IMG/VR virus record: IMGVR_UViG_3300021958_000045
Location: 1-64,000 of that record
DNA: 64,000 nt
Strand: one strand, 5' to 3'
DNA from: a virus
Lineage: Duplodnaviria; Caudoviricetes
Part shown: positions 1 through 64,000 of the stretch, in pieces
How the letters are laid out: each line of letters begins with the position of its first letter
Position numbering within the stretch: position 1 is the first letter of the stretch
Program-made: the position numbers and the translations under genes
Notes under the pieces: model-generated
The model's input: only the letters and a program-made list of their open reading frames with translations
What the model was told of the DNA's origin: nothing
Database searches by the model: none

Positions 1-198
1 GGCCCTCCAGGCGGAAGCGGCCCTCCAGGTGGAAGCGGTCCTCCAGGCTCAGCAGGCCCTCCAGGTGGAAGCGGCCCTCCAGGCTCGGCAGGTCCTCCAG
101 GTGGAGGTGGACCCCCAGGTTCAGCAGGCCCTCCAGGAGGAGCAGGTCCCCCAGGTTCAGATGGACCCCTTGGCCCTCCTGGCCCTCCAGGAGATAAA
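1..198 (+). repeat. Collagen triple-helix repeat, (GPP-GXY)n; 11 of 22 triplets are Gly-Pro-Pro
   Basis: Direct translation: [66 protein letters not shown]. Confidence 0.95.
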
Positions 199-672
199 AG
201 TTGCATAGTAGAAACAGAAAATTTTGGATACAGAGCTTTATCTTGTGTTGAAGCTCCAGAAGTTTTATTTTTCGATAAAGTTACCGTAACAAATCAAGGT
301 AGAGGATCTATTCAATATAAAATTGATCCTATATTTATAGAAGCTTGCGAAGATAACTCTATAGAAGTCATGTCTCATAGTTGCGACAGACCAATTCTAA
401 TGTCCTTTAAAATACTACAACATGAAAACTCTGGTAGTTTTTCCTTTGGCCCTGATGACAACAACGATGAAAAAAATCAACTTTTGGTAGAAATTTCTCC
501 GAGAGATGAAGACTTACATCTTTTCTTAACAGCAAAAATTAACTTCTTAATAATGGGTACAAGAAAAGGATTTAGAGATCATAGATTAATAGAGAAAACT
601 AAAGACGAATTTGTTAAAAATGAAAATTTCTGGAAAACAATTGGTAAAGAAAATTTTGTAGTTGAAAAATAA
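1..672 (+). CDS. Collagen-like (Gly-X-Y) protein, probable tail fibre/appendage; 5' end truncated by the window
   Basis: Frame +1 is open from base 1 to TAA at 670-672, so the track ORF 370..672 is only its C-terminus. Bases 1-198 encode 22 consecutive Gly-X-Y triplets, followed by a globular C-terminal part ([15 protein letters not shown]...GTRKGF). Confidence 0.8.
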
Positions 673-698
673 TTTATTCTGTATATCATTTAATACAA

Positions 699-1550
699 AT
701 GAACAGGGAGAATTTCACTAAAGAACAATTTTTAATTAAGGCTAGATTAAATACAAATATTGGAGGTTTTGATATCATGCTTGATGCATATAGAGCCCCA
801 AAAGCGGTTACTAGATTTATAGACTTAATTATTGATGACTTCTATGTAGACACTATTTTTCATAGAGTTCTTCCAAATTATATCATACAAGGCGGAGGAC
901 ACGACGTAAACGATAAACATCACCAAAAAGAAATTCCAGAAAAATACGAACCTTTAGAAAATGAATCTTTTAATGGTCTTATGCATAGTCCTGCAACTAT
1001 TGCAATGGCAAGAAATAATTACCCAGACAGCGCAAAAGTACAATTTTTTATTAACCTTTCAGATAATTGGAGTTCAAATGCTAAAAAAGACAATCCAGGA
1101 TATACAGTGTTCGGTTTAATTCCTAGGGGAATGAATGTGGTTACTAAAATTTCTGAAGTTGATACAGAGTCAGAGAACCCTATTGACCCAATTGTTATAA
1201 AAAGCGTAAGTCTTAGCGATGAGTTCTTAGATTCAGAAGCTTACAAAACTTTTGTTAAACTTAAAAACGAAAAAAATAAATCATCTGAATCAAAAAAAGC
1301 TGCCTTTCAAGAGCTTATGGGAGAACCAGAACTTTTTTCTCAAAAGGTTAGCAAGAGTTTTGGCTCTGATTCTCTTGATTCTGCAGAAGAAATTTCTAAA
1401 GATAATGAAGAAGAGCAAAATGAAAGAGTATTAAGCCAGTCTAAAAAAATAAATAATGCCCAGCAAACAGCAGAAAATATGCTTAAAAAATTTACCCGCA
1501 ACTCTGGAAGCGATTCTCCCTCTAAAGAAAAACAATATCAAGAATTATGA
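699..1550 (+). CDS. Cyclophilin-type peptidyl-prolyl cis-trans isomerase with a charged, low-complexity C-terminal extension
   Basis: Cyclophilin motifs FHRVLPNYIIQGGG (catalytic Arg and Gln), TIAMAR, QFFINL and GYTVFG, resembling bacterial PpiA/PpiB. Confidence 0.9.
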   Translation: MNRENFTKEQFLIKARLNTNIGGFDIMLDAYRAPKAVTRFIDLIIDDFYVDTIFHRVLPNYIIQGGGHDVNDKHHQKEIPEKYEPLENESFNGLMHSPATIAMARNNYPDSAKVQFFINLSDNWSSNAKKDNPGYTVFGLIPRGMNVVTKISEVDTESENPIDPIVIKSVSLSDEFLDSEAYKTFVKLKNEKNKSSESKKAAFQELMGEPELFSQKVSKSFGSDSLDSAEEISKDNEEEQNERVLSQSKKINNAQQTAENMLKKFTRNSGSDSPSKEKQYQEL

Positions 1551-2194
1551 AAATAGAAGATCCATCATTTGACCCTTTTTCTCATCTCTATACTAATTTT
1601 CCAAAAAATAGAGATACCTGGAGAGTATTTCCAAACGCCTTAACTGAATACGAGCTAGACGCTATTAGGCAACAAGCGAATAAACTTACCATGAATAGCG
1701 GCAAGGTTTTTGACGATAAAGCAACAAGCAAAGGAGCATATGGAGAAAGTCAAGACGTTCTAAAATCTAGTCATGGAAGAATTAGTGAGGTCGGATGGTT
1801 AACTGGAAATACAGAAGTAGAAAATATTATATGGAAGTATATTTCAGAAGCAAATAAAACCTTCCAAGTTAACGTAATTAAATTAATGGAAGTTCAGTAT
1901 ACTTTGTATCATGGTCACCAAAAAGGTCATTACAATACTCATGCAGACACAAATTGGGTTTCAGGCAATCCTCTAGATAGAAAATTAAGTGTCACCATAC
2001 AACTTTCGGATGGCTCTGATTATCAAGGAGGTAAATTCGAAATGATTGATGGAAAAGATATACCAGAAAGCATTAGTAAAGGATTAGGAACAGTAGTAGT
2101 ATTCCCCTCTTACTTAAGACATAGAGTACAGCCAGTGACAGGAGGAACCAGAAAAACTATTGTTGCTTGGGCGCACGGGCCACGATGGAGATGA
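1547..2194 (+). CDS. 2OG-Fe(II) oxygenase, prolyl-4-hydroxylase-like
   Basis: HxD (HADT), RKLSVTIQL, YQGGKF, distal His (LRHRVQPV) and 2OG-binding Arg (GTRKTIV). ATGA overlap with the upstream stop. Confidence 0.88.
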   Translation: MKIEDPSFDPFSHLYTNFPKNRDTWRVFPNALTEYELDAIRQQANKLTMNSGKVFDDKATSKGAYGESQDVLKSSHGRISEVGWLTGNTEVENIIWKYISEANKTFQVNVIKLMEVQYTLYHGHQKGHYNTHADTNWVSGNPLDRKLSVTIQLSDGSDYQGGKFEMIDGKDIPESISKGLGTVVVFPSYLRHRVQPVTGGTRKTIVAWAHGPRWR

Positions 2195-2529
2195 TTTACC
2201 CACAAGAGATTATTTTTTTTATAGTTGGTGGATTAATGTCTTCTGGCATTATTACAATATGGAACTTTTCTTATATCAGTATTCATTTAATTGGGAGGTT
2301 TTATAAAGAAGAACACTTTGATGAAATTGATGACCTAGCATTTAGAATAGCTCAAAAACACCCCAAGCTTTCAGAACTTTTATTCTGTCCTTTATGCCTT
2401 GGATTTTGGGTTTCCTTAATTATAGCAGTCAGCATAACTTATATACATTCTTTTAGCTATTGGTATATACCGATGTGCGCTGCATCTTGGCCAATTTTAA
2501 TATTTTATTTTTATAAAAAATTCGAATAA
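2191..2529 (+). CDS. Small membrane protein with a CxxC motif (DUF1360-like)
   Basis: Hydrophobic segments and LLFCPLCLGFWVS. Start moved from the track's TTG at 2167 to the ATG at 2191, which overlaps the upstream TGA (ATGA). Confidence 0.55.
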   Translation: MIYPQEIIFFIVGGLMSSGIITIWNFSYISIHLIGRFYKEEHFDEIDDLAFRIAQKHPKLSELLFCPLCLGFWVSLIIAVSITYIHSFSYWYIPMCAASWPILIFYFYKKFE

Positions 2530-2762
2530 TGAATCAATATGACGTATATAAAGTTAGTAGGCAATTCTTTGCTTCGGGGTGTAAGCATTTAAATTTTAAA
2601 GAATGCGAAAAATTATGGAATGATTTTAATTCTTCAATCCAGGGGCCTGGATGCACAAGCTGCAAAAGAAGAAGAATGAGAAATAAATATTCCAGAATAT
2701 TAAATGAATTAATGACGAACTTAGAGTATCAAGAAGTTTTTCGATCGCCCAGCGCTGATTAA
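2529..2762 (+). CDS. Small Cys-containing basic hypothetical protein
   Basis: 77-aa ORF coupled to the upstream stop (TAATG); contains GCTSCKRRRMR. Confidence 0.6.
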   Translation: MNQYDVYKVSRQFFASGCKHLNFKECEKLWNDFNSSIQGPGCTSCKRRRMRNKYSRILNELMTNLEYQEVFRSPSAD

Positions 2763-2763
2763 A

Positions 2764-4407
2764 TTAAAAATGAGTTAAGTTTGAAATTCTAGCCGCATAT
2801 AACTGTTCGAGCGGCCCGCCTTTCATTCCAGCTTTAGGGATGATAGGGTATCCTTGATAAAAAGGATGATCTTCGGGAAGATTTTTTAAGTCCCATTTAT
2901 GAGAAAGATATCCATCAATAAACAATAATTTCTCATTATCAAAAAAGTTTCCATCTACCCCTGTTTGAGGGTACATAATCACTTCAGCGAGTTCAATATT
3001 TTGAAGCCTTTGTAGATGCATTTCTGTTCCAGAAGGAAAAGGATCTATATCTGCAAGTAAAGATTCATCTCCTAAAAATTTATTATTATCCCAGCTAGCT
3101 ACATAACCACTTTCTTTATCATAAACCCAATGAAAAACATGCCAATCTGTATCTCCCTTCTCTATATATACTGATTTATCATCGCTTTGTGTGTTCCCAT
3201 TTATTTTAAATTTAAAATAATTTTTATCATCTCTGTACTCTCCTAAAATCTCAATTCTATTACTTTCCCCAAGATTACCAAACTTAAAAAGCTCAAGTCC
3301 ATCTGTATAAACTTTTGCTGGAACATAATCATGATCTTTCATTCTCATTAATAAACTAATACCTAAATTATTTGTTGGCTTCAAGTCGTCGGCAAGAGGT
3401 AAAGACATTTTTTCTGCTCCCCAGTTTATTATATTACTTCTATCAATATCTGATAAATAACTTGTTGTATTGCAAAAATATTCATCAGTAACATAATTTA
3501 ATTCGTAACCAACAAAATCATGATGGTATGTAGGATTTACAGAGTTGGATCTATTTCCACTTCTCAATGTAAAAACGCTGGTAGGTTGCCTATAAATGCC
3601 AGTTCCCAAAACTCCTGAGCTTGCAAAAGGCTCCCATACTCCAGAATAAACTCCAGTTTGACGTTCTGTTTCGCCTCCTGAAATTTGAGGAAAAATCCCC
3701 GAAGAATCCATCCAGAGAATATTTTGAATATTAGCAGGGGTCCAAGGAGTTAAAGAAACATGATCTCTAGCACTTGCAGTATACTCAAATTCTGGATGAG
3801 TAAAAAACATTCCAGATACATGCCCTTTTTTTGAACAACCTCTTGAAACATTATTATTAATAGGAATTCCATTAATTGAATAGTTTTGGTGAGTGTCAAA
3901 AACATTCCCATTTATACTTATAGGTCCTTGAACTTTTTCGGAATATGAGAAAACATAATTACTATCTTGATCGTAAAGTTTTGAATTTTTACCAGTAAAA
4001 AATGTAATAAAATCAATCGAGTCCATTAATTTTGCTTCTTCTTTATAAGGATCAAGCATAAATGTTTTTTTCATATCTTCACTACTAGAACCAACAAATC
4101 CTTGTTCGTCGTAAATAGGTTCAAAACCTTCGTTGCTTAACCATTTTAAATATTCTTGTTTTGGAAAATCTTTTACAAAAGTTAGGCCATCTTCATTATC
4201 TGTATCTATAACTTTCAAACTTCCAGTAGGAATATTTGCAAAACCAAAAGCAAATCCTTTGCCTATTGAGTCGTAATCAAATACTGGTAGACTATCATCA
4301 ACTATATAATTGCTAGCCCCGTCAACTTTTAACGGGGCAATATCTATTGTATAATCAAAGTGTGCTCCCGTACAAGGAAAATTAAAATATTGATAATACA
4401 AAGGCAT
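2764..4407 (-). CDS. Putative tail fibre/tail-tip structural protein with a LamG/lectin-like C-terminal domain
   Basis: Last gene of the tail operon. Its C-terminal AEVIMY...IDGYLSHKWDL..LPEDHPF resembles the end of LamG-like domains in phage structural proteins. Confidence 0.5.
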   Translation of the reverse strand: MPLYYQYFNFPCTGAHFDYTIDIAPLKVDGASNYIVDDSLPVFDYDSIGKGFAFGFANIPTGSLKVIDTDNEDGLTFVKDFPKQEYLKWLSNEGFEPIYDEQGFVGSSSEDMKKTFMLDPYKEEAKLMDSIDFITFFTGKNSKLYDQDSNYVFSYSEKVQGPISINGNVFDTHQNYSINGIPINNNVSRGCSKKGHVSGMFFTHPEFEYTASARDHVSLTPWTPANIQNILWMDSSGIFPQISGGETERQTGVYSGVWEPFASSGVLGTGIYRQPTSVFTLRSGNRSNSVNPTYHHDFVGYELNYVTDEYFCNTTSYLSDIDRSNIINWGAEKMSLPLADDLKPTNNLGISLLMRMKDHDYVPAKVYTDGLELFKFGNLGESNRIEILGEYRDDKNYFKFKINGNTQSDDKSVYIEKGDTDWHVFHWVYDKESGYVASWDNNKFLGDESLLADIDPFPSGTEMHLQRLQNIELAEVIMYPQTGVDGNFFDNEKLLFIDGYLSHKWDLKNLPEDHPFYQGYPIIPKAGMKGGPLEQLYAARISNLTHF

Positions 4408-7400
4408 TAGAATGAAAAATTTCCATTGTGTAACTTAACAGAAGATTGAAGGCTTTGCTGATTAATATCAAACGAAGTTAAATCTGCAGATTTTGTTTCT
4501 GCGCCAGGAATATGCATAGAATAATCAGTAGTATTACTATCCATAGAATAATTAAATTGTTGGTGCAGTGCAGCATTATAACCTCCTGCAGCTCTAATAG
4601 CTTCTCTACTTAATTGAAATGTTGTCATAACCGACCCATCTTTTTGTATGCTTACGGTATAAGATTGCAATCCTTGCTCAACAGCTGGTAAATTTGGAGT
4701 ACTTTGTCCGCAGGTTGTGACACTATAAGAACTCTCTGGATCAAGTTCTTGATCTACCATGTCTCTTACAGCTTTAGAAAGTTGCCTTCCAATATCAAAC
4801 CAATTTATTCCTTCGTTTAGGCTTCTCCAAGGTTCAGTATTACCATAACAATCCAAAGTTCTCCAAAGTATTTGTCCATCAAGCTTTTGATGTTGAAATT
4901 GAAATTTAAATGCTTGGCTATTACAATTTGGGAGATCAATATGTTGGCTATAAAAATGTCTTGCTCTTAAAGCTTCAAATTTAATTGTCTTATATCTTTT
5001 TTTTCCAAGGTTTTCTAGATCTTGATTTAAAATAATGTTATCTAGAGACTGATCTAAAGAATCCGCCGCCGCAGCGTTTTCGCCAAGCCCTTTTTTAGTT
5101 TTAACAACATTTTTTAAAGTCTTCATTGGATTCATTATAACTCCAACAGTAACTTGTTGCATGACATATCTTACGACATCGGGTCCCGTTTTGTCAACTT
5201 TGGTGTCAACACCTCCAGCTATTGATGCCATCCATTCATTAGCAATAGGTAATTCTGGTTCTTTTTGCAGAGAGTCCCAAACAACTATACCTTTTGGCTC
5301 TCCTCTTGCACAAAGTTCTTTAGCTTTTAAATTAGCGGCAGCTATTTCATCGCCCTCCATACCTTCACCATTTTTAAAAGCTTCTTCTTCTTCTGATTCG
5401 TCACTAACACCCCCTTTGTCTCCAGTAATATTTCTATACTTCATTCTATATGCGAGTTGCAAAAATTGAGTAACGCTAAGATCACTAACCCTATCAAACG
5501 TATCTTTATATTCCTTTCCTGCAGCTATTGCTTCCTCTCTCTCTGTTTCTTGCTTTATAGTTCCTTTTTTACGTATTCCTCCAGTTAATTCCCACTCTTT
5601 TAATCTATCTCCATATATCCTTTCATATATACCAGAAAACACTGTATTTCTAACAGATAATCTTTTATCATACCATATTAGATTACCATGAGGAGGATGA
5701 TAAGTTCTATAACTATGCTGCCTTTCAGTCATTAATGAAGCTCCGCCCCCGCCATTGCCCCTACCATCTGCCAAAACCCACCATCTTCCGACGCTTAAAG
5801 CTAATGTAGTTAATAATTCTGCTCTATCTGCTGCGGCTCCACCAGCCCATTGACCTCCTTGAACCTGACCTTTTAATGGAGAATCTGCTCCGTTTGGACC
5901 AGGAGCCTCTTTATCGTTTTTTAATTTTAAACATTCTAGGTTTTGTCCTGCATCTAAGGCTAAAATTTGTCTACCTCCTCCTCTAGGAGGCTTAATTTCT
6001 TGATTTTTATTCGAACCATCATTTAGCAAAACTTTGTCAAAAGCAGCTTTAACAGAATTATGTTCATAATCCAATATAGCTGGAAACAAACATGGAAAAA
6101 GTTTATTAACTGCATTATTTGGACTAATTTTCATGCGATCTCCGCCCTTAACTTTTATAACTCCGCTTTGTACACATTTCATTTTTATGTTATGCCCAAG
6201 TTTCGTTGAAGCATCGCTTTTGACTGCTTGAGGAGAAAAAAGCTTTACTTCTCCATTTACTTTATTTTCTCTCAATCTTTTTAAATGAATATAAACGCTC
6301 AACCCTTGCCAGTTTTGCCAAATAGAATCTAAAACAGACATTTTTAAAAGTCTTTTTAATTGAGAAATATATTTATCACTCATACCTTCAAAATACATAG
6401 ATGTGAACTTGCTGTTCATTAATATTCTTACGCTATCATCTTCCCATGTAATTTCATCTGACCCATCTCCATTTCCAGCATTTTGTGGCCCATTAGCTTT
6501 AGGTTGAGCCTGCGAATCATCCTTAGGTCCTGCTGGATTTTCTGGGTCACAAACTGGTAAAGGTATGCCTAACAAGTCCACGCCTAAAAACCTGGCATTA
6601 AATTCTTTCAAATAATTATCGTCATGCAACCAAGTGGCCCAGCCTCCCATATCTTTTGTATTTGTAATAGACACTTTCTCCTTTATACTTCTAATAGAAC
6701 ATTGACTCCCTATTCTTGTAGCTGCAGCTTTTGTTATTCTTGGTAATTCATTTAAAGCATCTAATTGACCTTCTGCATTTGCGTATAAAAACCATTTACA
6801 TGCACCTGCCAAGGATACTATAATATCCAAAGCGTTACCGCTAGTACTTAAAAATTTAAGTTTAGGATTTGGGTCACTAGCTAGCAATTGTTTAAGTCCA
6901 GGCCCTATTAATCTTTGTAATTTTGGGTCAGAAGCAATCCATGTAGAATTATAAAAAACATACTCTTCTGAAATCTTTTTATACTCTGGGCCATGACTAT
7001 TCCTACCTCCCGTATTTCCATCTGCATCCCCACCTATATATATTGTCGGTGATGGCCCTAATCTTAATGTATCCGAATCCAATCTATTTGGAGCTCCAGG
7101 AGCTTTATGGTAAACGGTTCCATAAACAGACACGCACCCCGTACCAAGTCTATCTCCTATAAGCTTAGAAGAAAAAGACCCAAACTTAACTAATTGCCTG
7201 CATACAATTAAATGTCTTTGCAAATCAATAATCTTTTTATCTTGAAACCTTGCGGTTAATATTTTCCCCCCAATGCTTTGATCGATTTCAAAATCTGTCA
7301 AAACTTGTTCTCGAATTAAACTACTTATACCTACATTGGTAGATATATTTAAATCAATATTCCTAATATCAATATCATATTCACCATCAGGATTTACAAA

Positions 7401-7634
7401 TTTAACTGTATGAATTCCTGGCCTGCCGCCAAAACCTCCTTGAAATGTCACATCGTATGGAGTTGCACCAAATAAAGTTCCAGGAATAATGCAATTTTTA
7501 CCTTTTTGAGCAGAAACATTATTACTATAACTTAAAGGATTATAATTACTTATTGTACTTCCATCTACATTAGATACGTGAATATTAGGAACGCCTAATT
7601 CAGCAGGAATAAAATCTTCATCTTCTTCGCTCAT
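4407..7634 (-). CDS. Large putative tail-tip/hub structural protein (1075 aa)
   Basis: Long ORF in the post-TMP block with stop/start coupling to its neighbours. No specific family recognised. Confidence 0.45.
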   Translation of the reverse strand: MSEEDEDFIPAELGVPNIHVSNVDGSTISNYNPLSYSNNVSAQKGKNCIIPGTLFGATPYDVTFQGGFGGRPGIHTVKFVNPDGEYDIDIRNIDLNISTNVGISSLIREQVLTDFEIDQSIGGKILTARFQDKKIIDLQRHLIVCRQLVKFGSFSSKLIGDRLGTGCVSVYGTVYHKAPGAPNRLDSDTLRLGPSPTIYIGGDADGNTGGRNSHGPEYKKISEEYVFYNSTWIASDPKLQRLIGPGLKQLLASDPNPKLKFLSTSGNALDIIVSLAGACKWFLYANAEGQLDALNELPRITKAAATRIGSQCSIRSIKEKVSITNTKDMGGWATWLHDDNYLKEFNARFLGVDLLGIPLPVCDPENPAGPKDDSQAQPKANGPQNAGNGDGSDEITWEDDSVRILMNSKFTSMYFEGMSDKYISQLKRLLKMSVLDSIWQNWQGLSVYIHLKRLRENKVNGEVKLFSPQAVKSDASTKLGHNIKMKCVQSGVIKVKGGDRMKISPNNAVNKLFPCLFPAILDYEHNSVKAAFDKVLLNDGSNKNQEIKPPRGGGRQILALDAGQNLECLKLKNDKEAPGPNGADSPLKGQVQGGQWAGGAAADRAELLTTLALSVGRWWVLADGRGNGGGGASLMTERQHSYRTYHPPHGNLIWYDKRLSVRNTVFSGIYERIYGDRLKEWELTGGIRKKGTIKQETEREEAIAAGKEYKDTFDRVSDLSVTQFLQLAYRMKYRNITGDKGGVSDESEEEEAFKNGEGMEGDEIAAANLKAKELCARGEPKGIVVWDSLQKEPELPIANEWMASIAGGVDTKVDKTGPDVVRYVMQQVTVGVIMNPMKTLKNVVKTKKGLGENAAAADSLDQSLDNIILNQDLENLGKKRYKTIKFEALRARHFYSQHIDLPNCNSQAFKFQFQHQKLDGQILWRTLDCYGNTEPWRSLNEGINWFDIGRQLSKAVRDMVDQELDPESSYSVTTCGQSTPNLPAVEQGLQSYTVSIQKDGSVMTTFQLSREAIRAAGGYNAALHQQFNYSMDSNTTDYSMHIPGAETKSADLTSFDINQQSLQSSVKLHNGNFSF

Positions 7635-7636
7635 AA

Positions 7637-10237
7637 TTATTTCTTATGCCTTTTTCTGAAAGTAATTATTTCTCCCCCCAATGATTCCGATCTAGTTTCC
7701 GCATCATTATTACTTTCATAACTGCTAGTGGAAGTATCAATATTATTACTTGAGTCAGGTAATGGATAAAACAAAATGTCTGCTATTTTTTTAGAATTTT
7801 CATATAACTTTTTCTCCGTAACACTACCTTTTCTAGATCTACGACCTCTAACTTGCTTACTTTTAATAACTTTTGTATTCTCTGTGGAAGTATCTACTAT
7901 ATTTCCAGCGTCATCCAAAACGTATTCTAACGCCCAATTTTCTCCATATTCAGGTGATTCGTAAAGGTTCATTTCAGTTGGTTGTTGATCGCTATAAGTT
8001 ACACTATTATTATATGTCGTAAAGGACTCTGTTTCTATTATAAAAGCCTTTCCTTGCTCAAGCAAATCTATATCAGAATGATAAATATGAGCTTTAGGAT
8101 CCAATCTAACGCCGTTAAGGTAAGAAACATTAGAATATGGAATAAAAGGTTTTTCTTTTTTCAAATCAAACATTTCTCTACCTCCCTCAATTTCATGAAA
8201 AGTATTGTCTTCATCTCTATAAAAAGACCTCTCTGAATAAAAATATCCAGAAGACTGACTAAAGAAATTATCTGGATCCACCATTTGAAAATTATCAAAC
8301 TCATCAAAATAATAAGACTCTCCAGAGATTAATTTTTGTCCATTAAAAAATATTTTATCAGCTTTTTCAATTTGTTTTCCAAAGCCTCCTGTCCATTGAC
8401 TATACATTTCATAATTTGCCCACACACCCGTAGATGGAACATCTTCTAAAACATCAACAACAGGATGGTCAACTAAAAGAGATATATTCTCATCATTATA
8501 CATTATTTTATTTATTCCTACGTCAACAGTTCCAATGGGCCAATTATATATTCCAAAATTTCCAGAAACAAGTTCCCAACTATCTTGGCTAGTATTACAA
8601 TCGTCATCAATAAATTTCAAGTCTCCCCAAGACTGACTAATTCCATTGACGTATAAAGCAATTTTATTATAATCATATTCTAGGTCACTAGAGAATGAAA
8701 CTGATATAGCAGGATCAAATTTATTGAAAGACTCTATATCTGCAAAGTTATTAATAGAAAAAGGATTAATACCTTGAAAATGCTCTAAATAATCAGTTCT
8801 CTTATTCCTTGCTCCCAAATAAGTATACCTTGTTGGCCCAAATCCATTTTCTCCATCAGGAGCAATTAAAGGAAATACCCCAGACATAATGTACTCTCCA
8901 TTATCTTTCAAAAAAGTTCCAGGCTCAGAATATATTGGGTCATATTTATAAACATCATATAATTTTCCCTCTATTCCAGAATGGTAATATAAAGGCTCTG
9001 AAGAAATACCTATGTCAGACCATGAATATTGCTTGTTCTCAAAAGTATTATTAAATCCAGTAATTACGTTGCTTAAATTACCTGGAGCAGTTTTTGTAAT
9101 ATATATTCCAGATATATTAGGGTTTCCACCAACATTTAAATTATCTACATATTCTGTATCAAGCTCATAGTATTTATCTCCAGTAGATATACTACCTTTC
9201 ATTTCGTGTGAAATTATCTGACTATAATCTGCAATATAGTTTTTATAACCTGTAATTACATCTTCGTATTTAACTATACCAGATATGCTATAATCAATAG
9301 ATTTTTCATAACCAATGACCCCCCCTTCATAATTTTCATATAATCTCGGAATATAATCAACTCGCTCATATAAACTTTTAATAAAGTCTACCTTAGAATG
9401 ATCTGCCAAAGGCCCATTAAAATATAAAAATTTATCTATATAACTTTCACACTTATAAGGTTCTTCTTGATAATTTATTCCTTCATCTCCCCTATAAGTT
9501 CCAGACCCAACTACCCAACTTAAATTATTACCTTTAAAACATTCGCAAGCTTCAAAATAAATTGACTTACTTAATAACCTTTCTTCAAATCCATCCCACC
9601 TACTTAAAACTAATTTATTATTAAGCGTATCAATGTCTACAATATAAATATTTTTATTATAATTGACAGTATTTAATGTTGCGACTTGAGAACCATAATC
9701 CTCTGTCCATTCTAAGTATAATTTATTAGCGCTATTTACTCCAATCTCAAAACCTAAATTAGTATATTTATTAATTGAACTAAATAAAATTTCTGGCTTC
9801 TTTGATTTTTTTGTATAACTAAAAATAAAAGTGGATTCCCCATGAGTAAAATTCCTACTGTTATTTATACTTATTGCGCATCCTGAAAAATTAGCCCCAA
9901 GACTACTATAACCTTGATTAAAATGTCCAGTTACATTACTATAATCTCCTATAAAAAATCCGCTATTATATGAAGCCAACTCTACATCAACTCCATATTC
10001 CTGAATTAGCTCTATAGTAGAATTATAATCTTGAAAATTATTTACAACAGCCTTGTCTGAATTATAATAAATTTCATCTCGCTGAATATAATTTCCAGAC
10101 GAATCAACTTCGGGAGGCCTCGAATCATATACGTAACAACTTTTATTAGCGATATTATTATAAAATCCAGAATGCGAAAAGTCATAATACGCCTGCAAAT
10201 ATGTATTTTCATAAGCTGATGGATTAGTATAACTCAT
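7637..10237 (-). CDS. Putative tail structural protein (866 aa, Tyr/Asn/Ser-rich, predicted beta-rich)
   Basis: Position in the post-TMP block, composition, and recurring [FY]xNG motifs (LYVNG, IFFNG, SYLNG). Confidence 0.45.
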   Translation of the reverse strand: MSYTNPSAYENTYLQAYYDFSHSGFYNNIANKSCYVYDSRPPEVDSSGNYIQRDEIYYNSDKAVVNNFQDYNSTIELIQEYGVDVELASYNSGFFIGDYSNVTGHFNQGYSSLGANFSGCAISINNSRNFTHGESTFIFSYTKKSKKPEILFSSINKYTNLGFEIGVNSANKLYLEWTEDYGSQVATLNTVNYNKNIYIVDIDTLNNKLVLSRWDGFEERLLSKSIYFEACECFKGNNLSWVVGSGTYRGDEGINYQEEPYKCESYIDKFLYFNGPLADHSKVDFIKSLYERVDYIPRLYENYEGGVIGYEKSIDYSISGIVKYEDVITGYKNYIADYSQIISHEMKGSISTGDKYYELDTEYVDNLNVGGNPNISGIYITKTAPGNLSNVITGFNNTFENKQYSWSDIGISSEPLYYHSGIEGKLYDVYKYDPIYSEPGTFLKDNGEYIMSGVFPLIAPDGENGFGPTRYTYLGARNKRTDYLEHFQGINPFSINNFADIESFNKFDPAISVSFSSDLEYDYNKIALYVNGISQSWGDLKFIDDDCNTSQDSWELVSGNFGIYNWPIGTVDVGINKIMYNDENISLLVDHPVVDVLEDVPSTGVWANYEMYSQWTGGFGKQIEKADKIFFNGQKLISGESYYFDEFDNFQMVDPDNFFSQSSGYFYSERSFYRDEDNTFHEIEGGREMFDLKKEKPFIPYSNVSYLNGVRLDPKAHIYHSDIDLLEQGKAFIIETESFTTYNNSVTYSDQQPTEMNLYESPEYGENWALEYVLDDAGNIVDTSTENTKVIKSKQVRGRRSRKGSVTEKKLYENSKKIADILFYPLPDSSNNIDTSTSSYESNNDAETRSESLGGEIITFRKRHKK

Positions 10238-12129
10238 TATTTTAGTTTCTTTTTATTTTCAGCGTGGCTCTCCTTGGTAATTTTAGTACTACCAACTTCT
10301 TCATTTCTAGAAATCGCAAATACACTTCCCTTTCTTATATTAATGTCAGACGCGCCGCTTTGACAAGCATCTACATGCTCAAACACAAAAGATTGCGAAA
10401 ACCTACTAGGATGCTCTTTTCCTTTTTGATATATTGTATCGGTATTACAATGGTCATCAGCTTCTCTCAAATCTATTCCAGGCAAAACATTTTGAGCTAA
10501 AGTTTTTGCTACTGCATCCTTATCCCAAACTGGATCATCTGGACAATCCTGCCTTCTTTGTCCATTAATAGTTACCCTACCTTCGCTAAATTCTGTAGTT
10601 TTAATCACGCAAAATCTGTATTGATTTGTAGCGTCTAAATTAAGTAAGGGGCTTATATTAACTTTTTCAATTGGATCGGTAATATCAATTGTATAATCCC
10701 ACTCTCTATCCATTTCTTTTTTATCTGTAAATAAAAAACTATAAGTTTTTGAACAATCATCTTTTCCCTCTTTTTCATTTTCATTTTCTGGGTTAGGGTT
10801 TAATTTTGCATAAAGGTGACAAGGGCCCATTAATCTTTTTAAAACCTTTTCTCCAAGTTGAGCCTTAAACCTTTCGTAAAAATCTTCAGCCAAAGGAAAA
10901 TACTTACTTGGATTCCAAGCTTCTTCAACAGCTTCACATTTACAGTTTCTAGAAACTGTTGCAAAAGGGTAATTTTCATTTGCTCGCAAAACTCCGTTAA
11001 CATTAATTGAAACCACCCCGTCTCCACTAATTGAAGCCGAAAAGCAATAATCATCAATAGTTTTACCCCTTACATCTTCAACAGGATCTGGTAAAAAAGT
11101 AATTGACCATTGAATGGAAGGTGGAGATTCAGATTTAGTAATATTCCTTTCGTCAACCTTGGCTCCGTAAGCATCATATTTTTTGAAAGTCGATTTTAAT
11201 ATTTTTTCTAAAACCTCCATATATTTCGGGTCATGAGGGTTTTCGCAAGAAGGAATTAAATTATAAGTTAAAGTTCCGCTATGATTAATAGTTTGTCTTT
11301 GATTTCTTCCCTCAGATATTGTTTTGCAATATGTGCTAGACACACTTTTATTATCGTCCCAATCATCTTCTGTAACTATATTTTTATATATAACCCAAGT
11401 TTTTGTTATAGAATGAGAACATGATGCAAGATCAACATTCTCTTCAATATTTGGACAATTTAAAGTTTGAGAAAGTGGATTTTTTGGTATACGAATAGTA
11501 GTTGGAACTGGACAAGTATCTGAAATTTCATTTAAAACCCAATTCGTTGCTTCAGTTATATCACAATTACAATCTACACATTCTCCAGATCCAGAAGATT
11601 GAGCGGAGACGACATGGGAAACCGTAACTTTTTCTTCGTCTTCGTCAGCAATTATACTGCTTGTTAAATTTTCAACCTTAAATCCAGTACCATAATCTTT
11701 ATCAACCCAATCTAAAACTATAGAATAAGGAACGTTTCCTAAATAATTAGATGAAGATACGCTGACTTGCTTTACCCTAATATTATCAAATACATTATTA
11801 TCTATTCTAATTGAACCGCAATCACTAGCAAACATTGCCAAAAGTTGATCTCTTGCAGCAATCTTTTCTTCAGCCTCACAACAAGCAAAAATACCATCTA
11901 TCGTAATAGTGCCATATTTTACACCGTCTTTTGCAGAGCAACTTCCTTTTTGAATTGTTTGCTTAAATTGAACCTTTGGAGGTGGCATCCCTTCTCCCAA
12001 GGGCATGTCATTATAAAAAACTAATTTTGCATTAGGTATTAAACTTAAATCAACACAAGGAGGATATTCCAAATTCCTGTCTGCGCCAGGAGATTGGTAA
12101 TTAAATCCAGGATGTGTTTTTTTTGCCAT
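10237..12129 (-). CDS. Putative tail-tip protein (630 aa, Cys-rich)
   Basis: Position downstream of the TMP; about 20 Cys; VSINVNGVL strand similar to VSISLNGSI in the 12414..14087 protein. Confidence 0.45.
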   Translation of the reverse strand: MAKKTHPGFNYQSPGADRNLEYPPCVDLSLIPNAKLVFYNDMPLGEGMPPPKVQFKQTIQKGSCSAKDGVKYGTITIDGIFACCEAEEKIAARDQLLAMFASDCGSIRIDNNVFDNIRVKQVSVSSSNYLGNVPYSIVLDWVDKDYGTGFKVENLTSSIIADEDEEKVTVSHVVSAQSSGSGECVDCNCDITEATNWVLNEISDTCPVPTTIRIPKNPLSQTLNCPNIEENVDLASCSHSITKTWVIYKNIVTEDDWDDNKSVSSTYCKTISEGRNQRQTINHSGTLTYNLIPSCENPHDPKYMEVLEKILKSTFKKYDAYGAKVDERNITKSESPPSIQWSITFLPDPVEDVRGKTIDDYCFSASISGDGVVSINVNGVLRANENYPFATVSRNCKCEAVEEAWNPSKYFPLAEDFYERFKAQLGEKVLKRLMGPCHLYAKLNPNPENENEKEGKDDCSKTYSFLFTDKKEMDREWDYTIDITDPIEKVNISPLLNLDATNQYRFCVIKTTEFSEGRVTINGQRRQDCPDDPVWDKDAVAKTLAQNVLPGIDLREADDHCNTDTIYQKGKEHPSRFSQSFVFEHVDACQSGASDINIRKGSVFAISRNEEVGSTKITKESHAENKKKLK

Positions 12130-12130
12130 A

Positions 12131-12409
12131 TTAAGGTCTGCTACCAGGCAACCCCTTACATCTGTATTGCCAGTTTATATTATAATTTAAATCATGTTTT
12201 AAAAATTCAATTTGGCCAGGATGGCCGAGCAGACTCGGAAAAAAATAACCCACTTGAGGATTATAATTTATCTGCCCGCCCATTTGTTTGGTAAAGTTAA
12301 CAGAATTATCTAAAGACCCATCAGGATGATTATCAAACGCAGGCATTTCATCTTCTAGATATTTTCTTTCGTGATTTTTTCCGAATTTTTTATTGTTTTT
12401 AGGTGTCAT
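12131..12409 (-). CDS. Hypothetical protein (92 aa)
   Basis: Fills the gap exactly between two co-directional genes. Confidence 0.55.
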   Translation of the reverse strand: MTPKNNKKFGKNHERKYLEDEMPAFDNHPDGSLDNSVNFTKQMGGQINYNPQVGYFFPSLLGHPGQIEFLKHDLNYNINWQYRCKGLPGSRP

Positions 12410-12413
12410 TATA

Positions 12414-14087
12414 TTATATACATTGGTTTAAATCGTCTTGAGTGTGATATACTACTCTTGTTTTTGCAGAAAGAGATCCTTCTGAAACAGTAAAAGAAGT
12501 AGTAGATTGAGTTAACACATAATCAGGTTCTAAAGGAATTTGAATTTCTTTTTTTAGGTCTGCAAGCGTGGCACAAGGAAACGCTTCAACTTCAAGAGAA
12601 TGATCGCTATATCCAGGCTTAACAACTTGCTTCTGAATTATTGGGCAAGCGCAAGGCGAATGAAATCTATTATCGGTTACTTCAGTTATGCATACGGTAT
12701 TCTCTTGAACTTTTTTCTTTACTAAAGAATCATCTATTTCAATATCATATTTTAAATCATTTGAAAAAGTCAATGAGCCTACTATAGTACCCTTTGAAGG
12801 ACATTCATTCATACTAAAGTTTAAAGGTCCAAAAAAACCTTCTGGGGGTTCAAGCTTTCCCTCCTCCACTGTTCTTTCAAAAGCTTCTCTAGCTAAAGCA
12901 ATCGCCTCCTCAGCAGTATTAGTAACTTCTGTGCGAGAACAATCTCCAATTAAATAGTCTGGATTTTTTTCTACAAAAGAATAATTAATCGGAGCAGAAA
13001 TTTCAAAATTTCTAGTAACATCAATAATACACCCGTCTTTCCTTTGATCATCGTTTATATAAACTTCGGCGCTATTATCCTTATCGAGAACTTCTTCTTC
13101 TTGAGCATTGAAAGAATAATTAATTGTTCCTGCTTGATGACAGTGAGTGATGCTTTTAGAATTAACCCTTAATGCAAGACAAACATCTGTTTCGCATGTT
13201 TCCATTTGATGTTTTTCATAATTATCAATAATTTTTTGCCTAATCGCGTCTTCATCAAAGCATTCTAAAGCAAAATCATATTTTGTTTTAGTGATAGTTC
13301 TATCTTCCCCACAACCACTAAACTTTTGACAATTTCCTTTAATCGATCCATTTAAACTTATTGAAACCAATCCGCTTTCATCCCATCTTAATCCTACTGT
13401 ATCGGAGGTTATACAACAATCGTCTTTACTAATTCTTTTAGTGGTTGTTTCTGATATTTGAACTGAACATTTTACAATATCAATCTGTTCGCTCCTGTTT
13501 TTCGTATACCTTCCTTCTTCATCTATACCACAAGGCATAGAAGAATTTTCGATTACATCATTAATATCATCATCTATAGATGTAAAACCACTAGGAGCTT
13601 CAAGCAATGCTTCATTAATTGCACTAACAGCTTTATCAATTAACCCTGACCCCGAGGGAGAATCTGGCCTTGATATATAATTTGATAAATCAACAAGCTG
13701 TACGGCATAAGTTCTGGTATAAGATACATTTTCATTATTTCTGCTTGTAGATACATTATGACTAAAAGATTCAATTTCTCCTATATTTAAATCTCCAACT
13801 ACTTTACATTCAATATCATCAATTCTTTGCTGAAGCTCATAAACATAAAAAAGTTGATTATCTTCAATAACTGATTCTCTACTTATTATTTTAGTATCTG
13901 CATAAGTTTTACCCAATATAGTAAAGCTAGTATACTCTTCTGTTACATCTGGCAAATATACAACATTAGTCTCGTCTGCAGGGCCAATCCAAGCCTTTAC
14001 ATTCATTGTTTTATAGCTTTTAACCAATTTTCCACCAGAGTGCTGGTGACTAATTGAGAAGCCCATTTCTGTAATATTTTCTATCAT
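12414..14087 (-). CDS. Putative distal-tail protein (557 aa, Cys-rich)
   Basis: First gene after the TMP, overlapping its stop. This is the usual Dit position; family not confirmed. Confidence 0.45.
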   Translation of the reverse strand: MIENITEMGFSISHQHSGGKLVKSYKTMNVKAWIGPADETNVVYLPDVTEEYTSFTILGKTYADTKIISRESVIEDNQLFYVYELQQRIDDIECKVVGDLNIGEIESFSHNVSTSRNNENVSYTRTYAVQLVDLSNYISRPDSPSGSGLIDKAVSAINEALLEAPSGFTSIDDDINDVIENSSMPCGIDEEGRYTKNRSEQIDIVKCSVQISETTTKRISKDDCCITSDTVGLRWDESGLVSISLNGSIKGNCQKFSGCGEDRTITKTKYDFALECFDEDAIRQKIIDNYEKHQMETCETDVCLALRVNSKSITHCHQAGTINYSFNAQEEEVLDKDNSAEVYINDDQRKDGCIIDVTRNFEISAPINYSFVEKNPDYLIGDCSRTEVTNTAEEAIALAREAFERTVEEGKLEPPEGFFGPLNFSMNECPSKGTIVGSLTFSNDLKYDIEIDDSLVKKKVQENTVCITEVTDNRFHSPCACPIIQKQVVKPGYSDHSLEVEAFPCATLADLKKEIQIPLEPDYVLTQSTTSFTVSEGSLSAKTRVVYHTQDDLNQCI

Positions 14088-17000
14088 TATGAAGAAGTTG
14101 GTAGCATTTTTAGAATCTCATTCATTGCCTGAGCTATCTTTGAAGAAATAAAGGTTTGAGTGCTTTGCATAATTTGTTGCTGCATCTGATTTAAGGCAGG
14201 TTCTACAGCATTTCTTAACCCTGCAGTATCTGCATTTATATTTAATGTTCCTGAAGTATCAATTTTAGTTTCAATTGTTTGTGTTAGACCACTAGCGCTT
14301 GCAATGGCTTCTTGTAGACTTGCAACAGCTTCATTTAATGCAGAAGCGTCGACAGATACGGTTGTTTCAGTAGCATCTGGCATACTTAATGTTAAAGATT
14401 CTTGTAGACCTTCTGGAACCATTAATGTTAAAGATTCTTGCTCTGGTGGCAGAAGTTGCATTGAAGAAGCATTAGATATAACTTCTTGTAATTTATCTAC
14501 TGCATTAATAAGAGGGCTATAGTCCATTGTTAAGTTTGGCATTTCATCGGGCATTTTAATTTTTAAAGCCTCTTCAATACCTTCAGGTAATTGCATGTTT
14601 AAGCCAGCGCTTTGAGAATCGACCTCTGGAGTAGGAGGATTAAAAACTTCATTAATTAAACCAGGGTTTTCAATTGGCGGAGCTTCAGGAGTAACGGTGT
14701 TGAGTTCAGCAGTTTCTACATTTGATTGAACATCAAATGGGTTTGTGCTCTGTGAATATAAATCGCTAATTTCATGCCCTTTAGCTTTTGCATTTTCTTC
14801 AAACATTTGCTTGTCAGCATTTAAGTCTGGCTTAACGTCTATTTGGTCTGGAACTTCTGTTTCTTTTATTATTGGTTCTGCTGGAGTATCAAATTTAACA
14901 TCTGCAAGTTGAGTAATAAACGCGTCAAAAGCTGTTACTAAATTATTCAACAAGCTTTCCATTTCTGGATTATCTGTTTCGGCTTGAGCTAGAGGATTAG
15001 CTCTTGTAGACTCACCTGCATCTGCACTTATAACGGCCTGAGGAGAACCCTGATTAAAGAAATTCTCTAAATCTAATTCTGCACCTCTTGTTTGTTTTTG
15101 TTGGTCTAATTGTGCTTTTTGCTGTGCAGCGATAACATCATGTTCAGATTTATTTAAAGGCGCTGGTTTTGCAAGTTTTTCGGTTAATTCTTTATTCTCT
15201 AGGGACTGAACAGGCTTTTGGTTACTTTCATACCTCTCTGAATACATTTTCTTTTCATTGTCACCAAGTTCAGACCAATTCCTACCATCTTGTTGACCTG
15301 TAAAGCTCTTTTTCCAAGCTTCAGACATTTTATTTTCTTTATAGTTTTCGCTATACATATCTCTTTCGCCTTGCTTAAGATCATTCCATTCTCTGCCATC
15401 TTGTTTGCCCGTATTGCTTTCAGCCCAAGCCTTAGCGAGAACATCATTGCTTGCCAATTGTTTGCGTTCGTCTCCCCTCTGAACAGATTCTTTTTCTTTT
15501 TCAAGTGTGGCTTGCTTATCTTTGTCAATCATTTGTTGCTTGATAGATTCTTTAATTTTTTCTATTGCAGATATAACTGGCTCGATAGAATCATTAAGCA
15601 CTTCTCCAGTAGACTTATCATTTTCTCCAGTTTCAAATCTTTGTCCTTGTTGATTTAAAAAGTGGCTAGTAACTTTTTCCATTAATGTTGAAACATCTGA
15701 AGAGGTAATTGTATCTTGAATCATTTTTGGTTGCCCAACTTCATCAATCTCAGAAGCCTTAACCTCAACTTCTGAAGCTTTAGATAGTCCCACTTTTACA
15801 TCTGCAACTCCTTTAGTTAAACCTTGTACTGCTCCAGTTAGTGCTATATTTGATTTTGAATCAGAGCTTTGGTCGGGCATGTAGGATGCTTGAGAAATCT
15901 GCGACTGTCTTGAAGATTCTGAACTGGATAATTTTTTTGTTTGAAAATCATCAAACTTTTGTTTATACATTTGTTTTTCTTCGTCACCCAAGCTCATCCA
16001 GTCTCTTCCGTCTTTTTTTCCAGTACTGCTTTGAGACCAAGCTTTAGACATTTTATTATCTTCATAATTTTTGGTATACATAGATCGTAGAGATTGACTC
16101 AACTCTTCCCATTGTCTACCGTCTTGTTTGCCTGTATCGCTTTTTGTCCAAGCTTCTGCAAGGTCTACGTCAGGACTATCAAATTTTGTTTTACTTAAAG
16201 TTTTACTTAGACTATCAATATTTACGTTTAATTTATTTATTCCAGGTATTGGATTCTTTTCTGCTCTAGAAGACTGACCTCTATTTGGAACAAATCCTTG
16301 TGCAGCGTTTTGAATTTTTTTGTCATATGGATCTATACCAAATTCATCTTGAACATCTTCTGCATATTTTCTAGATACTGAAGAATTTTTTGGAGGAGCT
16401 ACAAAATCAACCCCTCCATGGCTAAATATTTTTTCTTGAGCATTTACAATTCTTTTTTCGTATCTTCCTGTTCCTGTTCTCAAATTAGCTATACCCACTT
16501 GATCGGCGGTAACAGGTTTTTTGTAGCTCGCTAAAACTGATTGTTTCACCTCTGAATATGCTTGATGCAAATTAGCTTTTCCTGGAGAAGAAGCCGCTGT
16601 TCTTGAGCTTGCAAAAGGTTTGGATTTTTTAGGCTGAAACCCTAAAGCAGAATTATTAACCTTTGCTTTGCTAGCTTTTGCTTGATTTTGTTTTGCAAAA
16701 TCTTCAAGCATTTTCTTTCTAGATAATTCTTCTGGACTCAATCTTCCATCTTTATTTAAGTCATAAGCTTCATCATATGAAATTTTACTTTTTTGTTCTC
16801 TCACTTTATCAGCCTGTTTTTGCATGGTTCTAATATCTTGAGATGCATTAGCTGCGGCCTGCTGAACAAGATCCAAATCAAAAGTTTCTTCTAAACCTTC
16901 CAGTTTATTTGTTTTTGCGATCACGTCAAACGGACCTGTACCCTCAAGGCGAGACATAGTTTTCCTAGATTCTTCTTGAATTATTGGAACTCCATTGCTA

Positions 17001-20000
17001 TCGGTTCTAACTAATTTATCTGCAACATCTATATTTAATCTTAAAGCAGCTTTTTTCTCTTCATCACTTAATTCAGAAATGACTGGTCTGCGAATAATGT
17101 TTTCAGATATAGATGCCATTTCTGGATTAGCTCTAAAACCTCTAGGATTAACAGAGTCAAAAAGAATATTGTGTTTTGCTTCTGGATGATTGCTAATTAT
17201 TTTTTTGAAATTGTTAAAATGAGCAATTCTTTTTCTTGCCAAAGATTCTAACTTTCTCTTTCGATCTTTTTCAGTTCTAATATATGAACCATTTATTTTT
17301 GTTGCGCCTTGACCTTGAATATCTAAATCTTCAAGCTTTTTAATATTGCCGTCGGTTTCGTTCATGAATCTGTATTGCAATACTGCACTAGATCCTGCAG
17401 AAGATATAAATCTTGCTAATGGTTCGCTAGTACCAAGTCTATCCATCATTTGACCTGCAGCTCTAGAAATTCCAGAACTTCTTCTTTTTTCGCCTACGAT
17501 TCTCCGAGCGACCATTTCTCTTTTTTTGTATTCTCTTAGTTCATCTCTTTCTCCTCGTGTAAGCGGAGTTCTGCTATCTATTTTTCTCTTAAGATAGTCA
17601 GGTACTCCTTCACCTTTTGCTGTTGCATATAAATCATTTTTATCTACGTTAGATATATAATTATTTAATTGGCTAACTATACTTGGTGGAACCTTTTGCT
17701 CAATCGCTTCTTTATATTTTCTTTTAAAACTTTCTCTACCACTTAAACTCATTCCTTGGTATATTGAGGTAAAGTCTTCTGGCCCTCCGCCTTTAAAACC
17801 ATTTTGAGCGCTCTTTGATATAGCCATCATTAATTTCTCATTAGGATCTAATATATTAAATCTGCCAACGACTTCTGGCTGTAAAGCTTGTTGAGCTTTC
17901 AACCCTGCATCTCTTCTTTCTCTAGAAACTACGAAGCCACCACCTTGCTCTGAGGCAGATGAAGTATCTGTTAAATCTCCAGGAGCGCCCGTAGCATTTA
18001 AGACAAACTTTGCAGATTCATTACCAAATAATGATAAAGCTCCTTTAGTGAACTTTCCTCCAAATTTTTCAGACCAAATATTTTGTAATCTATCAATTTT
18101 TTCTCCCGCTTTATAAACATACTTATTCCCAGGGTGAGTATCTACAAGTAGTTCGTTAATTTTTTCTGGCGTAATTGCGTTATCGCCTATTCGTTTTGCA
18201 TATTCTCCATCTTCAGTCATCCACCCTCTTTGCATCATAACTGCTCGCATTTCATCTCCCCTAGCTTGCAATAGTTTTTTAGCTGCATCCTGTTTATCGC
18301 TAACAGGAATGTCAACACCTTCTCCAGTTTTTAACATAATTTTTTCTCCTGCATAGCTATCATACCAATCTTGATAAGCTGGACCCAATTTCCAATCAGT
18401 ATTTTGAATATCTAAATAATTTTTTCTATTAAGAACATCGTTCATAGTTGAATCAGGATAAGCCATTTGCCTATGAAACAATTCTTCTTGAATAGCTTCT
18501 TTATAGCGTTGCAAAGCTAGAGCTTTTGTTTCTGCATCTGCACCAGTGGCAACCTTTTGGTCGTACGCTCCTTTGGCATTATCTACTTTATTCCAGAGAA
18601 AACCTTTTCTTTCGTTGTAGTCTTTACTGTATTGCTGTATAAATTTCAACGGGTCTCTTACATCAGTAAAGCTTTCTCTGCTAATTTTCCTTTCTTTTGC
18701 ATTAGATACCATTTTTTCGAGACCCTCTTTATGCTTTTCTTGTATGCTAGTTTCTCTTTCTCTCCATGACGCAGCAATTTCTTTTGATTTTCCAAAAGGA
18801 TTTGTTAAATTTGTATTATCATCTCCTCCTCGACCAGTGATTCCAGCAACTTTCGCAGAGGCATTGCTTGATAAATTGCCCATTTCATTTGCCATTACAG
18901 ACATGGCATTTTGATTTGAGTATTTGTTGATAAATTCTTTTTCCTCTGAGAGTCTTCTCGCAGTATCAACCTCTTTAAATTGAGCTCCAAATTGCCTATC
19001 AAGAGCTGCCTCATCATAACCTGTTATTTGATTGGTTATATCTTGAGGATCTTTTTCGGTTTCAAAAATTGTATCTGGTTCTCCTGCCCATCCTCCTTGC
19101 CCCCCTGTTTTAATATTTATACCTAAATCTTTTGCCACTTTTTCAGCGGTAGAAGAATCCATTGCTTGTGCAACACTAGATATTCCTCTAAAATAACGAT
19201 CACTATAATTCTGCCAATCATCCCCAATAGCAGCTGGAGCCCAAGGCTCACCAGCTTTTGAGTCCCCTTCGTTTATTAAACCTTGGTTAATTAAAAAATT
19301 TGGCAAACTAAAAGCTCGGCCAGCAAGCATACCTTCTTTTGTGGACCCTTGATTAAATTCGTTATTTATAAAACTAACTTTATCTCTTCTTTCTCTATAA
19401 GCATTCATGGTTTCTTGCATTTCTCTGTAAGCTGGAAGATGCTCTTTTCCTTTCCATTTATCGGAACCCAATTCAGTTTCTAAATGTCTGTAATTTTTAA
19501 TATCTTCTGGACTTAATTGTAAATCCATTTTTTGTTTAAACAAATCTCCATATCTATCCTGAGATCTTTGATCAAGTTTTTGTCCCTTGCTTATAATAGA
19601 CCTATGTAAACCTACATTCTGTATTAATTTCATTGCTTCTGACTGAGCTTTTGAAAAGTCTTCTCTGGAAGCTTCTGGAATACTGTTTTTATCGAGCATT
19701 GCAAGCTCTTTCCATATTTCTACAGCCCTAACTCCGCCTTCTGTGCCTCCATAGAAATAAGAATTTAAACCTTCTTTCAAGGATTCTCCGTATGGAGACA
19801 CTTGCTTGACATATTTATTTTTTAGAAAATCTCTTACCCTGTCTTGAACTATAGATTTATTTTTATCATTTCCACTGCCATCATTTTGGAATATTTCTGC
19901 TCGAGATAAACCGCCATCAGGCCCATCTCCTAATCCTGAACCATCAAACTTAGTAGTTAAAGCTCTAAATATTTCAGGAGTTAAAGTGCCTCTTCTTGTG

Positions 20001-23000
20001 CCAGCTATTTTTCTGGCCGATTCATTATAGCCAATACCTTCTTCTGGGTTAAATTTTGCAGGATCAAATCTATCGTCCAGTAAATTAATTTCGTCAGGAG
20101 TAATAATTCCATCTTGATTTACATCAAATAACTTAAAGTCTTTTTTAATATTTTGTACAAGCGCATCTGCAGCTCTTTCGTCTGCACTTTGGATTATGTT
20201 TCCATCTTCGTCCAAAACATTTGCAAAATCTTTTTGAGCTCGTACAGTTCCATCTGCTTCATCTATAATTCCTCCTGCAAGCCTTGCTCCGCCAGATTTT
20301 AACAGATCTTCTTTAACAGGCTTTCTAAAGTTTTCAATTAATAATTTATTCCAATCTTCTGTTCTTGTTGAAACGTCTTTATCTCTCCACCAGTTCATAG
20401 AATAACCAGCGGTCATTAATTGGTTATTTAACTTTTGCTTTGACTTTTGAATCTCTTCGTAAGGTATTGCCCCTAATAAATCATCATTTTTTGTATCTAA
20501 GCCCATACCTTTTCTGTAGGCACTTTCCATTGTGGCGGTATATGGCAACATTTCAGGCAATCCTTTAACAAGCTCCCAGTCTTGCATGGCTTGTTTTTTC
20601 TGGTCAAGCAAACCATTAAAACTTTCTCCCTGATTAGAACCTCTAGTCATTACAGAATCAAAAAGATCTCTAAAATAAGTTCCTCTATAGCTCTGATTAC
20701 CTATTTTGCCCTCAAGAATAGCTTGTCCAGCAATAGAATCTTCCTCTCCTGTCCTTAAATAAAGCCCTTTTTTCTTAAGTAATTCAGAATATGTTTCTTG
20801 ATCTCTAATAATACTTGCATAACTAGACTTGGTGTCCCTAGAGCTATGCCATTCGTCAAGATCTTTTTGAAATTGTTTTGACGTTGATTTTTTTGTAGCA
20901 GATGATCGTCCGTCAGCGAATATGTTCATTGTCCTTCTCAGCTCAAATTCATCATCATCATTAAAAGTTTTTTGTTGAATAATCTGAGAGCCAGGACTAG
21001 CTTTTTCAAGTTTTTTCTTTTCCAATCTTAATCTTCTGTTTCTCGCGACCATCATCTGTATAGCTTCTTCTCTAAGCATCCATCTATCTTTTTGCTCTAA
21101 TACGTTTTTACTAACGTCACCAGGTGCAGATTTTTTTGAGTCTTCGATATTACTTTTACCAGTATAAAGAGGATTCTTGCTAAAATGATTGTATAAACTT
21201 CCAACCTTTCGATCTAAAGAAATTTCTTCATCTATACCTAATTGCTTACTTAATCTATTAATAGTTGATTCAAATTGAGTTTGAGAATTTTTTCTCAATT
21301 GCATACCTTGTGCAACTTTATCTGGAGCAGTTAAAAATGGTTTTAAATTTGCTCTTTTTAGTTTTGTTTCGCTTAAAGATTTAACTATTTCTCCTCTTTC
21401 CGCTGTAAGATGATCTCTTTCTTTTTGAGATATATTAGATGTAAGCTTTTTATCAATGACTGACATCTCCGCTTCTCTTTCGCTTACTCTTTTTCTTAAT
21501 TTAATATCTTCTTCTCTCTTAGATTCTAAACCTCCTTGGAACCTAGATACATAACCATTAATATCTTCAGGATTCAAAGAACCAAGTTTAAGAATATTAG
21601 CTGAGCCTACCTCAGCACTTTCGAAGTCTTTATTAATTGCATCTACTTGAGTTCCATATCCCAAACCTTTTTGCATAGAATAACCAGCTTCTGTTATTTG
21701 TGTTTTGGATGCTTGAACCCCCATGTTTCGTTCTATCAAAGCTTTATTAAATTGTGCATGCATAACTTCATCTGCTTGAAGATCAGCAAGAGCTTCATAG
21801 TATTCTACATCTTGCCCTTGCATGTCCTTGCTTTGATACTGCGCCTCTTCTCCTCTTTTTAGCAGGGCAGACATAGCACTTAAATATATTCTCTGTTCTT
21901 TAGGAATTTTTTCATCAAATTCTTCAAAAGTTTTAAATTTGGATTTATTATAATTCTCTTCGCCATATCCAGGTCTTCCATACTCTCTGCTAGGATCTGC
22001 ATCAGATATTCCACGGGTATTCTTTACTCTTTCTGCTTGAGATTGCTCAAACGCCTTTCGAGTTGCTGGAGTCTGCTCGCCTGATGCAAAATTCTTTTGT
22101 GCTTTGTAGTACGATTGCATTGGTTCTTCATATCTACTCTTGGTCAAATCTTGCATATGTTTTTCATACAATCTTTCAAAACTCCTTTCATTATTCACGT
22201 CACCCATTCCAGGAAAAGAAACAAGACCGTGTTTTTCATGCTTCATAATCGTTGATTTGGTTGCTTCGTCATACTGCACGTTCCAGCCATCATCCTGTTT
22301 GCCTAGTATAAAATTATTTATTTTGGTTTCTTTGCTATTATCCCCGCCTTGGCTCGCAATACCCATTCCTTGCAAAATTTTATCAACTGCTTGTGCAGGT
22401 TTTTTCTCAATCCTGCCCGTTGTTCGAAAGTTTTGAAATTGCTCTTTTATTCTTGCTTGAACTTTAAGCATTGGAATTCTACGGTTGGTATCTCTATGAT
22501 CAACAGTATCAATACCTAAGACTTGAGCCATTTCATATGGATAAGTTAATTTACCATAATCTAAAGAGCCTCTGTCCATTTCTTTCATCCATTCGTCGTA
22601 GTCAGTTATCTTTTTCCCGTCTTTATAAAAAATTTGTGCCCGTCGATCTTTAATTTTTCCTAGGTTTGAATCAGGATCCCAACTGATTTTTTCTTTTAAA
22701 AATTCCTTTTCAGGCATTTTTCCAATTTCCATAGTTTCCTCTAAAGAACTTGCTCCCGCATAATCTGTACTGGAACGAAGCAAACCTTGTCTTGCATTAA
22801 AATCATGCACTCTTTCTAAGCCTTTTAAATAAGTTCTAGATTTTTGCTGTCTTAAATTAACAAGTTCTTCGGTATTGGGCTGGTAAACATATTCCTCACC
22901 TTTCTCGTTAATTTTTGTTGACGTAAAATCTTTGGAATTTAATTTTTCTAAAATTTGTTTTTGAGTAAAACCTTCTTTCTCCATTTTAGTTTGCTCTTTT

Positions 23001-26000
23001 AAGTCGGTTACTAAATTTGGATCAAACAATGTTACAGTATCTGATAAAATTTTTGAAACAGCATCTGCAGTATAATTATGCTTTACTAATTTTTCATTTG
23101 GTTTTTCGTTTTTTTGTAGAGTGCCTGCTTGATATAAATCTCTATTTGCTAAAATTCTTGTATCCATTTGTTCTGCGAGTCTATAAGCGCTTCGCATTAT
23201 TTCGCCTTGCTCGATGGCTAATTGGTAATAACGATCTCTTTCTGCTTGGTCATAAAATGTATGAAAAGCTTCTTTGCTAGAATAGTCAACCCCCAACCTT
23301 TTTCCTTTATTAACAAAACTGCCTAAATAATATTTATCTAATAACTGCCTTGCAGATTCAGCCTTGCTCTTTGCAAGATTTATAATTTCTTTCTGTCGTT
23401 CTAGGAGTTCTTCAGAACTCATTGCATATTTAGTATTATTAATTTCATCTGGATCAAAATTTAAATAATCTCCCAAACCTACTCGAGCAGTATAAGCCGC
23501 AGCTCCTAAAGGAGCGCCGACAGCAAATCCAAGCAAAGGATTCTTGCTTTCAAATGCTAATCCTGTACCAAACCCTAATGCATAATTGCCTCCAGCCCTT
23601 AAATGCCCCTCCATGCCAGAATAATCCATACGCGCTTTCTCTCCCCTTGCAACGAAAAATTCTGCCGCAGTCACTCCAGCAAACCTTCTGGCTGCAGTCT
23701 TCAACGCGGCACCTTTAGTCATTGCTGCTGCGGTGGATGTACCCATTCTAGCCCTTGTTCCAACAATAGCTGCGTCGGCTAAATTTGCACTAAGTACACC
23801 CGCAACTTCTGATCCAGTAAATTGAGAAAGTCCTACAGATTCTGCGAGGTCATTTCCTTCACCAACTTTGCCTTGAGCAAATCCTTTGCCGTAAGATCTT
23901 AAAAAAGCTCTTTCTTCGGAATTATCTCCTAATCCTTTTGCTGAATATCCGCTCAAGTTATTTTCATGCGCATACTGCGTGGCAGCTTCTCTACTTTCAA
24001 AAAACATTGGTTGAGCTCTAGCATCTTCCAGGTTATCCTGGCTTGCCATAGTATATTCAGATAAACCAGGAATACCTTCTTCCCCGCCAGCTAAACCTTC
24101 TAAATTTCTTCTAGCGATTTTTGCAGCAATATTTTTTCTAGCTAGTTCAGTTGCATTTTTATCGCCTTCAACTTTACTCTCGGCCATTTGCTTCAAGCCA
24201 ATTTTTGTCAAAGCTTTATCGTGCCAAGATGCTTCTTCTGGCGCATCAAGCAGGCCAGCTTGTTTCTTTTTGTTAAGTAAAGTTTTTTGTTGTTGTATTA
24301 AATCAGTGCCAGCCGTAGATAAATAATTCCCTGTACCTACAGATACATTATCTTTATTCCGAACTTGTTTTTCTAAAACAAAATGTTTTGGCTCACTTCC
24401 AATCATGTTTGCAGCAGAATCTAAAACACTCATTCCAGTTTCTGTTTGAAATGCAAGAATACCTGCAGCAGGAAGTAATGTACCAACAGTTGCACCCCTT
24501 AAAGGTCCACCTCCATAATTCATTGCACTATCAAATGCTTGACCAGCTCTTTGTAGATTTACTGCATTGGCTTGTCTGTTAATTTCTTTAGCTCTCAACA
24601 GACTTCCTTCTTTCGTCAAAGTATATCTTCCAGGGTTTCCATCTATGTCTCCAGGAAGAACCCCTCTCATAAATTTTTCTTGCTCCATTCTAATTTTTTC
24701 GCTAATTGACTCTTTTTTGAAATCGCCTAGTTCAGAAGTCGAAGTCTCGCTTATAGAGCGACTACTTAGCTCTGCTCTTTTTTGGATATTACTGAAAGCC
24801 TCGCTTCTTTTCTTTTCAAATTCATCTACAGAATAAGTTTTAATACTTCCATCTGGCTCTTGATAATCAACAACTCTTGTTGATTCTCTTAAACCTTCTG
24901 CAACCTTGTCAAGATCTAGCGCTCGATAATCATTACCTTTTCTTGTGATAGTTTTTGAAAATTCTTCAGGAACATTAATGTGTTTACCGCTAGTTTCAGA
25001 TTCAATCAAACGTCTTTGAAACACGTTGGAAGATGTAAGACTTTTTGGAGCAGAAATTTGTTTATCAAGTAAAGCTCCTTTTACTGCGGTAGTTCCTTGA
25101 TTAACTTTTTTCATAACTTCTCCTGCTTTAAGAAATTTAATGTTTTCTCCCGCAGTTATTCTCTTCATCATATGATCCTTTGGATTTAAAGACCTTCTTA
25201 AAGCATGAGCTTCTTTAATATCTTTACTGCCAACATATGGAGATAGTTTCGGATCATACGTAATAATATCTTTTCCGTTTTGCTCGACCCTCATTCTTCC
25301 TGTTAATTGGTCTAAAACTTTATCCTCGTATTCAGTCCAACCAGATTGAGATCTGTTAAATTTTTCTGTTTGTTTAAAAGTTTGTGTCAAAGATTCGCTA
25401 GTATCAAAAGCAATTGGCTTACTACCTATATTCATTTCCATTGCTAGTTTTGCTTCGGCTTTACGACTTTGCTCAGCTCTATGATTTTCTTCTGCCATTT
25501 GTTTAGCAATTCCCTCTGGATGCTTTTTGGCTTGTTCGGCTCTCCATGCAGAAATTCGCTCTCTAACTGTCCCCCATTTTTCGGCAGTCCAGTCTTTTGC
25601 AGAGCCAGCAATAGGAACTATTGATGATACTCCATTCCAGATTCCTTTGCCTGCTTGCATTGTATTTTTCCATCCTTTTGTTTCTACTAAATAATCAATT
25701 AATCGTTTATGAGCTTTTCCTTTTTCAAGAAGTCTTTCTGATGTTGCTGCTTTTTCAGGATCTGCTAAATATTCTTCTTTTGATTTTTTCCAGTTATCGT
25801 CTACTTCTTCTACTTCCTCTATTGTTTGCTGGACAATATTATCATCTACGCTTGCAACTTCTCGAACTTTTGCTTCAGTTTCTGCACCCGTTTCTCTAAC
25901 AGCTGCAGCTTGTTCGACTGGATCTGCTTTGGCTTCTTCTAACGCGTCAAGTTCTTCAATTGCCTCTTCCGAACGACGAGACCTAACAGGTGAATCTTCT

Positions 26001-29000
26001 CTTTTTGTTAATTTCACTCCAACTTCATTTGATGCAGTTCGAACACTTTGCTGATTAAAACTAGCCAGCTGATTATTTGCTCTTGTAACATTTTCTCTGT
26101 CAAAATTAGAAGATCTGCCTTGGCTGACTCTGAGATTGTCTATTTGTAATAACTCAGACATTCTTTGCAAATCTTCTTGTGTGGCTGCATTACCTAGAGA
26201 AGTAAGCCTATCAAACTCAGCTTTTTCAACTAACCTGTCATTTATTAATTGTTGTTGTTTTTCAGCTATTATATTCCTAGATGTTTCTATAGTATTTTCT
26301 GGGTCAAGAGATTGAGATAAAGTAGATAGTCTTTGATCGGGCGCTTTTTGATCTAAATCTCCATCTAAAGAATCCATTGTAGACTGAAGGCTTGCAAGCT
26401 CTTCGGCAGTCATCCTGGTTTTAGTTAAATCTATTCCATCTTCTCCTACGTCACTAGTAGAAAGCGGCTGCCTTCCAGCTTCTAATTCTTGAGCGGCAAG
26501 CTCTAAAGATGCAGGGTTTACAATTCCATTTCCCTTTGAAGCGGCCAAAGAAGATAATTTACCTTCGTTTTCAAGTATTCTTGAAGCGTTAACCTGAGAT
26601 GCCAAATCAGCATTTTTAAGATTATTTAAAACGGCCTCAGGATCTTTTGGAATCATTGGTACTGTTTTACCTCTGATTGCTGTTTGAGAAAATAGTTCGC
26701 CTTTTTGAATCTTTTGAAATATTTTATCTATTCCACCTTTTTTTAAATTCTCTATAGCTTTTCCATCTAACTTATTTCCTGCAGGATCCATTAAGTCCAT
26801 AAAGCTAACTAGTCTTGCAACATTAATATCACTCTTATGAAGGTTTTGAGTTTTTGCTTGTCTTAAAAAGTCTTCTCCCATCCCCATACCGACAAACCTA
26901 TCCAAGTTTATCAAATTTTCTCTCATACGATCTCCTAATCCGAATCCTTTACCTTGAGAATCTAAACCAATAACTCTCAGTTCTCTATCAACTAAAGATT
27001 CTGCTAAATTTTTATCAAAACCTGCAGTATTTTCTGGATCTAAAAATAAAACTTTAGAAATTTCTTCTCTTAATTTTACAAAATCTCCATCCAGATCAAA
27101 TGCAGCTGGACCTAATTTTTTTGCCATTGCTTGGTTAGTGACATCAAGCTTAGAAACTCCTTCAGCTCCTCCTCCCGTAAATACGCTCAAACCTGCGTCT
27201 GCTATAAGTTCCTTGAATTGCCTATTAATAAACAAATCTTGTCTTTCCATAAGCTTTGGATCTAATGCATTCAAGTGTTCATTTTTATTACGAGTCAAAA
27301 TGCGTAAATCTTCTTCAATAATTCCTCGTTTATTAGAAGGAATATTTGGATTATCTATTAATTGTTGTAACCTTTGTTTTTCACTGAGGAATTTTTTATT
27401 CAAATCTGCTTCATTAAAGTTTGCTGGAAGCCTCAATCTTTTTTGTAATTCTAAAGGAGCTTTTTGCCTAATTTCTCTAAGGACAAGTTGTTTTTGAAGT
27501 TCGTTTGCTCTACGATTAATATTTGAATTTGTTTTAACTTTATCTAAAGCAGTTTCGGTAGGAGGCAAAGGAACACTTTTTCTGGAATCAATATTATCGA
27601 ACATTCTTTGCAAATGAATAGGATCTCCAGGCATTGTTCTTGTTGCTCGATCTACAAATTCTGGATTATTAATTAATTCATCAATTTGATTCTCTGCTTT
27701 TGCCGCGCTTGTTACTTTGCTAATTTCAAATTGTTTATCTGTTAATCTAGAAGCCCTTGATTTTACATCTGCATTTTCCAGTAGCAAAGTTTTATTTTCT
27801 TGTCCAGTCTCTATAGAGTTAACTAAATCAGGATTATTATTTGCCCACTGTTGTAAAACATTCATTTCTTCTACGCTTAAATCGCTTCCAGATTTTAATT
27901 TATTAGAAATTTTAGAAACTTGTGCTTGATTAAGAACATCAGCCTGACTTGCGGATACCGCAAGTTCTCCTGTATTTGCTGGAGCTAATTGAAGCTGAGC
28001 TTGTGCAGTTTGAACTCCTGCAACTTTTTGAGCACCTACCGCTCTTCCATTTGCATCATATATTACAGGTTTGGTTTCTACCGTTGGAGGATGAATGATT
28101 CCCGTAGAGTCCATAGTTCCAATTAAAGTTCCATCTGAAGCAAGAATATCAAAATCTGACAAGACAGTGCTTGGGCTTTTCGAAGGTACAATCCCAGCCT
28201 GCCTAAAACTAACGTTACCGTGCTCTGGGAAAAGTTGACTCTTAGCTCTCCTTATTCTTTCCAAAAGAGGGGGATCAATAGTTTCAGCTCTTAAACTAAA
28301 TAATCCGTCTACTCCTTCGGGCGAGGTAGAGCCGCCTATCACTTGCCTAAGTATTGATTGTTTTTTACTTTCTTCTGGCGCGTCTTTAATTGGTGAAACC
28401 GAACCAGAAATATTCATAGCTCTTTGTTCTATTAACTCTTCTGCCATTTCAACGACTGGAGACTTTTGGCTTCTATGAGAAACTACAGAAGTTGTCCAAG
28501 GATTCCTGGGCGTAGATGCTGGCCGTTGAAACAAAGATTCACTAGTGGCGCTTGTAGAAGTGGTTACAGATCTTTCATTAGAAAGCTTTTGTAATTTTGA
28601 AAAAGTTGTTTCTTCGCTAGCAATATTTTCGCCAGATGCAAGATCTTGCATTTGTTGCGTCCGCACTATGTTGTTTTGTCTTTCTACCTCTTCAATTTCA
28701 GACCCTTTGTAACGTCCTACAAATTTTAATGCAGTTTTCTTTATTTTGTCCCATGAAGATAATTCTCGTAATTCAGGGTTATTATATGTTAACACATCTT
28801 TAAATTCTGAACCTTCCCCAATCGCCATGCTTGTTCGAGTTCTACCTAAACCCTTATCAATTTCCGCTTCTTGAATTTTTCTTACTCGCTCAATTTCTTC
28901 TTGTCTCTGCTGAGCTTTTTGTTCTTCAAGAGTCCTACGAGCTTTTTGTTCAAGCTCTTTTTGTCTTTGCCGTTGTTTTTTCTGTCTATTTTTTCTAATT

Positions 29001-32000
29001 CTATTTGCTTGGATAGCTCGTTGAATTTTTTCAGTTACTGAACGTTCCCTTTGAAGATAATTCTCTTTTTGTTTGTGAACTCTATCTGCACCAGTGTCAA
29101 CTTCTCCATCAACTTTTTCGGCTAATATAGACTTAACGTCTTCATTTGTCTCTAAGGGGTTTGTAGGAGTATCTCCACTGTAAGTTCGGACTCCTTCATT
29201 TTCTATTTGACTAAGAATCTCTTCTTCTTTTACTGGGTTTATTCCCTGTTTTTGTTCCGTGCTTCTGCCTGTTAAAATTCTTAAGGTTTGTAATTGGCGC
29301 TTTAACCAAGTTCCAGCCTGTCTAACAAAACCTCCTTCTGCAGATTTCCCTATTTCTTTTGATGCTTGTTCGGTTGCATTTTCCGCAGCTCGTGCAGTAA
29401 TAGCCTCTTGACTTCTAATATCGTCAGCTAGATCTTTAGGTATAATATGGCTCTCGAGCCCTTTCATATTTTGCTTTGCAGCTTCAGTTAAAGTTCCAAC
29501 TTTTGGAGCGCTATCTCCCAATGTTTTTGTTGCCCTAACGTTTGGCCCTGCGTCTGATCTAGCTTTCGGACCACCTCTTTCTACTGCTCTTTGAGTTGCT
29601 TTAGCGGCTCTTTGTCTGCGCATTGTTTCTTCTGAATCTGCATCCTGATTTGCCACCGCTTGTCTTATAGCTCTATTTTCTTCTCCAGTAAAAAGTTCAA
29701 GTTCGTCTATATCTGGATTGGTAGAATCAATTTGAGAAATTATATACTTACCACTTTGGAAATCTCTTGGTTTTGCTTTTGTTGCTTCTTCTACTGGAAC
29801 AACTTGCCCATCTTTATTTCCTCCCATATATTCAATTACCATAGGTCTAAAAATTTGAGGTTCACCGATTTCTGGATCCATAAACTTCGCTTGATCAAAA
29901 TCAAAATTCTCAACTCCGATTTTAGAAAATATCTGTTGATTTTCTTCCTTACGCATTTCCTCTATAAACGCACGTTGAAGTTTACTTAAGCCTCCTTGAG
30001 AATTTCCTTGTAGCCCATGAACTTGTTTTAATAAAGCAGCTCCCGAACTATTCCAATTTGCTACTGCAGAAGGCTTAATTGATTCAGGTTCTAAATCCCA
30101 AATATCCATATCTTCTCCAAGAGCCCTTGCTGTATTAATTATTCTTCTAGCTCCTTTTTGAGGCGCCGCAAAGTTAGGAACGTAAGGATTTCTTTCGAGG
30201 TAGCCTCGCATAAATTTAGTTTTATCGTCAACGTCTTCATCTAATGTTCCGTGAGATGCAAAGGCTCCTTCTTGTGGGCCGAGTTTATGAACGCCTCTAA
30301 TTTTATTAATATAATTTGTTGGGGCTACGCCACCTTCATCAATTTTATTAGTAACAACAGGCCCATCATAAGAACTAAAATATTGAGATTTTCCACCTGG
30401 AACTGTCAACTGTATATTGCTAATAGGATCCATTACCCCTTTGTTTTCTAGAGCGGTTATTTCTCTAGAGATTGATTCGCTTGCTCCTGGCCAATATTTA
30501 GCAACCCTCAAGGCGGCTCCGCCAGTAAATGTTTTGCCAGCGAGTTTTTGAGCCATTGTTTGTTTTGGGGCGTAAGTGGTTTCTCCCCAAACACTTTCTG
30601 AATATACTTCTTGCTCTTTTGTTTTTTGAGAATCTTTTCTTTTTGAAATAATGTTTTGATGTAAATTATTTCTTAATATTTTTTCGTTCTTGACTAAGTT
30701 TTCAGCTCTTTGTTCCGCGCTAGGACTAATAAATTCTTTTTGTTTTTGTATTCTTAATCCAGTTTTGTGAGTATTTTGAATTTTGGTTAAATAATTGCTT
30801 TCTGCTACAGAGCCATCATCAACTCTATTGGTAATTACGGAATCAATAATACTTTTAGGCCCGATCTCAGATAATTCTTGATCGGGGACTGTGAATTGAA
30901 TTTCATTAATTGGATTTTTAACGCCTCGATCTTTAAGAGTTTTTATTTCTTTTTGTATAGTTTCTTTTGCTTCTGGATAATAATTTGCAACTCTTAAGGC
31001 TGCGCCTGCGTTATAAGTATCTCCGATGCTAGATTGAGCCCTTGCAGATTTCCAACTGCTTTTCTGGTTTGCGATGGAATAATTATTAGCAATCTGGTTT
31101 GCAGAAGCATTTTGGCTTGATCGCCTTACGGTTGATATAGCCTGAGTTTGAGATGAAGAATTATCGATCATTCCTGTCATACTAAACTCTGAATCTCTAG
31201 GAGATAAATCATGAACGTTTTCAATTTTATTGAGATAACTTCTAGGAGTAACATTACCTTCATCTACAGTATTAGTAACAACTGCCCCTTGGTATTGAAA
31301 ATTTGCCAAAGAATTAGAAGATGCAGGAATAGTGAGTTGAACATTATTTAAGGCATTTGTTATACCCTTCTTTTCTAAAGCTTCAACCTCTCTATAAATA
31401 GAGTCTATTGCTCCTGGATAATAGTTGGCAACCTGCAAAGCTCTGCCTCCTGTAAAAGTTTTTCCAGCAAATTGCTCAAAACCTCTTGATTCTTTTAATT
31501 TATCTTCATTTAAAGATTCTTTTAAACCCCTTATAGGACTTTTCTTTCGGTCTCTTGTTGAAGAATTTCTTGCAAAATTTGGTACGCCCCCTCGACTTGG
31601 AGCGGGCTGTGGAGGTTCTGTAGAATTAGCTCCTCCATGAATTGTAATGTTGCCACTAGTATTTATTTTTGTACTACCGCCAATATTCACATTAGCTCCA
31701 TCGATTGCAATATTTTGAATTTTTTGTCGAGCTTCGTCTTGTTGCTTAGAAGCTTTTGTTCTTTGTTCTACTTTTTCAGTATCTGCTACTTTAATATTTC
31801 TAATAGCTTTAACTATTTCTTCTGCAGATATTCCTTGTTCTGGTTGCAAGGTTTTAGATAATGTTTGAATACCTTCATCAATGCTAGAAAGTAGTCTAAT
31901 TTCTACCCCATTATCCCCTAATTGATCTGCAATACTTGTCAAGTCGTTGAATCCCATAGTTCTAGGATCAAGGCCTAATTCTTCTAAATCGATATTTAAA

Positions 32001-35000
32001 GCCTCTGCAGTACTTTGAAGAGTTTTTCTGGTTAATTCTGATCGATCCGAGGGAGTAGATGCAAGCGCTCCTTGTTGAGCAGTTAATTGTTTAATCATAT
32101 AGCTCACCATTTTTTGAGTGCCATCAGGTAAATCTTGTTCAACTAAAGCTTTTTTCATGCTATTTACTACGTCTCCCATATCAATATTAGCATCTGCTTT
32201 AGCGTCAAAACCTGTTTCTGTTTCGACTCCCAACATCATTAATATTCTATTGACATTACCAATTGCATTTTGCATATTGGCTTGTTGTCTCATATCATTC
32301 AACTCTGGACTTTTCCCAAACAAACCTTCCATCAACCCTACCATATCTTGCGTTGCTCTGGCCTGAACATCTAGATCTAATTGAGTTTCAGGCTCAAAGC
32401 TTTGACCAAAAGCGAACTGTTCCATAATTTCGCCTTCTCTTGCTGTAACATCCAACTGCGTACTTTCTAAATTTTTTCTAGCTTGAAGCAAGTCCTCTCT
32501 CGCAGCAATTTCATTACCTAATTTTAAAAGAGCTATTTGTTGATTTGCTTTTTCATTTAATTGTCGAACAGAATCAATTAATTCTTGTTCTTCTTGGGTT
32601 CTTTCATCAAAATCTATACGTTCTATCGCCGAAACTATATCATCAGCCATAAATCTTCCATCTCCTTGCTCTAGCTCGCTAGACTTTAAATACATCTTAT
32701 TTAAAACATCAGCCAACTTACCAGAAAAAACAGAGCCATCCTCTCCTTCAAAATCCTCCATTTTTGTGTCTTTCATTAATTGATTCACAAATTTAGAAAC
32801 TTCAAATTCTGTTCCTGCAGCAGTTTCTGCATTTATTCTGGTAACCGAAAATTCTTCTTGGGCTGACCTAGCTTCATTTGGAGTCATATAATTCATGCCA
32901 GTCATTATAGACAGCTCTGAATTAAATTGCTTTTCAGCAATATCAAATGCTTTTGTGATATTCGAATTTAATTCTGAAATACTTCTGCTGACAGCAGTAG
33001 AAAGATTAACAATTGTTGATTTTAAATTGCCCAAAGCACTAGAAGTCTTTCCAACTGCTTTGCCAGCTTCAATAGATTCTTTTCTCAATTTTAATTGCTC
33101 TTTTATACCAACTGTAAAATCTACCATACCTTCATCAGGAATATTATCTACAATTTGGTCAAATAAAGTTCTGGTTTCTTCATCAAGAGTGCTAGAAAAT
33201 TCTTTTATAGTTGACCTTATATCTTCTGCAGAAAACTCCTCAAAATTAATTTTGCTTAATTTTTTTGATAAGCTAGTAACCTGCTCTTCTGCAAGTTCTA
33301 GCCCCTGAACAGACTGCATGCCAATATTTCTAATTTCTCCTCGGGCTTCATCTTTTAGCTCTCCCTTTTCTCCTCCAAAAAAAGGAACAAAATCTGGCAA
33401 CTGAGTTGGACCGAATCCAAACGGTAAAACTCCTTCCCTGTTTTCATTTGCGGCTTGAGCTTTGATAGTTAACTGTCCTAATTGATTAACCTTAAGTGCT
33501 GAAGCGGAAAACTTCTCTAAAGCTGTTGACATTTTTTGAACGTCTCCATTTGCAGTAACTAACGCGCTTCTCAAATCATCGATTGCGCTACTGCCAGAAG
33601 GAAAACTTTCTATTTGTTTCTGCAAAGATTTAATTGCCTTTGTGATATTTTCTGGGTCTCCACCTTCAATTGCAGAATTTAGCCTAGATTGCGCGGAGAC
33701 TACTTGCGTTGCACTTTCAATGGCTTTTCCATTTATTTGTATATTACGTTCAATTTGATCTCCTTGTACTTTCAAACTCTTTGAATACTGATCTAACACT
33801 CCGTTTAAAGCCCCGACTGACGCAGCAAGAGCAACCCACTTTTTCTTGTCTGTGATCATTGATGTAATCGCAGCGATTTGAAGAGCGTCGCCAGCAGCAT
33901 CTGCTGCGTAACCTCCAGCAGTACCCGTTTGTCCTTCAATGCCCCCAAACATCATTTGGCCCATGAATATAGTATTCATCATGCCTCCCCCGCCACCAAA
34001 CATACCTCCTCCAGTAGGAGTTGGAATTGCAGCGTCGGCAGCCTTGCTACCTCCTCTTTTAAACATTTTAGGTATAAATCTACCAATAAAATTTGGTACG
34101 CTAAAAGTAGAATGAGGAACGTATCCATTTGCAACTAAACCATGCTTTTGAGGATTAATCCCTTGAGATATTGAGCGCGAAATTCCTTGACCCAAACCTC
34201 TTGGTTCGTCAATTGTATTATAAACTCCAACGCCTCCAGGATTACTTTCGTTTTTTAGTCTATTACTCTGTCCAATCCTAATCTTGTGCATTGGTATTCC
34301 AGCTTGGCTCTCTCTTTTAATTGCTGCGCCTAAAGCATCATTTCCGCGCGAAGCTGAATTTACATTTAATGCGAAATTCGGAACGTACCCATTGGACAAG
34401 CGTTCTTTAGAAATTTCTTTTCCTTGAGAATATATAGATTCAATAATTTCAGTTTTGCTATCTTTTTCTTTATTGTCGTTTTTTAAATATTTAAATTCTC
34501 TATCAGAAGGTTTTTGTTTTTCTGGAGTATAACCTTGAAAGTATTTTTGAATAACTTGTTTATTCTTTCTTTTCTCGATAGATTCTTTTCTTCTATTTAA
34601 AACATTTTCTTTTGTACTAGATTCATTTTCTTGAAAATTGTCTCTTAACCTATACAGAGTTGAGAAATTATCTTCGCGACCAAAAACTCTATTTTCTTGA
34701 TTAGTTGAGTTAGAGCTAACTTTATTAGATTCTAAAGAAAATCCTTGAGAGAATACTTCCGAAGAAGCTTGTTGGTTATCCTTAGAGACCATGCCTTGAG
34801 AGGAACTTTTGGAATCGGTAGACACATCCTTAGAGACCATGCCTTGAGAGGAGCTTTTGGAATCGGTAGACACATCCTTAGAGACCATGCCCTGAGAGAA
34901 GCTTTTGGAATCGGTAGACACATCCTTAGAGACCATGCCTTGAGAGAAGCTTTGAAAACCATTAATAAAGTCTGATTGTTTAGACTTAATCGATTCTGCA

Positions 35001-38000
35001 AACGAGCTATTAGAGCTTGATTCTTTTTCTCCGTAACTAATATAGCTATTATTAATAGTAGACTCAATTTTCTTTTCTTTTGCTTGAGAAGAGTCTTGTC
35101 TTTTAATTACAGACTGAGTATCGGCAGATTTATTGTATGAGTTAACCGATTTAGAATCACTTGCATTATCAATTTTTTGAGAAATCAAACCTTGAGACAA
35201 AGAAATAAATTCATCTTGCTTTGATAAATCTTTTTCTTGTTCTTGTACAATTTTTGATTCTACATTTTTATCTCTTGTTTGTAAGTTTATTTTTTCGCTC
35301 TGCTTGCCTAACGCATAACTTTGTTGAGTTACATTTCGATCAACTAATTTTGGTATTTTTTCTTGAGATAAGTTTTTATTAATTATAAAGTTTGGAACTA
35401 TACCAGAATAAAAATTTTGATTAGATTTATAATAATTTTCTAATTCTTCTCCTGACCTCATGTAGCCAGGAATTTTTTCATGAGCTTGCTGACCTTGAGC
35501 GGTTTGTTTTCCTTTAATTGCTGCGCCTCTTAAAGCATTTGCAGAAGGCATTGCTCGAAATCTATTCATAGTTGCTTGTTTATTGGTCGCCGCCTTTTGT
35601 TTGTCATACTTTTCGAAATCAGCCTTTTCTTTTGCAACCTGCCCAGATAGCAAACCTTGATAATCTAATTCTTTAAGTATTTTATCTGCCATGCTTGCTT
35701 TAATATCTCCAGACTGAGCATTAGCTTTAAAATCTCCTATAGAACCATGGCTAGAAGGCCAATTAAAAAACTTTCTCAACTGGTCTGTAGGACCTCTAAC
35801 ATCAAAGTCTCCTCCTCCTGCATTAACTGGAATATTACTAAAAGCAGCATTTGCTGCTGCCTCAAAAGCGTTGCCAGCCATAGCGGTCAATGTACCTTCA
35901 TTAAAATGTTTTTGTACAACTCTATCAATAATCGAAGAATCTTGCATTCTGATTTCTTGTTCGCCAAAAGCTCTAACAAAATTTTCAGAATGAGCTTTAA
36001 CTATAGTCTTAACATCTCTTTCTACAAGATCTCCAATTTTTGCTATCCTATCCGCCTCTTTTGGAATCTTGGGATTTATGCCTTTTGAATTCCAGCCGAC
36101 TAAAAATTGACTTTGGTACTTTTTTGCATAAGGGCCGCTACCTCTAACTGTAGACTGAGGAGCTCCTCCTCCTCTTTGAGGAAACAATAAAGAATAATCG
36201 TAAGTAGTAAATGGCCTCAAATCTATAACATTATCTGGGTCATCTTGATATGGTTTATTTTTTTGCCTACCCGCTTTGCCTGCTGCTGGCGCAAAATTAG
36301 GAATAATTCCATCATTAAAAATTTGCATAACCTCATGTTCGCGAGAGCTAATTTGTGATGTCTTGTTTTGATTCCATCCAATATCAGACTGAGGAACAAT
36401 AGACTGCATAGACCTACCATAAAAATCATATTCTTTTCTGCCATATTCCTTCTTATTAAATTGCATGAGGGCAGGATCATTTCTTCTTCCGCTAACATTT
36501 AAAAACAATCCTCCGACTTGCTCAGCCCATTTTTGTATTTGGCCAGAAGCCATAGCTTGTTTAAATTTTTCTACTTCAGGGTATATACCCTTCTTTGGAT
36601 TAGCTCCTCGATTTAACAACTTAAGAATTTTCTTTTTATTAAATACATTTTTCTCTGAAACCTGAGTAGAAAGTATATTATCTTTTGCGGGTTTATTTAA
36701 TCCCCCTCCAGCAAATTCTTTAGCTATTGTTTCTGAAGTACTGAATGATGTAGCCCCAGAAGGAGCGACATTGTCTAACTCTCCAATATCCCTGCGCCCA
36801 GAAAGCGGCCCACTAACATGAGACTTCACAAAATTCTGAATAATATTAATTACATCTTGAGGGGTTTGCGCTCCTTTAAAGCTTGGCATATTTTTACCAA
36901 TATTAGGTCTGTCTAGAGTTGGATTCTTTTGCCCTCTATACAAAGTTAAATTTGCATAATTTGGTACAGTTCCTGCGCTTACATTTTCCAACTGTCTAAT
37001 TTCAAATGGGTCAACGTTATAACCATAACCTCTAGAAAGATCAGGAAAATCTACTTTTAATTTTTCTTGTATATATTTATTTAACGATCTAAATTCTCTT
37101 GAATTAAAAAACTGTCTAAAATCTTCTTTTTGCGCTTCTGTCTTTGCCCTAAATAATCCATCCGCCCGAGACTCAGATTTTAGCCTTGTGTTTATTACTC
37201 CTCCCCTAGCCCCCATTGACATTAAATTAAACTCAGACAATGCCCTACTTATTTCAGCAAATTCTTCGTTTGAGTAATCTTTAATTTTTGATTTGCGCAG
37301 TGTATTTGGAGAGTACTTTCTGAAAATTGAAAAGTTTGGAACTGCACCGTATGCTAACTGAGGCGGCGAAGGTTCTGCCATTGGCGTTATTCCGCTAGCA
37401 TATGACTTAATTAAAGTTTGAAACTCTCTTGCTCTTTCTTTTCCTACTTTGGTATGAGATGGAGGTAACACCATTCCGCCGCTAGGTTTAAAAGGTAAGC
37501 TAAATGCTTTTTGTACATCTGCTCCTGTCGAATAAAACTTTTCTTTATTATTAACAACTACTCGCTCTTTCTTTCCATTAATCTCTAGTTTTTTAACTTG
37601 AGTATCTTTATATCCAACGTTTTGACCATATAACTGAGAAGCTTGACCAGCTTCTTTCATTCGGTCAGATTCAATACTAAAGTTGGGAATAAACCCAGTT
37701 GCTAAAGTTTCAGTTTCTTGCGAAGTAACATCTGAAATAGTTCCGCCTGCAAAACTCTTAGAGTCTGCAGAAGAACTGCTAGAACTGACACTTTTAGAAA
37801 CCATACCTTCTGCAAAAGTCTTGGAACTCGTAGAAGACTCGTCAACAGAAGTAAAACTATTTACATCTTCAGACCTCGAAGAATCCTTAAAGTTTTCTTT
37901 ATATAATTGAGTTTGATAATCAGAATCACGAACTCGGTCTTTTTGCCTTGTAAAATTTGGAACAATGCCATGGCTTGCTATTTTAACTGATTGAGGGTCA

Positions 38001-41000
38001 TTCTCATATTGTTTCCTGAGAGAAATTAATTCTTTTTCAGAGTAACCTTTTTTGATCAACATTTCAAGATCAGACTTTGGCCCCTTATTTTTAATATAAT
38101 TTTCTAAAAATAATTTATCATGCCAGCTTCTAGATGTAATTGTTTTACTCTTAAATCCATGTTTTGCTAGCATGTTTTGAGCGGCAGATCTCTCCCCATT
38201 AGTTGCACCTCTTTTTGCAAGCTCTCTAATTGCCTTAATGTTAACAAAGTTTGGGACTGTTTCTGGAGCAGTAACAGAGAAATTGGGTAAAACCAACTCT
38301 TCATTTGTATTGGTTCTTTTTTGTTGTTTGGCGAACATGTATTCATTAAACTCTTCTTCAAGAGAATTTAAATCTTGTGTTGATACAGTTTTTCCAGTTG
38401 GAGAAATAATTTTATCTTTTTGGACGGTGAATTTTTCCTGAAATAATCTTTGTATATCTTGATCTTCTTTTCTAATTGCCTCAGATTTAGCTTTATTAAA
38501 TTCTGTACTCTTTAATTGCTCTTGCTTCTTGAAAATTTCAGATTCAATTTGTTTAACTTTATCTGGGTTTTTGCCTGGGTTCGATGGTCGACTTAATTGG
38601 AATTTTTCTTTTTGAAGTGTTGTAATTTCTTTTTGTATTTTGTCATACTCAGTTTTATTAAATTTTTGCGCAAATTCCTTTGATTCGTATACTATGTCTC
38701 TTGAACCCTTACCTGTTGGGCCCATAAGTGGATTTGTAACCTTTGATAATTGAGATGTTAAACGATTTAAAATTTTAACGTCTTGAGGAATATTACTACC
38801 AACTCCATATGCATTACCAACAGAGAGATTTAATTTAGTTACTTTATCAGAAATGCTTTTATAATTTTTATTATGTATATTGTCTTTAATAAATTTATTA
38901 AATGCGGGCGAAGCGAAATTAGGTATATGCCCATCTGACATAATAGCTAGACCTTTCATCTCTGCAAACTCTTGATATAATTTACTTATTTGTTCTTCTG
39001 AAATTGACTCTGAACCACGAGCTTTCTTTACAAATTTTAATATATCTTCAGCACTGTCTACGTTTTTTGTAGTAAATTTTTCTGCGGATTTTGCGAGGGC
39101 TTTTTGGGTATCTGTAGAAGTAAAAATTGTTTTTGAAACATTATCAAAGCTATCAGGATTGTATAGTCTTTTTAGGTCCGCTCCAGTTTTACCCATTGGG
39201 AAGGACTGATAATCTTCTGCCTTAAGAGATTGCACGTCTTTTATATTTACCTGACTAGGAACCTCTTCCCTCTTATTCTTCCAAGAGGTTAGTCGATCAT
39301 AATTTCTATTGCCCGAAGAATTTTGGGCGACCTGAGTAGACTTAACTACGGCACCCATGATTTCAGGATAACCTTTTTGTGCAGCAAATTGGGCAAACTC
39401 TTGAAGCTTAACATCGGAATCAAAAGAAATCTTATCTTTAGTTAGTTTATTTTGAGGTTTATGCCCAGAGATGAAATGCATTTTAGGGTTCTTACCCCAC
39501 TGCTTAAACTTTGCATCAGGAAACTGCATCTTTGCAAGTTCCAAATCTTTTTCCATAACATACTCTTTACCACTCTTGGTTTGTTTAATATTAAACATTG
39601 ATGGAATTCTTGCAAAATTAGGAATTAATCCTTGAGAATAATTTTCTAACTGAGGAACTTCTCCAGAAGCTCTTCTCCTCAACATCTTACCTCTTGGCGT
39701 AAATTTATTTATTCTTTTTAAAATATCTTCCCGATGCTTCTTAAAGTATTCAATTCCTTCTTTTTTTGTTTTAAATTCTCCGCTAATTTGAGCTTCTTCT
39801 AAATGCTTTAATACAGAACCCATTTGAGGCCCTGGCTCTACTAATTTTTCTTGTATTAAATCTCGACCTTGTACAATTGGCTTAGGTGGCTCTTTGTATA
39901 TTCCGCTTTCTTTTGCAATTGAGCTCATTCTACTAATATTCTTTTCATCGACTTGAGTAAATTTTCTTGCAGTTACATCGTCAGATAAATTTTTGCCCAT
40001 GTCAGATTCAAGCAATATTTGAAACTTACTTAAGTCTCCTACATCCTTAGTTAACCTATTAATAGATTTCTGCGTCAAATTCTGAGGAAAATTTGAGTGA
40101 AACATATGTCTTTCAACAAAAGGCGTTAAGTCTTTAGATAATTTACTCGCTTCTCCTTGAGACATAATTCTACCCAAGAAACTTTTCATTGGCGCGACTC
40201 CAGCCTTTTCGTGACCGTAAGAAGTTATCGAGCCATCTTTGTTTATTTGTGTGTTTGTAACTTTGCCAAAATCATGCGTTAAAGCAGAAAACATCAATTT
40301 GCTTCTTTCTTTTTCTGGAAGCATTTGCCAATTTTTATTATTGGCCATTGCATTAGTTACAAGTTTTGTGTGATTAAATACATCTCCTTCGGGGTGATGC
40401 TTGGGAGACTGGGGAACTCCCTGCAATTTATCAATTTCAGGAAAATGCTTTATCCATCCAGACTCTTTTAGAAATTGCAAACCTTTTTCTGGATTGGTAG
40501 ATTTAGATGCCCATTTCATCCATTCTTCTCTAACTCTTTCTTTTGGAAGATCTTTAAATTGTCCAACCATTTCTCGAGAATAGTTGATCAATTCTTTATC
40601 TGCAGAAAGATTAAACCTTCCAGCCATCTGCATAGATCTTAATACCCTCAAAGGGTCTTCTTTAAATCTAGGAGACGTAGGCTTCATGATGCCGTCTTGT
40701 AAATCCTGCCTCCCTCCCAAGGGGTCAATAAATTTCTTTGTGAGAGGGTCGTAAGAAATAGAATTGATTGTTAAATCTCTTCTTTGTGCAGCTTCTTTGC
40801 GCCCCATATTAGGATCTACTTCAACCTCAAAACCTCTATGTCCAGCACCTACTTTCTTTTCTCTTCTTGGCATCGAGAACTCAAAATCTTGCCCCCCGCT
40901 TTTAGCTTTGAATACTCCAAAGTCTTTGCCAACTAAGCCTTCTTTAGTTAAAGATGGAGACAATATTTTTTGCAATTTTTCTTGTTCTAAACCAAAAACC

Positions 41001-44000
41001 TCAACATCCCAATCTTTAGGAAATTTGCCCATTAAAAAGTCTCGAGGAGCTCCGCCTACAATCTGAGCACTACCTCCAGCAGCTTGAATTTCTTTTGATA
41101 CTTTTTCAAGATATCTGGGGACGGGCATAGTTTCTGCCGCAAAGTTAGGGACAAGGTCTCTTTGTGTATTTTCTGGTTGAGCAAAGTTGGGAACCAAACC
41201 TTCAGCATTTCCACTACCTCTTCCAGAATGCTGGCCACTAAATTGATAATGAGTTCCAGTTATATTTTCATTTCTAAGGTTACGAATAGCTTCTATATTT
41301 TCAATTGCGTCATCGATCAGATCGTACTTACCCCCTTGCTTTTTCCAAATTCTCTCTAATAGAATCGCTTTCTTTTCTGCAGGCTTTAAATTCCTATAAC
41401 CAGGAACCCTTCCTCCTTTTGCTTTAATTATTTTTCCAGAACCATCGCTAGCAATTTTAATATTATTAAACATATCTGCGGTGGTCATAATCTTTTCAGG
41501 ATTAATTCCCCATTTTTTTAATTTTTCTTCAATAAATGGCACAGACTGTTTTGCTCGAGCAGTTAAGACAGTGACCGCTTGACCCTGAAGTTCTTTTGCT
41601 AACGGGGTAGGTTTAGCCAATCCTGCAGATTCAGCTTGAAACAAATCTTTAGACTTTACATTCTTAGAATAAGTGCCTAGTGTTTCGTCAAAATCATAAA
41701 ATTTTCTAAAGCCTGCGTTTCTTTTGAGGGCAAAGTTGGGAACGAGTCCTTCAGATAATTTTGATACAGTTCTCTCTAATGTGCCAGCATCTTTTGTAAA
41801 ATTAGGAACAGCTCCTTCTGAATATTTTTTTAGAGATTTGCCTGGAGCTTGTTTTTTCTGACTCTCTTGAAGCTTGACAATCTTTTGCCAAATTTGGTTT
41901 GCTTCGCCATTTAACTGGCTAATCTTTGGATCTATTTCAGCTCTGGGCCTCCCAGATTGAGACAGTTGCTTTGCTTGTCCTAGTTTGCCCTGCCACATCT
42001 TTAAAAGCCTTGATCGATCTGACTGCATATCAACAGGCTTAATAAAATTAGGCACTGCTTCTTGAGAATTTAAATAACTAGCGTAATTGGGAACAACTCC
42101 TTCTGAATATTTCTTAGCAGACTTGCTAGATATTTGTTTCTTTTGTTTCTCTTGGAGGCCGACAATCCTTTGCCAGATTTGATTTGCTTCGCCATTTAGT
42201 TGACTAATCTTGGGATCTATTTCGGCTCTAGGTTTTCCAGATTGAGACAGTTGCTTTGCTTGTTCCAGTTTACCTTGCCACATCTTTAAAAGCCTTGGTC
42301 GATCAGACTGCATGTCTACAGGTTTAATAAAATTAGGAACTACTCCCTCAGAATAAAAGCCTGCCTTTTCATCTCTATTAAAATTCTTATCCCCCTTTTT
42401 TAATATTTTTGTATATGCATCCATGGCAAAATATTCGCCAGATGCAGTTCCACTTAAAATGGAATTTTTTGTATTAAACCCTAAATTTGCTTCTGACCAA
42501 CTATTAAATGACTCTATACCATTTTCTTTAACCCATTTACTAACTTTAGTTTTTAAAGATTTAATATTTTTAAATTCGATTTCATCATTTCCAATCTGAA
42601 AAGTTCCCGAGGTTGACATTCCTGGCTTGATTCTTTGTTTTAATTGTGGGAATGCATTGATTATGGTTTCCCAAGGAGTTTTGCCTGAAGAAGCACGAAT
42701 TTGGTCAAAGGTACTGTGAATCTCTTTATTTTTCCATCTTCTTTTTCCTGTAAAGCCTGCGATTTTATCAAAATTTCTATTAGCTCCCCCCTTCATAGAA
42801 GGATCGTTTACATCTGCTCCTTTAGCTCTTTCTGAATATAAAATGTCAGTCTTGTTTTCGTAATCGTACTCTCCCTTGCCATAAGTAAATCTAGTTGTTG
42901 TTCCAGTTTTTTTATCAGTTACTTGTATAATGGGTAATTGACCATTCCATTCATTAGTAGTCTTCATACCGTCGAACCCTTTAATATCTTTTTGGGCTCT
43001 TGCAAGATTTTTCTCTCTAATTTTTTTAAGTAATTCTGGCTTGCCCCAAGTAGACACAAAATTTGGTATACTTTTAGCAGCATCTGGAATTATTCCTTGT
43101 GCAGCCCTCTTTTTACCACCAGCAGCAATAGCTTTACCTCGTCCAGCTACTGTTCCAGCGGCAGCCTTCTTTTGCTTTTCAAAATCTTTATATTGTTTTA
43201 ATTTTTGATAACCTCCCCTAGAATCAATAATTTTTTTAATTCCACTGCCAATATTTTTCTTGCTTGATGAAACTTTAGCATCTACATTTTTGCCTTTTCT
43301 TGAATCTAAATTAAATGCAGTTGTTAAGTTTTTTTGAAATTCAGGACCAGGAAAATCCCATCCAGCGGTTCCAGGATCGTTTTTTACAACTGAATTTTTA
43401 ATATAATTTAAAGTTGCTTCAAATACCCTTCCTGTGAATTGAGGGCCTGCAGACTTATCCAAGTAATCGCTTAATGGGCCAGAACCTTTAACCTTTCCTC
43501 TTGGCATAATATCTCTAGCTACATCTCCTATGGCAGAAGTCATATGCTTATCAACAATACTATGGAAGCTTGAGCCTTGTGATTGAGCCAGTCTACCGAT
43601 AGTGAAGTTTCGTGCTTCAAATTTTGTGCCTTTAAAAGCTGGAGGAACTGCGCCATCAAACACTGAAGATGCTGCTACAGTTTGATTTTTTCCTGTTTCT
43701 GATTTGCCCGCTTCTGCTGTTATAATACCCTGTCCAGCTGCATTTAATTTAATTACCTGATTGTTGGTTGCTTTAAAATTTGGTACATAACCAGTAGAGT
43801 AAAAGCTTTTGGTTCCATAGTCAGCGGCAGAATAAAATTTTTCAATACCATTGTCATAATTGAATCTTTGCATCATATCTTGATTTAATATTGCAGATGC
43901 GCCTGAACCCATAAAGTTTTCAACAATTACTTCATCTGTATTTGCAACGATATCTTGCTTTTGAGTTTTTGTTTTTTGAAAGTTTTTAATTAATACAGGG

Positions 44001-45775
44001 GAAGCAGATTTAGAAGCTCCCCCAACTCTACGATTTATGTCTCTTTGTTCTGCAGCAAAAGAAGGAATAAATTTTGAATCAGTATTTGCAGGAACATAAC
44101 CTTTTGACATGCCAAGATCTTTGCGTCCCGCTGCAGCTCTAGGACCTCGGCCATAAGGAACTACAGTGCCTTGATTACTTACTGCAACGTTGGCTAACGT
44201 AGACGACGAAGCGATTTTTTTTAAGAGCGCATCTTGCGCTATTCGTTCGGTCGTTTGTTTTTTTAAGACGCTGAGTATTGCCTGCTCTTTTGCCACTTGG
44301 CTTGTAGAGTCGCTTAGAATTTTCTGTCGAACCCCCTCTTCGCTCATTAAAATTTGAAGAATTGCAGCTTGCAAACCCTCTTGACGTTTAGTTTCACTGT
44401 TGATTGAAAAGATTGACTTCAATGCGCTCGCACCTTGTTGAGCGACGAATGCAAATAATTTAATAAATGCCCCACCAATTAAAACCATGCCAGGACCACT
44501 GATGAAACTACCAATACCTTTTAATAAAGTCTTGCCAATATTAGTGCCACTATCTTCTCCTACTAAATTATTTATTCCGTCAGCCAGAGTCTTAACTGTT
44601 TCTAATACTTTTTCAATGCCAGGACCCAAAGTCATTTCTCCAAAATTGGCAGCCAACTCTTTTATAGATAATCCTGTTTGACTAAGTAGAGCAGACATAG
44701 TTTTATTCAACTCTTCATTTCTTTGGGTGGCTTCATTAGTACTATTGTTTGCAGTTTTAAGAGCTTGATCGTATATACTAAATTCGCTATTTAAGTCTTT
44801 AATTAAAGCTTTAAGGTTATTAACCTGAAACACTCCAGCAATTAATTCATCAGTTGCGGCTTTTTGAGCATCGCTTAAAGTATCGTAACCTTTTGCATAA
44901 TCTTGAAGCACTGCCATGCCAGAACGAAATGCCCCAGTTGCATCTTGCGTTGCAACACCGATTTCTTCTAAAGCTTCTCTTACGCTAGATCTCTGCAATC
45001 TTGTAAATATACTTTTAAATGAGTTTCCTATTACTGCTCCACCTCTAGCTGTTTGCTGTTGAACACTAGTAACAGCAGCAAGAAGTTCATTAAATTGCAC
45101 TTTTGCAGATTGTGCAGTTGCTCCAGCTCTTGCTAAACCATCTGCTAAATCTTTAGAAGATACTGCAAAGGCTGCATCAACATTAGCCAATCTATTGACA
45201 ATATCTGAAGAATTTATAGCTGCATCATTAAAACCATTTATGGCTGCCGTAAGAGCATTTACAGCCTCCACAGAATCCATGCCAGACAATCTTGTTAACG
45301 TCATTGCATCAGCAATACGCTGAAGGGTTTCGTCAGCACTTAAACCTTGTCTAGCAAACTCTGTTGCGGCAGCGGCTATATCTTGAAAAGATGATGCAGT
45401 ATCTCTTGCAACATCAAATAAAGCTCCTCCAAAATTTTGTAAAGCAGACTCAGACATATTCATAATAACATTAACGTCTTTTAATGCTTTTTGAACTTCT
45501 ATGGCTGATTGAGCCATTGCTTTTAATGCATCAGAAACTCCATTAATAACGGAAACTGCAGCACCAAACGCAAATACACGAGCGACAGCAGCGTCCATGG
45601 ATTTTTCAAATTCTCCCATTTGGCCAGTAATTCTACCAAGAGGCTGGACGAGTCCTTTTTCATTCAATTGCAATTTAATGGGCTGAATTTTCTTTTCGCC
45701 CATTTTGGCTTGATTAGCAATATCTTGATCAAGACCTACTGCTTTAACTCTTACTCTAATATTTTCTTGTGCCAT
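14087..45775 (-). CDS. Giant tail tape measure protein (10,562 aa) with embedded enzyme domains
   Basis: Single uninterrupted 31.7-kb ORF located after the tail tube and chaperone-position genes. The N-terminal Ala-rich region (AATEFARQG...LTRLSGMD...LANVDAAFAVSSKDLADGLARAG...GNSFKSIF) is typical of TP901-family TMP cores. Confidence 0.9.
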   Translation of the reverse strand: MAQENIRVRVKAVGLDQDIANQAKMGEKKIQPIKLQLNEKGLVQPLGRITGQMGEFEKSMDAAVARVFAFGAAVSVINGVSDALKAMAQSAIEVQKALKDVNVIMNMSESALQNFGGALFDVARDTASSFQDIAAAATEFARQGLSADETLQRIADAMTLTRLSGMDSVEAVNALTAAINGFNDAAINSSDIVNRLANVDAAFAVSSKDLADGLARAGATAQSAKVQFNELLAAVTSVQQQTARGGAVIGNSFKSIFTRLQRSSVREALEEIGVATQDATGAFRSGMAVLQDYAKGYDTLSDAQKAATDELIAGVFQVNNLKALIKDLNSEFSIYDQALKTANNSTNEATQRNEELNKTMSALLSQTGLSIKELAANFGEMTLGPGIEKVLETVKTLADGINNLVGEDSGTNIGKTLLKGIGSFISGPGMVLIGGAFIKLFAFVAQQGASALKSIFSINSETKRQEGLQAAILQILMSEEGVRQKILSDSTSQVAKEQAILSVLKKQTTERIAQDALLKKIASSSTLANVAVSNQGTVVPYGRGPRAAAGRKDLGMSKGYVPANTDSKFIPSFAAEQRDINRRVGGASKSASPVLIKNFQKTKTQKQDIVANTDEVIVENFMGSGASAILNQDMMQRFNYDNGIEKFYSAADYGTKSFYSTGYVPNFKATNNQVIKLNAAGQGIITAEAGKSETGKNQTVAASSVFDGAVPPAFKGTKFEARNFTIGRLAQSQGSSFHSIVDKHMTSAIGDVARDIMPRGKVKGSGPLSDYLDKSAGPQFTGRVFEATLNYIKNSVVKNDPGTAGWDFPGPEFQKNLTTAFNLDSRKGKNVDAKVSSSKKNIGSGIKKIIDSRGGYQKLKQYKDFEKQKKAAAGTVAGRGKAIAAGGKKRAAQGIIPDAAKSIPNFVSTWGKPELLKKIREKNLARAQKDIKGFDGMKTTNEWNGQLPIIQVTDKKTGTTTRFTYGKGEYDYENKTDILYSERAKGADVNDPSMKGGANRNFDKIAGFTGKRRWKNKEIHSTFDQIRASSGKTPWETIINAFPQLKQRIKPGMSTSGTFQIGNDEIEFKNIKSLKTKVSKWVKENGIESFNSWSEANLGFNTKNSILSGTASGEYFAMDAYTKILKKGDKNFNRDEKAGFYSEGVVPNFIKPVDMQSDRPRLLKMWQGKLEQAKQLSQSGKPRAEIDPKISQLNGEANQIWQRIVGLQEKQKKQISSKSAKKYSEGVVPNYASYLNSQEAVPNFIKPVDMQSDRSRLLKMWQGKLGQAKQLSQSGRPRAEIDPKISQLNGEANQIWQKIVKLQESQKKQAPGKSLKKYSEGAVPNFTKDAGTLERTVSKLSEGLVPNFALKRNAGFRKFYDFDETLGTYSKNVKSKDLFQAESAGLAKPTPLAKELQGQAVTVLTARAKQSVPFIEEKLKKWGINPEKIMTTADMFNNIKIASDGSGKIIKAKGGRVPGYRNLKPAEKKAILLERIWKKQGGKYDLIDDAIENIEAIRNLRNENITGTHYQFSGQHSGRGSGNAEGLVPNFAQPENTQRDLVPNFAAETMPVPRYLEKVSKEIQAAGGSAQIVGGAPRDFLMGKFPKDWDVEVFGLEQEKLQKILSPSLTKEGLVGKDFGVFKAKSGGQDFEFSMPRREKKVGAGHRGFEVEVDPNMGRKEAAQRRDLTINSISYDPLTKKFIDPLGGRQDLQDGIMKPTSPRFKEDPLRVLRSMQMAGRFNLSADKELINYSREMVGQFKDLPKERVREEWMKWASKSTNPEKGLQFLKESGWIKHFPEIDKLQGVPQSPKHHPEGDVFNHTKLVTNAMANNKNWQMLPEKERSKLMFSALTHDFGKVTNTQINKDGSITSYGHEKAGVAPMKSFLGRIMSQGEASKLSKDLTPFVERHMFHSNFPQNLTQKSINRLTKDVGDLSKFQILLESDMGKNLSDDVTARKFTQVDEKNISRMSSIAKESGIYKEPPKPIVQGRDLIQEKLVEPGPQMGSVLKHLEEAQISGEFKTKKEGIEYFKKHREDILKRINKFTPRGKMLRRRASGEVPQLENYSQGLIPNFARIPSMFNIKQTKSGKEYVMEKDLELAKMQFPDAKFKQWGKNPKMHFISGHKPQNKLTKDKISFDSDVKLQEFAQFAAQKGYPEIMGAVVKSTQVAQNSSGNRNYDRLTSWKNKREEVPSQVNIKDVQSLKAEDYQSFPMGKTGADLKRLYNPDSFDNVSKTIFTSTDTQKALAKSAEKFTTKNVDSAEDILKFVKKARGSESISEEQISKLYQEFAEMKGLAIMSDGHIPNFASPAFNKFIKDNIHNKNYKSISDKVTKLNLSVGNAYGVGSNIPQDVKILNRLTSQLSKVTNPLMGPTGKGSRDIVYESKEFAQKFNKTEYDKIQKEITTLQKEKFQLSRPSNPGKNPDKVKQIESEIFKKQEQLKSTEFNKAKSEAIRKEDQDIQRLFQEKFTVQKDKIISPTGKTVSTQDLNSLEEEFNEYMFAKQQKRTNTNEELVLPNFSVTAPETVPNFVNIKAIRELAKRGATNGERSAAQNMLAKHGFKSKTITSRSWHDKLFLENYIKNKGPKSDLEMLIKKGYSEKELISLRKQYENDPQSVKIASHGIVPNFTRQKDRVRDSDYQTQLYKENFKDSSRSEDVNSFTSVDESSTSSKTFAEGMVSKSVSSSSSSADSKSFAGGTISDVTSQETETLATGFIPNFSIESDRMKEAGQASQLYGQNVGYKDTQVKKLEINGKKERVVVNNKEKFYSTGADVQKAFSLPFKPSGGMVLPPSHTKVGKERAREFQTLIKSYASGITPMAEPSPPQLAYGAVPNFSIFRKYSPNTLRKSKIKDYSNEEFAEISRALSEFNLMSMGARGGVINTRLKSESRADGLFRAKTEAQKEDFRQFFNSREFRSLNKYIQEKLKVDFPDLSRGYGYNVDPFEIRQLENVSAGTVPNYANLTLYRGQKNPTLDRPNIGKNMPSFKGAQTPQDVINIIQNFVKSHVSGPLSGRRDIGELDNVAPSGATSFSTSETIAKEFAGGGLNKPAKDNILSTQVSEKNVFNKKKILKLLNRGANPKKGIYPEVEKFKQAMASGQIQKWAEQVGGLFLNVSGRRNDPALMQFNKKEYGRKEYDFYGRSMQSIVPQSDIGWNQNKTSQISSREHEVMQIFNDGIIPNFAPAAGKAGRQKNKPYQDDPDNVIDLRPFTTYDYSLLFPQRGGGAPQSTVRGSGPYAKKYQSQFLVGWNSKGINPKIPKEADRIAKIGDLVERDVKTIVKAHSENFVRAFGEQEIRMQDSSIIDRVVQKHFNEGTLTAMAGNAFEAAANAAFSNIPVNAGGGDFDVRGPTDQLRKFFNWPSSHGSIGDFKANAQSGDIKASMADKILKELDYQGLLSGQVAKEKADFEKYDKQKAATNKQATMNRFRAMPSANALRGAAIKGKQTAQGQQAHEKIPGYMRSGEELENYYKSNQNFYSGIVPNFIINKNLSQEKIPKLVDRNVTQQSYALGKQSEKINLQTRDKNVESKIVQEQEKDLSKQDEFISLSQGLISQKIDNASDSKSVNSYNKSADTQSVIKRQDSSQAKEKKIESTINNSYISYGEKESSSNSSFAESIKSKQSDFINGFQSFSQGMVSKDVSTDSKSFSQGMVSKDVSTDSKSSSQGMVSKDVSTDSKSSSQGMVSKDNQQASSEVFSQGFSLESNKVSSNSTNQENRVFGREDNFSTLYRLRDNFQENESSTKENVLNRRKESIEKRKNKQVIQKYFQGYTPEKQKPSDREFKYLKNDNKEKDSKTEIIESIYSQGKEISKERLSNGYVPNFALNVNSASRGNDALGAAIKRESQAGIPMHKIRIGQSNRLKNESNPGGVGVYNTIDEPRGLGQGISRSISQGINPQKHGLVANGYVPHSTFSVPNFIGRFIPKMFKRGGSKAADAAIPTPTGGGMFGGGGGMMNTIFMGQMMFGGIEGQTGTAGGYAADAAGDALQIAAITSMITDKKKWVALAASVGALNGVLDQYSKSLKVQGDQIERNIQINGKAIESATQVVSAQSRLNSAIEGGDPENITKAIKSLQKQIESFPSGSSAIDDLRSALVTANGDVQKMSTALEKFSASALKVNQLGQLTIKAQAANENREGVLPFGFGPTQLPDFVPFFGGEKGELKDEARGEIRNIGMQSVQGLELAEEQVTSLSKKLSKINFEEFSAEDIRSTIKEFSSTLDEETRTLFDQIVDNIPDEGMVDFTVGIKEQLKLRKESIEAGKAVGKTSSALGNLKSTIVNLSTAVSRSISELNSNITKAFDIAEKQFNSELSIMTGMNYMTPNEARSAQEEFSVTRINAETAAGTEFEVSKFVNQLMKDTKMEDFEGEDGSVFSGKLADVLNKMYLKSSELEQGDGRFMADDIVSAIERIDFDERTQEEQELIDSVRQLNEKANQQIALLKLGNEIAAREDLLQARKNLESTQLDVTAREGEIMEQFAFGQSFEPETQLDLDVQARATQDMVGLMEGLFGKSPELNDMRQQANMQNAIGNVNRILMMLGVETETGFDAKADANIDMGDVVNSMKKALVEQDLPDGTQKMVSYMIKQLTAQQGALASTPSDRSELTRKTLQSTAEALNIDLEELGLDPRTMGFNDLTSIADQLGDNGVEIRLLSSIDEGIQTLSKTLQPEQGISAEEIVKAIRNIKVADTEKVEQRTKASKQQDEARQKIQNIAIDGANVNIGGSTKINTSGNITIHGGANSTEPPQPAPSRGGVPNFARNSSTRDRKKSPIRGLKESLNEDKLKESRGFEQFAGKTFTGGRALQVANYYPGAIDSIYREVEALEKKGITNALNNVQLTIPASSNSLANFQYQGAVVTNTVDEGNVTPRSYLNKIENVHDLSPRDSEFSMTGMIDNSSSQTQAISTVRRSSQNASANQIANNYSIANQKSSWKSARAQSSIGDTYNAGAALRVANYYPEAKETIQKEIKTLKDRGVKNPINEIQFTVPDQELSEIGPKSIIDSVITNRVDDGSVAESNYLTKIQNTHKTGLRIQKQKEFISPSAEQRAENLVKNEKILRNNLHQNIISKRKDSQKTKEQEVYSESVWGETTYAPKQTMAQKLAGKTFTGGAALRVAKYWPGASESISREITALENKGVMDPISNIQLTVPGGKSQYFSSYDGPVVTNKIDEGGVAPTNYINKIRGVHKLGPQEGAFASHGTLDEDVDDKTKFMRGYLERNPYVPNFAAPQKGARRIINTARALGEDMDIWDLEPESIKPSAVANWNSSGAALLKQVHGLQGNSQGGLSKLQRAFIEEMRKEENQQIFSKIGVENFDFDQAKFMDPEIGEPQIFRPMVIEYMGGNKDGQVVPVEEATKAKPRDFQSGKYIISQIDSTNPDIDELELFTGEENRAIRQAVANQDADSEETMRRQRAAKATQRAVERGGPKARSDAGPNVRATKTLGDSAPKVGTLTEAAKQNMKGLESHIIPKDLADDIRSQEAITARAAENATEQASKEIGKSAEGGFVRQAGTWLKRQLQTLRILTGRSTEQKQGINPVKEEEILSQIENEGVRTYSGDTPTNPLETNEDVKSILAEKVDGEVDTGADRVHKQKENYLQRERSVTEKIQRAIQANRIRKNRQKKQRQRQKELEQKARRTLEEQKAQQRQEEIERVRKIQEAEIDKGLGRTRTSMAIGEGSEFKDVLTYNNPELRELSSWDKIKKTALKFVGRYKGSEIEEVERQNNIVRTQQMQDLASGENIASEETTFSKLQKLSNERSVTTSTSATSESLFQRPASTPRNPWTTSVVSHRSQKSPVVEMAEELIEQRAMNISGSVSPIKDAPEESKKQSILRQVIGGSTSPEGVDGLFSLRAETIDPPLLERIRRAKSQLFPEHGNVSFRQAGIVPSKSPSTVLSDFDILASDGTLIGTMDSTGIIHPPTVETKPVIYDANGRAVGAQKVAGVQTAQAQLQLAPANTGELAVSASQADVLNQAQVSKISNKLKSGSDLSVEEMNVLQQWANNNPDLVNSIETGQENKTLLLENADVKSRASRLTDKQFEISKVTSAAKAENQIDELINNPEFVDRATRTMPGDPIHLQRMFDNIDSRKSVPLPPTETALDKVKTNSNINRRANELQKQLVLREIRQKAPLELQKRLRLPANFNEADLNKKFLSEKQRLQQLIDNPNIPSNKRGIIEEDLRILTRNKNEHLNALDPKLMERQDLFINRQFKELIADAGLSVFTGGGAEGVSKLDVTNQAMAKKLGPAAFDLDGDFVKLREEISKVLFLDPENTAGFDKNLAESLVDRELRVIGLDSQGKGFGLGDRMRENLINLDRFVGMGMGEDFLRQAKTQNLHKSDINVARLVSFMDLMDPAGNKLDGKAIENLKKGGIDKIFQKIQKGELFSQTAIRGKTVPMIPKDPEAVLNNLKNADLASQVNASRILENEGKLSSLAASKGNGIVNPASLELAAQELEAGRQPLSTSDVGEDGIDLTKTRMTAEELASLQSTMDSLDGDLDQKAPDQRLSTLSQSLDPENTIETSRNIIAEKQQQLINDRLVEKAEFDRLTSLGNAATQEDLQRMSELLQIDNLRVSQGRSSNFDRENVTRANNQLASFNQQSVRTASNEVGVKLTKREDSPVRSRRSEEAIEELDALEEAKADPVEQAAAVRETGAETEAKVREVASVDDNIVQQTIEEVEEVDDNWKKSKEEYLADPEKAATSERLLEKGKAHKRLIDYLVETKGWKNTMQAGKGIWNGVSSIVPIAGSAKDWTAEKWGTVRERISAWRAEQAKKHPEGIAKQMAEENHRAEQSRKAEAKLAMEMNIGSKPIAFDTSESLTQTFKQTEKFNRSQSGWTEYEDKVLDQLTGRMRVEQNGKDIITYDPKLSPYVGSKDIKEAHALRRSLNPKDHMMKRITAGENIKFLKAGEVMKKVNQGTTAVKGALLDKQISAPKSLTSSNVFQRRLIESETSGKHINVPEEFSKTITRKGNDYRALDLDKVAEGLRESTRVVDYQEPDGSIKTYSVDEFEKKRSEAFSNIQKRAELSSRSISETSTSELGDFKKESISEKIRMEQEKFMRGVLPGDIDGNPGRYTLTKEGSLLRAKEINRQANAVNLQRAGQAFDSAMNYGGGPLRGATVGTLLPAAGILAFQTETGMSVLDSAANMIGSEPKHFVLEKQVRNKDNVSVGTGNYLSTAGTDLIQQQKTLLNKKKQAGLLDAPEEASWHDKALTKIGLKQMAESKVEGDKNATELARKNIAAKIARRNLEGLAGGEEGIPGLSEYTMASQDNLEDARAQPMFFESREAATQYAHENNLSGYSAKGLGDNSEERAFLRSYGKGFAQGKVGEGNDLAESVGLSQFTGSEVAGVLSANLADAAIVGTRARMGTSTAAAMTKGAALKTAARRFAGVTAAEFFVARGEKARMDYSGMEGHLRAGGNYALGFGTGLAFESKNPLLGFAVGAPLGAAAYTARVGLGDYLNFDPDEINNTKYAMSSEELLERQKEIINLAKSKAESARQLLDKYYLGSFVNKGKRLGVDYSSKEAFHTFYDQAERDRYYQLAIEQGEIMRSAYRLAEQMDTRILANRDLYQAGTLQKNEKPNEKLVKHNYTADAVSKILSDTVTLFDPNLVTDLKEQTKMEKEGFTQKQILEKLNSKDFTSTKINEKGEEYVYQPNTEELVNLRQQKSRTYLKGLERVHDFNARQGLLRSSTDYAGASSLEETMEIGKMPEKEFLKEKISWDPDSNLGKIKDRRAQIFYKDGKKITDYDEWMKEMDRGSLDYGKLTYPYEMAQVLGIDTVDHRDTNRRIPMLKVQARIKEQFQNFRTTGRIEKKPAQAVDKILQGMGIASQGGDNSKETKINNFILGKQDDGWNVQYDEATKSTIMKHEKHGLVSFPGMGDVNNERSFERLYEKHMQDLTKSRYEEPMQSYYKAQKNFASGEQTPATRKAFEQSQAERVKNTRGISDADPSREYGRPGYGEENYNKSKFKTFEEFDEKIPKEQRIYLSAMSALLKRGEEAQYQSKDMQGQDVEYYEALADLQADEVMHAQFNKALIERNMGVQASKTQITEAGYSMQKGLGYGTQVDAINKDFESAEVGSANILKLGSLNPEDINGYVSRFQGGLESKREEDIKLRKRVSEREAEMSVIDKKLTSNISQKERDHLTAERGEIVKSLSETKLKRANLKPFLTAPDKVAQGMQLRKNSQTQFESTINRLSKQLGIDEEISLDRKVGSLYNHFSKNPLYTGKSNIEDSKKSAPGDVSKNVLEQKDRWMLREEAIQMMVARNRRLRLEKKKLEKASPGSQIIQQKTFNDDDEFELRRTMNIFADGRSSATKKSTSKQFQKDLDEWHSSRDTKSSYASIIRDQETYSELLKKKGLYLRTGEEDSIAGQAILEGKIGNQSYRGTYFRDLFDSVMTRGSNQGESFNGLLDQKKQAMQDWELVKGLPEMLPYTATMESAYRKGMGLDTKNDDLLGAIPYEEIQKSKQKLNNQLMTAGYSMNWWRDKDVSTRTEDWNKLLIENFRKPVKEDLLKSGGARLAGGIIDEADGTVRAQKDFANVLDEDGNIIQSADERAADALVQNIKKDFKLFDVNQDGIITPDEINLLDDRFDPAKFNPEEGIGYNESARKIAGTRRGTLTPEIFRALTTKFDGSGLGDGPDGGLSRAEIFQNDGSGNDKNKSIVQDRVRDFLKNKYVKQVSPYGESLKEGLNSYFYGGTEGGVRAVEIWKELAMLDKNSIPEASREDFSKAQSEAMKLIQNVGLHRSIISKGQKLDQRSQDRYGDLFKQKMDLQLSPEDIKNYRHLETELGSDKWKGKEHLPAYREMQETMNAYRERRDKVSFINNEFNQGSTKEGMLAGRAFSLPNFLINQGLINEGDSKAGEPWAPAAIGDDWQNYSDRYFRGISSVAQAMDSSTAEKVAKDLGINIKTGGQGGWAGEPDTIFETEKDPQDITNQITGYDEAALDRQFGAQFKEVDTARRLSEEKEFINKYSNQNAMSVMANEMGNLSSNASAKVAGITGRGGDDNTNLTNPFGKSKEIAASWRERETSIQEKHKEGLEKMVSNAKERKISRESFTDVRDPLKFIQQYSKDYNERKGFLWNKVDNAKGAYDQKVATGADAETKALALQRYKEAIQEELFHRQMAYPDSTMNDVLNRKNYLDIQNTDWKLGPAYQDWYDSYAGEKIMLKTGEGVDIPVSDKQDAAKKLLQARGDEMRAVMMQRGWMTEDGEYAKRIGDNAITPEKINELLVDTHPGNKYVYKAGEKIDRLQNIWSEKFGGKFTKGALSLFGNESAKFVLNATGAPGDLTDTSSASEQGGGFVVSRERRDAGLKAQQALQPEVVGRFNILDPNEKLMMAISKSAQNGFKGGGPEDFTSIYQGMSLSGRESFKRKYKEAIEQKVPPSIVSQLNNYISNVDKNDLYATAKGEGVPDYLKRKIDSRTPLTRGERDELREYKKREMVARRIVGEKRRSSGISRAAGQMMDRLGTSEPLARFISSAGSSAVLQYRFMNETDGNIKKLEDLDIQGQGATKINGSYIRTEKDRKRKLESLARKRIAHFNNFKKIISNHPEAKHNILFDSVNPRGFRANPEMASISENIIRRPVISELSDEEKKAALRLNIDVADKLVRTDSNGVPIIQEESRKTMSRLEGTGPFDVIAKTNKLEGLEETFDLDLVQQAAANASQDIRTMQKQADKVREQKSKISYDEAYDLNKDGRLSPEELSRKKMLEDFAKQNQAKASKAKVNNSALGFQPKKSKPFASSRTAASSPGKANLHQAYSEVKQSVLASYKKPVTADQVGIANLRTGTGRYEKRIVNAQEKIFSHGGVDFVAPPKNSSVSRKYAEDVQDEFGIDPYDKKIQNAAQGFVPNRGQSSRAEKNPIPGINKLNVNIDSLSKTLSKTKFDSPDVDLAEAWTKSDTGKQDGRQWEELSQSLRSMYTKNYEDNKMSKAWSQSSTGKKDGRDWMSLGDEEKQMYKQKFDDFQTKKLSSSESSRQSQISQASYMPDQSSDSKSNIALTGAVQGLTKGVADVKVGLSKASEVEVKASEIDEVGQPKMIQDTITSSDVSTLMEKVTSHFLNQQGQRFETGENDKSTGEVLNDSIEPVISAIEKIKESIKQQMIDKDKQATLEKEKESVQRGDERKQLASNDVLAKAWAESNTGKQDGREWNDLKQGERDMYSENYKENKMSEAWKKSFTGQQDGRNWSELGDNEKKMYSERYESNQKPVQSLENKELTEKLAKPAPLNKSEHDVIAAQQKAQLDQQKQTRGAELDLENFFNQGSPQAVISADAGESTRANPLAQAETDNPEMESLLNNLVTAFDAFITQLADVKFDTPAEPIIKETEVPDQIDVKPDLNADKQMFEENAKAKGHEISDLYSQSTNPFDVQSNVETAELNTVTPEAPPIENPGLINEVFNPPTPEVDSQSAGLNMQLPEGIEEALKIKMPDEMPNLTMDYSPLINAVDKLQEVISNASSMQLLPPEQESLTLMVPEGLQESLTLSMPDATETTVSVDASALNEAVASLQEAIASASGLTQTIETKIDTSGTLNINADTAGLRNAVEPALNQMQQQIMQSTQTFISSKIAQAMNEILKMLPTSS
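15230..16162 (-). repeat. Two pairs of ~32-aa AWxxSxTGxxDGRxWxxL...MY repeats near the TMP C-terminus
   Basis: Pairs at about 15955-16162 and 15230-15441, seen directly in the translation. Confidence 0.9.
16727..16762 (-). other. EF-hand-like Ca-binding loop within the TMP
   Basis: DLNKDGRLSPEE fits the 12-residue EF-hand consensus. Confidence 0.55.
20090..20125 (-). other. EF-hand-like Ca-binding loop within the TMP
   Basis: DVNQDGIITPDE fits the 12-residue EF-hand consensus and is preceded by FKLF. Confidence 0.55.
30285..31480 (-). repeat. Three dispersed copies of an ~85-aa module within the TMP
   Basis: ALxVAxYxPxAxxxIxxExxxLxxxG...TxP...VxTNxxD[ED]GxV...YxxKIxxxH at about 31200-31480, 30765-31020 and 30285-30550. 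Confidence 0.9.
34781..34953 (-). repeat. 48-nt tandem repeat, about 3.6 copies, encoding S[FS]SQGMVSKDVSTDSK
   Basis: Unit cttagagaccatgccttgagaggaacttttggaatcggtagacacatc starts at 34781, 34829, 34877 and 34925. Confidence 0.95.
35600..36290 (-). other. PD-(D/E)xK-like nuclease domain 2 within the TMP
   Basis: GNAFE (35861-35875), DFD (35801-35809) and DFK (35726-35734); same pattern as domain 1. Confidence 0.5.
36315..36950 (-). other. Mono-ADP-ribosyltransferase domain (R-S-E clade) within the TMP
   Basis: LYRG (36932-36943), TSFSTS (36734-36751) and EHE (ExE, 36332-36340), in the canonical order. Confidence 0.8.
39720..41128 (-). other. cca: Class II CCA-adding tRNA nucleotidyltransferase with HD phosphatase domain, within the TMP
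   Basis: VGGAPRD..DWDVE, VGKDFGVF, GAGHRGF loop, EAAQRRDLTIN, DPLGG, EDPLRVLR, ERVREE, followed by HD motifs HHPEGDVFNH...THDFGK...GHE. Same motif order as E. coli Cca. Confidence 0.93.
41240..41725 (-). other. HAD-superfamily phosphatase domain within the TMP
   Basis: All four HAD motifs in order: DFDETL (DxDxT, 41681-41695), VLTAR, a Lys motif (AEKKAIL), and LIDDAIEN (41308-41320). Confidence 0.85.
41826..42340 (-). repeat. In-frame direct duplication of an ~75-aa helical module (period 285 nt)
   Basis: PNFIKPVDMQSDR.RLLKMWQGKL.QAKQLSQSG.PRAEIDPKISQLNGEANQIWQ occurs twice; matching DNA anchors at 42329 and 42044. Confidence 0.95.
43200..43770 (-). other. PD-(D/E)xK-like nuclease domain 1 within the TMP
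   Basis: GRVFE (43418-43432), WDF (43352-43360) and VDAK (43274-43282) match the E...D...[DE]xK order of the restriction-endonuclease fold. Flanked by PNF motifs. Confidence 0.5.
44700..45600 (-). other. Core tape-measure (PhageMin_Tail/TP901-like) domain within the TMP
   Basis: Characteristic TMP core residues as above; boundaries approximate. Confidence 0.8.
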
Positions 45776-45788
45776 GTGAACTATTAAT

Positions 45789-45793
45789 TACAC
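45789..45793 (-). promoter_or_regulatory. GTGTA motif upstream of the TMP
   Basis: tacac on +; 13 nt before the ATG; one of a recurring set. Confidence 0.5.
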
Positions 45794-45810
45794 TAAAGTC
45801 GAGAATTTAT

Positions 45811-46896
45811 CTAAGATTCATCTAAGAAATCCATGATTGATAACGTACCTTTTTTCTTTCCTTGTTTGTCTTTTGCCAAATTGAATATGTCCTTACCTTG
45901 TCTTTCAACTCCCATTTTTTGATAATCCTCTTTATCCGCACCGACCATTGAGAATGATTTTTCTGAATTATTTCCTTTTTCCATAAGCTTTCTTGCTTTT
46001 TCTCCTTTTTCTGCCCACTCAAGGAGTTTGTCAGGATCTCTATGAAAATGCTTTGGTGGGGAAGTATGTTTAATAATCGATCTTAAAACTCTCGCATAGC
46101 TTAATAAATTAAGTTGATAAAAACTAAGTTCATGAACAGCTTTACCAAAAAATTCCACTGGAGATTCTTCAATTAAAGAGAAATACGAAGTAAAAAATGG
46201 AGAAACAGATAAGTCCTTAATGGCTTCGATATCTAATTCTGCCATTGAAGTATTATAACATTTAATAATTAGAGCAATATCTTCGTGAGAAAGATAATCT
46301 TGATCCTCTGAAGCAAATAAAGGAGAAGAACATAAATCATCTTCATATAAAGAATAAATCATAGTATAACTATTCATTTGAACATTTGCGTAGGCTTCGC
46401 AAGTAGTACCAATATGTTTTTGTCTTTTCGCTTCTTTTTCTTTTAATTTTTTTTCAACTTGATCTATACTTTTTTGAACAGTTGCGACTTGACGATCTAA
46501 AGTAAGTTTTAATTTTGTTTGCTCTAAATTTTTAATATACTCTTTTTGGGATGCAACCCATTTTTCATCTTCTTCTGTCCACAATCCACTATCATACATT
46601 CTTTCTAAAGCTTCTTTTTTTGTGGGAATTCCCCCTGACTTAGCTTTATCAAAATACTCTTCATATTTTTCATCTAGATGAATTTGATCTTGCAAAGAAA
46701 AGTGCTTTGCATAACCTTTGATTATTTTTCTAGAAGAATTATACAATACACTACTCTTTGGAGGTTCAATTTCAACTATCGAAGAACCTTTAATTAAAGA
46801 ATTTAAAACTTTCCTGAGCCTAATTTCTTTAAGCTCTTGAATTTCATCTATGCGTTTATCTTCTTGCTCTTTATCTTTTAAAGCAGTTTTTGCCAT
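45811..46896 (-). CDS. Putative tail assembly chaperone-like protein (pre-TMP)
   Basis: Directly upstream of the TMP; helical/coiled-coil composition. Assignment by position. Confidence 0.5.
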   Translation of the reverse strand: MAKTALKDKEQEDKRIDEIQELKEIRLRKVLNSLIKGSSIVEIEPPKSSVLYNSSRKIIKGYAKHFSLQDQIHLDEKYEEYFDKAKSGGIPTKKEALERMYDSGLWTEEDEKWVASQKEYIKNLEQTKLKLTLDRQVATVQKSIDQVEKKLKEKEAKRQKHIGTTCEAYANVQMNSYTMIYSLYEDDLCSSPLFASEDQDYLSHEDIALIIKCYNTSMAELDIEAIKDLSVSPFFTSYFSLIEESPVEFFGKAVHELSFYQLNLLSYARVLRSIIKHTSPPKHFHRDPDKLLEWAEKGEKARKLMEKGNNSEKSFSMVGADKEDYQKMGVERQGKDIFNLAKDKQGKKKGTLSIMDFLDES

Positions 46897-46912
46897 GCAT
46901 TATGGCCCTAAA

Positions 46913-47779
46913 TTAAGAATCAATTTCTTCTAGCAAGCGATCAAAATCTTCTTGATTTGAAACTCCGCTCATATACCAAATGGTAGTAAGAGAACTAAGC
47001 TTATCAATTGATCGAAGGTAAACTTGATCGTTTTGTTCATCGAGCTCTAAATAAGACTGGTACTTATCATCATAAGTTTCTCCAGGAAATAAAGGAATCG
47101 TTTCTGCATCATCTTGATCTCCATAAGAAACATGAGTTAGGTTTAGCAAATACCATGTGATGGTTTTATTTCTAGCTTTAATGTCTGCAGTATGATCAAA
47201 CATACTAGCTTGAACTGCTTCAAAATCTGTAAGTTCTTTTCTGATAATACCAAGCTCCTCTACAGCAACTCTTAACCTTTCATTTTCGTCATTACTTCTT
47301 TCATCTTCAGTTTTAAGGCTAAATCTTTGCACTGCTTGTTGCTTTTCATAAAGCCTTACATATAATTGAGAATAGCGCTGTTTTTCTTCTTCGGTTAAAG
47401 ATCCGCCGACATCAAGATGTTGTTTTGCTAACATAGCTCTTGTAAGCAATCCCATTTTAATGTATTTGTTGAGCCAAATACTATAAAACATATCTCCATC
47501 CTCTAATTGGGTTCGAGTAGGCTTTCGCAAGACAACCCTAACTGGCTGCTCCTCAACTACGTCGCGCATTTCGGTAGCAATTTTTTTCTCCTTAACCTTG
47601 CGCTTTTCGGTAACGAGAACTTTTTCCATTTTCCCCGTTTTTTTATTCTTTCTTCTTTTTTCTACTTCAACTTCTTTTTCAACCTCGACTTCCTTCTCAA
47701 CTTCAACTTCTTTTTGAGAATTTACATCAAGAGAAATTGAGAACGAATATAATTCTTTGTTAATTGCAGTGACAGCCAT
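46913..47779 (-). CDS. Putative tail assembly chaperone
   Basis: Lies between the tube genes and the TMP; helical; N-terminal EVEVEK x3 repeat. Assignment by position. Confidence 0.45.
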   Translation of the reverse strand: MAVTAINKELYSFSISLDVNSQKEVEVEKEVEVEKEVEVEKRRKNKKTGKMEKVLVTEKRKVKEKKIATEMRDVVEEQPVRVVLRKPTRTQLEDGDMFYSIWLNKYIKMGLLTRAMLAKQHLDVGGSLTEEEKQRYSQLYVRLYEKQQAVQRFSLKTEDERSNDENERLRVAVEELGIIRKELTDFEAVQASMFDHTADIKARNKTITWYLLNLTHVSYGDQDDAETIPLFPGETYDDKYQSYLELDEQNDQVYLRSIDKLSSLTTIWYMSGVSNQEDFDRLLEEIDS

Positions 47780-47836
47780 GATAAATAGTTAAACTAGAAT
47801 ATTATATCTAGTTTATAAAAAAATTACAATTTTTTT

Positions 47837-48610
47837 TTAAGTGAAATCTGTCACCGTCATGGTTCCAGTCAAAACGCCTCCCTCACTTACGGTAACGCCT
47901 TGCGAAGTAATATATCCATTTACTTGACGTTTCCAGTTTCCTCCACAAAGACCCCCTAATTGTAATACTAGAGATTGCATTTCAGAACATCTAACTCCGC
48001 AGTCCCCAAGAGAACCGCTTAAATTGTCTCCCTCCATAGTTAATTCCTCTGTGCCGTCTGTACGATATTTAAAAATTGGACAAAAATCTCCGAGCCCATA
48101 AATACTATCAAAACCTTGAGACAAACTATAAGACGCTCGAAAAGAATCTAGCCCCACGCTTGTTCCATTTCCAGCTCCATGCAAAAGATCTCCTCCAACC
48201 GCTCCTTTATCAGACACCTCCTGCCCACCTCCTTTTGGCGTACTATTTGGATCTAATGTTGGCGGAGCAAAAAACTGAAAACTGGCAGAAGATGTTACAA
48301 TTTGGTTTGGCTCAACGTCTACAGATAAATCAGTGAGCAATCCATCCTGACCAGCACTACCACCAATTTGTATATTTTCTCCTTGAGACTCGGGATTTAA
48401 TAGTTCAAAATATTCAGGATCTAGGGCTGAACCAACAAATTCAAAGTTTGCATCTCCACCAGCTGGTCCAGATGGAACAATACCAATCGAGCCTCTATAA
48501 CCTATACTACGAATTCCTTCGTACCCTTTCTGAGCATTCATGCTTGCGCTTGAAGCAAAGAAATCGTGCTCGCCAATCTTAACTAAAACATCTGAATAAA
48601 ATATCGCCAT
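47837..48610 (-). CDS. Tail-tube-like paralog
   Basis: DSFRASYSLSQGFDSIYGLG resembles the tube segment IQSFTLDVPMSRTPLNRIG. Start reassigned to the ATG at 48610 (MAIFYSD), 9 nt after a GTGTA motif. Confidence 0.45.
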   Translation of the reverse strand: MAIFYSDVLVKIGEHDFFASSASMNAQKGYEGIRSIGYRGSIGIVPSGPAGGDANFEFVGSALDPEYFELLNPESQGENIQIGGSAGQDGLLTDLSVDVEPNQIVTSSASFQFFAPPTLDPNSTPKGGGQEVSDKGAVGGDLLHGAGNGTSVGLDSFRASYSLSQGFDSIYGLGDFCPIFKYRTDGTEELTMEGDNLSGSLGDCGVRCSEMQSLVLQLGGLCGGNWKRQVNGYITSQGVTVSEGGVLTGTMTVTDFT

Positions 48611-48619
48611 ACATATTAA

Positions 48620-48624
48620 TACAC
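48620..48624 (-). promoter_or_regulatory. GTGTA motif upstream of the 48610 gene
   Basis: 9 nt before the ATG. Confidence 0.5.
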
Positions 48625-48630
48625 TAAAAA

Positions 48631-49482
48631 TCAATAAGAAAGACCATTTAATATTTTTTCTAAATGATTTATATTTGTAATATAAGATTTATAAGAAAAC
48701 GTTGCTTCAAGAAATTCATGTATCGAACCGCTTTGACTATAGTCCATAAGTTTTGCATCTTTCATAAAAAAACTTCGAATAGCATCCCCACTTTCACAAT
48801 CTTGAAAAATTAAAGATAAATCTTGTATTTCTGGCGCGCAAATAAAATCAAATAAATTTTTAGACTCATAATCGTCTACATGAAGAACGAATTGACAATC
48901 CACCTGTATTGGAAATTCAGTTCTAAAATCTATAGGCTCTAATGATCCTAATTTAAAAATAGGTTCTCTATCAACGTTAATTTGAAAATTAAAAGATTGA
49001 ATTCTATTTGTTGAGTGACCAGCAACATTCAACAATATACTTCTTGGAGAAGCAATCATAATAGATGAATCTCTTTCTGGGGTTTGGCTTAAAAATATAT
49101 CTGTATCTCCTCCAGAATTACCATAACATAATAAAGAAAAATTTAAACTAGGAATACCTCCTATAGCACATTCGCAGCTATAATTTGTAATTTGTGCTCG
49201 AGAAAAAATAAAATTTTTTCCATTTGTATATAGATTTTCTCCATAGATATCTGTACTTTTAAATAATTCAACCAATGGATCTGTCGAAGAAACCATGAAT
49301 CTCTCTATATCACAAGTAGCAGTCATTGGTTGTTCTACCACGCCTCCCAAAAAACCTCCATCTCTGCCTACTGCATTTACATAAGTTTCTTCTGCGGACC
49401 ATGCCACTTGGCAGCTTTGAACCCCTCTTATTCTTTCTTTATTTATATATAAATCTTGAGTATCATGCTTATGCCCTCTCAT
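48631..49482 (-). CDS. Tail-tube-like paralog
   Basis: IQSFNFQINVDREPIFKLGS aligns with the tube segment IQSFTLDVPMSRTPLNRIGS. The track's GTG start at 49497 is part of the upstream GTGTA motif, so the ATG at 49482 is preferred. Confidence 0.55.
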   Translation of the reverse strand: MRGHKHDTQDLYINKERIRGVQSCQVAWSAEETYVNAVGRDGGFLGGVVEQPMTATCDIERFMVSSTDPLVELFKSTDIYGENLYTNGKNFIFSRAQITNYSCECAIGGIPSLNFSLLCYGNSGGDTDIFLSQTPERDSSIMIASPRSILLNVAGHSTNRIQSFNFQINVDREPIFKLGSLEPIDFRTEFPIQVDCQFVLHVDDYESKNLFDFICAPEIQDLSLIFQDCESGDAIRSFFMKDAKLMDYSQSGSIHEFLEATFSYKSYITNINHLEKILNGLSY

Positions 49483-49492
49483 AAACAATATA

Positions 49493-49497
49493 TACAC
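49493..49497 (-). promoter_or_regulatory. GTGTA motif upstream of the 49482 gene
   Basis: 10 nt before the ATG, immediately after the tube terminator. Confidence 0.55.
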
Positions 49498-49524
49498 AAA
49501 AAAACCCCTGCCTTTCGGCAGGGG
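49498..49524 (-). terminator. Rho-independent terminator after the tail tube gene
   Basis: Minus strand reads CCCCTGCC-GAAA-GGCAGGGG-TTTTTTT (perfect 8-bp stem plus U-tract). Confidence 0.92.
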
Positions 49525-49567
49525 CTTATGTTTGTTAGATTTTCTTAACTTAAATCAATTACACGAA

Positions 49568-50884
49568 TTAACCAAGGGATGAACCTGGAGCGTAAGTTGC
49601 AGGAGCGTCAGCGTCTTGACCGTATACAATTGGATCACTTCCGATTGCATAGTCAGCAGTGTCAGTCTTCCACATGTAGAGACCGTTACCAGTACCGTTA
49701 GCACCACCTTGTTGTGTGCTGAATACCAAATCAACAGTCTTGTTATCTCCAATTGAAGAAGAGAAGTTTTGACTGTCTAAGGACAATCCTTTGACCAAGT
49801 ATTCTTGAACGATTTCTGCATTGTCTCCAGAATCATCATCAGCAGAACATGGTTGGCGAAGAGTGATACGAACATTACGTTGCTCAGCGTCGTTACAAAG
49901 AAGATTTGCAAGAGCGCCATCAGCCAAGTCAGACATCAATGCGCTAACACTAAGAGTGATAGTCATTGGGGTGTCAAGCTCACGACCATATGGAAATACG
50001 CTTCCGATACGATTAAGAGGAGTACGTGACATTGGAACGTCCAAAGTAAAGCTTTGGATGTGACAAGCACTATTTGTTTCCATGAATGCACCACCCATGG
50101 ATACAGATTGACCGCTTATGTCAGAAGAATCTTTAGCACCTGCAAGACCAGCGTCATTGAAGTTGATGATGATATCGCCAGGACGTACACAAGCTACATC
50201 ATAATCACCAGCTTTTTGTCCAGCAAGTGAACCAGCAGGGAAATTTGGAAGATTACCAGCGCCTGTAACCAAGCTACCTGCACCATCAGTTTGAGGATAT
50301 AATGTTGCACCAGTTCCAGAATTAAGGGCTGGGTTAGCAATGTTTGTACCAGAAGATTGGAATACAATATTGCTAGCTTCAACGCTTACGGAACAAGTAG
50401 CGATATCTCCAACTGCAGCTTCAATGCTGTAGCTGGTAAGAGAACCGTTTCCGATTCCGATAACACCTTCTTGAGCACCATCTGCAAGCTCATTGTTGTC
50501 GTCACCATAAGAAGCTACACTGATATAATAATTTTTATCATCAGAAGCAGCAGTCATGAAGCCAGACAGAGCTTGCTTAAGTTGCTCGTGCCCAGTTGCG
50601 TCGTCAGTTGAACGATCTGTAGTAAATTGAAATCCAAGATTTTTTTCGTTATGTCCACCGTGAGCATAGTAGCTGAAGTCAAGATTGACTGTGGGTGGCT
50701 CAATCACTTTTCTCTCGATTGCAGTCAATTGACCGAATTCATTGATATCGGTACGGTTAATTTCTACACCGTGAGATATGTCTTGTACACGAAGAAGCTG
50801 ATTGGCGGAGGAAAGATTATGATGTTGATCTTTTTCCGTTGCGAATAAAGCTTCTGATTGATAGATTACTCTGTTTCTAGCCAT
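49568..50884 (-). CDS. Major tail (tube) protein
   Basis: 438 aa; follows the head-tail joining genes; has its own strong terminator. Codon usage looks like the MCP's (C-ending codons, GGT/CGT), suggesting high expression. Confidence 0.7.
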   Translation of the reverse strand: MARNRVIYQSEALFATEKDQHHNLSSANQLLRVQDISHGVEINRTDINEFGQLTAIERKVIEPPTVNLDFSYYAHGGHNEKNLGFQFTTDRSTDDATGHEQLKQALSGFMTAASDDKNYYISVASYGDDNNELADGAQEGVIGIGNGSLTSYSIEAAVGDIATCSVSVEASNIVFQSSGTNIANPALNSGTGATLYPQTDGAGSLVTGAGNLPNFPAGSLAGQKAGDYDVACVRPGDIIINFNDAGLAGAKDSSDISGQSVSMGGAFMETNSACHIQSFTLDVPMSRTPLNRIGSVFPYGRELDTPMTITLSVSALMSDLADGALANLLCNDAEQRNVRITLRQPCSADDDSGDNAEIVQEYLVKGLSLDSQNFSSSIGDNKTVDLVFSTQQGGANGTGNGLYMWKTDTADYAIGSDPIVYGQDADAPATYAPGSSLG

Positions 50885-50969
50885 AATTTTTAATTTTTGA
50901 TTGTAAGATTAAGGGTTACTGTATATTACATAGTTAAAACCTAAATGAGAACTTTTTTTTAAAAAAAAA

Positions 50970-51881
50970 TTAATAAGTATCGCTTCTGGGTCTCCGAATA
51001 CTAGAAATTTCAAAATCCATAAACCCAATCCTCAATCCTTGAGGTATTTGCGTACCTGATCTGTCAAATAACTTTGAAACTAAAACTCTTTCAATAAAAG
51101 CAGGAAAACGATTTTTGATCTTATTTTTTACAAAATCTGGATAGCTATAAGGAAACTCTTTAACTCTAAAAAATTCCCCAAACGGAAAGTCTTCAAATTC
51201 TACAAGTTCAAATTTAGTTTTTTGAGCGTCTCTAAAGAGTGACAATACAGCATCCAAGCTATAATTACTATCTGTAATTACTACTACCCTAATGACAGTT
51301 CGAGTATCATCTACTCCACCCATAGCCCATGGTTCATTTGATGAAGAGTTTAAACTTATAAAAGCTGCAGGCAAAGAATATTTTTTATCTCCTAATTCTG
51401 CCTGTTGTTGCAAATATGTAGGCTCTCCTGCAATATCACTCAATATAAAATCATTTTGAAGCAACAACTGCTCTTCGGTTTCATTTGTTATATAAACATT
51501 AATTTCTTTTCTTTTGAAATGTCCACTAATAGTTTTTGTTGATAAATCTTGCCCTCCTTGAGAAACTGCTGGAGCCAGAATTCTGCCTTCATTATGATCA
51601 ATAATTAAATTATAAGGGCTAGTAGCTTGTTCTTGAAAAACAGAATCAACATAAACTCCGCTTGGTTCAGATATGCCATTTGCAACGAATTGTCGGTCAG
51701 CACAATAATAAGCGTCATAATTTACTGGTAGATCCAAACCTCCACCATCTTCGCCTCTAACAACCACATCAAAAGATTGCCCATCTGCAGGCTGAGTATA
51801 AGCTTGAGCTGTTCTAGTTAGTCTATCGTCAAACCACAGATAAAAACTTGATTGTAAAAGATGATCAAATTGCTCTTTCAT
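50970..51881 (-). CDS. Putative tail terminator/neck protein
   Basis: Directly before the tube gene; LPAAFI strand is reminiscent of tail-terminator proteins. Confidence 0.45.
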   Translation of the reverse strand: MKEQFDHLLQSSFYLWFDDRLTRTAQAYTQPADGQSFDVVVRGEDGGGLDLPVNYDAYYCADRQFVANGISEPSGVYVDSVFQEQATSPYNLIIDHNEGRILAPAVSQGGQDLSTKTISGHFKRKEINVYITNETEEQLLLQNDFILSDIAGEPTYLQQQAELGDKKYSLPAAFISLNSSSNEPWAMGGVDDTRTVIRVVVITDSNYSLDAVLSLFRDAQKTKFELVEFEDFPFGEFFRVKEFPYSYPDFVKNKIKNRFPAFIERVLVSKLFDRSGTQIPQGLRIGFMDFEISSIRRPRSDTY

Positions 51882-52462
51882 TTGGAAATTGTTTTAGTTA
51901 AGTCTGCGATAAATGTGGATAATATTTTAGTCATGTAAGACTTTGCGCCGAACTGACCACTACGAATTACACTTTTTACTTGAATAGCCTTGCCAGATCT
52001 ACTAGCAGAAGAATCCGTGACTAAATATTGCCCCAATCCAGGAATGCCCATTTCAATTTCTCTAGCCCAACTTCTACCAGGAGCCCAAGGCATAGGAGTC
52101 AATTCTTCAATTTCTTCTTTGGTAGGAATATCAATTTGAAAAGTTGCTTCAATATCGTTTTTTAAAGAACTAATAAATTGAACTTTAATTCCTCTAGTTA
52201 ATAATGCCCTTAAAGCATTTGTTGGTCGATCTCCAGACTCAAAACCGATAAAAGAAAATAAGTCTCCGCCCCCAGGTAAAGATGAACCTGAAGGTCCTCG
52301 ATCAAGATCTCTTGTGACATCATGCGATTCAAAAGCAAGTACCATTTTTGTTTGAGCTTGTTTAATATCTTGTCTAATTTTTCGCTCCATTTGTTTTCTA
52401 AAGCCCATCGAATACTGCTTAGAAATTTCTTTTTGCAAGCCCTTCATGTTAATCCAAGCCAT
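51878..52462 (-). CDS. Putative neck/tail-completion protein
   Basis: Position in the head-tail joining block. Confidence 0.4.
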   Translation of the reverse strand: MAWINMKGLQKEISKQYSMGFRKQMERKIRQDIKQAQTKMVLAFESHDVTRDLDRGPSGSSLPGGGDLFSFIGFESGDRPTNALRALLTRGIKVQFISSLKNDIEATFQIDIPTKEEIEELTPMPWAPGRSWAREIEMGIPGLGQYLVTDSSASRSGKAIQVKSVIRSGQFGAKSYMTKILSTFIADLTKTISK

Positions 52463-52464
52463 GA

Positions 52465-52917
52465 TTAATCCTTTCTTTTGAAATATAAAACGTGATATTT
52501 TGTTACAAAAGGTCCTGTAAAACCAGAGTCACTAACTAGTTCATATAGCTTGCCATCAATTTCTACTTTTGAAGCTCTTTTAATTTGAGCGTAACCTGTT
52601 TCATCAATTTTTAATCTCACTGATCCATCAGGTAAAGTTAAGTTTGTTTGAGCGCTAGTTCCAGATAACCTAGAATCTTCAGTAGTGTTAACATATTCGA
52701 TTCTTGCTTTTGCAGTAATTTCAGTGACTTTGCCTAATGTTTTTTGTTCGTTTTTTAATCTATTATATAAAGCATTATATGTACTGGTAGAAGTTGAAAC
52801 AAACGTTTCTGTTTTTCTTTGAAAAATTTTTATTTCTTGGGCAAAAGTTTCATGAACGTCGTCTAGAGCTGCCTCAATTTGACTACGCATGTTTGCATCT
52901 ATTAAATTTTTCGCCAT
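52465..52917 (-). CDS. Putative head-closure (stopper) protein
   Basis: 150 aa; ends with VEIDGKLYELV...YHVLYFKR, typical of SPP1 gp16/lambda FII-like beta-barrels. Confidence 0.5.
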   Translation of the reverse strand: MAKNLIDANMRSQIEAALDDVHETFAQEIKIFQRKTETFVSTSTSTYNALYNRLKNEQKTLGKVTEITAKARIEYVNTTEDSRLSGTSAQTNLTLPDGSVRLKIDETGYAQIKRASKVEIDGKLYELVSDSGFTGPFVTKYHVLYFKRKD

Positions 52918-53495
52918 TAGGTTTGCCTTGGTTTTGCACCATGCATGTTATAGGCAATAATTAATTGCTCCATATGACTTTTTGCATCATTCATAAGCTC
53001 TCTATATTCTTTTGCCATTGCATCTATATCTACAGTAGAAGAAGCTGAAGTAACTGTGGCTCCAGACGAAGTTGTATACAAAGGTTGCCTTTCTATTGTT
53101 GTATCCCCTTCAGATATTTTCGTCCAATCACTCATTCCCAAATATACTTGAGAAGTTGAGCTTTGATTGCTTCCAGTTGTCCCCGTGGGAATTGTGATTG
53201 TTTGGCCTAATAGAGTTTTTCTTGAAGATTTTTGATAGTAGTTGGCCATATGCATTTGCGTAAAAATAGCAGCTTCTTCATAGCCAAACGTATAAGCTAA
53301 AGTTTCTGGAGCAGCAAAATAACCGCTAACTTCAGCAAATTCAGTATAAATTCTATTATTTAACTTACCTATATTTGCGCACAACCAACCAGAAATTCTA
53401 GTTGTGCTTGATAGGGTTGAATCCCCATCAAATTCATTATCAAATATTTCTTGGGCTAACTCCCCAACTTTATAGGTTCCATCTATGTTGTACAT
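52917..53495 (-). CDS. Putative head-tail adaptor
   Basis: Position; WTKISEGDTTIER resembles the 'xxEGDxxIxY' strand of adaptor proteins. Confidence 0.45.
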   Translation of the reverse strand: MYNIDGTYKVGELAQEIFDNEFDGDSTLSSTTRISGWLCANIGKLNNRIYTEFAEVSGYFAAPETLAYTFGYEEAAIFTQMHMANYYQKSSRKTLLGQTITIPTGTTGSNQSSTSQVYLGMSDWTKISEGDTTIERQPLYTTSSGATVTSASSTVDIDAMAKEYRELMNDAKSHMEQLIIAYNMHGAKPRQT

Positions 53496-53507
53496 TATTT
53501 TTAAGCA

Positions 53508-53897
53508 TTACTTTTTTGACCAAATTTCATCAATCTCTTTTTGCAGCGCAGAATTAGGAGCTCGCGTAGAATTATTTATTGGGATTTGTTTAATGCTTTC
53601 TGCTCCTCCTCGCATATACTCACTAAACCCCTTTTCTATTTTTTTCTTTAAAACCGTCCTGTTTCCATTTGGAAAAATTCCTGCAGCTACAGCCATTTCC
53701 CTCATATCTGAAAGATTCATAGATGATAAAGTTTCTTCTAGTTCTCTAGCGGAATTCACTTTATATGGGTTATTTTTCTTTATACCCATAATTTCATTAA
53801 TATCTTTTTGAAGTTGAACCTTTGCTTGTAACTCGTCTGTTACAGATTCGTCTTTTCCGTGAATTGTGTCAGTGATTTTTTTCTTTGATTTAGCCAT
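53508..53897 (-). CDS. Small basic protein with a HeH/Rho-N-like helical motif
   Basis: LSSMNLSDMREMAVAAGIFPNGNRTVLKKKI; directly after the MCP. Confidence 0.45.
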   Translation of the reverse strand: MAKSKKKITDTIHGKDESVTDELQAKVQLQKDINEIMGIKKNNPYKVNSARELEETLSSMNLSDMREMAVAAGIFPNGNRTVLKKKIEKGFSEYMRGGAESIKQIPINNSTRAPNSALQKEIDEIWSKK

Positions 53898-53927
53898 AGT
53901 TACCCTTTCTTATATTATACAATATCA

Positions 53928-53932
53928 TACAC
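53928..53932 (-). promoter_or_regulatory. GTGTA motif upstream of the 53897 gene
   Basis: Shortly after the MCP terminator; 30 nt before the ATG. Confidence 0.5.
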
Positions 53933-53950
53933 AAAAGTCTATTTCTTGTG

Positions 53951-53990
53951 AAAAACAAAAGGGCCTGCGCACGAGGCACAGACCCTTTTG
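53951..53990 (-). terminator. Rho-independent terminator after the major capsid gene
   Basis: Minus strand CAAAAGGGTCTGTGC-CTCGT-GCGCAGGCCCTTTTG then TTTTT (stem includes two G-U pairs). Confidence 0.85.
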
Positions 53991-54011
53991 AGGAGTGGGG
54001 GGAACAAAGAA

Positions 54012-55145
54012 TTAGATCTTGATACCGTAGAGTGCCCGATTGTCAAGAATAACTCGACCTTCTTCCAGGCTTCCATAATATCCGATCTTGCCTTGGCGTA
54101 CGCTGTATTGATCGTCCACAGCCAACGAGAATTCAGAACCAGTGTCTGAATCAGTTGCAACAGCTCTCCAAAGAGAACTAACTGAAGAATCAAGACCAAT
54201 AACAATTTCTTCGGTTGAATCATTAAAGCTACTAACAGCACTTTTGCTGCCAGCGGCGGCAACCATTTTTCCGAATACTTCATTGAAGCGTTCGCCCTTA
54301 CCAAGTTCAGAGAACTCTTGAAGACGAATTCCAAAGAATTCAGGAATACCAGCGTTACGCCAGAGACCTTCACGCATAGAGTCAGTAGCAGCGATTGTAG
54401 AATCAGCTACGCCATCTCCATTACCCTTTTCAACTTTAACACCAGCAGAGGTATTAACAGGATTGTAAGCGAGCGAGCGAAGGTTTTCGACAACCTCAGG
54501 GGATACCAACAAGTCAGTGACTCCACGACGAGCGCTGCTGTCGGGAGTTCCGCCATACCAGGACTTATGAATTCTCTTGGAGAGAGTAATAAGCTTATTG
54601 AAATCTTCCAACATGAGCTTGCCATGAGGAGATGCGTGGATGTGAGAGATATTATTGGTTTTAGCTTCCGAAAGAGCGCCGAGAAGAAGATTAGCAGAAG
54701 TAGTTTCTTGCTTGATCATGATTTCTTGAGCGATACGGGTCATGCTTTTTCCGATAACGTCCATGCGGGACTTTGCAGCATAGCGTTTTTCGAAGCTGAT
54801 AGCACTATCAAGACGATAAGTGGTGAACTTCATTTCGCTATGAGTGGGTTGTACCTGATTGGTTGGTAAACCACCAGCAAGAGATTGACTCCAGGTGTAA
54901 ATGTAATCTTCGTCAGTTACATCGTAGTAGAGGTCAAGAGGAAAGCTGGGGTTATCTTCAGAATTAAAGGTAAAACTTTGAAATTTGTTGGCAAGCGTAG
55001 GAGCTTGATTAACAACTTCTGCGAGTACGGGAGCGATGAACTTTGCCAAAGCGGCTTGTGCTTCATATGCAATATCACGATTGCTGGAAGCCATTGCTTT
55101 TACAAGTTCTACTTGCTCGTCAGTGCGTTTGAGTGTAATTTCCAT
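54012..55145 (-). CDS. Major capsid protein (HK97-fold presumed)
   Basis: 377 aa; follows protease-scaffold and decoration genes; AGGAGA Shine-Dalgarno at 55155-55160; followed by a terminator; LLVSPEV motif is typical of capsid A-domains. Confidence 0.8.
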   Translation of the reverse strand: MEITLKRTDEQVELVKAMASSNRDIAYEAQAALAKFIAPVLAEVVNQAPTLANKFQSFTFNSEDNPSFPLDLYYDVTDEDYIYTWSQSLAGGLPTNQVQPTHSEMKFTTYRLDSAISFEKRYAAKSRMDVIGKSMTRIAQEIMIKQETTSANLLLGALSEAKTNNISHIHASPHGKLMLEDFNKLITLSKRIHKSWYGGTPDSSARRGVTDLLVSPEVVENLRSLAYNPVNTSAGVKVEKGNGDGVADSTIAATDSMREGLWRNAGIPEFFGIRLQEFSELGKGERFNEVFGKMVAAAGSKSAVSSFNDSTEEIVIGLDSSVSSLWRAVATDSDTGSEFSLAVDDQYSVRQGKIGYYGSLEEGRVILDNRALYGIKI

Positions 55146-55166
55146 AATTATTTTTCTCCTATATTA

Positions 55167-55781
55167 TTAAAGGTCTAATTTAACTACTGCGTATGTACCC
55201 TCAAATTGGTCAGCATTTCCGTTCTGAGAGGTGCGAGTACCTACTCCAAGAATTGTGCCAATAGCGCCTGAAGAGCTTGTACCAGGAACAAGTTTACCTG
55301 CATCACCTCCTGAACCTGCGGTGACATAAGTGTCGGACACTTGAGGGGCGGTACTAAATGCAGTCTCGGCCAAAGTAAAGATTCCTTTGGTAGCAACAGG
55401 AACAGCTTCTCCAGAAGTTACTGCATACAACTCAGCCTTCTTTTGAGGATAACGCAGAAGATTTTCATCGTTTTCGTCATGAGTAAGAGTCTGAGCAAGA
55501 GTAATTCCCAAAGGAACTCCGCCGTCACATTTTGTGATCTTAAGGGGAACGGATGGGTAGTAGTTACGAGCAACGTAAGGATAATTTCTCTCACCGAGCA
55601 ATCCGCCGTCAGCGGCGTTAAGCTCGACAGGATCTTTATCCATGTCTTTCGCACTCACGGAAACGAGCAATCCAGCGTCTGCATTTGTATCCGATGGTTT
55701 GGTGTTAACCGCATCCATCGAAAACAAATTAACAACGTCGTTCTCGTCGTACTGTCGGAATGGTAATATTCGAATAGCCAT
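55167..55781 (-). CDS. Putative capsid decoration/cement protein
   Basis: 204 aa between scaffold and MCP; GEAVPVATKGIF and GKLVP..GAIGTILG resemble decoration-protein strands. Confidence 0.6.
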   Translation of the reverse strand: MAIRILPFRQYDENDVVNLFSMDAVNTKPSDTNADAGLLVSVSAKDMDKDPVELNAADGGLLGERNYPYVARNYYPSVPLKITKCDGGVPLGITLAQTLTHDENDENLLRYPQKKAELYAVTSGEAVPVATKGIFTLAETAFSTAPQVSDTYVTAGSGGDAGKLVPGTSSSGAIGTILGVGTRTSQNGNADQFEGTYAVVKLDL

Positions 55782-55802
55782 GTTATTTCTTTGTTTTAAA
55801 AA

Positions 55803-57350
55803 TTAATATTTGATTGAAATGTTTTCTTTTTGAAATGCTTTTTCAAAACGATCTGTCAAAGATTCTTCTTCGAGAGATTCAGAATTGTTATTAGGAATCG
55901 ACTCTTCAGCTTCTTCCACATTTTCGAGAGCTGCATCAACAACTTCTGCTGGCTCTTCTTGTTTTTCTCCAGATACTCTGCGCTCAACTTCTTCAGCGAT
56001 TTTAGCTTCAAGCTCTTCAGTCTTAGCTTTAATTGCTTCTTTATTTTTGTGAGCCCAAATGCGAGCGAATTTTTCTTTATAAGAAGAGAAAGCTTCTTCG
56101 GAAGATTCTAAACCTTTAACTTCTGAAGCAATAATCTCTAAATCTTCATCCGATAATTCGAATTCAGTAGAGAGCGATTCCATACGTAGGTTAAAAGCTT
56201 CTTGAGCGTCTCTGGCTTCATTATCGCTTTGTAGTTTTTGTAGATTTTCGTTAGCATTCTTGAACTCGACTTGAAGCGCATCATATTTTTCTGCCATCTC
56301 AGCCTGGGCCTTCTCGAGTTGCGCAGCTTTTGATTCAGCTTCTTCAACTTGAGATTTCCACTCCGAAGACTTTTCTATAATTACGTCATTAACGAGTTTA
56401 GAAATGCTAGCCACGGCTTCTTCGGAGAAATCGTTTTCACGACGCTTCTCGTTAAGAAGTGCTTCTAAGCTATTGATTAGTTTTTCTGTTTCCATAGTAT
56501 TATCTAAATGTGATTCCTTTGGTTGAATTACAGAAGTTTTTTCTGTATGTGAACTTTTTTCTTGAATTTTATTTAAAAACTGATTATTTGCCTGTGTAGA
56601 TTCTTTACGATCTTCTTTTGATTCTGCCACCAAAACTCCTTTAACGTCCGCAGCAGGTTTCGTTGTAAATGCAACTCCAAGAGGATAAACTTCTCCAGTT
56701 ACAAGTCTACGAACAGAACGTCCATCTTCTAGTTTTCCACTTCCTCCAAAAGCAACTAAATGTTCTTTATATTGCTCCATCTCTTCACCGCTAACAATTT
56801 CATTATCTTCTAAATTTTCAGAACCTATAGCAATTGAGAATTCATTGAAACCAAGTTCCCAACTGGTAGATATAATAGTAGAATAATCTCCATGTTCGTC
56901 TGCCGAAGATTCTAGCAGGTCAGAAAATTGAGGGCTTGCGTTTTTATAAACTACTGCAGCGAGAGAAATATTAAAAGGTTCTTTTTTTGCTTTTACCTCT
57001 TCGTCTGAAAGTATATTACTATCCTCATAAGACGAGAATCCAGATGAAACAATGTGACCAACAACTTGATCTCTATTGTGTTCAATGTTTGTTGGTTTAT
57101 GCACAAAATAATCTTTTATAGATAGGGCAATATCAGAATCTATACCATCTCCATTTTTATTAAATTTATTTACTACTGCTGCATTAAAAGCTACGCCAAG
57201 CAAATCAATATTTCTTTGCAGATTAATATCCTTTGGAATTAAAGCTTCTAAATTTCTAATTGAAGCTTCGGATATTTCTGTATTAGATATTGGTGAGGCA
57301 GAGGCTTCTACTTCAAATTCAAACGACGTTGAGTACTTACAATTTTTCAT
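55803..57350 (-). CDS. Prohead protease-scaffold fusion
   Basis: N-terminal NIEHNRDQVVGHI, STSWEL and GVAFTTKPAA resemble HK97/herpes-type maturation proteases; the C-terminal half is an acidic coiled coil. Follows the portal gene. Confidence 0.7.
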   Translation of the reverse strand: MKNCKYSTSFEFEVEASASPISNTEISEASIRNLEALIPKDINLQRNIDLLGVAFNAAVVNKFNKNGDGIDSDIALSIKDYFVHKPTNIEHNRDQVVGHIVSSGFSSYEDSNILSDEEVKAKKEPFNISLAAVVYKNASPQFSDLLESSADEHGDYSTIISTSWELGFNEFSIAIGSENLEDNEIVSGEEMEQYKEHLVAFGGSGKLEDGRSVRRLVTGEVYPLGVAFTTKPAADVKGVLVAESKEDRKESTQANNQFLNKIQEKSSHTEKTSVIQPKESHLDNTMETEKLINSLEALLNEKRRENDFSEEAVASISKLVNDVIIEKSSEWKSQVEEAESKAAQLEKAQAEMAEKYDALQVEFKNANENLQKLQSDNEARDAQEAFNLRMESLSTEFELSDEDLEIIASEVKGLESSEEAFSSYKEKFARIWAHKNKEAIKAKTEELEAKIAEEVERRVSGEKQEEPAEVVDAALENVEEAEESIPNNNSESLEEESLTDRFEKAFQKENISIKY

Positions 57351-57363
57351 TTACAAAAAGGTA

Positions 57364-57368
57364 TACAC
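57364..57368 (-). promoter_or_regulatory. GTGTA motif upstream of the protease-scaffold gene
   Basis: 13 nt before the ATG. Confidence 0.5.
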
Positions 57369-57373
57369 AGGTT

Positions 57374-59452
57374 TTAGTCTTTTTTCTTGCTGTGGAACAG
57401 GATAGCAGATGGATACTCGCTCAATTCATGCTCGGAGGATATCTCTGAAATCTCCTGAATAATGCCTAATTCTGATATTTTACTGAAATCTTGTATGCAT
57501 GCCATTCCTATATTATTCCAATCTTGTTTATCTGAAGATAATACAATAGATTGAACAAGTTGATCAATAGATTCGCTTTGAACTTCTGTAAGCTTTCGTT
57601 TTTTCATTTTCTTTTTCATGCTTTTATTTAATTCAACCCTCAGATCTTCAATAGCATAAACAGTTTCTTGTATAGCTTTTTGGCTATAACTTGCGGTTGC
57701 ACCAGTAGGTCTTCCAACTTCTTTTGGGGTTTTGTTTTTAGGTTGAGCGTTGGGCTGTGCTGGTTGCCCAGGTTGCCCCACTTGTCCCTGTTTAATCATT
57801 TCATTTTTGTTTTTTGCGTCCTGTTTAATTTTTTCCTTCGACAATTTTTCATCAACCTTTCTTTGTTCTTCGGCTCCTGGAGCTTCTATAGAAGGTACTC
57901 CTCCAACCAAAGGATTATACATACCTTGTTCTCTCTGTTTGACATATTCTTCTTGATTTTTTTCTAATTGTTCGATAGATGGATACACTCCTGTCTGTAT
58001 AGTTCTTAATCCATCTTCTGGAGTTAATATTCCTAACTCAATTAATCGAGTAGCAATTCTTTGTAGTTGAACTTCATCTTTAATATCAATATCTTCAAAT
58101 TTTGCTTCAGGAAACTGTCTAAATCCCATATTTCGGCAGACCATCTTTATTTGAGGCTGCAAGAAATCTTGAATAAATGCGTTCCTAGCTTCCTTTAATC
58201 TTTCTAAAAATATTTGAGCCTTGACTTGAGTATTTGAGAATTTTTCCTGGCCAACAATAACATTCTGCAAAGCATCACGGATATCAGCATTTACAATTTC
58301 ATATTTTTCTGGCCCAAGAATTTTATTAATCTCAGGAATAACAAAATTTGCTTTAGTAGTATAGTCACTCACCAAAACCCTACCAACACTTTCATTCATA
58401 AATAAAGACTGCATCGCATTTAAATTTGTTGGATTTATACCTCCTTTGTCTGGCTCAGCCCCCATAGTTATTAATAGAATCACATTCTCTACAGTTCTAC
58501 TAATTGCTTGGTCAACTTTTTTTAATTCAATTTTCCAGTTTAAATCATCCAGTACAGGAAAACCAAAAGGAATAGCAAACGGCTCGTAATCTTGTTTTTT
58601 GTAAAAGCTATAATTTAATTTTGTTGGATCAAGCTGTACATAAATACCATCTCTAGAAAATCTTTTTTCTTTGATTTCTTTTTTAGTTTTTTCGGGTAAT
58701 GCGTCATAAAACTCTTTATCTTCTTGAGTTTTTGGATTTCTCAATCTATCTAATTCATATTCAGATAAAATCTTCTTATAGTCTCCTTCTTCAAATGCAG
58801 TCGTCTTCGTAACAACAATATCATAAGGGTTTAAAAGTATATATCTTGTAGGAACTTGACCCAAAGGCAAAGATGAAGCACCTGTAGATTCTGCATAAAT
58901 TGTAGAAATCTTTTTTAAATCTTCTTTATCAAATTTTCCATCAACCCTATATAGAAATACATTGCCAGATCTATAATACTCCCTAAAGTATTGATCCTTT
59001 AAGTTCCAAACTTTAATTTTATTTAACCAACGATCTATAAACTGTCGGGCAGGTTCAGTACCTCCTTCTAGGTGAATGCTAGAGTTAGCAAACTCAGCCA
59101 TAATATCTATCGCATTTCTAAAAATTGCAATATTTGCATATGCTTTTTGACACAGTTCAATAGCATCCTGTATAGATACTCCTCCTGAACCAGCTTCAAA
59201 AGGCAGAATTCCTTCTCGAATATTTGAGTACTTACTTGCCTTAGTTTTCTTAAAAGTTGTATTACTTTTTCTTACTCCATCTTTTCCCGATGCGGGTTGA
59301 CTTCTAGAGAATGTCGAAGATTGAGAATAATAAGCTGAACCGCAAAGCTTTGGCTCAATAGGGTCTTGATTAGCAATCAATTCCGAAAGGTTATTGTTTG
59401 GTTGATCAAATTTTTTCCAGTAATCTGAACGTTTTGTATATTGTCTGGCCAT
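57374..59452 (-). CDS. Portal protein
   Basis: 692 aa, mostly helical, between terL and protease-scaffold; IFRNAIDIMAEF and IPFGFPVL segments are portal-like. Confidence 0.75.
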   Translation of the reverse strand: MARQYTKRSDYWKKFDQPNNNLSELIANQDPIEPKLCGSAYYSQSSTFSRSQPASGKDGVRKSNTTFKKTKASKYSNIREGILPFEAGSGGVSIQDAIELCQKAYANIAIFRNAIDIMAEFANSSIHLEGGTEPARQFIDRWLNKIKVWNLKDQYFREYYRSGNVFLYRVDGKFDKEDLKKISTIYAESTGASSLPLGQVPTRYILLNPYDIVVTKTTAFEEGDYKKILSEYELDRLRNPKTQEDKEFYDALPEKTKKEIKEKRFSRDGIYVQLDPTKLNYSFYKKQDYEPFAIPFGFPVLDDLNWKIELKKVDQAISRTVENVILLITMGAEPDKGGINPTNLNAMQSLFMNESVGRVLVSDYTTKANFVIPEINKILGPEKYEIVNADIRDALQNVIVGQEKFSNTQVKAQIFLERLKEARNAFIQDFLQPQIKMVCRNMGFRQFPEAKFEDIDIKDEVQLQRIATRLIELGILTPEDGLRTIQTGVYPSIEQLEKNQEEYVKQREQGMYNPLVGGVPSIEAPGAEEQRKVDEKLSKEKIKQDAKNKNEMIKQGQVGQPGQPAQPNAQPKNKTPKEVGRPTGATASYSQKAIQETVYAIEDLRVELNKSMKKKMKKRKLTEVQSESIDQLVQSIVLSSDKQDWNNIGMACIQDFSKISELGIIQEISEISSEHELSEYPSAILFHSKKKD

Positions 59453-59461
59453 AGATTATGA

Positions 59462-59466
59462 TACAC
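59462..59466 (-). promoter_or_regulatory. GTGTA motif upstream of the portal gene
   Basis: 9 nt before the ATG. Confidence 0.5.
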
Positions 59467-59505
59467 ATAAAAGTATAAAAGTAAAGTTAAAGTTAACTTT
59501 TAACT

Positions 59506-61371
59506 TTAGCGTATAAACATTGGAGCAAAGGTATATATCGTATTATCTTTAGAATCTATAAAGTCATAATAAGTCTTTATCATCCAATTCCCCAAGACCA
59601 AAGCAGAGTAACTATCCTTTCTTGCCTTCTCTGGTCCCGTTTGCCTTTTTAAAGATGGGGGCAGGTCAAATGTTTGCGTTCCTTGCGGAGAAGTTGTGAT
59701 TTGAATAAGGGAGCACTCTCCTCTTGTTGCATGAATCATAGCTTCTTGATGCTCAACAAAATCAATCATTTTTGCAGCAGAGGACTGATTATCTTTATCA
59801 ATTATGTTAGAGAATTTTAAATCATTAATAGGTATTTTCTTTTTTCTTTGTTCTTCATAAAAATCATCAATCGCAGGAGATGCAAAATATATCCTTTTGT
59901 GGTCAAAGTTAGATTGCAACAATTCGTTTGCCCTACGAATCCATGCGCTTGTAGGCTTTCGCAAGATACATATTTTTTTGCTTTTTAAATCATATTGAGA
60001 TTTTGCGTCTAATAAAGCTTTTTGATATTCTTCTATATTGTCAAAATCTGCATCAAGCATTTTTATATTTAGATTACTATTTTTGAAAATAGAGCTTTCG
60101 TTTGCTGCGCTCAAAAACTGAACCCCTCCATTATAGTCTCCAACGATTGCTACAATATTAAAATGGGTCAATAAGTAATGCATGTATAATATATGTGATT
60201 TCATAGGGGCTCCAGCCAGAGCGTAACTATGCACAAGAGTGCCTAATTTTTTTTGATCGCTGAGCTTAAAAACTTGAATTGCGAAATTATCACTGCTTTC
60301 GCTCTCTGCCCAACTAGGGTCAAAAGCCATTATATATTTTGCGCCAACTTCTCCAGAAACTTCTACGCTTGGAGACATACCTTCTGGCAATACGCATTCA
60401 GCCATTTTGGAGGTTTTAAAGTATCCAGAGCTATCGTCTGTAAAGACTGCCCCAAACTCCCTATCAAATTGAGATTGACTCATAGAACTTTTAGCTTGGT
60501 TAATAAGGTTTTGATCGTATAACTGCAAAGGGGCGCAATCATAACTAAAGTGCATGATAACACGATTAGCTTCTGAAGGTTTTTTATTTCCAGTTTTAAT
60601 TAATTCTTCAAACTGGCTATATACTTTATACATATATTCAAACTTGTAGCTCGCAGAAGACAGCATAATGAGCTTATTATTTGGCCAGACATACCTATCC
60701 CCCTCTTTCATCTTGCCTTGCTTTATAAGCTCTGTTTCGAGCTTATAGAGGTCATCTCGCTGAGTTGGATTCTCAACAACACTCAAGAAAGGTATAATAA
60801 CCTCATTATAAATTCTTTCAGGCATAAGCAAAAACTCATCAATAATAATTCTATGAAACCTAAATCCCCGAAGCTTTTCACCATCACCCAAAGGAAGAGC
60901 ATGAATTTGACTTTCGCCAATGTGCATGCTCCATTGATCATTAGTTTTTGAGGTTTTAGTTATGCATTGGGCAAGCAAAGCTGCTTCAGGTTTATTTGCA
61001 ATATCTTCTATTTTTTTAAAAATCATTTTAGACTGTCTAAAAGATTTTGAAATTATTCCAATTTGAACTCCTTGATTTAATATAGCATCTAAAAATGCAA
61101 AAACTCCCGTTGTCCAGGATTTAGACATTCCTCGACTCCATACTCCTAGAAAGTAATCTGTTTGGAACATAGACTTAATTCCCATGTGTTGAAATGGAAA
61201 AAGCTTTACTCCTGCAAGTAGATCTGCGGCAAACGTAATATTATTTCTTAAAAATTTGTACAACAATAGTTTTGCTTCTCTTTCCTCCAGATATCCCTTT
61301 TTATCAAGAATAAGATTATTAATATCCTTAAAAGAGTCTCTAGGTAATTGTTTGCCTGTGTCCCAAGTCAT
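59506..61371 (-). CDS. terL: Terminase large subunit
   Basis: LFPFQ (Q motif), Walker A SRGMSKS, LRGFR, Walker B IIIDE, RNase H-like nuclease AFDPS and KDSYSAL. Confidence 0.92.
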   Translation of the reverse strand: MTWDTGKQLPRDSFKDINNLILDKKGYLEEREAKLLLYKFLRNNITFAADLLAGVKLFPFQHMGIKSMFQTDYFLGVWSRGMSKSWTTGVFAFLDAILNQGVQIGIISKSFRQSKMIFKKIEDIANKPEAALLAQCITKTSKTNDQWSMHIGESQIHALPLGDGEKLRGFRFHRIIIDEFLLMPERIYNEVIIPFLSVVENPTQRDDLYKLETELIKQGKMKEGDRYVWPNNKLIMLSSASYKFEYMYKVYSQFEELIKTGNKKPSEANRVIMHFSYDCAPLQLYDQNLINQAKSSMSQSQFDREFGAVFTDDSSGYFKTSKMAECVLPEGMSPSVEVSGEVGAKYIMAFDPSWAESESSDNFAIQVFKLSDQKKLGTLVHSYALAGAPMKSHILYMHYLLTHFNIVAIVGDYNGGVQFLSAANESSIFKNSNLNIKMLDADFDNIEEYQKALLDAKSQYDLKSKKICILRKPTSAWIRRANELLQSNFDHKRIYFASPAIDDFYEEQRKKKIPINDLKFSNIIDKDNQSSAAKMIDFVEHQEAMIHATRGECSLIQITTSPQGTQTFDLPPSLKRQTGPEKARKDSYSALVLGNWMIKTYYDFIDSKDNTIYTFAPMFIR

Positions 61372-62348
61372 TTTTTCTTTTCTCTAATCCTTTTATCTAT
61401 ATGAAATTGCATGTCGCAGTTCCACAATTTTTTACCATGAATTAATAATCTTGGAATTAAAAACTCAGAAGCTGCCCGACCACCTGAAAATATAAATTGG
61501 CAATTTTTTGGATATTGATTAATAATTTCTCTTGTATTGTGCCAAATATAAGCTAAATTTGATTTGTGGGCAGAGAAGCTATTATTTTGCTTTATTGTAT
61601 TAATGCTAGAATCAACTACAATATATAAAAAGCTATCAAATTCGATAGCCCTTTCAATTTCTTTTTTAAAGCGTTGGAACCCTACCGACAATGTGGATTT
61701 GAAGTCTGCTTCGCTTTTACGGTCTACATAGGTATAAGAGTACTCCTTACCTCCTGTAGTATAATCTCCGAAATCTAATTTTAGAGTTCTTGATTTATGA
61801 AAGCTTAAGGGTTGCTGTTCTCTCGTATCAATTAATATTTCTACATTCTTGTATAGAGAGTTATTCTCAAAAAAATTATCTATAATATTTGCGCCGTACA
61901 AAGGAGAGATATTTTTCAGGTTTAATTTTTCTAATTTTTGACAGGCTTGACTATAACTACCAAATATTTTTTTATAAAACTCTATGGGCGGCAACTCGCA
62001 TAATTGAAGCTCAATATGGCATGGTGCATGATTTAATTGTTTTTGTTTAATTCTGGAATATAATTTTTTCAAAACATATGCTTGGGCCTTAACATCGTCA
62101 GCAGACTGTAAACTTAGCCATTTTATTAGTCGATTACGAGAAAGAAAATCTCTCGCAAAGTAATCTTTTTTATTTTTAAACGGAAGGGCTTCGCCAGTTA
62201 ATAAGTCTTTTTTTGGGTAATGTTGGGTATAATATTCCGCAACAGTTAAATTATGTTTTTTTAAATGAGCATGAAGACTTCTTTCTGAAGTAAAACTTTC
62301 TTCACATACTTTACATTTATTAGATGGCTTCATCTTGAGATATTCCAA
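61368..62348 (-). CDS. C2H2 zinc finger plus ERCC4/XPF-like nuclease
   Basis: CKVC...HLKKH zinc finger; IDTREQQP, GDY and DRKSEADF match the ERCC4 pattern GDx(n)ERKx3D with E replaced by D. Confidence 0.75.
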   Translation of the reverse strand: MEYLKMKPSNKCKVCEESFTSERSLHAHLKKHNLTVAEYYTQHYPKKDLLTGEALPFKNKKDYFARDFLSRNRLIKWLSLQSADDVKAQAYVLKKLYSRIKQKQLNHAPCHIELQLCELPPIEFYKKIFGSYSQACQKLEKLNLKNISPLYGANIIDNFFENNSLYKNVEILIDTREQQPLSFHKSRTLKLDFGDYTTGGKEYSYTYVDRKSEADFKSTLSVGFQRFKKEIERAIEFDSFLYIVVDSSINTIKQNNSFSAHKSNLAYIWHNTREIINQYPKNCQFIFSGGRAASEFLIPRLLIHGKKLWNCDMQFHIDKRIREKKK

Positions 62349-63375
62349 GTACTCGAGCTTTCCATTCTGGCATGCCTTCCATTCTTTTTGCTTCGTCGAG
62401 AATAATTTCTTTTTGCATTTCTGCCATTTTAATCATGATATTTCTCTCTTCTTCCTCTTGGAATAATTTCACCAAAGAAAGCATGCTTGCAGTATTCTGT
62501 TGTTTGGATTGTAGCCTTTTTGAGCGGTCTCCCTGGAGCTTGGTGATAGCTCTATCTATTCTGGTAACACATTGATTATATTCTTCACTTTTTGTTTTTA
62601 AAATTTCAGTCAAGCGCATAGTTAAATCTGTTTCCTCTTCTGCAGCATTAAACATATCGTTAAGTTTTAGCTTCTGACCCTCAATTTGTTTTAAATTAAT
62701 ATAATCCATACATACATTTATATACATATTTATTTCGTCAGGAGTTAAGTCGGGCTTATCCCAGCAAGCTCTAGTAAATTCAGCCTCAAACAATAACCTT
62801 TCTTCATTGCTTGTATAATTATTTATCTGAGAGGTAAACCTTGGAGAAGATAATAACTGTATTAAATTTTCTGCACACAATTTGTCTTGCCGAGTGAGCT
62901 TTTCATGATTTAAAGATTTTCCTGCAACTTTATTAATTTTTTTAATTCCTGATAGTATAGTGCAAGGAGGATTATACTTAATTCCCCGTGCAGAATCTTC
63001 CTCCGCAACTCCTTCTGGAACTTGGTCTCTAATAAATTCCGTAATTACTATAGTTTCTTTGCTTAATGGGGTAATATTTGAATCTGGAAAAATTATTTTT
63101 GTAATCTGAAATGCATTCATACCGTCTCTTGCATAACCTTCAATAAAACTTTTTTGATCTTCGGTAAGAATAACTTCCTTAGCGGGTACAGCCTTAGTAG
63201 TGTCAAAGCTTTGTCCGATTTCTATAAGATACTCTCTTACCAATCTGCCCTCTATCGTTCTGCCATCTAAACTTTCATCCATAAAGACTGACCGAGTTAT
63301 TTCTCCAAGGTCAGATATTTTATCTTTATTATTTCTGATAAATTCCTTTTGCTGATCTGTTAGTTCTTTTTTCAT
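62320..63375 (-). CDS. Hypothetical helical protein (possible terminase small subunit or DNA-binding protein)
   Basis: Two similar ELTDQQK/ILTEDQK helix starts and a C-terminal coiled coil; two genes upstream of terL. Confidence 0.4.
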   Translation of the reverse strand: MKKELTDQQKEFIRNNKDKISDLGEITRSVFMDESLDGRTIEGRLVREYLIEIGQSFDTTKAVPAKEVILTEDQKSFIEGYARDGMNAFQITKIIFPDSNITPLSKETIVITEFIRDQVPEGVAEEDSARGIKYNPPCTILSGIKKINKVAGKSLNHEKLTRQDKLCAENLIQLLSSPRFTSQINNYTSNEERLLFEAEFTRACWDKPDLTPDEINMYINVCMDYINLKQIEGQKLKLNDMFNAAEEETDLTMRLTEILKTKSEEYNQCVTRIDRAITKLQGDRSKRLQSKQQNTASMLSLVKLFQEEEERNIMIKMAEMQKEIILDEAKRMEGMPEWKARVLGISQDEAI

Positions 63376-63989
63376 TAACGTAAGAATATATCTTTTGTAG
63401 ATATTACTTGTTTCGCTTTTTCCTTAAATTGTTTTTTTAAATTTTTAATCTGTTTGTAACCAGCCTTTCTTCCAGTTTCTGAGGTTTTGTAGCCCATCTT
63501 TTTTGCAACCTCTTCTTCAGATTTGTGTTCTATGAATAGCATTTTATATATCAGATACTGACGTTCGGGTAATATATTTTTCATTTCAATATGAAGCCTT
63601 TTCTCTGGGCCTTTAATTTCTGTATGAATATCTTCAATCTCTCTGTAAGCAGCGTCGTCCGAATTAATTGACAAGGGTAATTTGATATCATAAGCGCTTT
63701 TTTTGGTTTTTTCCCATTTTGCAAATAATGGACAGCTTGAATCTTGACCTCCAGATTGGGTAAAAGAGCAGGCGGCTCCATTTTCTCCAGATCCTGACAA
63801 ATTAAACGGACAGCTCATACAAGGCCTAACAAAATTAGAATAGTTATTTCTTAAAATATTTTTTAATTGATTGGATATCGTTTTATTCAACCAAGGCTTT
63901 AGAGGTTTGGTTTGGTCATATTTTTCCCATTTTACATAAATATGTGAAGATATTATTTGAATAACGTCATCAAAGTCCATCCACGACAC
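63375..63989 (-). CDS. Sigma-70/ECF-like RNA polymerase sigma factor with a Cys4 insertion (5' end may extend beyond the window)
   Basis: Region-2-like KWEKYD..KPLKPWLNKTISNQLKNILR and region-4 HTH LPERQYLIY...SEEEVAKKMG. The frame stays open to the window edge. Confidence 0.7.
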   Translation of the reverse strand: MSWMDFDDVIQIISSHIYVKWEKYDQTKPLKPWLNKTISNQLKNILRNNYSNFVRPCMSCPFNLSGSGENGAACSFTQSGGQDSSCPLFAKWEKTKKSAYDIKLPLSINSDDAAYREIEDIHTEIKGPEKRLHIEMKNILPERQYLIYKMLFIEHKSEEEVAKKMGYKTSETGRKAGYKQIKNLKKQFKEKAKQVISTKDIFLR

Positions 63990-64000
63990 AGAAGTTAAAA

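Follow-up and report, generated by a model that had tools for sequence, protein, structure and literature searches.

Can the tail tape measure protein (TMP) of a phage also be the vehicle for a whole set of enzymes? The question is raised by a single ORF of 31.7 kb that runs intact from ATG to stop on the minus strand of the DNA analysed here (64,000 nucleotides, referred to as the window). The window is taken from an 80-kb contig that is itself a fragment, with a CheckV completeness of 57%, from which a full genome of about 140 kb is estimated. The source is an uncultured phage, lytic and siphovirus-like, which probably comes from a marine habitat. Prophage-type relatives amounted to one 2.4-kb MAG contig among 185,579 species genomes, and among the INPHARED phages DNA and protein matches were limited to the TMP core and the CCA cassette described below, the rest of the giant ORF being without a match. 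No tRNA genes or Rfam families were found within the window.

14087..45775, minus strand: whole TMP ORF; 10,562 aa, zero cysteine; collinear orthologue in G001

A frame of this size could be an assembly chimera or a product of fused gene calls, a concern that is reinforced by the origin of the contig as a metagenomic fragment. In a second metagenome, however, the genome G001 carries an orthologue of 10,437-10,441 aa that is collinear from end to end at 58% amino acid identity, with saturated synonymous divergence, and further relatives with an open frame come from independent assemblies (G003, 8,172 aa; P0002, 7,487 aa; P0001, 7,181 aa). Misassembly is excluded because these independent assemblies maintain the open frame, and the dN/dS of the giant ORF is at most about 0.31 across all segments. 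With four other assemblies open over 7,181-10,441 aa, the probability of a chimera or of fused calls is negligible, and comparison of the predicted frames confirms the giant ORF that an earlier note had placed at the TMP locus as a genuine gene.

The gene order around the ORF is as expected for a TMP, with TerL, a tube-like gene, two unassigned ORFs, the TMP ORF and large tail genes following each other in that order. Family assignments of the flanking genes are weak, and three neighbouring tail proteins gave no PDB match by phmmer.

59506..61371, minus strand: terminase large subunit; phrog_2 5e-22, PF03237 2e-9; anchors the head-to-tail gene order
48631..49497, minus strand: tail-tube-like gene upstream, 288 aa; PF18906 5.5e-5 (below cut-off), phrog_290 9e-6
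45811..47779, minus strand: two ORFs of 288 and 361 aa where tail assembly chaperones would be expected; no family match
43784..45775, minus strand: TMP N-terminal core, aa 1-664; PF10145 at aa 122-307; 89% identical to G001

The core was matched by PF10145 at 1.8e-28 (100.2 bits, cut-off 33.2) and by TIGR01760 at 6.4e-37 (127.4 bits, cut-off 28.8), and ten TMP PHROGs match the same N-terminus. Two hydrophobic stretches within it, aa 62-80 and aa 424-446, are TM-like, and its dN/dS against G001 is 0.045. Profile matches above curated cut-offs, together with the gene order, bear out the earlier description of a canonical TMP N-terminus, and the predicted product of the giant ORF is a bona fide phage tail tape measure protein. 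Tail length is set by TMP length, and extrapolation to 10,562 aa gives a tail of about 1.5 um.

The C-terminal half, of about 5,300 aa, is presumed to be the ruler and the part that docks at the tail tip. It is helix-prone (fraction 0.62 vs 0.48), its identity to G001 is 34-52% vs 80-94% in the enzyme-like cassettes, and its dN/dS is 0.24-0.31. Two EF-hand-type loops lie within it, and loops similar to the one at aa 9672-9683 are present in G001 and G003.

14090..30169, minus strand: C-terminal half, aa 5203-10562; no known domains; helix-prone and fast-evolving
20090..20125, minus strand: EF-hand-type calcium loop, aa 8551-8562
16727..16762, minus strand: EF-hand-type calcium loop, aa 9672-9683; PF13202, 36 bits vs cut-off 25.9

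Between the core and this half lies an array of modules, which we call cassettes, with a short peptide, the fence motif, at their boundaries.

30170..43783, minus strand: array of about 20 cassettes, aa 665-5202; module length 80-840 aa, PNF motif at boundaries
19295..43798, minus strand: span of the 24 fence-motif copies (motif count; logo from 639 sites)
P residues of the motif, first 12 copies: aa 665, 904, 1147, 1229, 1242, 1324, 1346, 1529, 1543, 2052, 2285, 2497
P residues of the motif, last 12 copies: aa 2508, 2606, 2697, 2813, 2938, 3159, 3461, 3799, 3894, 4732, 5200, 8825
34088..34381, minus strand: domain of about 80 aa (RE..IRVG..NPxGxGVYNTxDEPxGLxQGI), flanked by the motif on both sides (alignments A3 and A4)
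30236..31696, minus strand: tandem repeat region, aa 4694-5180; three to four units of about 140 aa

The motif, [AS]-x-G-h-[VI]-P-N-[FY], occurs 24 times in the TMP where 0.2 copies are expected, extends to nine residues ([AS]-x-G-h-[VI]-P-N-[FY]-A), is doubled at some cassette boundaries and is found in 144 of the 152 members of the TMP family. Its synonymous codons vary freely, so that the peptide, and not the DNA, is the selected entity; a role as a DNA-level recombination site is thereby ruled out. A further copy in a 438-aa tail protein is a chance occurrence, as the orthologues of that protein lack it. The variable cassette content that had been predicted for orthologous TMPs was found on comparison of G003, P0001, P0002 and P0011, which differ in the presence, absence and order of their cassettes. 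Eighteen of 33 cassette breakpoints lie no more than 25 aa from a motif (random 7.2, maximum 17 in 2,000 trials), and the comparison of the predicted proteins shows cassettes gained, lost and reordered at the fence motif among relatives. In the wider TMP family the cassette seen most often is the domain of about 80 aa at 34088..34381, which is present in more than 130 cluster representatives.

We take the fence motif to be, most probably, a signal for handling at the protein level: the chain may be cut there, or the peptide may serve as a hinge or a packing joint. If it is a cleavage site, the protein could be a polyprotein of the producer cell, its cassettes being cut at the PNF motifs late in infection to work there or be discarded while only the core and the ruler enter the tail. 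The motif-coded, polyprotein-like boundary at each cassette, doubled in places, is what such a reading would expect, and TMP maturation by cleavage has a precedent, reportedly in lambda gpH and T5 pb2. Removal of the middle would, however, split the N-terminal core from the ruler, and no protease was found: the TMP, searched for a zincin protease, has no HExxH anywhere, and no peptidase family was present among the contig ORFs scanned.

Enzymes within the array, namely nucleases, a HAD domain, a CCA/HD enzyme and an ART, had been proposed from the sequence at the outset, and five cassettes bear on that proposal.

39623..41149, minus strand: predicted class II CCA-adding enzyme, complete, HD motif present; aa 1543-2051 (HMM, PDB, motifs)
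41192..41740, minus strand: HAD-like phosphatase cassette, aa 1346-1528; DFDET, LTAR, K, LIDD
36302..36964, minus strand: ART-like cassette, aa 2938-3158; LYRG, SFSTS, REHEV
43067..43783, minus strand: nuclease-like cassette 1, aa 665-903; FEA .. WDF .. DAK
35396..36301, minus strand: nuclease-like cassette 2, aa 3159-3460; AFE .. GGGDFDV .. GDFK

The CCA cassette was matched by phrog_2244 at 3.4e-66, by PF01743 at 5.5e-19 (69.2 bits, cut-off 23) and, for its body domain, by PF13735 (30.9 bits, cut-off 27). Its PDB matches are CCA-adding and poly(A) polymerase chains, the best at 3e-20 and both 3wfo and 6ibp at about 1e-20. The catalytic and templating motifs are in place (GGxxRD at aa 1574, DxD at aa 1588, RRD at aa 1665, EDxxR at aa 1706) and the consensus of alignment A2, with G001 and P0002 among its sequences, keeps them; an ERxxE is also readable, and an HD dipeptide lies at aa 1834. 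The cassette is 94% identical to G001, with a dN/dS of 0.056, and 25-36% identical to free-standing phage CCA enzymes. It is not an equivalog of the bacterial multifunctional Cca (NF008137, 174.6 bits vs cut-off 451), and the HDIG model stayed under its cut-off (16.2 vs 27.6). Judged by its profile, structure-database and motif matches, aa 1543-2051 is certainly a complete CCA-adding/HD enzyme for tRNA 3'-end repair, and it is the sole enzyme in the array that is firmly identified.

The neighbouring cassette at aa 1346-1528 is likely to be a HAD-like phosphatase. HAD motifs I-IV (DFDE[TV], LTAR, K, LIDD) align across five homologues, the fifth of which, P0154, is without motif IV, and every language-model neighbour of the cassette is of HAD type, HAD_SAK_1 of RNA-repair proteins being among them. 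Its dN/dS is 0.025. Searches of the cassette gave no Pfam or NCBIfam match, and PF10307 gave none even at E 10 in three genomes.

For the ART-like and the two nuclease-like cassettes the assignment is at the level of conserved motifs only. The ART-like triad (YRG, S[FYW][ST]T[SR], ExE[VIL]) follows the Arg, Ser-Thr-Ser, Glu-x-Glu order of R-S-E ADP-ribosyltransferases (cholera toxin / C3 / Alt type) and is conserved in homologues, with a spacing of about 135 aa from S-T-S to E-x-E that is unlike the usual ART spacing of 40-80 aa; the cassette had no Pfam match, and PF18760 (ART-PolyVal) had none in three genomes. The nuclease-like cassettes beginning at aa 665 and aa 3159 are paralogues (hhalign, 85%, E 6e-6) whose motif columns align, and AFE .. 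GGGDFD .. GD[FY]K, an E ... D ... (D/E)xK pattern as in PD-(D/E)xK nucleases, is conserved in five homologues, including G001, G003, P0003 and P0005; neither had a Pfam, PHROG or PDB sequence match. For all three cassettes a PDB profile search returned noise only, and INPHARED gave no match even at E 10 (tblastn for the ART-like cassette). AlphaFold2 gave a pLDDT of 37 for aa 2813-3470 (13-row alignment) and of 34.5 for aa 1330-2060, which holds the HAD cassette and the CCA enzyme; the models are uninformative either way because the certain CCA domain, the positive control, failed too. The proposal of enzymes inside the TMP thus stands for CCA/HD, is likely for HAD, and holds for ART and the nucleases at the motif level, that is, one secure enzyme, one likely and three motif-level. 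No further Pfam enzyme was found in four to five large relatives of the TMP.

Two properties of the polypeptide bear on what the cassettes are for. The enzyme-like cassettes have a dN/dS of 0.025-0.11, and the least conserved cassettes up to 0.23; non-synonymous evolution of the enzyme-like cassettes is three to ten times slower than that of the C-terminal half. The cassettes are under strong, enzyme-like purifying selection, much stronger than that on the ruler half. Cysteine has been purged from the entire TMP polypeptide, with none among 10,562 residues vs 1.3% for the remaining contig ORFs; there are 0 in the 510 residues of the embedded CCA enzyme, whereas four free-standing phage homologues have 4-15 each. 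Lambda gpH is also cysteine-free (0/853). The absence of cysteine and the strong selection on the cassettes together fit a virion-borne, threaded polypeptide.

These observations also bear on whether the cassettes could be exapted ex-enzymes that serve as spacer for an extremely long tail and are non-catalytic after ejection. TMP length does set tail length, relatives differ by thousands of residues, and most cassettes are without a recognisable catalytic family. Such a spacer would nevertheless not need the slow evolution of the enzyme-like cassettes, nor would it be expected to keep all CCA-adding motifs and the HAD motifs intact, and we consider a pure ruler very unlikely. The polyprotein of the producer cell leaves the purge of cysteine from the CCA enzyme without a reason, if that enzyme is active only in the reducing cytoplasm, and late, low-level expression is ill-suited to making repair enzymes. 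The precedent discussed next also favours virion carriage, and cleavage in the producer cell is in our view unlikely.

The closest published case is gp96 of Thermus phage P23-45 (also P74-26, G20c and TSP4), a 5,002-aa TMP whose N-terminal part works as a virion RNA polymerase and transcribes the pre-early genes (PMC10770324). It is the TMP that the earlier note had cited for its length. Both are giant TMPs with an N-terminal nucleic-acid enzyme that acts, or would act, in the cytoplasm, and in gp96 the enzyme is carried in the virion of an extremely long-tailed phage and has been suggested to work at the pore of the TMP during DNA entry. In contrast to the present TMP, gp96 has a single enzyme, for transcription and not tRNA repair, no fence motif has been described in it, and its length is 5,002 vs 10,562 aa. 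No sequence similarity was seen between the two, and a hidden RNA polymerase was rejected, there being no conserved DxDxD in our TMP. The earlier statement that no such TMP has been described therefore holds only in part.

The gp96 precedent makes the idea of cassette delivery credible, and the reading that we favour, and hold to be probable, is that of a genuine TMP made of a core, fenced cassettes and a ruler half, in which the tail-carried cassettes are expelled, refold and act early. The complete TMP would be incorporated into the tail while extended and metastable, and would leave the particle before the DNA does. The C-terminal part would form a channel through the envelope, and the N-terminal cassette half would reach the cytoplasmic side, where the cassettes may refold and act before any phage gene is expressed. 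The same course of events has been put forward for the virion RNA polymerase that is fused to the TMP of P23-45. The CCA/HD enzyme and the adjacent HAD-like phosphatase might restore tRNA 3' ends that host immunity has damaged, and the remaining cassettes would likewise be enzymes, serving take-over or counter-defence. Against delivery it can be said that a secure family is available for one cassette only, that no protease is visible and that the source is uncultured. The lumen of the tail tube is about 4 nm wide, and three copies of folded 25-55 kDa domains do not fit into it, so that the model needs unfolded storage and refolding. TMP copies per virion are low, three to six, and the enzyme dose would be limited as a result.

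The difficulty of the lumen would be avoided if the cassette half lay outside it, threaded via the connector into the capsid or held as a bolus at the head-tail junction, with only the C-terminal half measuring the tail. The internal and ejection proteins of other phages are a precedent for this arrangement, the cassettes are at the head-proximal end of the TMP, and the C-terminal half by itself matches the P23-45 class of tails. However, long tails are assembled apart from heads, as is established for lambda-like phages. In P23-45 and P74-26, moreover, a 5,002-residue TMP that includes the polymerase part corresponds to a tail of nearly 1 um (PMC10770324, PMC10034513), from which we infer that the enzyme part counts toward length. 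On this evidence we regard storage outside the lumen as quite unlikely.

Storage in the tail and early delivery, the reading we prefer, can be carried further, to a version that we offer as doubtful. Here the fence peptide would be a processing code and the tail, more than 1 um long, a magazine that frees about 20 refolding enzymes before the DNA, including a CCA/HD and HAD pair that pre-empts immunity directed at tRNA tails (e.g. Cas12a3), and cassettes would be swapped between phages at the motif like cartridges.

The polyvalent proteins of phages and conjugative elements described by Iyer, Burroughs, Anand, de Souza and Aravind in 2017 carry many conflict-type domains per polypeptide and are predicted to enter with the DNA and be separated on deployment (PMC5512222). 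ART, nuclease and nucleotidyltransferase domains are typical there. Their hallmark zincin MPTase is absent from our TMP, as is a match to PF18760, and the carrier here is an essential structural protein whose module boundaries bear a fixed peptide; tape measure proteins are nowhere mentioned in that paper (PMC5512222). The TMP of mycobacteriophage TM4, with an embedded cell-wall hydrolase motif (PMC1796659), and T5 pb2 likewise have catalytic modules within a TMP, which have to withstand being stored in the tail and to work once they are ejected. They differ in having one or two enzymes that work on the cell wall, outside the cytoplasm, whereas the CCA cassette needs cytoplasmic tRNA and nucleotides. 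Free-standing phage CCA enzymes (phrog_2244; Vibrio phage F95, Sinorhizobium phage phiN3) belong to the same family and presumably share its chemistry; unlike the embedded, cysteine-free copy, they are separate genes expressed after infection. Picornavirus and potyvirus polyproteins have short conserved cleavage motifs at module boundaries, and the short conserved peptide at each boundary here resembles them by analogy only, no protease having been found.

An extrapolated tail of 0.9-1.6 um, as 10,562 aa would imply, would be longer than that of any virus so far. Should the cassettes be delivered, TMPs would be a general protein-injection route for long-tailed phages, and P23-45 would not be unique. 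Cas12a3 immunity cuts tRNA CCA tails, and the paper describing it states that no viral counter-measure is known (PMC12851939); delivered cassettes would be the first candidate for a viral response to immunity of this kind, which attacks the CCA tail common to all tRNAs. The roughly 20 conserved, strongly selected modules outside known families would form a pool of new early-acting phage enzymes, and the fence motif would give a defined handle on how unfolded protein is stored in a tail and released from it.

The giant ORF runs from ATG to stop as a single open frame (14087..45775, minus strand) and encodes a 10,562-aa tape measure protein (TMP). The earlier note had described one giant TMP reading frame here and had raised the concern of an assembly chimera. 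The first point is confirmed, in that TMP models match the N-terminus and independent assemblies keep the frame open: the 82-kb IMG/VR relative G001 encodes a 10,437-aa orthologue, 58% identical and collinear over its full length, another relative, G003, has 8,172 aa, and two related ENA proteins have 7,181 and 7,487 aa. Compared with G001, most segments have almost saturated synonymous sites (dS 0.4-2.4), and dN/dS is 0.025-0.31 in every segment permitting an estimate, which together with the open frame in independent assemblies excludes both a chimera and a chance frame. That this is a genuine TMP, and that it contains one intact enzyme or more, is nearly certain.

The window makes up the first 64 kb of one virus contig of 79,989 bp, which has no terminal repeat. 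Because CheckV estimates the contig's completeness at 57%, the genome would be about 140 kb and the giant gene not 40% of it; one relative is carried by a 181,755-bp contig. No sheath was detected. Read from head to tail, the gene order is of the long-tailed phage type:

59506-61371, large terminase, first in the order
after the terminase and before the tube-like matches, unassigned head genes
49568-50884, tube or major-tail-like gene, weak match
48631-49497, tube or major-tail-like gene, weak match
45811-47779, minus strand, two ORFs in the chaperone position, 288 and 361 aa, no family match
after the giant ORF, large tail genes

The two chaperone-position ORFs are large and are separated by a 16-base gap, rather than forming an overlapping frameshift pair. 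The two tail genes directly downstream of the TMP (10237-14087, minus strand) are unusually cysteine-rich, at 3.4% and 3.5% versus 1.3% for the contig, and are without a family or PDB sequence match. Three adjoining plus-strand genes at 1-2194 resemble, taken together, a phage-borne collagen maturation set. The first (1-672), truncated by the contig start, is a collagen-like ORF of GPPGxx repeats. It is followed at 699-1550 by a peptidyl-prolyl isomerase of the cyclophilin type (PF00160 at 1.7e-35) and at 1547-2194 by a 2OG-Fe(II) oxygenase from the prolyl-hydroxylase-like family (PF13640 at 4.6e-14). The end of the contig (62001-79989), mostly beyond the window, has genes for a sigma-70 region-2-like protein (63375-64085), an Ogg-like glycosylase, a GAF-like protein and, at 66306-67166, a glycosyltransferase of family 29 (sialyltransferase-like), along with homologues of mycobacteriophage L5 gp82 and of Pfam GP88 (PF17338).

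The TMP itself is divided as follows:

aa 1-664, TMP core, matched by PF10145, TIGR01760 and ten TMP PHROGs
aa 665-5200, cassette array, about 20 modules of 80-840 aa delimited by a PNF motif
aa 3799-3896, domain of about 80 aa with the motif at either side
aa 5200-10562, C-terminal half
20090-20125, minus strand, EF-hand-type calcium-binding loop (DxNxDGxIxxxE) in the C-terminal half
16727-16762, minus strand, second such loop in the C-terminal half

The N-terminal domain shares 25-32% identity with TMPs of large siphoviruses, for instance those of Bacillus phage Tsamsa, SPbeta and the Lactococcus 949 group. The core contains two TM-like segments, and the protein has no others. Apart from the two EF-hand-type loops, the C-terminal half has no family or PDB sequence match; similar loops occur in G001 and G003. 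By a crude helix index this half scores 0.62, the cassette half 0.48 and lambda gpH 0.78. Its identity to G001 is 34-52%, except for 66% at aa 9325-9824 and 53% in the final 238 residues. Internal repetition is scarce: two 95-aa repeats, three to four of about 140 aa, and one near aa 9600-10200.

The earlier reading of recognisable enzymes inside the TMP holds to different degrees for different cassettes. The segment at aa 1543-2051 is, on its sequence, securely a CCA-adding enzyme with an HD motif: it matches phrog_2244 (3.4e-66), PF01743 and PF13735 above cut-off, PDB chains of CCA-adding enzymes and poly(A) polymerases (about 1e-20), and NCBIfam Cca models with scores below the equivalog cut-offs, and the motifs GGAPRD, DWD, RRD, EDPLR, ERVREE and HD are all readable. 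The cassette at aa 1346-1528 is likely HAD-like. It has no HMM match in Pfam or NCBIfam; DFDE[TV], LTAR, a conserved K and LIDD align across five homologues (44-94% identity), and its language-model neighbours (0.91) are all HAD-type viral clusters, namely HAD_SAK_1 of RNA-repair proteins, acid phosphatase B and T5 dNMPase. At motif level only, aa 2938-3158 may be called ART-like, with YRG, S-x-[ST]-T-[SR] and E-x-E-[VIL] kept in true homologues; searches with ART models, a PDB profile and phage genomes gave no match, and a weak language-model lead (0.85) points to a cluster that has ART-PolyVal in 22% of its members. Its S-T-S to E-x-E stretch is unusually long (about 135 aa) and holds the most conserved block. 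Likewise nuclease-like at motif level only are aa 665-903 and 3159-3460. By hhalign (85%, E 6e-6) they are paralogues of each other; their E..D..D-x-K columns align and are conserved, and neither has an HMM or PDB sequence match. Among the modules of the wider TMP family, the domain of about 80 aa is the most frequent, occurring in more than 130 cluster representatives, mainly of TMP length. AlphaFold models of two stretches were unconfident, that of the secure CCA domain among them, and are uninformative for every cassette.

[VIL]-P-N-[FY] occurs 24 times in the giant TMP against 0.2 expected, and certain boundaries bear two copies. The family consensus is [AS]-x-G-[FLY]-[VI]-P-N-[FY]-A (639 distinct sites), and since its codons vary synonymously, it is the peptide and not the DNA that is conserved. 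A cleavage site is a tentative reading of this motif, and a hinge, packing or chaperone joint an equally tentative one; no protease was identified, there being no HExxH in the giant TMP and no peptidase family among the ORFs scanned. Since each cassette brings a different fold next to the motif, autoproteolysis is an unlikely explanation.

The variable cassette content in orthologous TMPs that the earlier note had proposed to look for was found. P0001, an ENA relative, and G003 are collinear with the giant TMP minus blocks that end on motifs; in P0002, the other ENA relative, the CCA cassette lies at residue 4840 versus 1543; and in the 2,334-aa relative P0011 the HAD-like cassette (aa 782-935) adjoins the ART-like one (aa 929-1164), whereas in the giant TMP they are 1,400 residues apart. 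Breakpoints fall within 25 aa of a motif in 18 of 33 cases (random expectation 7.2, maximum 17 in 2,000 trials). Relative to G001, dS is 0.55 in the CCA cassette (39623-41149, minus strand) and 0.42 in that at aa 904-1146 (42338-43066, minus strand) versus 1.2-1.8 in neighbouring cassettes, and this difference between adjoining cassettes suggests that single cassettes were recently exchanged between lineages. Enzyme-like cassettes have dN/dS of 0.025-0.11 at 78-94% identity to G001, versus 0.24-0.31 in the C-terminal half.

None of the 10,562 residues is a cysteine, compared with a mean of 1.3% in the contig's other ORFs; relatives have 0-7 each, and the mean over 152 family members is 0.017%. 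Because lambda gpH is likewise cysteine-free, this looks like a TMP trait. Most telling is that the embedded CCA enzyme also has none in 510 residues, versus 4-15 in four free-standing phage homologues. Such a pattern would be expected of cassettes that are handled like the rest of the TMP, stored outside the cell and threaded through a narrow channel. The proposal that the tail delivers embedded enzymes is partly supported: the cysteine pattern and the stronger purifying selection on the cassettes fit a virion-borne polypeptide, and among the enzymes only CCA/HD is secure. That the virion carries the cassette half and delivers it to the cell is, in our view, somewhat favoured.

Tail length follows about 0.15 nm per TMP residue, so that 5,002 residues correspond to 0.75 um. 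The closest published case of an enzyme-bearing tape measure is P23-45 gp96, a 5,002-aa TMP whose N-terminal part is an active virion RNA polymerase transcribing pre-early genes, proposed by its authors to act at the TMP pore during DNA entry (PMC10770324). No tail known is longer than that of P74-26, a phage from this group, at nearly 1 um (PMC10034513). It would seem, then, that the enzyme part contributes to tail length. By the same rule the tail of the phage studied here would be 1.6 um if the whole TMP counts and about 0.9 um if the non-cassette parts alone do.

The CCA/HD and HAD-like cassettes together would repair tRNA 3' ends, a role that is likely for the pair. Cas12a3 cleaves tRNA CCA tails, which makes them a known immune target, and no viral counter-measure to this cleavage has been described (PMC12851939). 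In open-access text we found no description of the PNF motif, of a TMP with an array of cassettes or of a CCA enzyme borne by a TMP. The hallmark domains of polyvalent proteins are absent from the giant TMP, and the paper on those proteins does not mention tape measures (PMC5512222). Catalytic modules inside a TMP also have a precedent in those TMPs that contain wall hydrolase motifs (PMC1796659). The giant TMP is an extreme form of the enzyme-bearing tape measure, a kind already known.

Follow-up and report, generated by a model that had tools for sequence, protein, structure and literature searches.

The 64,000-nucleotide stretch of DNA analysed here (the window) encodes the tail "ruler" of an uncultured aquatic phage, a protein of 10,562 aa in which a short peptide recurs between candidate enzyme modules, and the question is what this peptide does. 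The usual view is that tape measure proteins measure the tail and conduct DNA, and that polyvalent effector proteins are cargo of the head. The ruler family to which this protein belongs joins the two roles.

A giant ruler and its recurring peptide

The ruler is a member of the TP901-1-type tail tape measure proteins (PF10145 / PHROG 4211). Its N-terminus matches PF10145 (aa 122-308, E=1.9e-29, 103.4 bits with a cut-off of 33.2) and phrog_4211 (E=6.2e-54), and 16 tape-measure PHROGs match the protein. Genes of this class lie in the tail module, behind those for tube and chaperone and ahead of those for the distal tail. Here the gene has the same strand and order as TerL, and a weak match to Phage_tube_2 (E=5.5e-5, below the cut-off) lies three genes upstream; the other neighbours are unnamed. 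Rulers of this class set the length of the tail by their own length; as a continuous helix, 10,562 aa would extend over about 1.6 um. Cysteine is absent from the ruler, compared with 1.26% across the other ORFs of the phage, which fits storage and passage in an unfolded state; this absence is not specific, as the ruler of the unrelated Bacillus phage Stills also lacks cysteine.

The peptide [VIL]-P-N-[FY] occurs 24 times in the ruler, against 0.23 expected from composition, and PNF alone 22 times against 0.83; 23 of the motifs lie within aa 664-5199 and one at aa 8824 (Table 1). An earlier note on this DNA had reported at least 23 copies. All 23 of its positions coincide, to within 1 nt, with the lower coordinate of a 12-nt motif, whereas the copy at 19295..19306 had been missed; its variants IPSF and GFVPNR are also real. 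An additional degenerate copy, VPDY, corresponds to VPNY in both close relatives, where it is similarly placed near the C-terminus with similar flanks. Tandem sites are separated by short spacer peptides of 11-14 aa. The 24 motifs are written with 18 different 12-nt strings, which indicates, as the earlier note had argued, that what is conserved is the protein sequence; selection on the protein maintains the motif, and DNA homology does not drive it.

Table 1. Coordinates of the ruler, its modules, its motifs and the upstream genes in the window.
Feature	Position	Strand	Residues (aa)	Remarks
Giant tape measure protein ORF	14087..45775	-		10,562 aa, no cysteine
N-terminal tape-measure domain	44426..45646	-	44-450	PF10145 match
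Motif-delimited cassette array	30170..43786	-	664-5202	23 junction motifs
B-type cassette	43058..43774	-	668-906	PD-(D/E)xK-like residue pattern, putative; B-cassette HMM E=4.1e-14
A-type cassette copy 1	42083..42328	-	1150-1231	82 aa
A-type cassette copy 2	41798..42043	-	1245-1326	82 aa
HAD-like cassette (weak)	41183..41731	-	1349-1531	phrog_1238 E=4.7e-4; PF11019 E=0.11
CCA-adding/poly(A) polymerase-type nucleotidyltransferase, class II	39614..41140	-	1546-2054	
Cassette earlier named ART	36293..36955	-	2941-3161	
Second B-type cassette	35387..36292	-	3162-3463	PD-(D/E)xK-like pattern, putative; B-cassette HMM E=2.1e-21
X module	34088..34372	-	3802-3896	75-aa alpha-beta-beta-alpha domain
C-terminal 5,360 aa	14090..30169	-		one motif, unannotated; presumed ruler part
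361-aa all-helical protein, directly upstream	45811..46896	-		conserved in 85/92 family loci
288-aa protein, second gene upstream	46913..47779	-		conserved in 80/92 loci
Motif 1	43775..43786	-	664	GYVPNF
Motif 2	43058..43069	-	903	KSIPNF
Motif 3	42329..42340	-	1146	GVVPNF
Motif 4	42083..42094	-	1228	GVVPNY
Motif 5	42044..42055	-	1241	EAVPNF; tandem with 4
Motif 6	41798..41809	-	1323	GAVPNF
Motif 7	41732..41743	-	1345	GLVPNF
Motif 8	41183..41194	-	1528	GLVPNF
Motif 9	41141..41152	-	1542	DLVPNF; tandem with 8
Motif 10	39614..39625	-	2051	GLIPNF
Motif 11	38915..38926	-	2284	GHIPNF
Motif 12	38279..38290	-	2496	LVLPNF
Motif 13	38246..38257	-	2507	ETVPNF; tandem with 12
Motif 14	37952..37963	-	2605	GIVPNF
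Motif 15	37679..37690	-	2696	GFIPNF
Motif 16	37331..37342	-	2812	GAVPNF
Motif 17	36956..36967	-	2937	GTVPNY
Motif 18	36293..36304	-	3158	GIIPNF
Motif 19	35387..35398	-	3460	GIVPNF
Motif 20	34373..34384	-	3798	GYVPNF
Motif 21	34088..34099	-	3893	FSVPNF; degenerate GYVPH precedes
Motif 22	31574..31585	-	4731	GGVPNF
Motif 23	30170..30181	-	5199	PYVPNF
Motif 24, isolated, C-terminal half	19295..19306	-	8824	FSLPNF
Degenerate copy IPSF	44057..44068	-	570-573	
Degenerate copy VPDY	17594..17605	-	9391-9394	
Degenerate copy GFVPNR	16280..16291	-	9829-9832	

A profile search with the motif, of the HMM type proposed in the earlier note, retrieves 551 protein clusters at E<=1e-3, nearly all of which are tape measure proteins, of 2,000-5,000 aa with 4-14 copies each. 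At 50% identity the family forms no fewer than 551 clusters; it is represented on at least 388 IMG/VR contigs and by no cultured phage, and the ruler of the window is the most extreme example seen (10,562 aa, 23 junctions). The family logo is [AS]-x-G-[FY]-[IV]-P-N-F-A, with seven contiguous constrained positions, an aromatic residue and then Ala/Ser. In 150 family representatives 1,135 sites are present against 10.5 expected; over 1,127 sites, Pro and Asn are conserved at 100%, Phe at 92% and Gly at 91%, and the other proteins of these phages are about 30% identical. Across 93 related loci (3.9 million six-frame codons), all 413 strict matches fall inside the ruler ORF and none outside it, so that a loading tag on separate cargo proteins is unlikely. 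A literature search found no paper describing the motif.

Modules and their exchange at the motif

The basic order in the family is N-domain, motif, 82-aa A module, motif, B module of about 270 aa, motif, 75-aa X module, motif and C-terminal ruler, and the ruler of the window consists of this plan with about 20 extra cassettes between the outer motifs. Minimal rulers with hardly any cargo still contain four motifs, around two small conserved modules (A and X), which indicates that the motif is not special to cargo.

One of the about 22 cassettes of the array is a CCA-adding enzyme, with matches to PF01743 (2e-19), PF13735 (9e-8), phrog_2244 (1.8e-67) and PDB 3wfo (4e-20). The enzyme is complete, with positions 7-379 of the 392 of phrog_2244 aligned to aa 1572-1992, and it is enclosed by the motifs that lie at aa 1542 and 2051. 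The X module is found in most family members, always with a motif on both sides; in its AlphaFold (AF2) model the core has a pLDDT of about 90 and both flanking motifs have values of 34-59, which suggests that these motifs are disordered. A comparison of the X module with PDB folds gave no match. The claim that the motif falls at domain edges and never inside domains thus holds where it is testable, namely for the CCA enzyme and the X module core. Among the domain names given previously, the CCA/nucleotidyltransferase is confirmed and the HAD assignment is weak, while the "ART" cassette has no match in Pfam, NCBIfam or PDB searches and the "nuclease" label reflects an FE...FDF...ADFK residue pattern common to a family cassette. 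The B-type cassette at aa 668-906 likewise has no Pfam match, and the two A-type copies are a tandem duplicate (78% identical) with a weak match to the X/A HMM.

Homology blocks among 153 family proteins have their starts at the [AS]-x-G, and their ends at the F/A, of the motif. The ends of the aligned segments (HSPs) peak at motif positions +3/+4 and their starts at -4/-2, amounting to 55-59% compared with 8% at random, and each of the more than 100 cassette families has many different neighbours. Module gain, loss and replacement in related phages therefore take place precisely at the motif, in agreement with its proposed role as the joint of cassette exchange, and the association with module boundaries extends to homologous rulers; the motif-delimited array in a tape measure protein is real. 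In light of the disorder, the block ends and the ruler-only occurrence, the motif is of the short linear type and occupies a flexible linker at each junction between modules in one TP901-1-type family. As hundreds of related rulers swap modules at the peptide, the enzymes that the tail brings into the host are probably a variable set. The near-invariant junction peptide defines the unit of exchange, and the flanking motifs make it possible to catalogue more than 100 candidate phage effectors that would act early. A systematic study could not confirm mosaicism for tape measure proteins (bioRxiv 10.1101/2022.12.27.521992); this family is a clear, mappable case.

What may read the motif

The motif may be a processing site at which the modules are cut apart, a reading that we favour but give somewhat less than an even chance. 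The ruler would take the modules along as it passes down the tail tube and enters the host, the polypeptide being non-native and free of cysteine, a delivery that would follow from what is known of tape measure proteins. One conserved factor would then read the motif and cut next to the invariant Asn-Phe (Phe/Tyr at P1 and a small P1' residue) or at the Asn itself. The cut would free the modules from membrane-inserted parts of the ruler, and the freed enzymes, such as the tRNA nucleotidyltransferase, would act in the cytoplasm; candidate cutters are a protease of the host, the A/X modules on either side, or the product of a nearby gene. We count in favour of cleavage the enrichment of the motif, its occurrence only in rulers, its junction role, the disordered linkers, the enzymatic cargo and the lack of Cys, in addition to a site shape and 11-14-aa spacers that resemble those of viral polyproteins. 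For polyvalent proteins, processing has been considered necessary because their domains have different targets (Iyer et al. 2017, PMC5512222).

What counts against cleavage is that no recognisable protease is found in the ruler, its neighbours or the complete relative. No peptidase is detected in the ruler, which contains neither HExxH nor Cys; HExxH is also absent from two close relatives, and its enrichment in the family (31 against 1 expected) is confined to a few cassette clusters and a minority of members. Pfam and PHROG searches of the neighbouring genes reveal no protease, and no peptidase is detected in the 515-aa gene that had been called one. PF13365 (trypsin-like) and PF04586 (HK97-type prohead protease) have no match in five records (this contig, three further incomplete relatives and one complete 178-kb relative), although the lineage is so divergent that a missing match does not equal absence. 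In tailed phages the tail and the prohead are assembled separately, which, together with the PF04586 result, makes the prohead protease suggested in the earlier note an unlikely cutter. Additionally, cutting at four motifs would sever the N-domain in minimal rulers and would be sensible only after ejection, and the invariant Pro and Asn are as compatible with a binding pocket as with a protease. The fuller proposal that the ruler is a programmable polyprotein, with up to about 20 unrelated enzymes stored unfolded in the tail lumen, injected ahead of the DNA and freed at a nine-residue site, is doubtful; if true, such an injection device would be of a kind not yet described, and a universal release site would offer a ready cargo-slot grammar for engineering.

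In a second reading, almost as likely as cleavage, the motif would be a docking or registration site in tail assembly and no cutting would take place. Candidate phage partners are the two upstream proteins (361 aa and 288 aa), the inner surface of the tube and, within a ruler trimer, the same motif of the sister chains, and docking would keep the chains in register while tube polymerisation passes over non-helical cargo. This agrees with a hydrophobic/aromatic short linear motif that is predicted to be disordered, with the four copies that always bracket the A and X modules even in nearly cargo-free rulers, with the failure of the protease searches, and with the co-occurrence of the two genes at the chaperone position with the family (80-85 of 92 loci). 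The 361-aa protein has a confident all-helical model whose best viral matches in BFVD, which are non-significant (E=0.04), are tail assembly chaperones; it is a candidate chaperone and possible partner of the motif. However, the long C-terminal part of the ruler, where chaperones and tube must act, has no motif array (a single motif here), AlphaFold predicts no docking in cis of either flanking motif onto the X module, and the upstream gene pair has no G/GT-type frameshift overlap. It is improbable that the motif is a passive hinge or insulator with no dedicated reader, between modules that fold or lie extended independently, and is retained mainly because recombinants joining there are viable: module exchange does map to the motif and its Gly and Pro suit a turn, but the conservation of its Pro, Asn, Phe and Gly is far beyond the needs of a hinge and of a kind absent from ordinary linkers, and the varied codons argue against DNA homology as the driver. 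Very improbable is a recombination signal in the style of polymorphic toxins (VENN in CdiA), with stored orphan cassettes swapped in; a conserved peptide does precede variable modules and exchange breakpoints fall on it, but the 93 loci contain no motif-bearing orphan cassette, the motif DNA is not conserved and no immunity genes are seen.

Comparison with known systems

Viral polyproteins (potyvirus NIa and picornavirus 3C sites) carry a site of 6-9 residues at product borders, with small spacers, and encode their cognate protease. The ruler resembles them in having a conserved site at each module border and differs in that the searches described above find no encoded protease. It is also similar to polyvalent proteins, which combine 2-15 or more unrelated effector-type domains in one virion-associated polypeptide and for which processing after delivery is proposed (Iyer et al. 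2017, PMC5512222). Among their signature domains (ART-PolyVal, GNAT, LPD domains), ART-PolyVal (PF18760) and GNAT are cargo in other members of the ruler family, and both are not found in the ruler of the window. In contrast to this ruler, a frequent but not universal embedded metallopeptidase is proposed for polyvalent proteins; PMC5512222 describes no conserved junction peptide, does not contain the word 'tape' and takes its phage examples from head-associated proteins.

In polymorphic toxins (VENN of CdiA; Zhang et al. 2012, PMC3482391), a short peptide likewise marks the exchange border of variable modules, but there it serves one C-terminal tip accompanied by orphan cassettes and immunity genes, whereas the ruler family has internal arrays, no orphan cassettes and no conserved joint DNA. 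Contractile injection systems also store proteins in the tail-tube lumen and eject them, short disordered signals handle the cargo, and tape-measure-like effectors exist (PMC13277306). Their signals occur once, at the N-terminus of separate cargo proteins, as in the signal peptide that loads Afp18 (bioRxiv 10.1101/2023.11.13.566157), whereas the ruler motif is repeated within the chain and no separate protein carries it.

Globular or enzymatic inserts are tolerated in other rulers as well. The tape measure protein of mycobacteriophage TM4 is described as containing an Rpf-like motif (Piuri and Hatfull 2006, cited in PMC13277306), and that of Bacillus phage Stills (KP696448.1) is annotated with LysM and lysozyme domains. 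These are one or two cell-wall-directed inserts with no junction peptide, compared with up to 23 junctions and cytoplasm-directed enzymes in the present family. This group of rulers shares the N-terminal domain family of the present one, with 23-28% identity over aa 43-484.

The junction motif in the ruler and its family

The [VIL]-P-N-[FY] motif of the tape measure protein (the ruler) marks module junctions at the protein level; it is disordered, found in its strict form in the ruler alone, and serves as the joint at which modules are exchanged. Residues 1-450 of the ruler form a TP901-1-type tape measure domain (PF10145, E = 1.9e-29; sixteen tape-measure PHROGs), and TerL lies upstream of the ruler ORF on the same strand; most other neighbouring genes have no match to a known family in Pfam or PHROG. 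The window spans the first 64 kb of a parent viral contig of 80 kb, which is 57% complete by estimate.

A recount in the translated ruler ORF gives 24 copies of the motif versus 0.23 expected from composition. The 23 coordinates in the earlier note are all correct to within 1 nt, and a 24th copy, which was not listed there, is found at aa 8824 (19295..19306); 23 of the 24 fall within aa 664-5199. The degenerate copies named in the same note also exist (IPSF, 44057..44068; GFVPNR, 16280..16291), and VPDY is present at 17594..17605; its counterpart near the C-terminus of both close relatives, similar in placement and flanks, is VPNY. As had been claimed, the codons vary: 18 distinct 12-nt strings encode the 24 sites, which indicates that conservation is at the protein level.

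Close relatives of the ruler are encoded on three IMG/VR contigs, two of which were read whole (one of 10,437 aa that has 23 motifs, the other of 8,166 aa that has 13). Against the longer relative, the cassettes, i.e. the stretches between motifs, are 80-94% identical each, whereas identity drops to 44-51% in the C-terminal half, which thus diverges faster. In the shorter relative, whole cassettes are missing and the breaks lie at motifs, with aa 1146-2507 of the window ruler corresponding to its aa 1057-1206.

The profile scan proposed in the earlier note, performed with 30 columns built from 44 motif instances against 1.84 billion representative proteins, returned 551 proteins at E <= 1e-3, of which 89 reach E <= 1e-10; nearly all have a length of 2,000-5,000 aa and 4-14 matched stretches. 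The same N-terminal domain is present in 130 of 153 proteins (the best 150 matches and three giants), and those lacking it look like fragments. Motif sites in the family number 1,135 versus 10.5 expected; the logo of 1,127 sites reads [AS]-x-G-[FY]-[IV]-P-N-F-A, in which Pro and Asn are conserved at 100%, Phe at 92%, and Gly at 91%. The strict form G-[FYHLM]-[IVL]-P-N-[FY] occurs 413 times in 3.9 million six-frame codons from 93 loci, always within the ruler ORF, so neither free-standing cargo proteins nor orphan cassettes in these loci carry it (0/413).

Relatives of the ruler occur on at least 388 IMG/VR contigs, and the window ruler is the largest example so far. Nine family loci, which we read as aquatic, lie on MAG contigs of uncertain binning that are labelled Proteobacteria, Neomarinimicrobiota, Halobacteriovorax, Crocinitomicaceae, and Pseudomonadales. 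Among cultured phages, nothing matches the cassette region of the window or the X module (a recurring module type, see Table), and a typical family ruler matches such phages through the N-domain only; the ruler of Bacillus phage Stills has no PNF site.

Module borders and ground plan

Cutting the 153 proteins at the motif and clustering the pieces yielded 103 clusters that account for 822 of 1,030 cassettes. A single cassette cluster recurs at many positions beside many different neighbours; cluster 1, with 40 members, has 19 different neighbours on its left side and 14 on its right. In an all-against-all BLAST comparison of whole proteins, alignment starts peak at motif positions -4/-2 ([AS], G) and alignment ends at +3/+4 (F, A). 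When the first motif is left out and no pair is counted twice, 55-59% of the end-points fall within -6..+8 of a motif versus 8% of random points. Part of this effect is inherent, since local alignments run through any shared motif. Despite the inherent part, the end-points indicate that homology ceases where the next cassette starts.

The X module was modelled with both flanking motifs in AlphaFold2 (alignment A3, 54 sequences). The core (residues 40-100) adopts an alpha-beta-beta-alpha arrangement with a pLDDT of about 90; pLDDT is 55-59 in the blocks that hold the N-terminal motif and 34 at the C-terminal one, and these low values place the motif outside the neighbouring fold. The motif is thus predicted to behave as a short linear motif within a linker. 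The CCA enzyme of the window gives the same picture: its profile matches cover aa 1572-1992 in PHROG and reach aa 2017 in PDB, with the motifs outside, at aa 1542 and 2051. Searches with the X-module fold returned nothing usable (best E of 1.1 with Foldseek against PDB and best Z of 2.8 with VIA-align wide).

The basic layout is seen in family members with four motifs and consists of the N-domain, modules A, B, and X, and the C-terminal ruler, with a motif after each of the first four parts (Table). Giant rulers retain this frame, and the extra cassettes are inserted between the outer motifs. A and X share the pattern RE..AG ... NP.GL.V.N.RDEP and look like distantly related copies of a single small domain, for which no Pfam family or PDB fold match was found. 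In most family members, the cassette array is enclosed by modules of this type (75-82 aa, alpha-beta-beta-alpha). The pattern of the B module, G..FE.A ... FDF ... ADFK, resembles PD-(D/E)xK nucleases as a pattern only, and this identity is confirmed by neither a profile nor a fold.

Features of the window ruler and the basic layout of the family
Feature	Residues	Position	Strand	Remark
Ruler ORF	10,562 aa	14087..45775	-	Single ORF
N-domain, family	~540 aa			Then motif 1
A module, family	82 aa			Then motif 2
B module, family	about 230-290 aa			Then motif 3
X module, family	75 aa			Then motif 4
C-terminal ruler, family	800-1,700 aa			After motif 4
X module in window	aa 3802-3896	34088..34372	-	Family comparison
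Two A-type copies in window	aa 1150-1231; aa 1245-1326	Within 41798..42328	-	
Two B-type cassettes in window	aa 668-906; aa 3162-3463	43058..43774; 35387..36292	-	Share pattern with the core B module of the family

The C-terminal 5,360 aa of the window ruler (14090..30169), which are 3-6 times longer than the corresponding part of ordinary family members, contain one motif and no recognisable domain. Internal repeats of the ruler are present at aa 4767-5180 and aa 9854-10186. At one locus (L055, IMG/VR contig 3300023174_000315), the ruler ORF is 1,012 aa long and ends 35 aa past the fourth motif, at the border of the array and the ruler part; either the gene is split here or the sequence has an error.

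In the literature, the study of polyvalent proteins does not mention tape measure proteins (Iyer et al. 2017, PMC5512222), and a systematic study of mosaicism could not confirm genuine ruler mosaics (bioRxiv 10.1101/2022.12.27.521992). Our literature search found no paper that links a VPNF/PNF motif to phage rulers.

Cargo and composition

The domain names in the earlier note fared unequally. The only firmly identified cargo in the window is a predicted class II nucleotidyltransferase of the CCA-adding/poly(A) polymerase type; the HAD assignment has one weak PHROG match (E = 4.7e-4), and neither it nor the ART assignment is backed by Pfam, NCBIfam, or PDB. Other family members carry GNAT and ART-PolyVal (PF18760) cassettes. 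The HExxH pattern is absent from the window ruler and occurs 31 times versus 1 expected in family proteins P0001-P0150, in a minority of members, and the cassettes bearing it are probably zincin peptidases. These occurrences are concentrated in one cluster of 198-aa cassettes that 8 proteins share.

Cysteine is absent from the ruler (0 of 10,562 residues versus 1.26% in the other ORFs of the phage) and nearly so from the family rulers (0.007% on average), and the unrelated ruler of phage Stills is likewise cysteine-free. The absence of cysteine looks like a general tape-measure trait that is imposed on the embedded enzymes too, and would fit storage and passage of the ruler in a non-native state.

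Candidate readers and readings of the motif

No protease match to PHROG or Pfam is found in 20 neighbouring genes, including the 515-aa gene at 55803..57350 that had been called a protease, and the trypsin-like (PF13365) and HK97-type prohead protease (PF04586) models are absent from five records, the complete 178-kb relative among them. The phage cyclophilin (699..1550), considered as a reader of the invariant proline, was rejected, as no relative but the nearest has it and the complete 178-kb family genome lacks it. In 699..2194, this cyclophilin-like gene is followed by an overlapping ORF that had been called a prolyl hydroxylase.

The ruler family is accompanied by the 361-aa protein encoded directly upstream in 85 of 92 loci and by the 288-aa protein of the second upstream gene in 80 of 92; profile searches of Pfam, PDB, and the ESM Atlas with all homologues gave neither a name. 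The model of the 361-aa protein is confident and all-helical (pLDDT 84), and its best matches, to 14-3-3 proteins in PDB (E = 0.17, TM 0.17-0.26) and a tail assembly chaperone in BFVD (E = 0.04, TM 0.20), are below significance. The two genes (45811..46896 and 46913..47779) occupy the usual chaperone position, yet are far bigger than G/GT chaperones and lack a frameshift overlap; a G/GT-type frameshift between them was rejected because the frame of the downstream gene is already closed 3 nt ahead of the ATG.

The modules would be ejected together with the ruler. We tentatively favor cleavage at the motif, because the cargo would be directed to the cytoplasm while the ruler ends remain in the envelope, and because the site resembles those of polyproteins in shape, tandem copies being separated by short spacer peptides. 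A role in docking or registration as the tail assembles has almost the same probability: even in rulers with little cargo, the A and X modules are bracketed by the motif, genes at the chaperone position co-occur with the ruler family, and the protease search was negative for the ruler, the 515-aa gene, the other neighbours, and the complete 178-kb relative. A passive hinge is unlikely, being hard to reconcile with the invariant Pro and Asn, and an exchange signal resembling that of polymorphic toxins is highly improbable, since orphan cassettes are absent from the 93 loci.

Further upstream, the region 48631..50884 encodes another 288-aa protein (48631..49497) with a weak Phage_tube_2 match (E = 5.5e-5), a candidate tube protein. 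The conserved 438-aa protein that precedes the Phage_tube_2-like protein has a single GNLPNF within a loop rich in glycine and could be a sheath or major tail protein.

Follow-up and report, generated by a model that had tools for sequence, protein, structure and literature searches.

The window analysed here, a stretch of 64,000 nucleotides of viral DNA, raises the question of what a CCA-adding enzyme (Cca) with its HD domain is doing inside a tail tape measure protein: whether it is a working enzyme, on what it acts, and in which cell. No description of a Cca inside a tape measure was found in the searchable literature. The reading frame concerned (Table 1) is uninterrupted over 10,562 codons, with stop codons absent throughout its 31.7 kb, and the corresponding frame of related records is likewise open (10,437 aa in G001, about 8,166 aa in G007). 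Its N-terminus (aa 79-411) matches TIGR01760, tape_meas_TP901, with 129.7 bits (cut-off 28.8) and PF10145, PhageMin_Tail, at 2.1e-28 (100 bits, cut-off 33.2), while tblastn with this region retrieves proteins annotated as tape measures in Bacillus phage Tsamsa and Lactococcus phage 949. These profiles identify the N-terminus as a genuine TP901-type tape measure core, with which the Cca lies in frame, and this bears out the earlier note's placing of the enzyme within a structural tail protein. Along the minus strand a terminase gene comes first, followed by a weak tail tube match, three small ORFs, the giant itself and then five large ORFs. The giant gene appears to lie at the tape measure position of a module running from terminase to tail genes, in which the tail tube match is weak and most genes neighbouring the giant gave no family match.

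Table 1. Features of the giant tape measure gene and its surroundings, in window coordinates
Feature	Position	Strand	Evidence
Giant modular tape measure ORF with Cca cassette	14087..45775	minus	single frame, 10,562 aa
Tape measure core, N-terminal (aa 79-411)	44543..45541	minus	TIGR01760 + PF10145
Two linker motifs (GLVPNFA, DLVPNFA) directly upstream of Cca cassette	41141..41191	minus	motif map
Folded Cca-HD cassette (head, neck, HD/body, tail; giant aa ~1548-2038), predicted	39662..41134	minus	AlphaFold2, Foldseek
Nucleotidyltransferase head (motifs A + B, flexible loop)	40685..41062	minus	PF01743 9e-20
HD phosphohydrolase domain	40001..40396	minus	Salmonella Cca HD alignment; Pfam HD weak, E 0.007
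C-terminal tRNA nucleotidyltransferase domain 2 (tail)	39749..39883	minus	PF13735 1e-07, 32.5 bits vs cut-off 27
Linker motif GLIPNFA closing cassette downstream	39614..39622	minus	motif map
Tail tube candidate	48631-49497	minus	PF18906 5.5e-05, weak, below cut-off; phrog_290
Terminase	59506-61371	minus	

Profile searches of the giant ORF recognise the tape measure core, the Cca-HD region and EF-hand motifs only; its other cassettes emerge from comparison of relatives as conserved units bounded by linkers. The HAD-like cassette adjoining the Cca has no family-level support, no ligase, kinase or 2H partner domain was recognised within this giant, and no phage tRNA genes were found. The cassette lacks a separate expression signal, since no Shine-Dalgarno sequence precedes M1550 and promoter-like sites are rarer than chance.

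The Cca domain comprises about residues 1546-2054 of the giant. Pfam matches across residues ~1550-2020 include the PF01743 PolyA_pol head, PF12627, PF13735 (tRNA_NucTran2_2) and, weakly, PF01966 (HD). An AlphaFold2 model of the cassette has a mean pLDDT of 89.2 and a pTM of 0.86, its folded part covering P0001 residues ~40 to ~530, and Foldseek matches it over its full length to class II CCA-adding enzymes (9kma, 6qxn, 1miv, 5hc9, 8cbm and relatives; E 3.5e-15 to 1e-11, 460-540 aligned columns). The domain had been placed at 39720-41128; its presence there stands, but the C-terminal limit does not, the modelled fold reaching ~39662, some 58 nt further. The PF13735 region is helical in the model, with high pLDDT. 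This tail corresponds to the tRNA elbow-binding region of solved relatives.

Alignment with Salmonella Cca places the motifs in the order GGxxRD, DxD, VGKDFGVF, flexible loop, RRDLTIN, DPxGGxxDL, EDPLRVLR and ERVxxE, followed by the HD set (HHPEGD..H, HDFGK, GHE, H and D); neck motifs C, D (EDxxR) and E read DPLGGRQDL, EDPLRVLR and ERVREE. All motifs of the complete class II nucleotidyltransferase and intact HD domain, described earlier as collinear with E. coli Cca, therefore align with the enterobacterial (Salmonella) enzyme. The signatures GG..RD, DxD and RRD are unchanged in nine of nine clade members. Residues G66, G67, R70, D71, D80, D82, R157, R158 and D159, together with the HD residues H286, H326-D327, H347, H382 and D417 (P0001 numbering), are invariant across 88 homologues and the nine giant-protein copies; H294 is conserved as well. 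Overall identity of the nine is 54-94%, and each of them keeps 30 family-invariant positions intact. By alignment and predicted fold, then, the cassette is a complete class II CCA-adding enzyme with an HD domain and intact catalytic residues; it would be catalytically competent, with tRNA as its probable substrate. It shares with enterobacterial Cca the head-neck-HD-C-terminal order, the nucleotidyltransferase motifs, the flexible loop and the HD metal ligands. The two are 30% identical; the Salmonella protein is a free enzyme of 413 aa with six cysteines, whereas the cassette is internal, has none and carries an extra C-terminal PF13735 tail region.

The PNF motifs earlier said to bound the domain lie exactly at 41141 (41141-41149) and 39614, and a further upstream copy occupies 41183-41191. 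Twenty-four PN[FY] motifs occur in the giant ORF, against 0.8 expected from composition. The linker family, with 66 copies across four giants, has the consensus [AS]-x-G-x-[VI]-P-N-F-[AS], and its codons vary synonymously, so the signal acts at the peptide level. Both upstream and downstream of the Cca the flanking motifs fall outside the fold, at pLDDT below 50 in the AlphaFold model, and are accordingly predicted to sit in disordered linkers.

A second peculiarity of the giant is the complete lack of cysteine in its 10,562 aa, where about 123 would be expected from the neighbouring genes (log10 P = -53.7); the tape measures of Tsamsa and phage 949 likewise lack it. The embedded Cca domains have none in nine of nine cases, against a median of six in 175 free or cellular homologues. 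Having lost the roughly six cysteines typical of its free homologues, the embedded Cca appears to share the fate of the tape measure, which suggests that the enzyme travels with the virion and is not made after infection.

These features are consistent with a reading for and against which we find the balance about even: that the Cca was captured from a free-standing gene, is now an exchangeable cassette of a modular tape measure in marine and estuarine tailed phages, is catalytically competent and is delivered as tRNA 3'-end repair. The TP901-type core and a central glycine-rich hydrophobic segment would serve tail assembly, exit through the tail and membrane passage, and the cassettes between them, spaced by disordered [AS]xGx[VI]PNF linkers, would be carried as cargo. 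Following ejection the Cca-HD cassette would refold in the host, either freed at the linkers or still tethered. Its HD domain could then strip 2',3'-cyclic or 2'/3'-phosphates from tRNA 3' ends and its transferase restore missing C, C and A residues, so that the tRNA pool would stay chargeable in the face of host nucleases or toxins hitting the acceptor end, ahead of all phage gene expression. The full-length protein would have to be incorporated into the virion, translocated and refolded, tRNA would have to be the substrate, and the timing would have to be right, for delivery into the cell, enzyme activity and the 'time-zero' tRNA repair proposed in the earlier note to hold. The folded enzyme, seahorse-shaped and of ~55 kDa, is too big for a tail lumen of ~4 nm, so storage unfolded or in the capsid must be assumed. 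A virion contains three to six tape measure copies, and the few enzyme molecules would therefore face some 10^5 tRNAs. The host already has a Cca of its own, which counts against an explanation by delivered repair.

The size of folded cassettes relative to the lumen also speaks for another arrangement, in which the giant is expressed late as a polyprotein and, still within the producing cell, cut at the PNF linkers, the tape measure parts alone entering the tail and the freed Cca-HD serving the infected cell, for instance its late-synthesis tRNAs, not the next host. The regular placing of the 24 linker motifs in disordered segments would suit such cutting, and relatives differ by more than 2,000 aa in ORF length through gain and loss of cassettes, which fits poorly with the whole chain acting as a strict ruler. 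Stand-alone phage cca genes, whose existence had been noted, are moreover common: 469 phage records match, many of them annotated as tRNA nucleotidyltransferase. Yet a cytoplasmic enzyme would have no evident reason to lose every cysteine as the long tape measures have, no protease was recognised in the giant ORF or among the neighbouring genes, late expression would be poorly timed for a repair enzyme that counters host defence, and the fusion of related Cca domains to MuF head proteins points to packaging. On this balance we consider cutting in the producing cell rather unlikely.

Whether carried or cut free, the domain might have another specificity or substrate: CC-only or A-only addition, poly(A) polymerase-like activity, CCACCA-type tagging of host RNAs for decay, or action on a phage RNA or DNA end. 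Among NCBIfam models NF008137, 'multifunctional CCA addition/repair protein', scores best (1.6e-52), but the 178.7 bits obtained fall short of its equivalog cut-off of 451 bits, a point in favour of such a shift. The nearest cellular homologues score level with the cassette (177.9 in Opitutales, 183.5 in Akkermansia) and, in four of the five genomes checked, are the only PF01743 gene and hence presumably the housekeeping enzyme; since these sole genes score alike, the shortfall reflects distance from the enterobacteria, with the features kept.

An identity with the poly(A) polymerase PcnB was considered and rejected, its models TIGR01942 and NF008634 giving 98.3 and 62.7 bits, around half the score of the Cca model or less. 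E. coli PcnB has the class II head and neck fold and the catalytic carboxylates in common with the cassette; it differs in reading VGRRFRLAHV in place of VGKDFGVF, in an unrelated loop eight residues longer and in lacking the HD domain. The segment VGKDFGVF is indeed Cca-like, as previously claimed, the Salmonella enzyme having VGRDFPVF. Similarly, the loop PRREKKVGAGHRGF, of pattern PRRExKxGxGHxGF, resembles Salmonella ARTERKSGSGYTGF and the loops of the sole nucleotidyltransferases of Opitutales and Akkermansia in length and pattern, unlike that of PcnB. From these comparisons the flexible loop between motifs A and B appears to be of the CCA-adding type. Neuenfeldt and colleagues are said to have found in 2008 that this loop is required for addition of A76 and is deleted in CC-adding enzymes. 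DxD and RRD are 72 residues apart, where the family mode is 69-73, and conservation extends to the EDxxR nucleotide template and to the tRNA-binding domain at the C-terminus. What favours a different activity, besides the missed cut-off, is that the C-terminal, HD/body half is nearest among PDB sequences to the 3WFO-3WFS series, of which 3WFR is listed as a CC-adding enzyme (PMC4810234), and that the stem branch of the clade is long (0.79 substitutions per site), leaving room for functional change. Taken together the evidence makes a different specificity improbable, and the cassette is probably able to add the full CCA.

The fusion recurs: no fewer than five diverged lineages, marine or estuarine, carry it. 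The ORF of G001 is the same and includes the Cca, and Cca and PNF linkers are combined in P0059 (7,702 aa), L107, L108/L109 and P0060, with the tape measure N-terminus present in four. In these sequence comparisons the embedded Cca defines a clade across several diverged phage lineages. The same in-frame arrangement is seen in four IMG/VR records, in several JGI and ENA contigs and in Logan assemblies, from different studies and years. Independent contigs from other studies bridge both cassette junctions, the downstream one (39614-39622) in runs X4 and X5 with zero differences. The cassette is the best-conserved part of the giant, at 96-98% amino acid identity, and against G001 its dN/dS is 0.039 at a dS of 0.51: it is under strong purifying selection. 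A non-functional frame, be it an assembly chimera, read-through of separate genes or a decaying remnant kept as spacer, is thus highly improbable, for although the ORF exceeds three times the longest tape measure among the isolated-phage matches checked (Tsamsa, 3,123 aa) and in L110 a stop separates two ORFs that carry cassettes, such a reading is contradicted by the independent assemblies and by the selection signal, with every catalytic residue intact in nine copies.

Among the cargo cassettes the Cca alone is common to all Cca-bearing relatives. Cassette order is shuffled in L107, and the tape measure of G007 lacks the block containing the Cca, which marks the enzyme as an accessory module. 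The origin of the module is harder to trace. A donor phylogeny had been suggested as a route to the likely host; even the closest cellular relatives, however, share only 36-43% identity and are scattered over Verrucomicrobiota, Acidobacteriota, Zetaproteobacteria and Planctomycetota, and the tree gives the clade no firm sister group, so that no host can be named in this way. The free phage tRNA nucleotidyltransferases, such as those of Vibrio phage eugene 12A10, Tunturiibacter phage Tunturi_5 and uncultured gut phage MT835871, belong to the same enzyme family, but share 26-34% identity with the cassette; each is encoded by its own gene of ~420-480 aa, located with non-structural genes and expressed after infection, whereas the cassette belongs to a virion structural gene. 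CCA-adding enzymes have also been listed among the RNA-repair genes of jumbo phages (PMC7824862).

More distant Cca-HD domains were found in MuF- and ART-PolyVal polyvalent proteins, beside RNA ligase, 2H/Acb1 and AAA_33 kinase domains. MuF-fused polyvalent proteins are regarded as effectors that are injected (Iyer et al. 2017, PMC5512222). They unite many unrelated enzymatic domains in a huge polypeptide encoded among virion genes, an architecture that the giant may share, and injection with the DNA and possible cutting into pieces after delivery have been proposed for them; their carrier is a head protein, whereas here it is a tape measure with a specific PNF linker. Neither a CCA-adding domain nor tape measure proteins are mentioned in that work, whose Pol-beta nucleotidyltransferases are of another kind and reported only from conjugative elements. 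A further parallel is provided by the Sle1-type modular effectors, which are related to tape measure proteins and are packaged and ejected by a contractile injection system (PMC13277306). There too a tape-measure-derived platform bears an exchangeable functional domain, packed in a tail-like tube and ejected. Those effectors, however, are components of bacterial nanomachines with a single module at the C-terminus, while the giant has some twenty linker-delimited segments in a true phage tape measure, the cargo studied being an RNA-repair enzyme.

Extended to the whole protein, the delivery reading would make the cysteine-free tape measure of these marine tailed phages, 8,000-10,500 residues long, a conveyor of some twenty changeable cargo cassettes, with the PNF motifs as handling or cleavage signals, threaded through the tail into the host ahead of the DNA; this we offer as a tentative proposition, less likely than not. 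Cca-HD would be the one cassette that nearly all members of the phage group keep. Were delivery to hold, the phage would bring tRNA 3'-end repair ready-loaded as a counter-defence, the first case known of a virion delivering an RNA-repair activity.

The record that holds the window, G000, is 80 kb long and is judged about 57% complete, the window being its first 64 kb, and the minus-strand frame of the giant protein runs open through 10,562 codons without a stop. Translation of the cassette region in this frame gave P0001, for which Pfam returned PF01743 (poly A polymerase head domain, 9e-20), PF12627 and PF13735 (tRNA nucleotidyltransferase domain 2), together with a weak match to the HD domain. 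The top NCBI curated model was NF008137, 'multifunctional CCA addition/repair protein' (1.6e-52, 178.7 bits), while the two models for PcnB, the E. coli poly(A) polymerase I, scored 98 and 63 bits. Alignment with Salmonella Cca and E. coli PcnB revealed all class II motifs in order: motif A (GGxxRD and the DxD carboxylates), the segment after it (VGKDFGVF, compared with VGRDFPVF in Salmonella and VGRRFRLAHV in PcnB), a flexible loop, PRREKKVGAGHRGF, that matches Salmonella ARTERKSGSGYTGF (the loop of PcnB is longer and unrelated), the further transferase motifs RRDLTIN, DPLGGRQDL, EDPLRVLR and ERVREE, and the HD set of HHPEGD..H, HDFGK, GHE, one more H and a D. Since class II motifs, loop and HD set all align in this way, the earlier note was correct in reading a Cca-type enzyme here, and in its remark that the segment after motif A is Cca-like rather than PcnB-like. 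The 30 family-invariant positions examined are all intact in each of the nine copies found in giant proteins.

An AlphaFold2 model of P0001, built on 88 homologues, has a mean pLDDT of 89.2 and a pTM of 0.86, with high confidence from around residue 40 to around residue 530 and values below 50 for residues 1-32 and 535-550. Foldseek aligned it over its full length with the CCA-adding enzymes 9kma, 6qxn, 1miv, 5hc9 and 8cbm, with the 3WFO-3WFS and 4WB*/4WC2 'tRNA processing enzyme' series, and with the 3AQK-3AQM series, deposited as Poly(A) polymerase. At the C-terminus, the predicted fold ends slightly beyond the limit first proposed for the cassette (see table). The three flanking copies of the PNF motif, the linker peptide between cassettes, are predicted to lie outside the fold, in or at the edge of poorly ordered linkers, the second upstream copy (P0001 residues 35-37) falling just past a segment with pLDDT below 50. 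The observation of a Cca-HD cassette is confirmed.

The carrier was identified through its N-terminal region. Residues 79-411 of the giant score 129.7 bits against TIGR01760 (tape measure, TP901 family core; cut-off 28.8) and 100 bits against PF10145, and a tblastn search with the first 600 residues matched 223 phage records, the best matches listed falling, at 26-27% identity, on annotated tape measures in large siphoviruses, among them Bacillus phage Tsamsa and Lactococcus phage 949. On the minus strand, the gene order runs from the terminase large subunit through large and mid-sized ORFs without a family, an ORF with a weak tail tube or minor tail match, and three more ORFs to the giant, with five large ORFs thereafter. 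Judged by this order, the giant appears to occupy the usual tape measure slot, most of its neighbours having no recognisable family: comparison of 20 neighbouring proteins with PHROGs and Pfam yielded only the terminase, an ERCC4-type nuclease and the one weak tail tube or minor tail match. There is good support for the cassette being a Cca-type enzyme within a tape measure protein. The nuclease match (8e-10 to its PHROG) comes from an ORF that overlaps the terminase gene, an unusual neighbour for a terminase. After the last cluster of cassettes the giant contains a glycine/methionine-rich hydrophobic stretch, which is similar to the membrane-active glycine-zipper segments found in ordinary tape measures and may show where a second 'true' tape measure part begins; it is followed by a segment of about 800 residues that is conserved in relatives and has no family match.

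Features of the giant protein, its cassettes and their surroundings (window positions unless a relative is named)
Feature	Position	Strand	Giant residues	Basis or remark
Giant ORF	14087-45775	-	1-10,562	read from 45775 to 14087
Region translated as P0001	39602-41251	-		frame of giant ORF
Cca-HD cassette, limits in earlier note	39720-41128	-		
C-terminal end of predicted fold	near 39662	-		AlphaFold2 model
PNF motif, upstream	41183-41191	-		motif map
PNF motif, second upstream	41141-41149	-		motif map
PNF motif, downstream	39614-39622	-		motif map
Internal Met codon	41126-41128	-		
Cca head-neck half	~40370-41125	-		G000 and G001 compared
DFDET cassette	41183-41731	-	1349-1531	directly upstream of Cca
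Block missing from G007	~38250-42530	-	~1080-2507	Cca and neighbours
Span of 23 of the 24 PNF sites	30170-43783	-		
Hydrophobic stretch	~33900-34010	-	~3925-3950	glycine/methionine-rich
Tail tube or minor tail match	48631-49497	-		weak
ERCC4-type nuclease ORF	61368-62348	-		PHROG
L110 upstream ORF	L110:1-1284			
L110 Cca-carrying ORF	L110:1309-9189			AAA_33 at start

The same arrangement was found in several relatives. A second IMG/VR record, G001, has an ORF of 10,437 residues with the layout of the giant. P0059 (7,702 aa) emerged when 1.84 billion representative proteins were searched exhaustively and without profiles; its N-terminus is 53% identical to the tape measure core of the giant, and its residues 1296-1810 are 55% identical to the Cca cassette, with PNF motifs on both sides. 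Scanning of JGI metagenomes contributed L107 (at least 5,375 aa, with Cca at 1533-2042 and 20 PNF motifs) and L108/L109 (at least 5,178 aa); further Cca-bearing members are P0060, P0006 and L110. The last has an AAA_33 kinase domain at the N-terminus of its 2,627-aa Cca-carrying ORF, 25 nt before which a stop ends another cassette-bearing ORF, itself Cys-free and homologous to internal cassettes of P0059 and L109. Either the gene is split in L110 or the stop is a sequencing error.

When the G000 protein was divided at its PNF motifs and the pieces were searched for in the relatives, Cca proved to be the sole cargo cassette found in every Cca-bearing relative (54-94% identity). The other cassettes are patchily distributed, and their order is shuffled in L107. 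In a further related record, G007 (L103-L105), the tape measure core is 76-78% identical to that of G000, and the ORF of about 8,166 residues aligns with giant residues 1-1080 and resumes at around 2507, omitting a block that includes Cca and its neighbours. Relatives therefore differ by thousands of residues in the length of this ORF, as units bounded by linkers are gained and lost. The linker consensus, [AS]-x-G-x-[VI]-P-N-F-[AS], occurs 66 times in four giants (G000, G001, P0059 and P0060), nearly all of the sites in the window's giant lying within one part of the ORF (see table), and hardly occurs in the genome's other ORFs. Since its codons differ synonymously, it is the peptide that is conserved, and a role as a DNA-level recombination repeat is ruled out; a cleavage site and a handling signal are candidate roles.

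The cassette directly upstream of Cca contains a DFDET motif of HAD-like appearance. It adjoins Cca in G001 (94% identity), L107 (46%) and P0060 (38%) and is absent from P0059 and L109; the HAD-like assignment obtained no significant PDB or Pfam match, the best being DUF2608 at E 0.1. Walker A, ligase KxDG and 2H HxT motifs gave only chance-like matches in the giants, and the RNA ligase PF09414 was not found in the 57% complete record.

The composition of the giant is unusual in a further respect. Among its 10,562 residues there is no Cys, compared with 109 in the 9,369 residues (1.16%) of the 22 other window proteins, a frequency at which some 123 would be expected (log10 P of none, -53.7). 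The G001 giant has two in 10,437 residues, P0059 and P0060 none (in 7,702 and 3,779 residues, respectively), and the L107, L109 and L110 ORFs none or one each, the single Cys of L107 preceding its likely start codon. The Tsamsa tape measure contains one in 3,123 residues and the part read of the phage 949 tape measure none in 3,071. Because the neighbours of these last two do contain Cys, tape measures of this kind seem characteristically to avoid it, and the avoidance may be a general signature of proteins passing through the phage tail. It extends to the enzyme: free and cellular Cca-domain homologues have a median of six Cys (6 of 175 have none), Cca domains in other large fused proteins a median of one, and all nine embedded copies lack it entirely. 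At a position beside the HD dyad, for example, the Cys of the family consensus and of Salmonella Cca is Thr here. Of the sequence evidence, the loss of Cys points most strongly to a cassette that physically goes where the tape measure goes, and not to a cytoplasmic enzyme translated in frame with it by chance.

We favour, at about an even chance, a reading in which a modular, Cys-free tape measure carries the cassette as cargo and the enzyme would repair tRNA 3' ends once a new cell is infected. The main alternative, which we think rather unlikely, is that the giant is a polyprotein and its enzymes are active in the cell that produces the virions; in its favour are the size of the folded domain, too big relative to the tail lumen, and the small number of tape measure copies per virion. 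The idea that the cassette is expressed on its own, from a start inside the ORF, gained no support, there being no Shine-Dalgarno sequence before the internal Met codon and fewer promoter-like sites in the cassette region than in shuffled sequence. Short contigs from the RNA-library run X24 fall on the cassette, one being near-identical, and do not demonstrate transcription because the library may contain DNA.

What the enzyme would do was approached through its closest cellular homologues, which are 36-43% identical and come from Verrucomicrobiota, Acidobacteriota, Zetaproteobacteria and Planctomycetota. In four of the five genomes checked the homologue is the only gene with a PF01743 head, and its NF008137 score is about equal to that of the phage cassette; for these reasons the nearest cellular homologues should be the housekeeping CCA-adding enzymes of their bacteria. 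Given this, the retention of their loop and motifs in the phage cassette and the low PcnB scores, the most likely activity is complete CCA addition, joined to repair by an HD domain of the E. coli type. An altered specificity would fit the failure of P0001 to reach the NF008137 equivalog cut-off and the nearest PDB sequences of its HD/body half, the 3WFO-3WFS series, of which 3WFR is listed as a CC-adding enzyme (PMC4810234); set against the evidence from the homologues, it seems improbable. The host could not be deduced from the Cca tree, the nearest cellular relatives, at this level of identity, belonging to several phyla with no clear sister group. Searches of G000 and G001, both of which are incomplete, found no tRNA genes. 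Acceptor-end tRNA toxins such as MenT, which belong to an abortive-infection protein family (PMC10435456), are plausible as the source of the damage that the cassette would repair.

An IQ-TREE phylogeny of 55 Cca domains unites the nine copies from giant proteins in a single clade (SH-aLRT 100) with a long stem and no clear sister group; a FastTree sister pair, P0072/P0092, did not hold in the IQ-TREE subset. The rows nearest the clade are free metagenomic proteins of about 450 residues, and one of them, P0092, lies among small unannotated ORFs of a phage-like contig. Between G000 and G001 the cassette is the best-conserved part of the protein (96-98% amino acid identity, the C-terminal halves being 25-60% identical), with a Nei-Gojobori dN/dS of 0.039 at a dS of 0.51 and similar values for its transferase and HD halves. 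Logan assemblies of marine and estuarine metagenomes, which span several studies and years, contain the cassette stretch, and two of these assemblies bridge both of its junctions with difference-free contigs. The fusion of Cca to a tape measure is real, recurrent and selected, and an artefact is scarcely credible; this and an altered specificity are less likely than either delivery as cargo or a polyprotein. In the same pair of genomes, the head-neck half of Cca has a dS of 0.35, compared with 1.4-1.75 in the flanking cassettes, which may reflect recent cassette exchange between lineages or an extra RNA/DNA constraint.

Fused Cca-HD domains are not confined to tape measures. A search restricted to long proteins found more than 50, of 964-2,750 residues, with Cca-HD domains 33-41% identical. 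By Pfam, P0012 combines MuF, 2H/Acb1-like, RadC and Cca-HD domains, P0013 DUF4314, ART-PolyVal, WGR, RNA/DNA ligase and Cca-HD, P0009 Cca-HD, AAA_33 kinase and DUF192, and P0016 MuF and Cca-HD. In the 55-domain tree these fused proteins form at least three clades apart from the tape measure clade, so large virion-associated proteins have acquired Cca on more than one occasion. MuF-fused enzymes and polyvalent proteins have been read as effectors injected with the DNA (PMC5512222), in a 2017 survey that mentions neither a CCA-adding domain nor a tape measure and does not include the RNA-repair-like domain set of the MuF and ART-PolyVal proteins described here. Jumbo-phage surveys report only free cca genes (PMC7824862), whereas the present cassette sits inside a tape measure. 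A modular effector related to tape measures is packaged and ejected by an actinobacterial contractile injection system (PMC13277306). Literature searches pairing CCA-adding enzyme with tape measure or with MuF retrieved nothing relevant. Phages are known to carry cca genes, tape measures to bear lytic domains and polyvalent proteins to be injected; for a tape measure that contains an entire tRNA-repair enzyme the searchable literature offers no description. The case is a variation on phage cca genes, polyvalent virion proteins and tape measures with functional modules.

Were the cassette to be delivered as cargo, attacks on the acceptor end of tRNA would be common enough in the sea to justify a pre-loaded antidote, and large enzymes would be able to pass through the tail, probably unfolded, with the complete absence of Cys as a concrete, testable signature of such passage. 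The family provides a set of linker-bounded cassettes and a candidate processing motif that could be used to find other virion-delivered effectors, and, with Cca-HD fused to MuF, ART, RNA ligase, 2H and kinase domains, the repertoire of domains listed for polyvalent proteins widens in the direction of RNA repair. Conserved across lineages, the fusion offers a directly testable case of virion-delivered RNA repair.

Follow-up and report, generated by a model that had tools for sequence, protein, structure and literature searches.

In the window, the whole 64,000-nucleotide stretch analysed here, we found a HAD-like phosphatase cassette followed directly by a CCA-adding/HD enzyme cassette within a single giant tape measure protein. 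The cargo module that they form is real and unusual, and it is a variant of two themes that are both known ideas, namely phage RNA repair (as in T4 Pnkp/Rnl versus PrrC) and injected multi-enzyme polyvalent proteins. In the literature searched, we found no description of a CCA-adding enzyme and a Pnkp-like phosphatase within a tape measure protein. Our tentative reading, to which we give somewhat less than an even chance, is that both cassettes are catalytically competent cargo of a modular, "polyvalent" tape measure protein and most probably serve RNA 3'-end repair, of tRNA above all.

A giant tape measure protein divided by P-N-F linkers

The open reading frame that carries the cassettes (Table 1) lies in a late structural module downstream of the terminase, flanked by tail tube and chaperone-like genes on one side and by tail tip genes on the other. 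The same frame is open in a relative of 94-95% identity, and its 10,562-aa product is colinear from end to end with a 7,181-aa relative, P0067. Relatives of its tape measure N-terminal core are encoded at more than 513 IMG/VR loci. With a tape measure N-terminus, a HAD and a CCA/HD enzyme in one frame, the protein has a polyvalent-type architecture. A Walker A motif scan of the 10,562-aa protein returned none, Pfam and PHROGs, where searched, gave no kinase or RNA ligase families, and Pfam detected no peptidase family, zincin-like processing peptidases included.

Table 1. Features of the giant tape measure protein and of its HAD and CCA/HD cassettes (window coordinates; residues of the 10,562-aa protein).
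Feature	Residues	Coordinates	Strand	Basis
Giant tape measure protein ORF, carrier of the cassette array	10,562 aa	14087..45775	-	one uninterrupted frame
Tape measure N-terminal core	20-560	44096..45718	-	PF10145 E 2.8e-28; phrog_4211 E 6e-54
V-P-N-F linker before HAD cassette	1345-1348	41732..41743	-	motif scan
HAD-like phosphatase cassette (predicted)	about 1349-1528	about 41192..41734	-	invariant motifs, AF2 model, top folds
HAD-like cassette, folded core (predicted)	about 1356-1509	41249-41710	-	AF2 model
HAD catalytic residues (predicted)	D1361, D1363, T1405, R1407, K1468, D1488, D1489		-	homologue alignment
Double linker HAD/CCA: V-P-N-F, 10 residues, V-P-N-F	1528-1531 and 1542-1545	41138..41194	-	motif scan
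CCA-adding enzyme/HD cassette (predicted)	1546-2050	about 39626..41143	-	family models, PDB matches
Nucleotidyltransferase head domain, motif A GGxxRD...DxD	1572-1697	40685..41062	-	PF01743 E 8e-20
HD phosphohydrolase region: HPEGD...H, HD-FGK, GH-E	1790-1895	40091..40408	-	weak models and alignment
C-terminal tRNA nucleotidyltransferase domain 2	1965-2009	39749..39883	-	PF13735 E 9e-8
I-P-N-F linker after CCA cassette	2051-2054	39614..39625	-	motif scan

Scanning the protein for [VILAT]-P-N-[FY] gave 24 occurrences, and on the reading that we favour, disordered G-x-[VI]-P-N-F linkers separate the cassettes from what lies on either side. At the junction of the two enzymes the linker is double, with the starts of V1528-F1531 and V1542-F1545 lying 14 residues apart; here residues 173-181 of the HAD model have a pLDDT below 50 and are predicted to be disordered. 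The first-pass annotation had placed the HAD cassette directly N-terminal to the CCA/HD cassette with two PNF linkers alone between them, an arrangement that the reading frame and the motif scan confirmed, and its coordinates (41240-41725 for the HAD, 39720-41725 for the whole) fall inside the two cassettes as mapped here.

Polyvalent proteins were described in phages and conjugative elements, and the proposal is that the incoming DNA brings them into the cell (Iyer et al. 2017; PMC5512222). The tape measure protein resembles them in that a single chain links many unrelated enzymatic domains to a virion component. Database relatives join the CCA enzyme to ART-PolyVal, together with an RNA ligase (P0006), to MuF (P0007) and elsewhere to 2H/Acb1 (P0049); among these partners are further domains for end healing or repair as well as markers of virion or polyvalent proteins, which speaks for the repair reading. 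The paper on polyvalent proteins makes no mention of CCA-adding enzymes, tape measure proteins or HAD phosphatases (PMC5512222), and the present protein differs from those it describes in that its carrier is a tape measure, its linkers are of the specific P-N-F type and no zincin-like peptidase appears by Pfam.

The CCA/HD cassette retains the motifs of a class II enzyme

Judged by its sequence, the second cassette is predicted to be a class II CCA-adding enzyme at full length, of the "addition/repair" type that bears an HD domain, with intact motifs, and the matches behind this identity lie far above chance. It matched phrog_2244 (E 5e-68), the NCBIfam model PRK10885 for "multifunctional CCA addition/repair" (E 1e-52) and, in the PDB, CCA- and CC-adding enzymes (3wfo, E 2e-22; 6ibp, E 8e-20), while the RNA-binding domain model PF12627 gave E 1e-4 with 22.1 bits against a cut-off of 22. 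The CCA models outscored those for PcnB poly(A) polymerase (E 1e-52 vs 4e-28), and the equivalog level was not reached, with 179 bits for PRK10885 against a cut-off of 451. The HD region matched PF01966 (E 0.006) and HDIG (E 0.001) weakly and aligned to the HD domain of 3wfo from A. aeolicus. Of the class II CCA enzyme motifs, A (GGxxRD...DxD), B (RRD), D (EDxxR) and E were all present, and motifs A-E were conserved across 10 homologues. The metal-binding residues of the HD domain (H-PEGD...H, HD-[FL]GK and GH-[ED]) were likewise conserved, and the conserved CCA/HD residues are shared by tape-measure-embedded and other fused homologues. The cassette has the head, neck and body plus HD and all the class II motifs of E. 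coli-type Cca and of the A. aeolicus CC-adding enzyme 3wfo; unlike these free enzymes, it is an internal part of a structural protein, and it scores below the equivalog cut-off.

The HAD-like cassette is an orphan in sequence with a Pnkp-like predicted fold

The first cassette belongs to a small sequence-orphan HAD family, with 13 clusters among 1.84 billion representatives, that is confined to the tape measure family. No HAD model in Pfam matched it (best hit DUF2608, E 0.11), nor did any NCBIfam model or PDB profile search, while PHROGs gave phrog_1238 at E 2e-5. Across 10 homologues of 33-94% identity, the DxD, T-x-R, K and DD motifs were invariant, comprising both aspartates of motif I (D1361-F-D1363-E-T), T1405 of motif II, K1468/K1469 of motif III and D1488-D1489 of motif IV (D14, D16, T58, R60, K121/K122 and D141/D142 in cassette numbering). 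An AlphaFold (AF2) model reached a pLDDT of 85.7 and a pTM of 0.81, and nearly all of its listed PDB and viral structural matches were HAD-fold proteins. These invariant motifs and the confident model support the identification of the cassette as a predicted HAD-fold phosphatase. One could regard both cassettes as degenerate, non-catalytic passengers that only make the tape measure longer or bulkier, as their dispensability in close relatives and the failure of sequence models to catch the HAD cassette might suggest; all catalytic residues of both enzymes are, however, conserved down to 33-38% identity, indicating selection on activity, and we consider such passengers highly improbable.

Two independent aligners ranked T4 Pnkp and bacterial Pnkp1 first among the folds matching the HAD model, in each case by the 3'-phosphatase domain (VIA Z 12.0-12.2, rmsd 2.9-3.1 A over 128-133 residues; Foldseek top match 5uj0, E 1.9e-4). 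The likeness to T4 Pnkp on which the first-pass annotation drew was supported by the predicted fold (Z 12 versus at most 9.8 for other HADs) and by a match at Arg213, but not by significant sequence similarity, as hhalign gave an E of only 0.084. In that alignment the four HAD motifs were in register with T4 D165/D167, S211-x-R213, K258 and D277/D278, and the invariant R1407, two residues past motif II (T-A-R), aligned to T4 S211-G-R213, whose arginine is essential in the T4 enzyme. The same low-confidence alignment put K or R in the T4 Arg176 column in 7 of the 10 HAD sequences and no acidic residue in the Asp254 column. The cassette resembles T4 Pnkp (PseT) and the Pnkp1 of the Pnkp1/Rnl/Hen1 RNA repair complex in its small capless HAD fold and in motifs that line up (DxDxT, [ST]-x-R, K and DD), and it shares a phage origin with T4 Pnkp. 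Unlike these enzymes, it showed neither a fused 5'-kinase nor a partner RNA ligase in the searches above, and P-N-F linkers flank it within a tape measure protein; it also carries an extra variable beta insert (about model residues 92-115).

A similar fold leaves the choice of substrate open to more than one reading, and nucleotidases (class B/C acid phosphatases and the T5 dNMPase) are the next neighbours. An alternative reading is that the two cassettes are effectors that act independently and on unrelated targets. The HAD would then dephosphorylate mononucleotides, in the manner of the T5 pre-early 5'-deoxynucleotidase or of class B/C acid phosphatases, and so reshape nucleotide pools or, early in infection, clear away products of host DNA breakdown; the CCA enzyme would act separately, and their adjacency would be an accident of shuffling. 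Consistent with this, the second-tier folds were AphA, VSP and class C acid phosphatases at Z 8.5-9.8 (VSP 9.8, AphA about 9), with generic HADs near 8, and the motif I context D-x-D-E-T-L-x-x-Y resembles the class B/C acid phosphatase signature. A protein language model placed the "Swiss Army Knife RNA repair" HAD family among the nearest named viral clusters, a lead only; T5 dNMPase and acid phosphatase B clusters scored equally. By contrast, both aligners ranked Pnkp-type entries above every nucleotidase, with the best chains leading by at least 2 Z units, and among viral models PNKP-annotated matches stood at ranks 5 and 9 versus rank 47 for a T5-type deoxynucleoside monophosphatase, with many of the top matches annotated as polynucleotide kinase/phosphatase. 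T4 Pnkp also acts on 3'-mononucleotides. We infer that the HAD acts on a polynucleotide rather than a mononucleotide and that tRNA is the target.

HAD and CCA cassettes are gained and lost separately

Checking co-occurrence in tape measure proteins, as the first-pass annotation had suggested, we found that each cassette occurs without the other; the two are not a conserved pair. The HAD is found without the CCA cassette in more than 15 tape measure proteins, which make up most of its occurrences, and the CCA cassette without the HAD in P0065, P0066 and P0070 and probably also in P0002 and P0003. At the same position in colinear relatives, L015 has nothing and P0067 has the HAD alone, followed directly by the cassette that lies past residue 2507 in the window protein, while the window protein and L016 have HAD, CCA and two unknown cassettes. 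The HAD-then-CCA order recurs in one distant lineage only, P0062 (38% identity for the HAD, 54% for the CCA cassette), where the other cassettes are rearranged; its HAD falls into a different well-supported clade from that of the window, and the adjacency occurs in two HAD clades. Other neighbours include an ART after the HAD (P0053), an ART-like domain before the CCA cassette (P0002) and an "RE"-repeat domain in that place (P0003), and in P0051 an NT5C-type HAD lies upstream of CCA. The HAD and CCA modules are independent and interchangeable, gained and lost separately, and do not form an obligate two-part machine. This largely separate distribution with varying neighbours (P0053, P0002, P0003) favours independent effectors, whereas the adjacency in two HAD clades speaks against them; overall, we regard independent effectors as rather unlikely.

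A cooperating pair remains plausible. End-healing activities are already ascribed to the HD domain that CCA enzymes of this type carry, and the logic of repair therefore does not require a HAD partner. Of the heal-and-rebuild pair for tRNA that the first-pass annotation had put forward, the intact appearance of both cassettes, the Pnkp-like fold and the adjacency in P0062 stand; the two are not conserved as a pair, and the removal of a 3' pyrophosphate by the HAD, also envisaged there, is conjecture. In the repair that we tentatively favour, the HAD would be a small capless phosphomonoesterase like T4 Pnkp or Pnkp1 that takes 3'-phosphates off nucleic acid ends; a 3'- or 2',3'-cyclic phosphate blocking the end would be removed by the HAD and/or the HD domain before the nucleotidyltransferase rebuilt the CCA, sustaining translation when nucleases of the host or of rival elements hit tRNA acceptor ends. 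In this phage the HAD and CCA enzymes could act one after the other, while a HAD travelling without CCA could depend on the CCA enzyme of the host.

Possible delivery of the cassettes with the tape measure

We further infer that the cassettes may be released at the linkers, may travel into the cell when the tape measure protein is ejected and may play a role in counter-defence. Carriage in the virion is uncertain, as folded 55-kDa domains are hard to fit into the lumen of the tail tube. The protein might instead be a late polyprotein that is processed, its cassettes acting in the producing cell or being discarded before assembly, with the CCA enzyme serving upkeep of the tRNA pool or maturation of phage tRNAs for late translation. 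The location of the gene in the late structural module would suit such processing, as would the extremely long tail that we estimate for several copies of 10,562 residues in the lumen, and stand-alone phage tRNA nucleotidyltransferases are common (phrog_2244). Against it, we found no tRNA gene on the 80-kb contig, which is only ~57% complete; cassette arrays are kept as single open reading frames in many relatives; and enzymes in a protein ejected before the DNA parallel the MuF and portal polyvalent fusions (PMC5512222), of which the CCA-MuF fusion P0007 is reminiscent. We consider the processed polyprotein unlikely.

Cas12a3 defence cleaves the CCA tails of tRNAs, and a viral counter-measure was called "yet unknown" (PMC12851939). 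In a bolder form, the repair reading would make the tape measure a vehicle that gives the cell a tRNA 3'-end repair kit (Pnkp-like 3'-phosphatase plus CCA-adding/HD enzyme) at DNA entry, pre-empting immunity that clips, blocks or extends acceptor tails; its targets would include Cas12a3 tail cleavage, CapRel-type 3'-pyrophosphorylation and acceptor-stem tRNases. We hold this form to be doubtful, and if true, it would supply that missing counter-measure. If the cassettes leave the particle along with the contents of the tail, tape measure proteins would constitute a second large delivery route for cytoplasmic counter-defence enzymes, and tRNA acceptor-end repair would be a testable viral answer to the newly found defences that target tRNA tails. 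Cassettes that are independently gained and lost between P-N-F linkers also offer a natural combinatorial library for the study of modular effector evolution.

Phage RNA repair is known to use PNK-type and SAK-type HAD 3'-phosphatases as well as CCA-adding enzymes (PMC7824862). In enzymatic repertoire the two cassettes match the stand-alone tRNA nucleotidyltransferases and RNA-repair HADs (PNK-HAD, "Swiss Army Knife" HAD) of jumbo phages, for which repair of damage by host RNases was proposed (PMC7824862); unlike those genes, which are separate and expressed early or in the middle of infection, both are here fused into a late structural protein.

A tape measure protein carrying linker-bounded cassettes

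The first ~560 residues of the giant protein form a tape measure domain (PF10145, E 2.8e-28; phrog_4211, E 6e-54), and the position of its gene, downstream of the terminase and tail-tube-like genes and upstream of large tail-tip ORFs, fits a tape measure. The source is a viral contig of 80 kb in IMG/VR, with an estimated completeness of 57%; the DNA of the region found no match among GenBank phages. The protein contains 24 copies of [VILAT]-P-N-[FY], mostly with G-x in front, which set off the HAD and CCA/HD cassettes. Both cassettes had been described and placed correctly by the first-pass annotation, as the ORF and the motif positions agree. Candidate roles of the G-x-[VI]-P-N-[FY] linker are a cleavage site, a docking site or a hinge. 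This motif is common to the tape measure family generally (more than 513 IMG/VR loci; L014-L093), with ~4 copies in ordinary members of ~2,000 aa and up to 19-24 in cassette-rich ones, and a P-N-L variant occurs in the database relative P0002.

Positions of the features discussed (nucleotides of the window unless stated, strand in brackets; aa, residues of the giant protein; HAD motif residues in the numbering of the homologue alignment; L094, remainder of the same contig)
Feature	Nucleotides	Residues	Remarks
Cyclophilin-type peptidyl-prolyl isomerase	699-1550 (+)		PF00160, E 1.7e-35
2OG-Fe(II) oxygenase	1547-2194 (+)
Giant protein	14087-45775 (-)	10,562 residues	single ORF, stop-free
EF-hand motifs	14090-20275 (-)	last 2,062 aa	PF13202, E 2.8e-9, two stretches
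ART-like cassette	36311-36952
Variable block	38260-42532	aa ~1082-2506
HAD cassette		aa 1349-1527	between V1345-F1348 and V1528-F1531
HAD motif residues		D14, D16 of Y-D-F-D-E-T	invariant in ten homologues
HAD motif residues		T58, R60 of L-T-A-R	invariant in ten homologues
HAD motif residues		K121/K122	invariant in ten homologues
HAD motif residues		D141/D142	invariant in ten homologues
CCA/HD cassette		aa 1546-2050	after second V-P-N-F (aa 1542-1545), up to I2051-F2054
First cassette after CCA		aa 2056-2283
Second cassette after CCA		aa 2289-2495
Tail-tube-like genes	48631-49497
Terminase	59506-61371
Sialyltransferase-like glycosyltransferase	L094 2306-3166 (-) = contig 66306-67166		PF00777, E 3e-10
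GP88 family protein	L094 9411-10139 (-) = contig 73411-74139		E 2e-46
Ogg-like HhH glycosylase domain	L094 15104-15982 (-) = contig 79104-79982		E 6e-9

A predicted CCA-adding enzyme

In Pfam, the CCA cassette hits PF01743 (poly(A) polymerase/CCA head domain, E 8e-20), PF12627 (RNA-binding neck) and PF13735 (C-terminal tRNA nucleotidyltransferase domain), and weakly an HD domain. Its top PHROG is 'tRNA nucleotidyltransferase' (E 5e-68); in NCBIfam it scores best, though under the equivalog cut-off, with the 'multifunctional CCA addition/repair protein' of E. coli type (E 1e-52). Among its solved relatives are the CCA-adding enzymes 6ibp and 7otr and the CC-adding enzyme 3wfo of A. aeolicus, which has an HD domain and whose alignment covers residues 138-473 and takes in the HD region. 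The nucleotidyltransferase motifs (GGxxRD...DxD, RRDxTxN, EDxLRxLR, ERxxxE) and the HD residues (H-PEGD...H, HD-FGK, GH-E) are both conserved when the cassette is aligned locally with nine fused homologues. We read the cassette as a putatively active CCA-adding enzyme and HD phosphohydrolase; phosphatase and 2',3'-cyclic phosphodiesterase activities are known for the HD domain of E. coli Cca. A poly(A) polymerase is less likely, because CCA models outscore the PcnB models by far (the latter at E 4e-28) and because the HD domain is present. Against a role in maturing phage tRNAs stands the absence of tRNA genes from the window and the whole 80-kb contig, which is weak evidence because the contig is incomplete.

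A HAD phosphatase recognizable by its predicted structure

Searches with the HAD cassette returned nothing significant in Pfam (strongest match DUF2608, E 0.11), NCBIfam, PDB phmmer or PDB profile searches, and only phrog_1238 reached E 2e-5, across the motif I-II region. A word-indexed homologue search found none among proteins of similar length, while scanning all 1.84 billion representatives with HMMER yielded only 13 relatives, nearly all within proteins of 900-3,800 aa. These carriers belong to the same tape measure family, and there too P-N-F motifs flank the HAD domain. When ten homologues (33-94% identity) are aligned, invariance coincides exactly with the four HAD motifs. The fragment P0058 was left out of the final alignment; its last ~12 residues look more like a translated sequencing adapter than like protein.

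Upon modeling the ten-homologue alignment with AlphaFold2 (pLDDT 85.7, pTM 0.81; the final nine residues, in the linker, disordered), we found the T4 Pnkp 3'-phosphatase 5uj0 to be the first Foldseek match in the PDB (E 1.9e-4), with Pnkp1 4xru and 1ltq within the top four. VIA-align, run independently against 48,161 representative chains, placed Pnkp1 4xrp first (Z 12.1, rmsd 3.1 Å, 133 residues), next to 5uj0 and 1ltq (both Z 12.0), followed by a second tier of plant VSP (9.8), AphA (8.8) and class C acid phosphatases (~8.5), with generic HADs reaching a plateau near 8. Re-alignment of Foldseek's top 1000 chains gave an agreeing ranking, and many top matches among viral predicted structures are annotated as polynucleotide kinase/phosphatase. 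The model thus points to a genuine HAD phosphatase that would act most like a Pnkp-type 3'-phosphatase. It cannot be assigned to that family by sequence: hhalign of its profile was not significant against the phosphatase domain of T4 Pnkp (PseT, from AF158101; E 0.084) or against the database proteins P0045 and P0051. From these comparisons we used the motif register against T4 alone; in this non-significant alignment, D1361/D1363 and T1405-x-R1407 lie opposite T4 D165/D167 and S211-x-R213, and K1468 and D1488/D1489 opposite T4 K258 and D277/D278.

The main rival reading is that the HAD cassette is a nucleotidase unrelated to the CCA enzyme. ESM Atlas neighbours are viral throughout, and clusters at equal score, which serve as leads only, comprise the T5 5'-deoxynucleotidase and acid phosphatase B as well as the 'Swiss Army Knife RNA repair' HAD family. 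We put the chance that the substrates of the cassette are 3'-phosphate ends of nucleic acids, and not free nucleotides, at just under even. Unlike T4 Pnkp and Pnkp1, it has no kinase partner: neither a kinase Walker A motif nor an RNA ligase was found in the whole giant protein. A complete Pnkp/Rnl-type pathway was rejected on this ground and on the lack of any RNA-repair gene among the 29 other scanned ORFs.

The two cassettes are not obligate partners

The first-pass annotation had cast the cassettes as a virion-delivered tRNA heal-and-rebuild pair and proposed their co-occurrence as a check, which we carried out. The best 80 of the more than 513 tape measure loci nearly all have ~4 P-N-F motifs; among these 80, HAD and CCA occur together only in a 94%-identical relative, and L081 has a partial HAD. 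Three protein searches taken together show database relatives with HAD but no CCA (P0052-55, 57, 61, 63, 64, 67, 71, 73-80); others have CCA without HAD (P0065, P0066 and P0070, tape measure proteins that are complete or nearly so; fragments P0002 and P0003). Adjacency in the order HAD-then-CCA is confined to the window lineage (the window, L002/L016) and P0062, which is 38% identical to the window in HAD and 54% in CCA. P0062 is rearranged: its CCA is followed by a cassette whose counterpart in the window is found upstream. Its HAD falls outside the clade of the window HAD, in a separate clade with 100/99 support; CCA-less members are found in both clades. The claim of a pair is partly supported, in that the adjacency recurs in P0062, but not as a fixed partnership, with many relatives carrying HAD alone and some CCA alone.

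Colinear relatives form a graded series at one position of the giant protein. In L015 the variable block is missing and the sequence jumps from ~1081 to ~2507 (window protein numbering); P0067 (7,181 aa, colinear to the C-terminus) keeps HAD at 70% identity and then continues straight at ~2507; the window and L016 hold a pair of 82-aa helical repeats together with HAD, CCA and two further cassettes, the first of which gave no Pfam match, no usable ESM Atlas match and no diverse homologues. The cassettes are thus gained or lost separately among relatives, and HAD is clearly predicted to be functional without CCA. The repeated adjacency is suggestive, without being strong evidence, and could stem either from an ancient block that lost CCA many times or from two independent juxtapositions. 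As a general CCA partner the HAD family is ruled out, because searching 50 further long proteins with CCA fusions with its profile turned up none. HAD, CCA and an ART-like cassette also swap neighbours in relatives: P0053 has HAD-ART, and in P0002 an ART-like R/S-x-S/E-x-E cassette immediately precedes CCA.

A possible RNA-end repair cargo

Other long viral or metagenomic proteins fuse CCA-type enzymes to RNA ligase and ART-PolyVal (P0006), MuF (P0007), 2H/Acb1 (P0049), cytidylyltransferase-like domains, or an NT5C-type HAD upstream of the CCA domain (P0051). An AAA_33 kinase-like domain is also among the partners in this set (P0006, P0007, P0049, P0051, P0072, P0081). Since such fusions occur in several long proteins, the combination of a CCA enzyme, end-processing domains and virion-associated 'polyvalent' markers is a recurring theme, and suggests a wider, undescribed class of RNA-repair or counter-defence fusion proteins.

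It is quite probable that both cassettes are active enzymes. The best composite explanation, which we hold tentatively, is a modular RNA-end repair cargo in which HAD and then CCA would act in sequence here, the pairing not being obligate; joint action of both cassettes on tRNA 3' ends in this phage is rather unlikely. Carriage in the virion and ejection into the cell we consider evenly balanced. A second rival reading is late action of the cassettes inside the cell after polyprotein processing. Each chain of 10,562 residues would, by a rough volume estimate, take up a tail lumen hundreds of nanometres long, so the share of the protein that stays in the particle is uncertain.

Both polyvalent proteins that are injected and RNA repair by phages are already known kinds; new here are the tape measure carrier, the sequence-orphan HAD family and the specific linker motif. 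The defining polyvalent-protein paper (PMC5512222) mentions neither CCA enzymes, HAD phosphatases nor tape measure proteins, and a jumbo-phage survey (PMC7824862) counts PNK-type and Swiss-army-knife HAD 3'-phosphatases and CCA-adding enzymes among phage RNA-repair components. In the searchable literature we found no description of a CCA-adding enzyme with a Pnkp-like HAD in a tape measure protein. Cleavage of tRNA CCA tails by Cas12a3 is a phage defence for which the viral means of resistance is stated to be unknown (PMC12851939). We would not expect HAD to be needed against it, because RuvC products should carry 3'-OH.

Neighbouring genes

EF-hand calcium-binding motifs lie close to the C-terminus of the giant protein. 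A 2OG-Fe(II) oxygenase and a cyclophilin-type prolyl isomerase adjoin the tail module on the opposite strand. Genes for a sialyltransferase-like glycosyltransferase, a GP88 family protein and an Ogg-like HhH glycosylase domain lie in the remainder of the contig. A phage prolyl isomerase neighbouring a protein rich in V-P-N-F linkers may be of interest.
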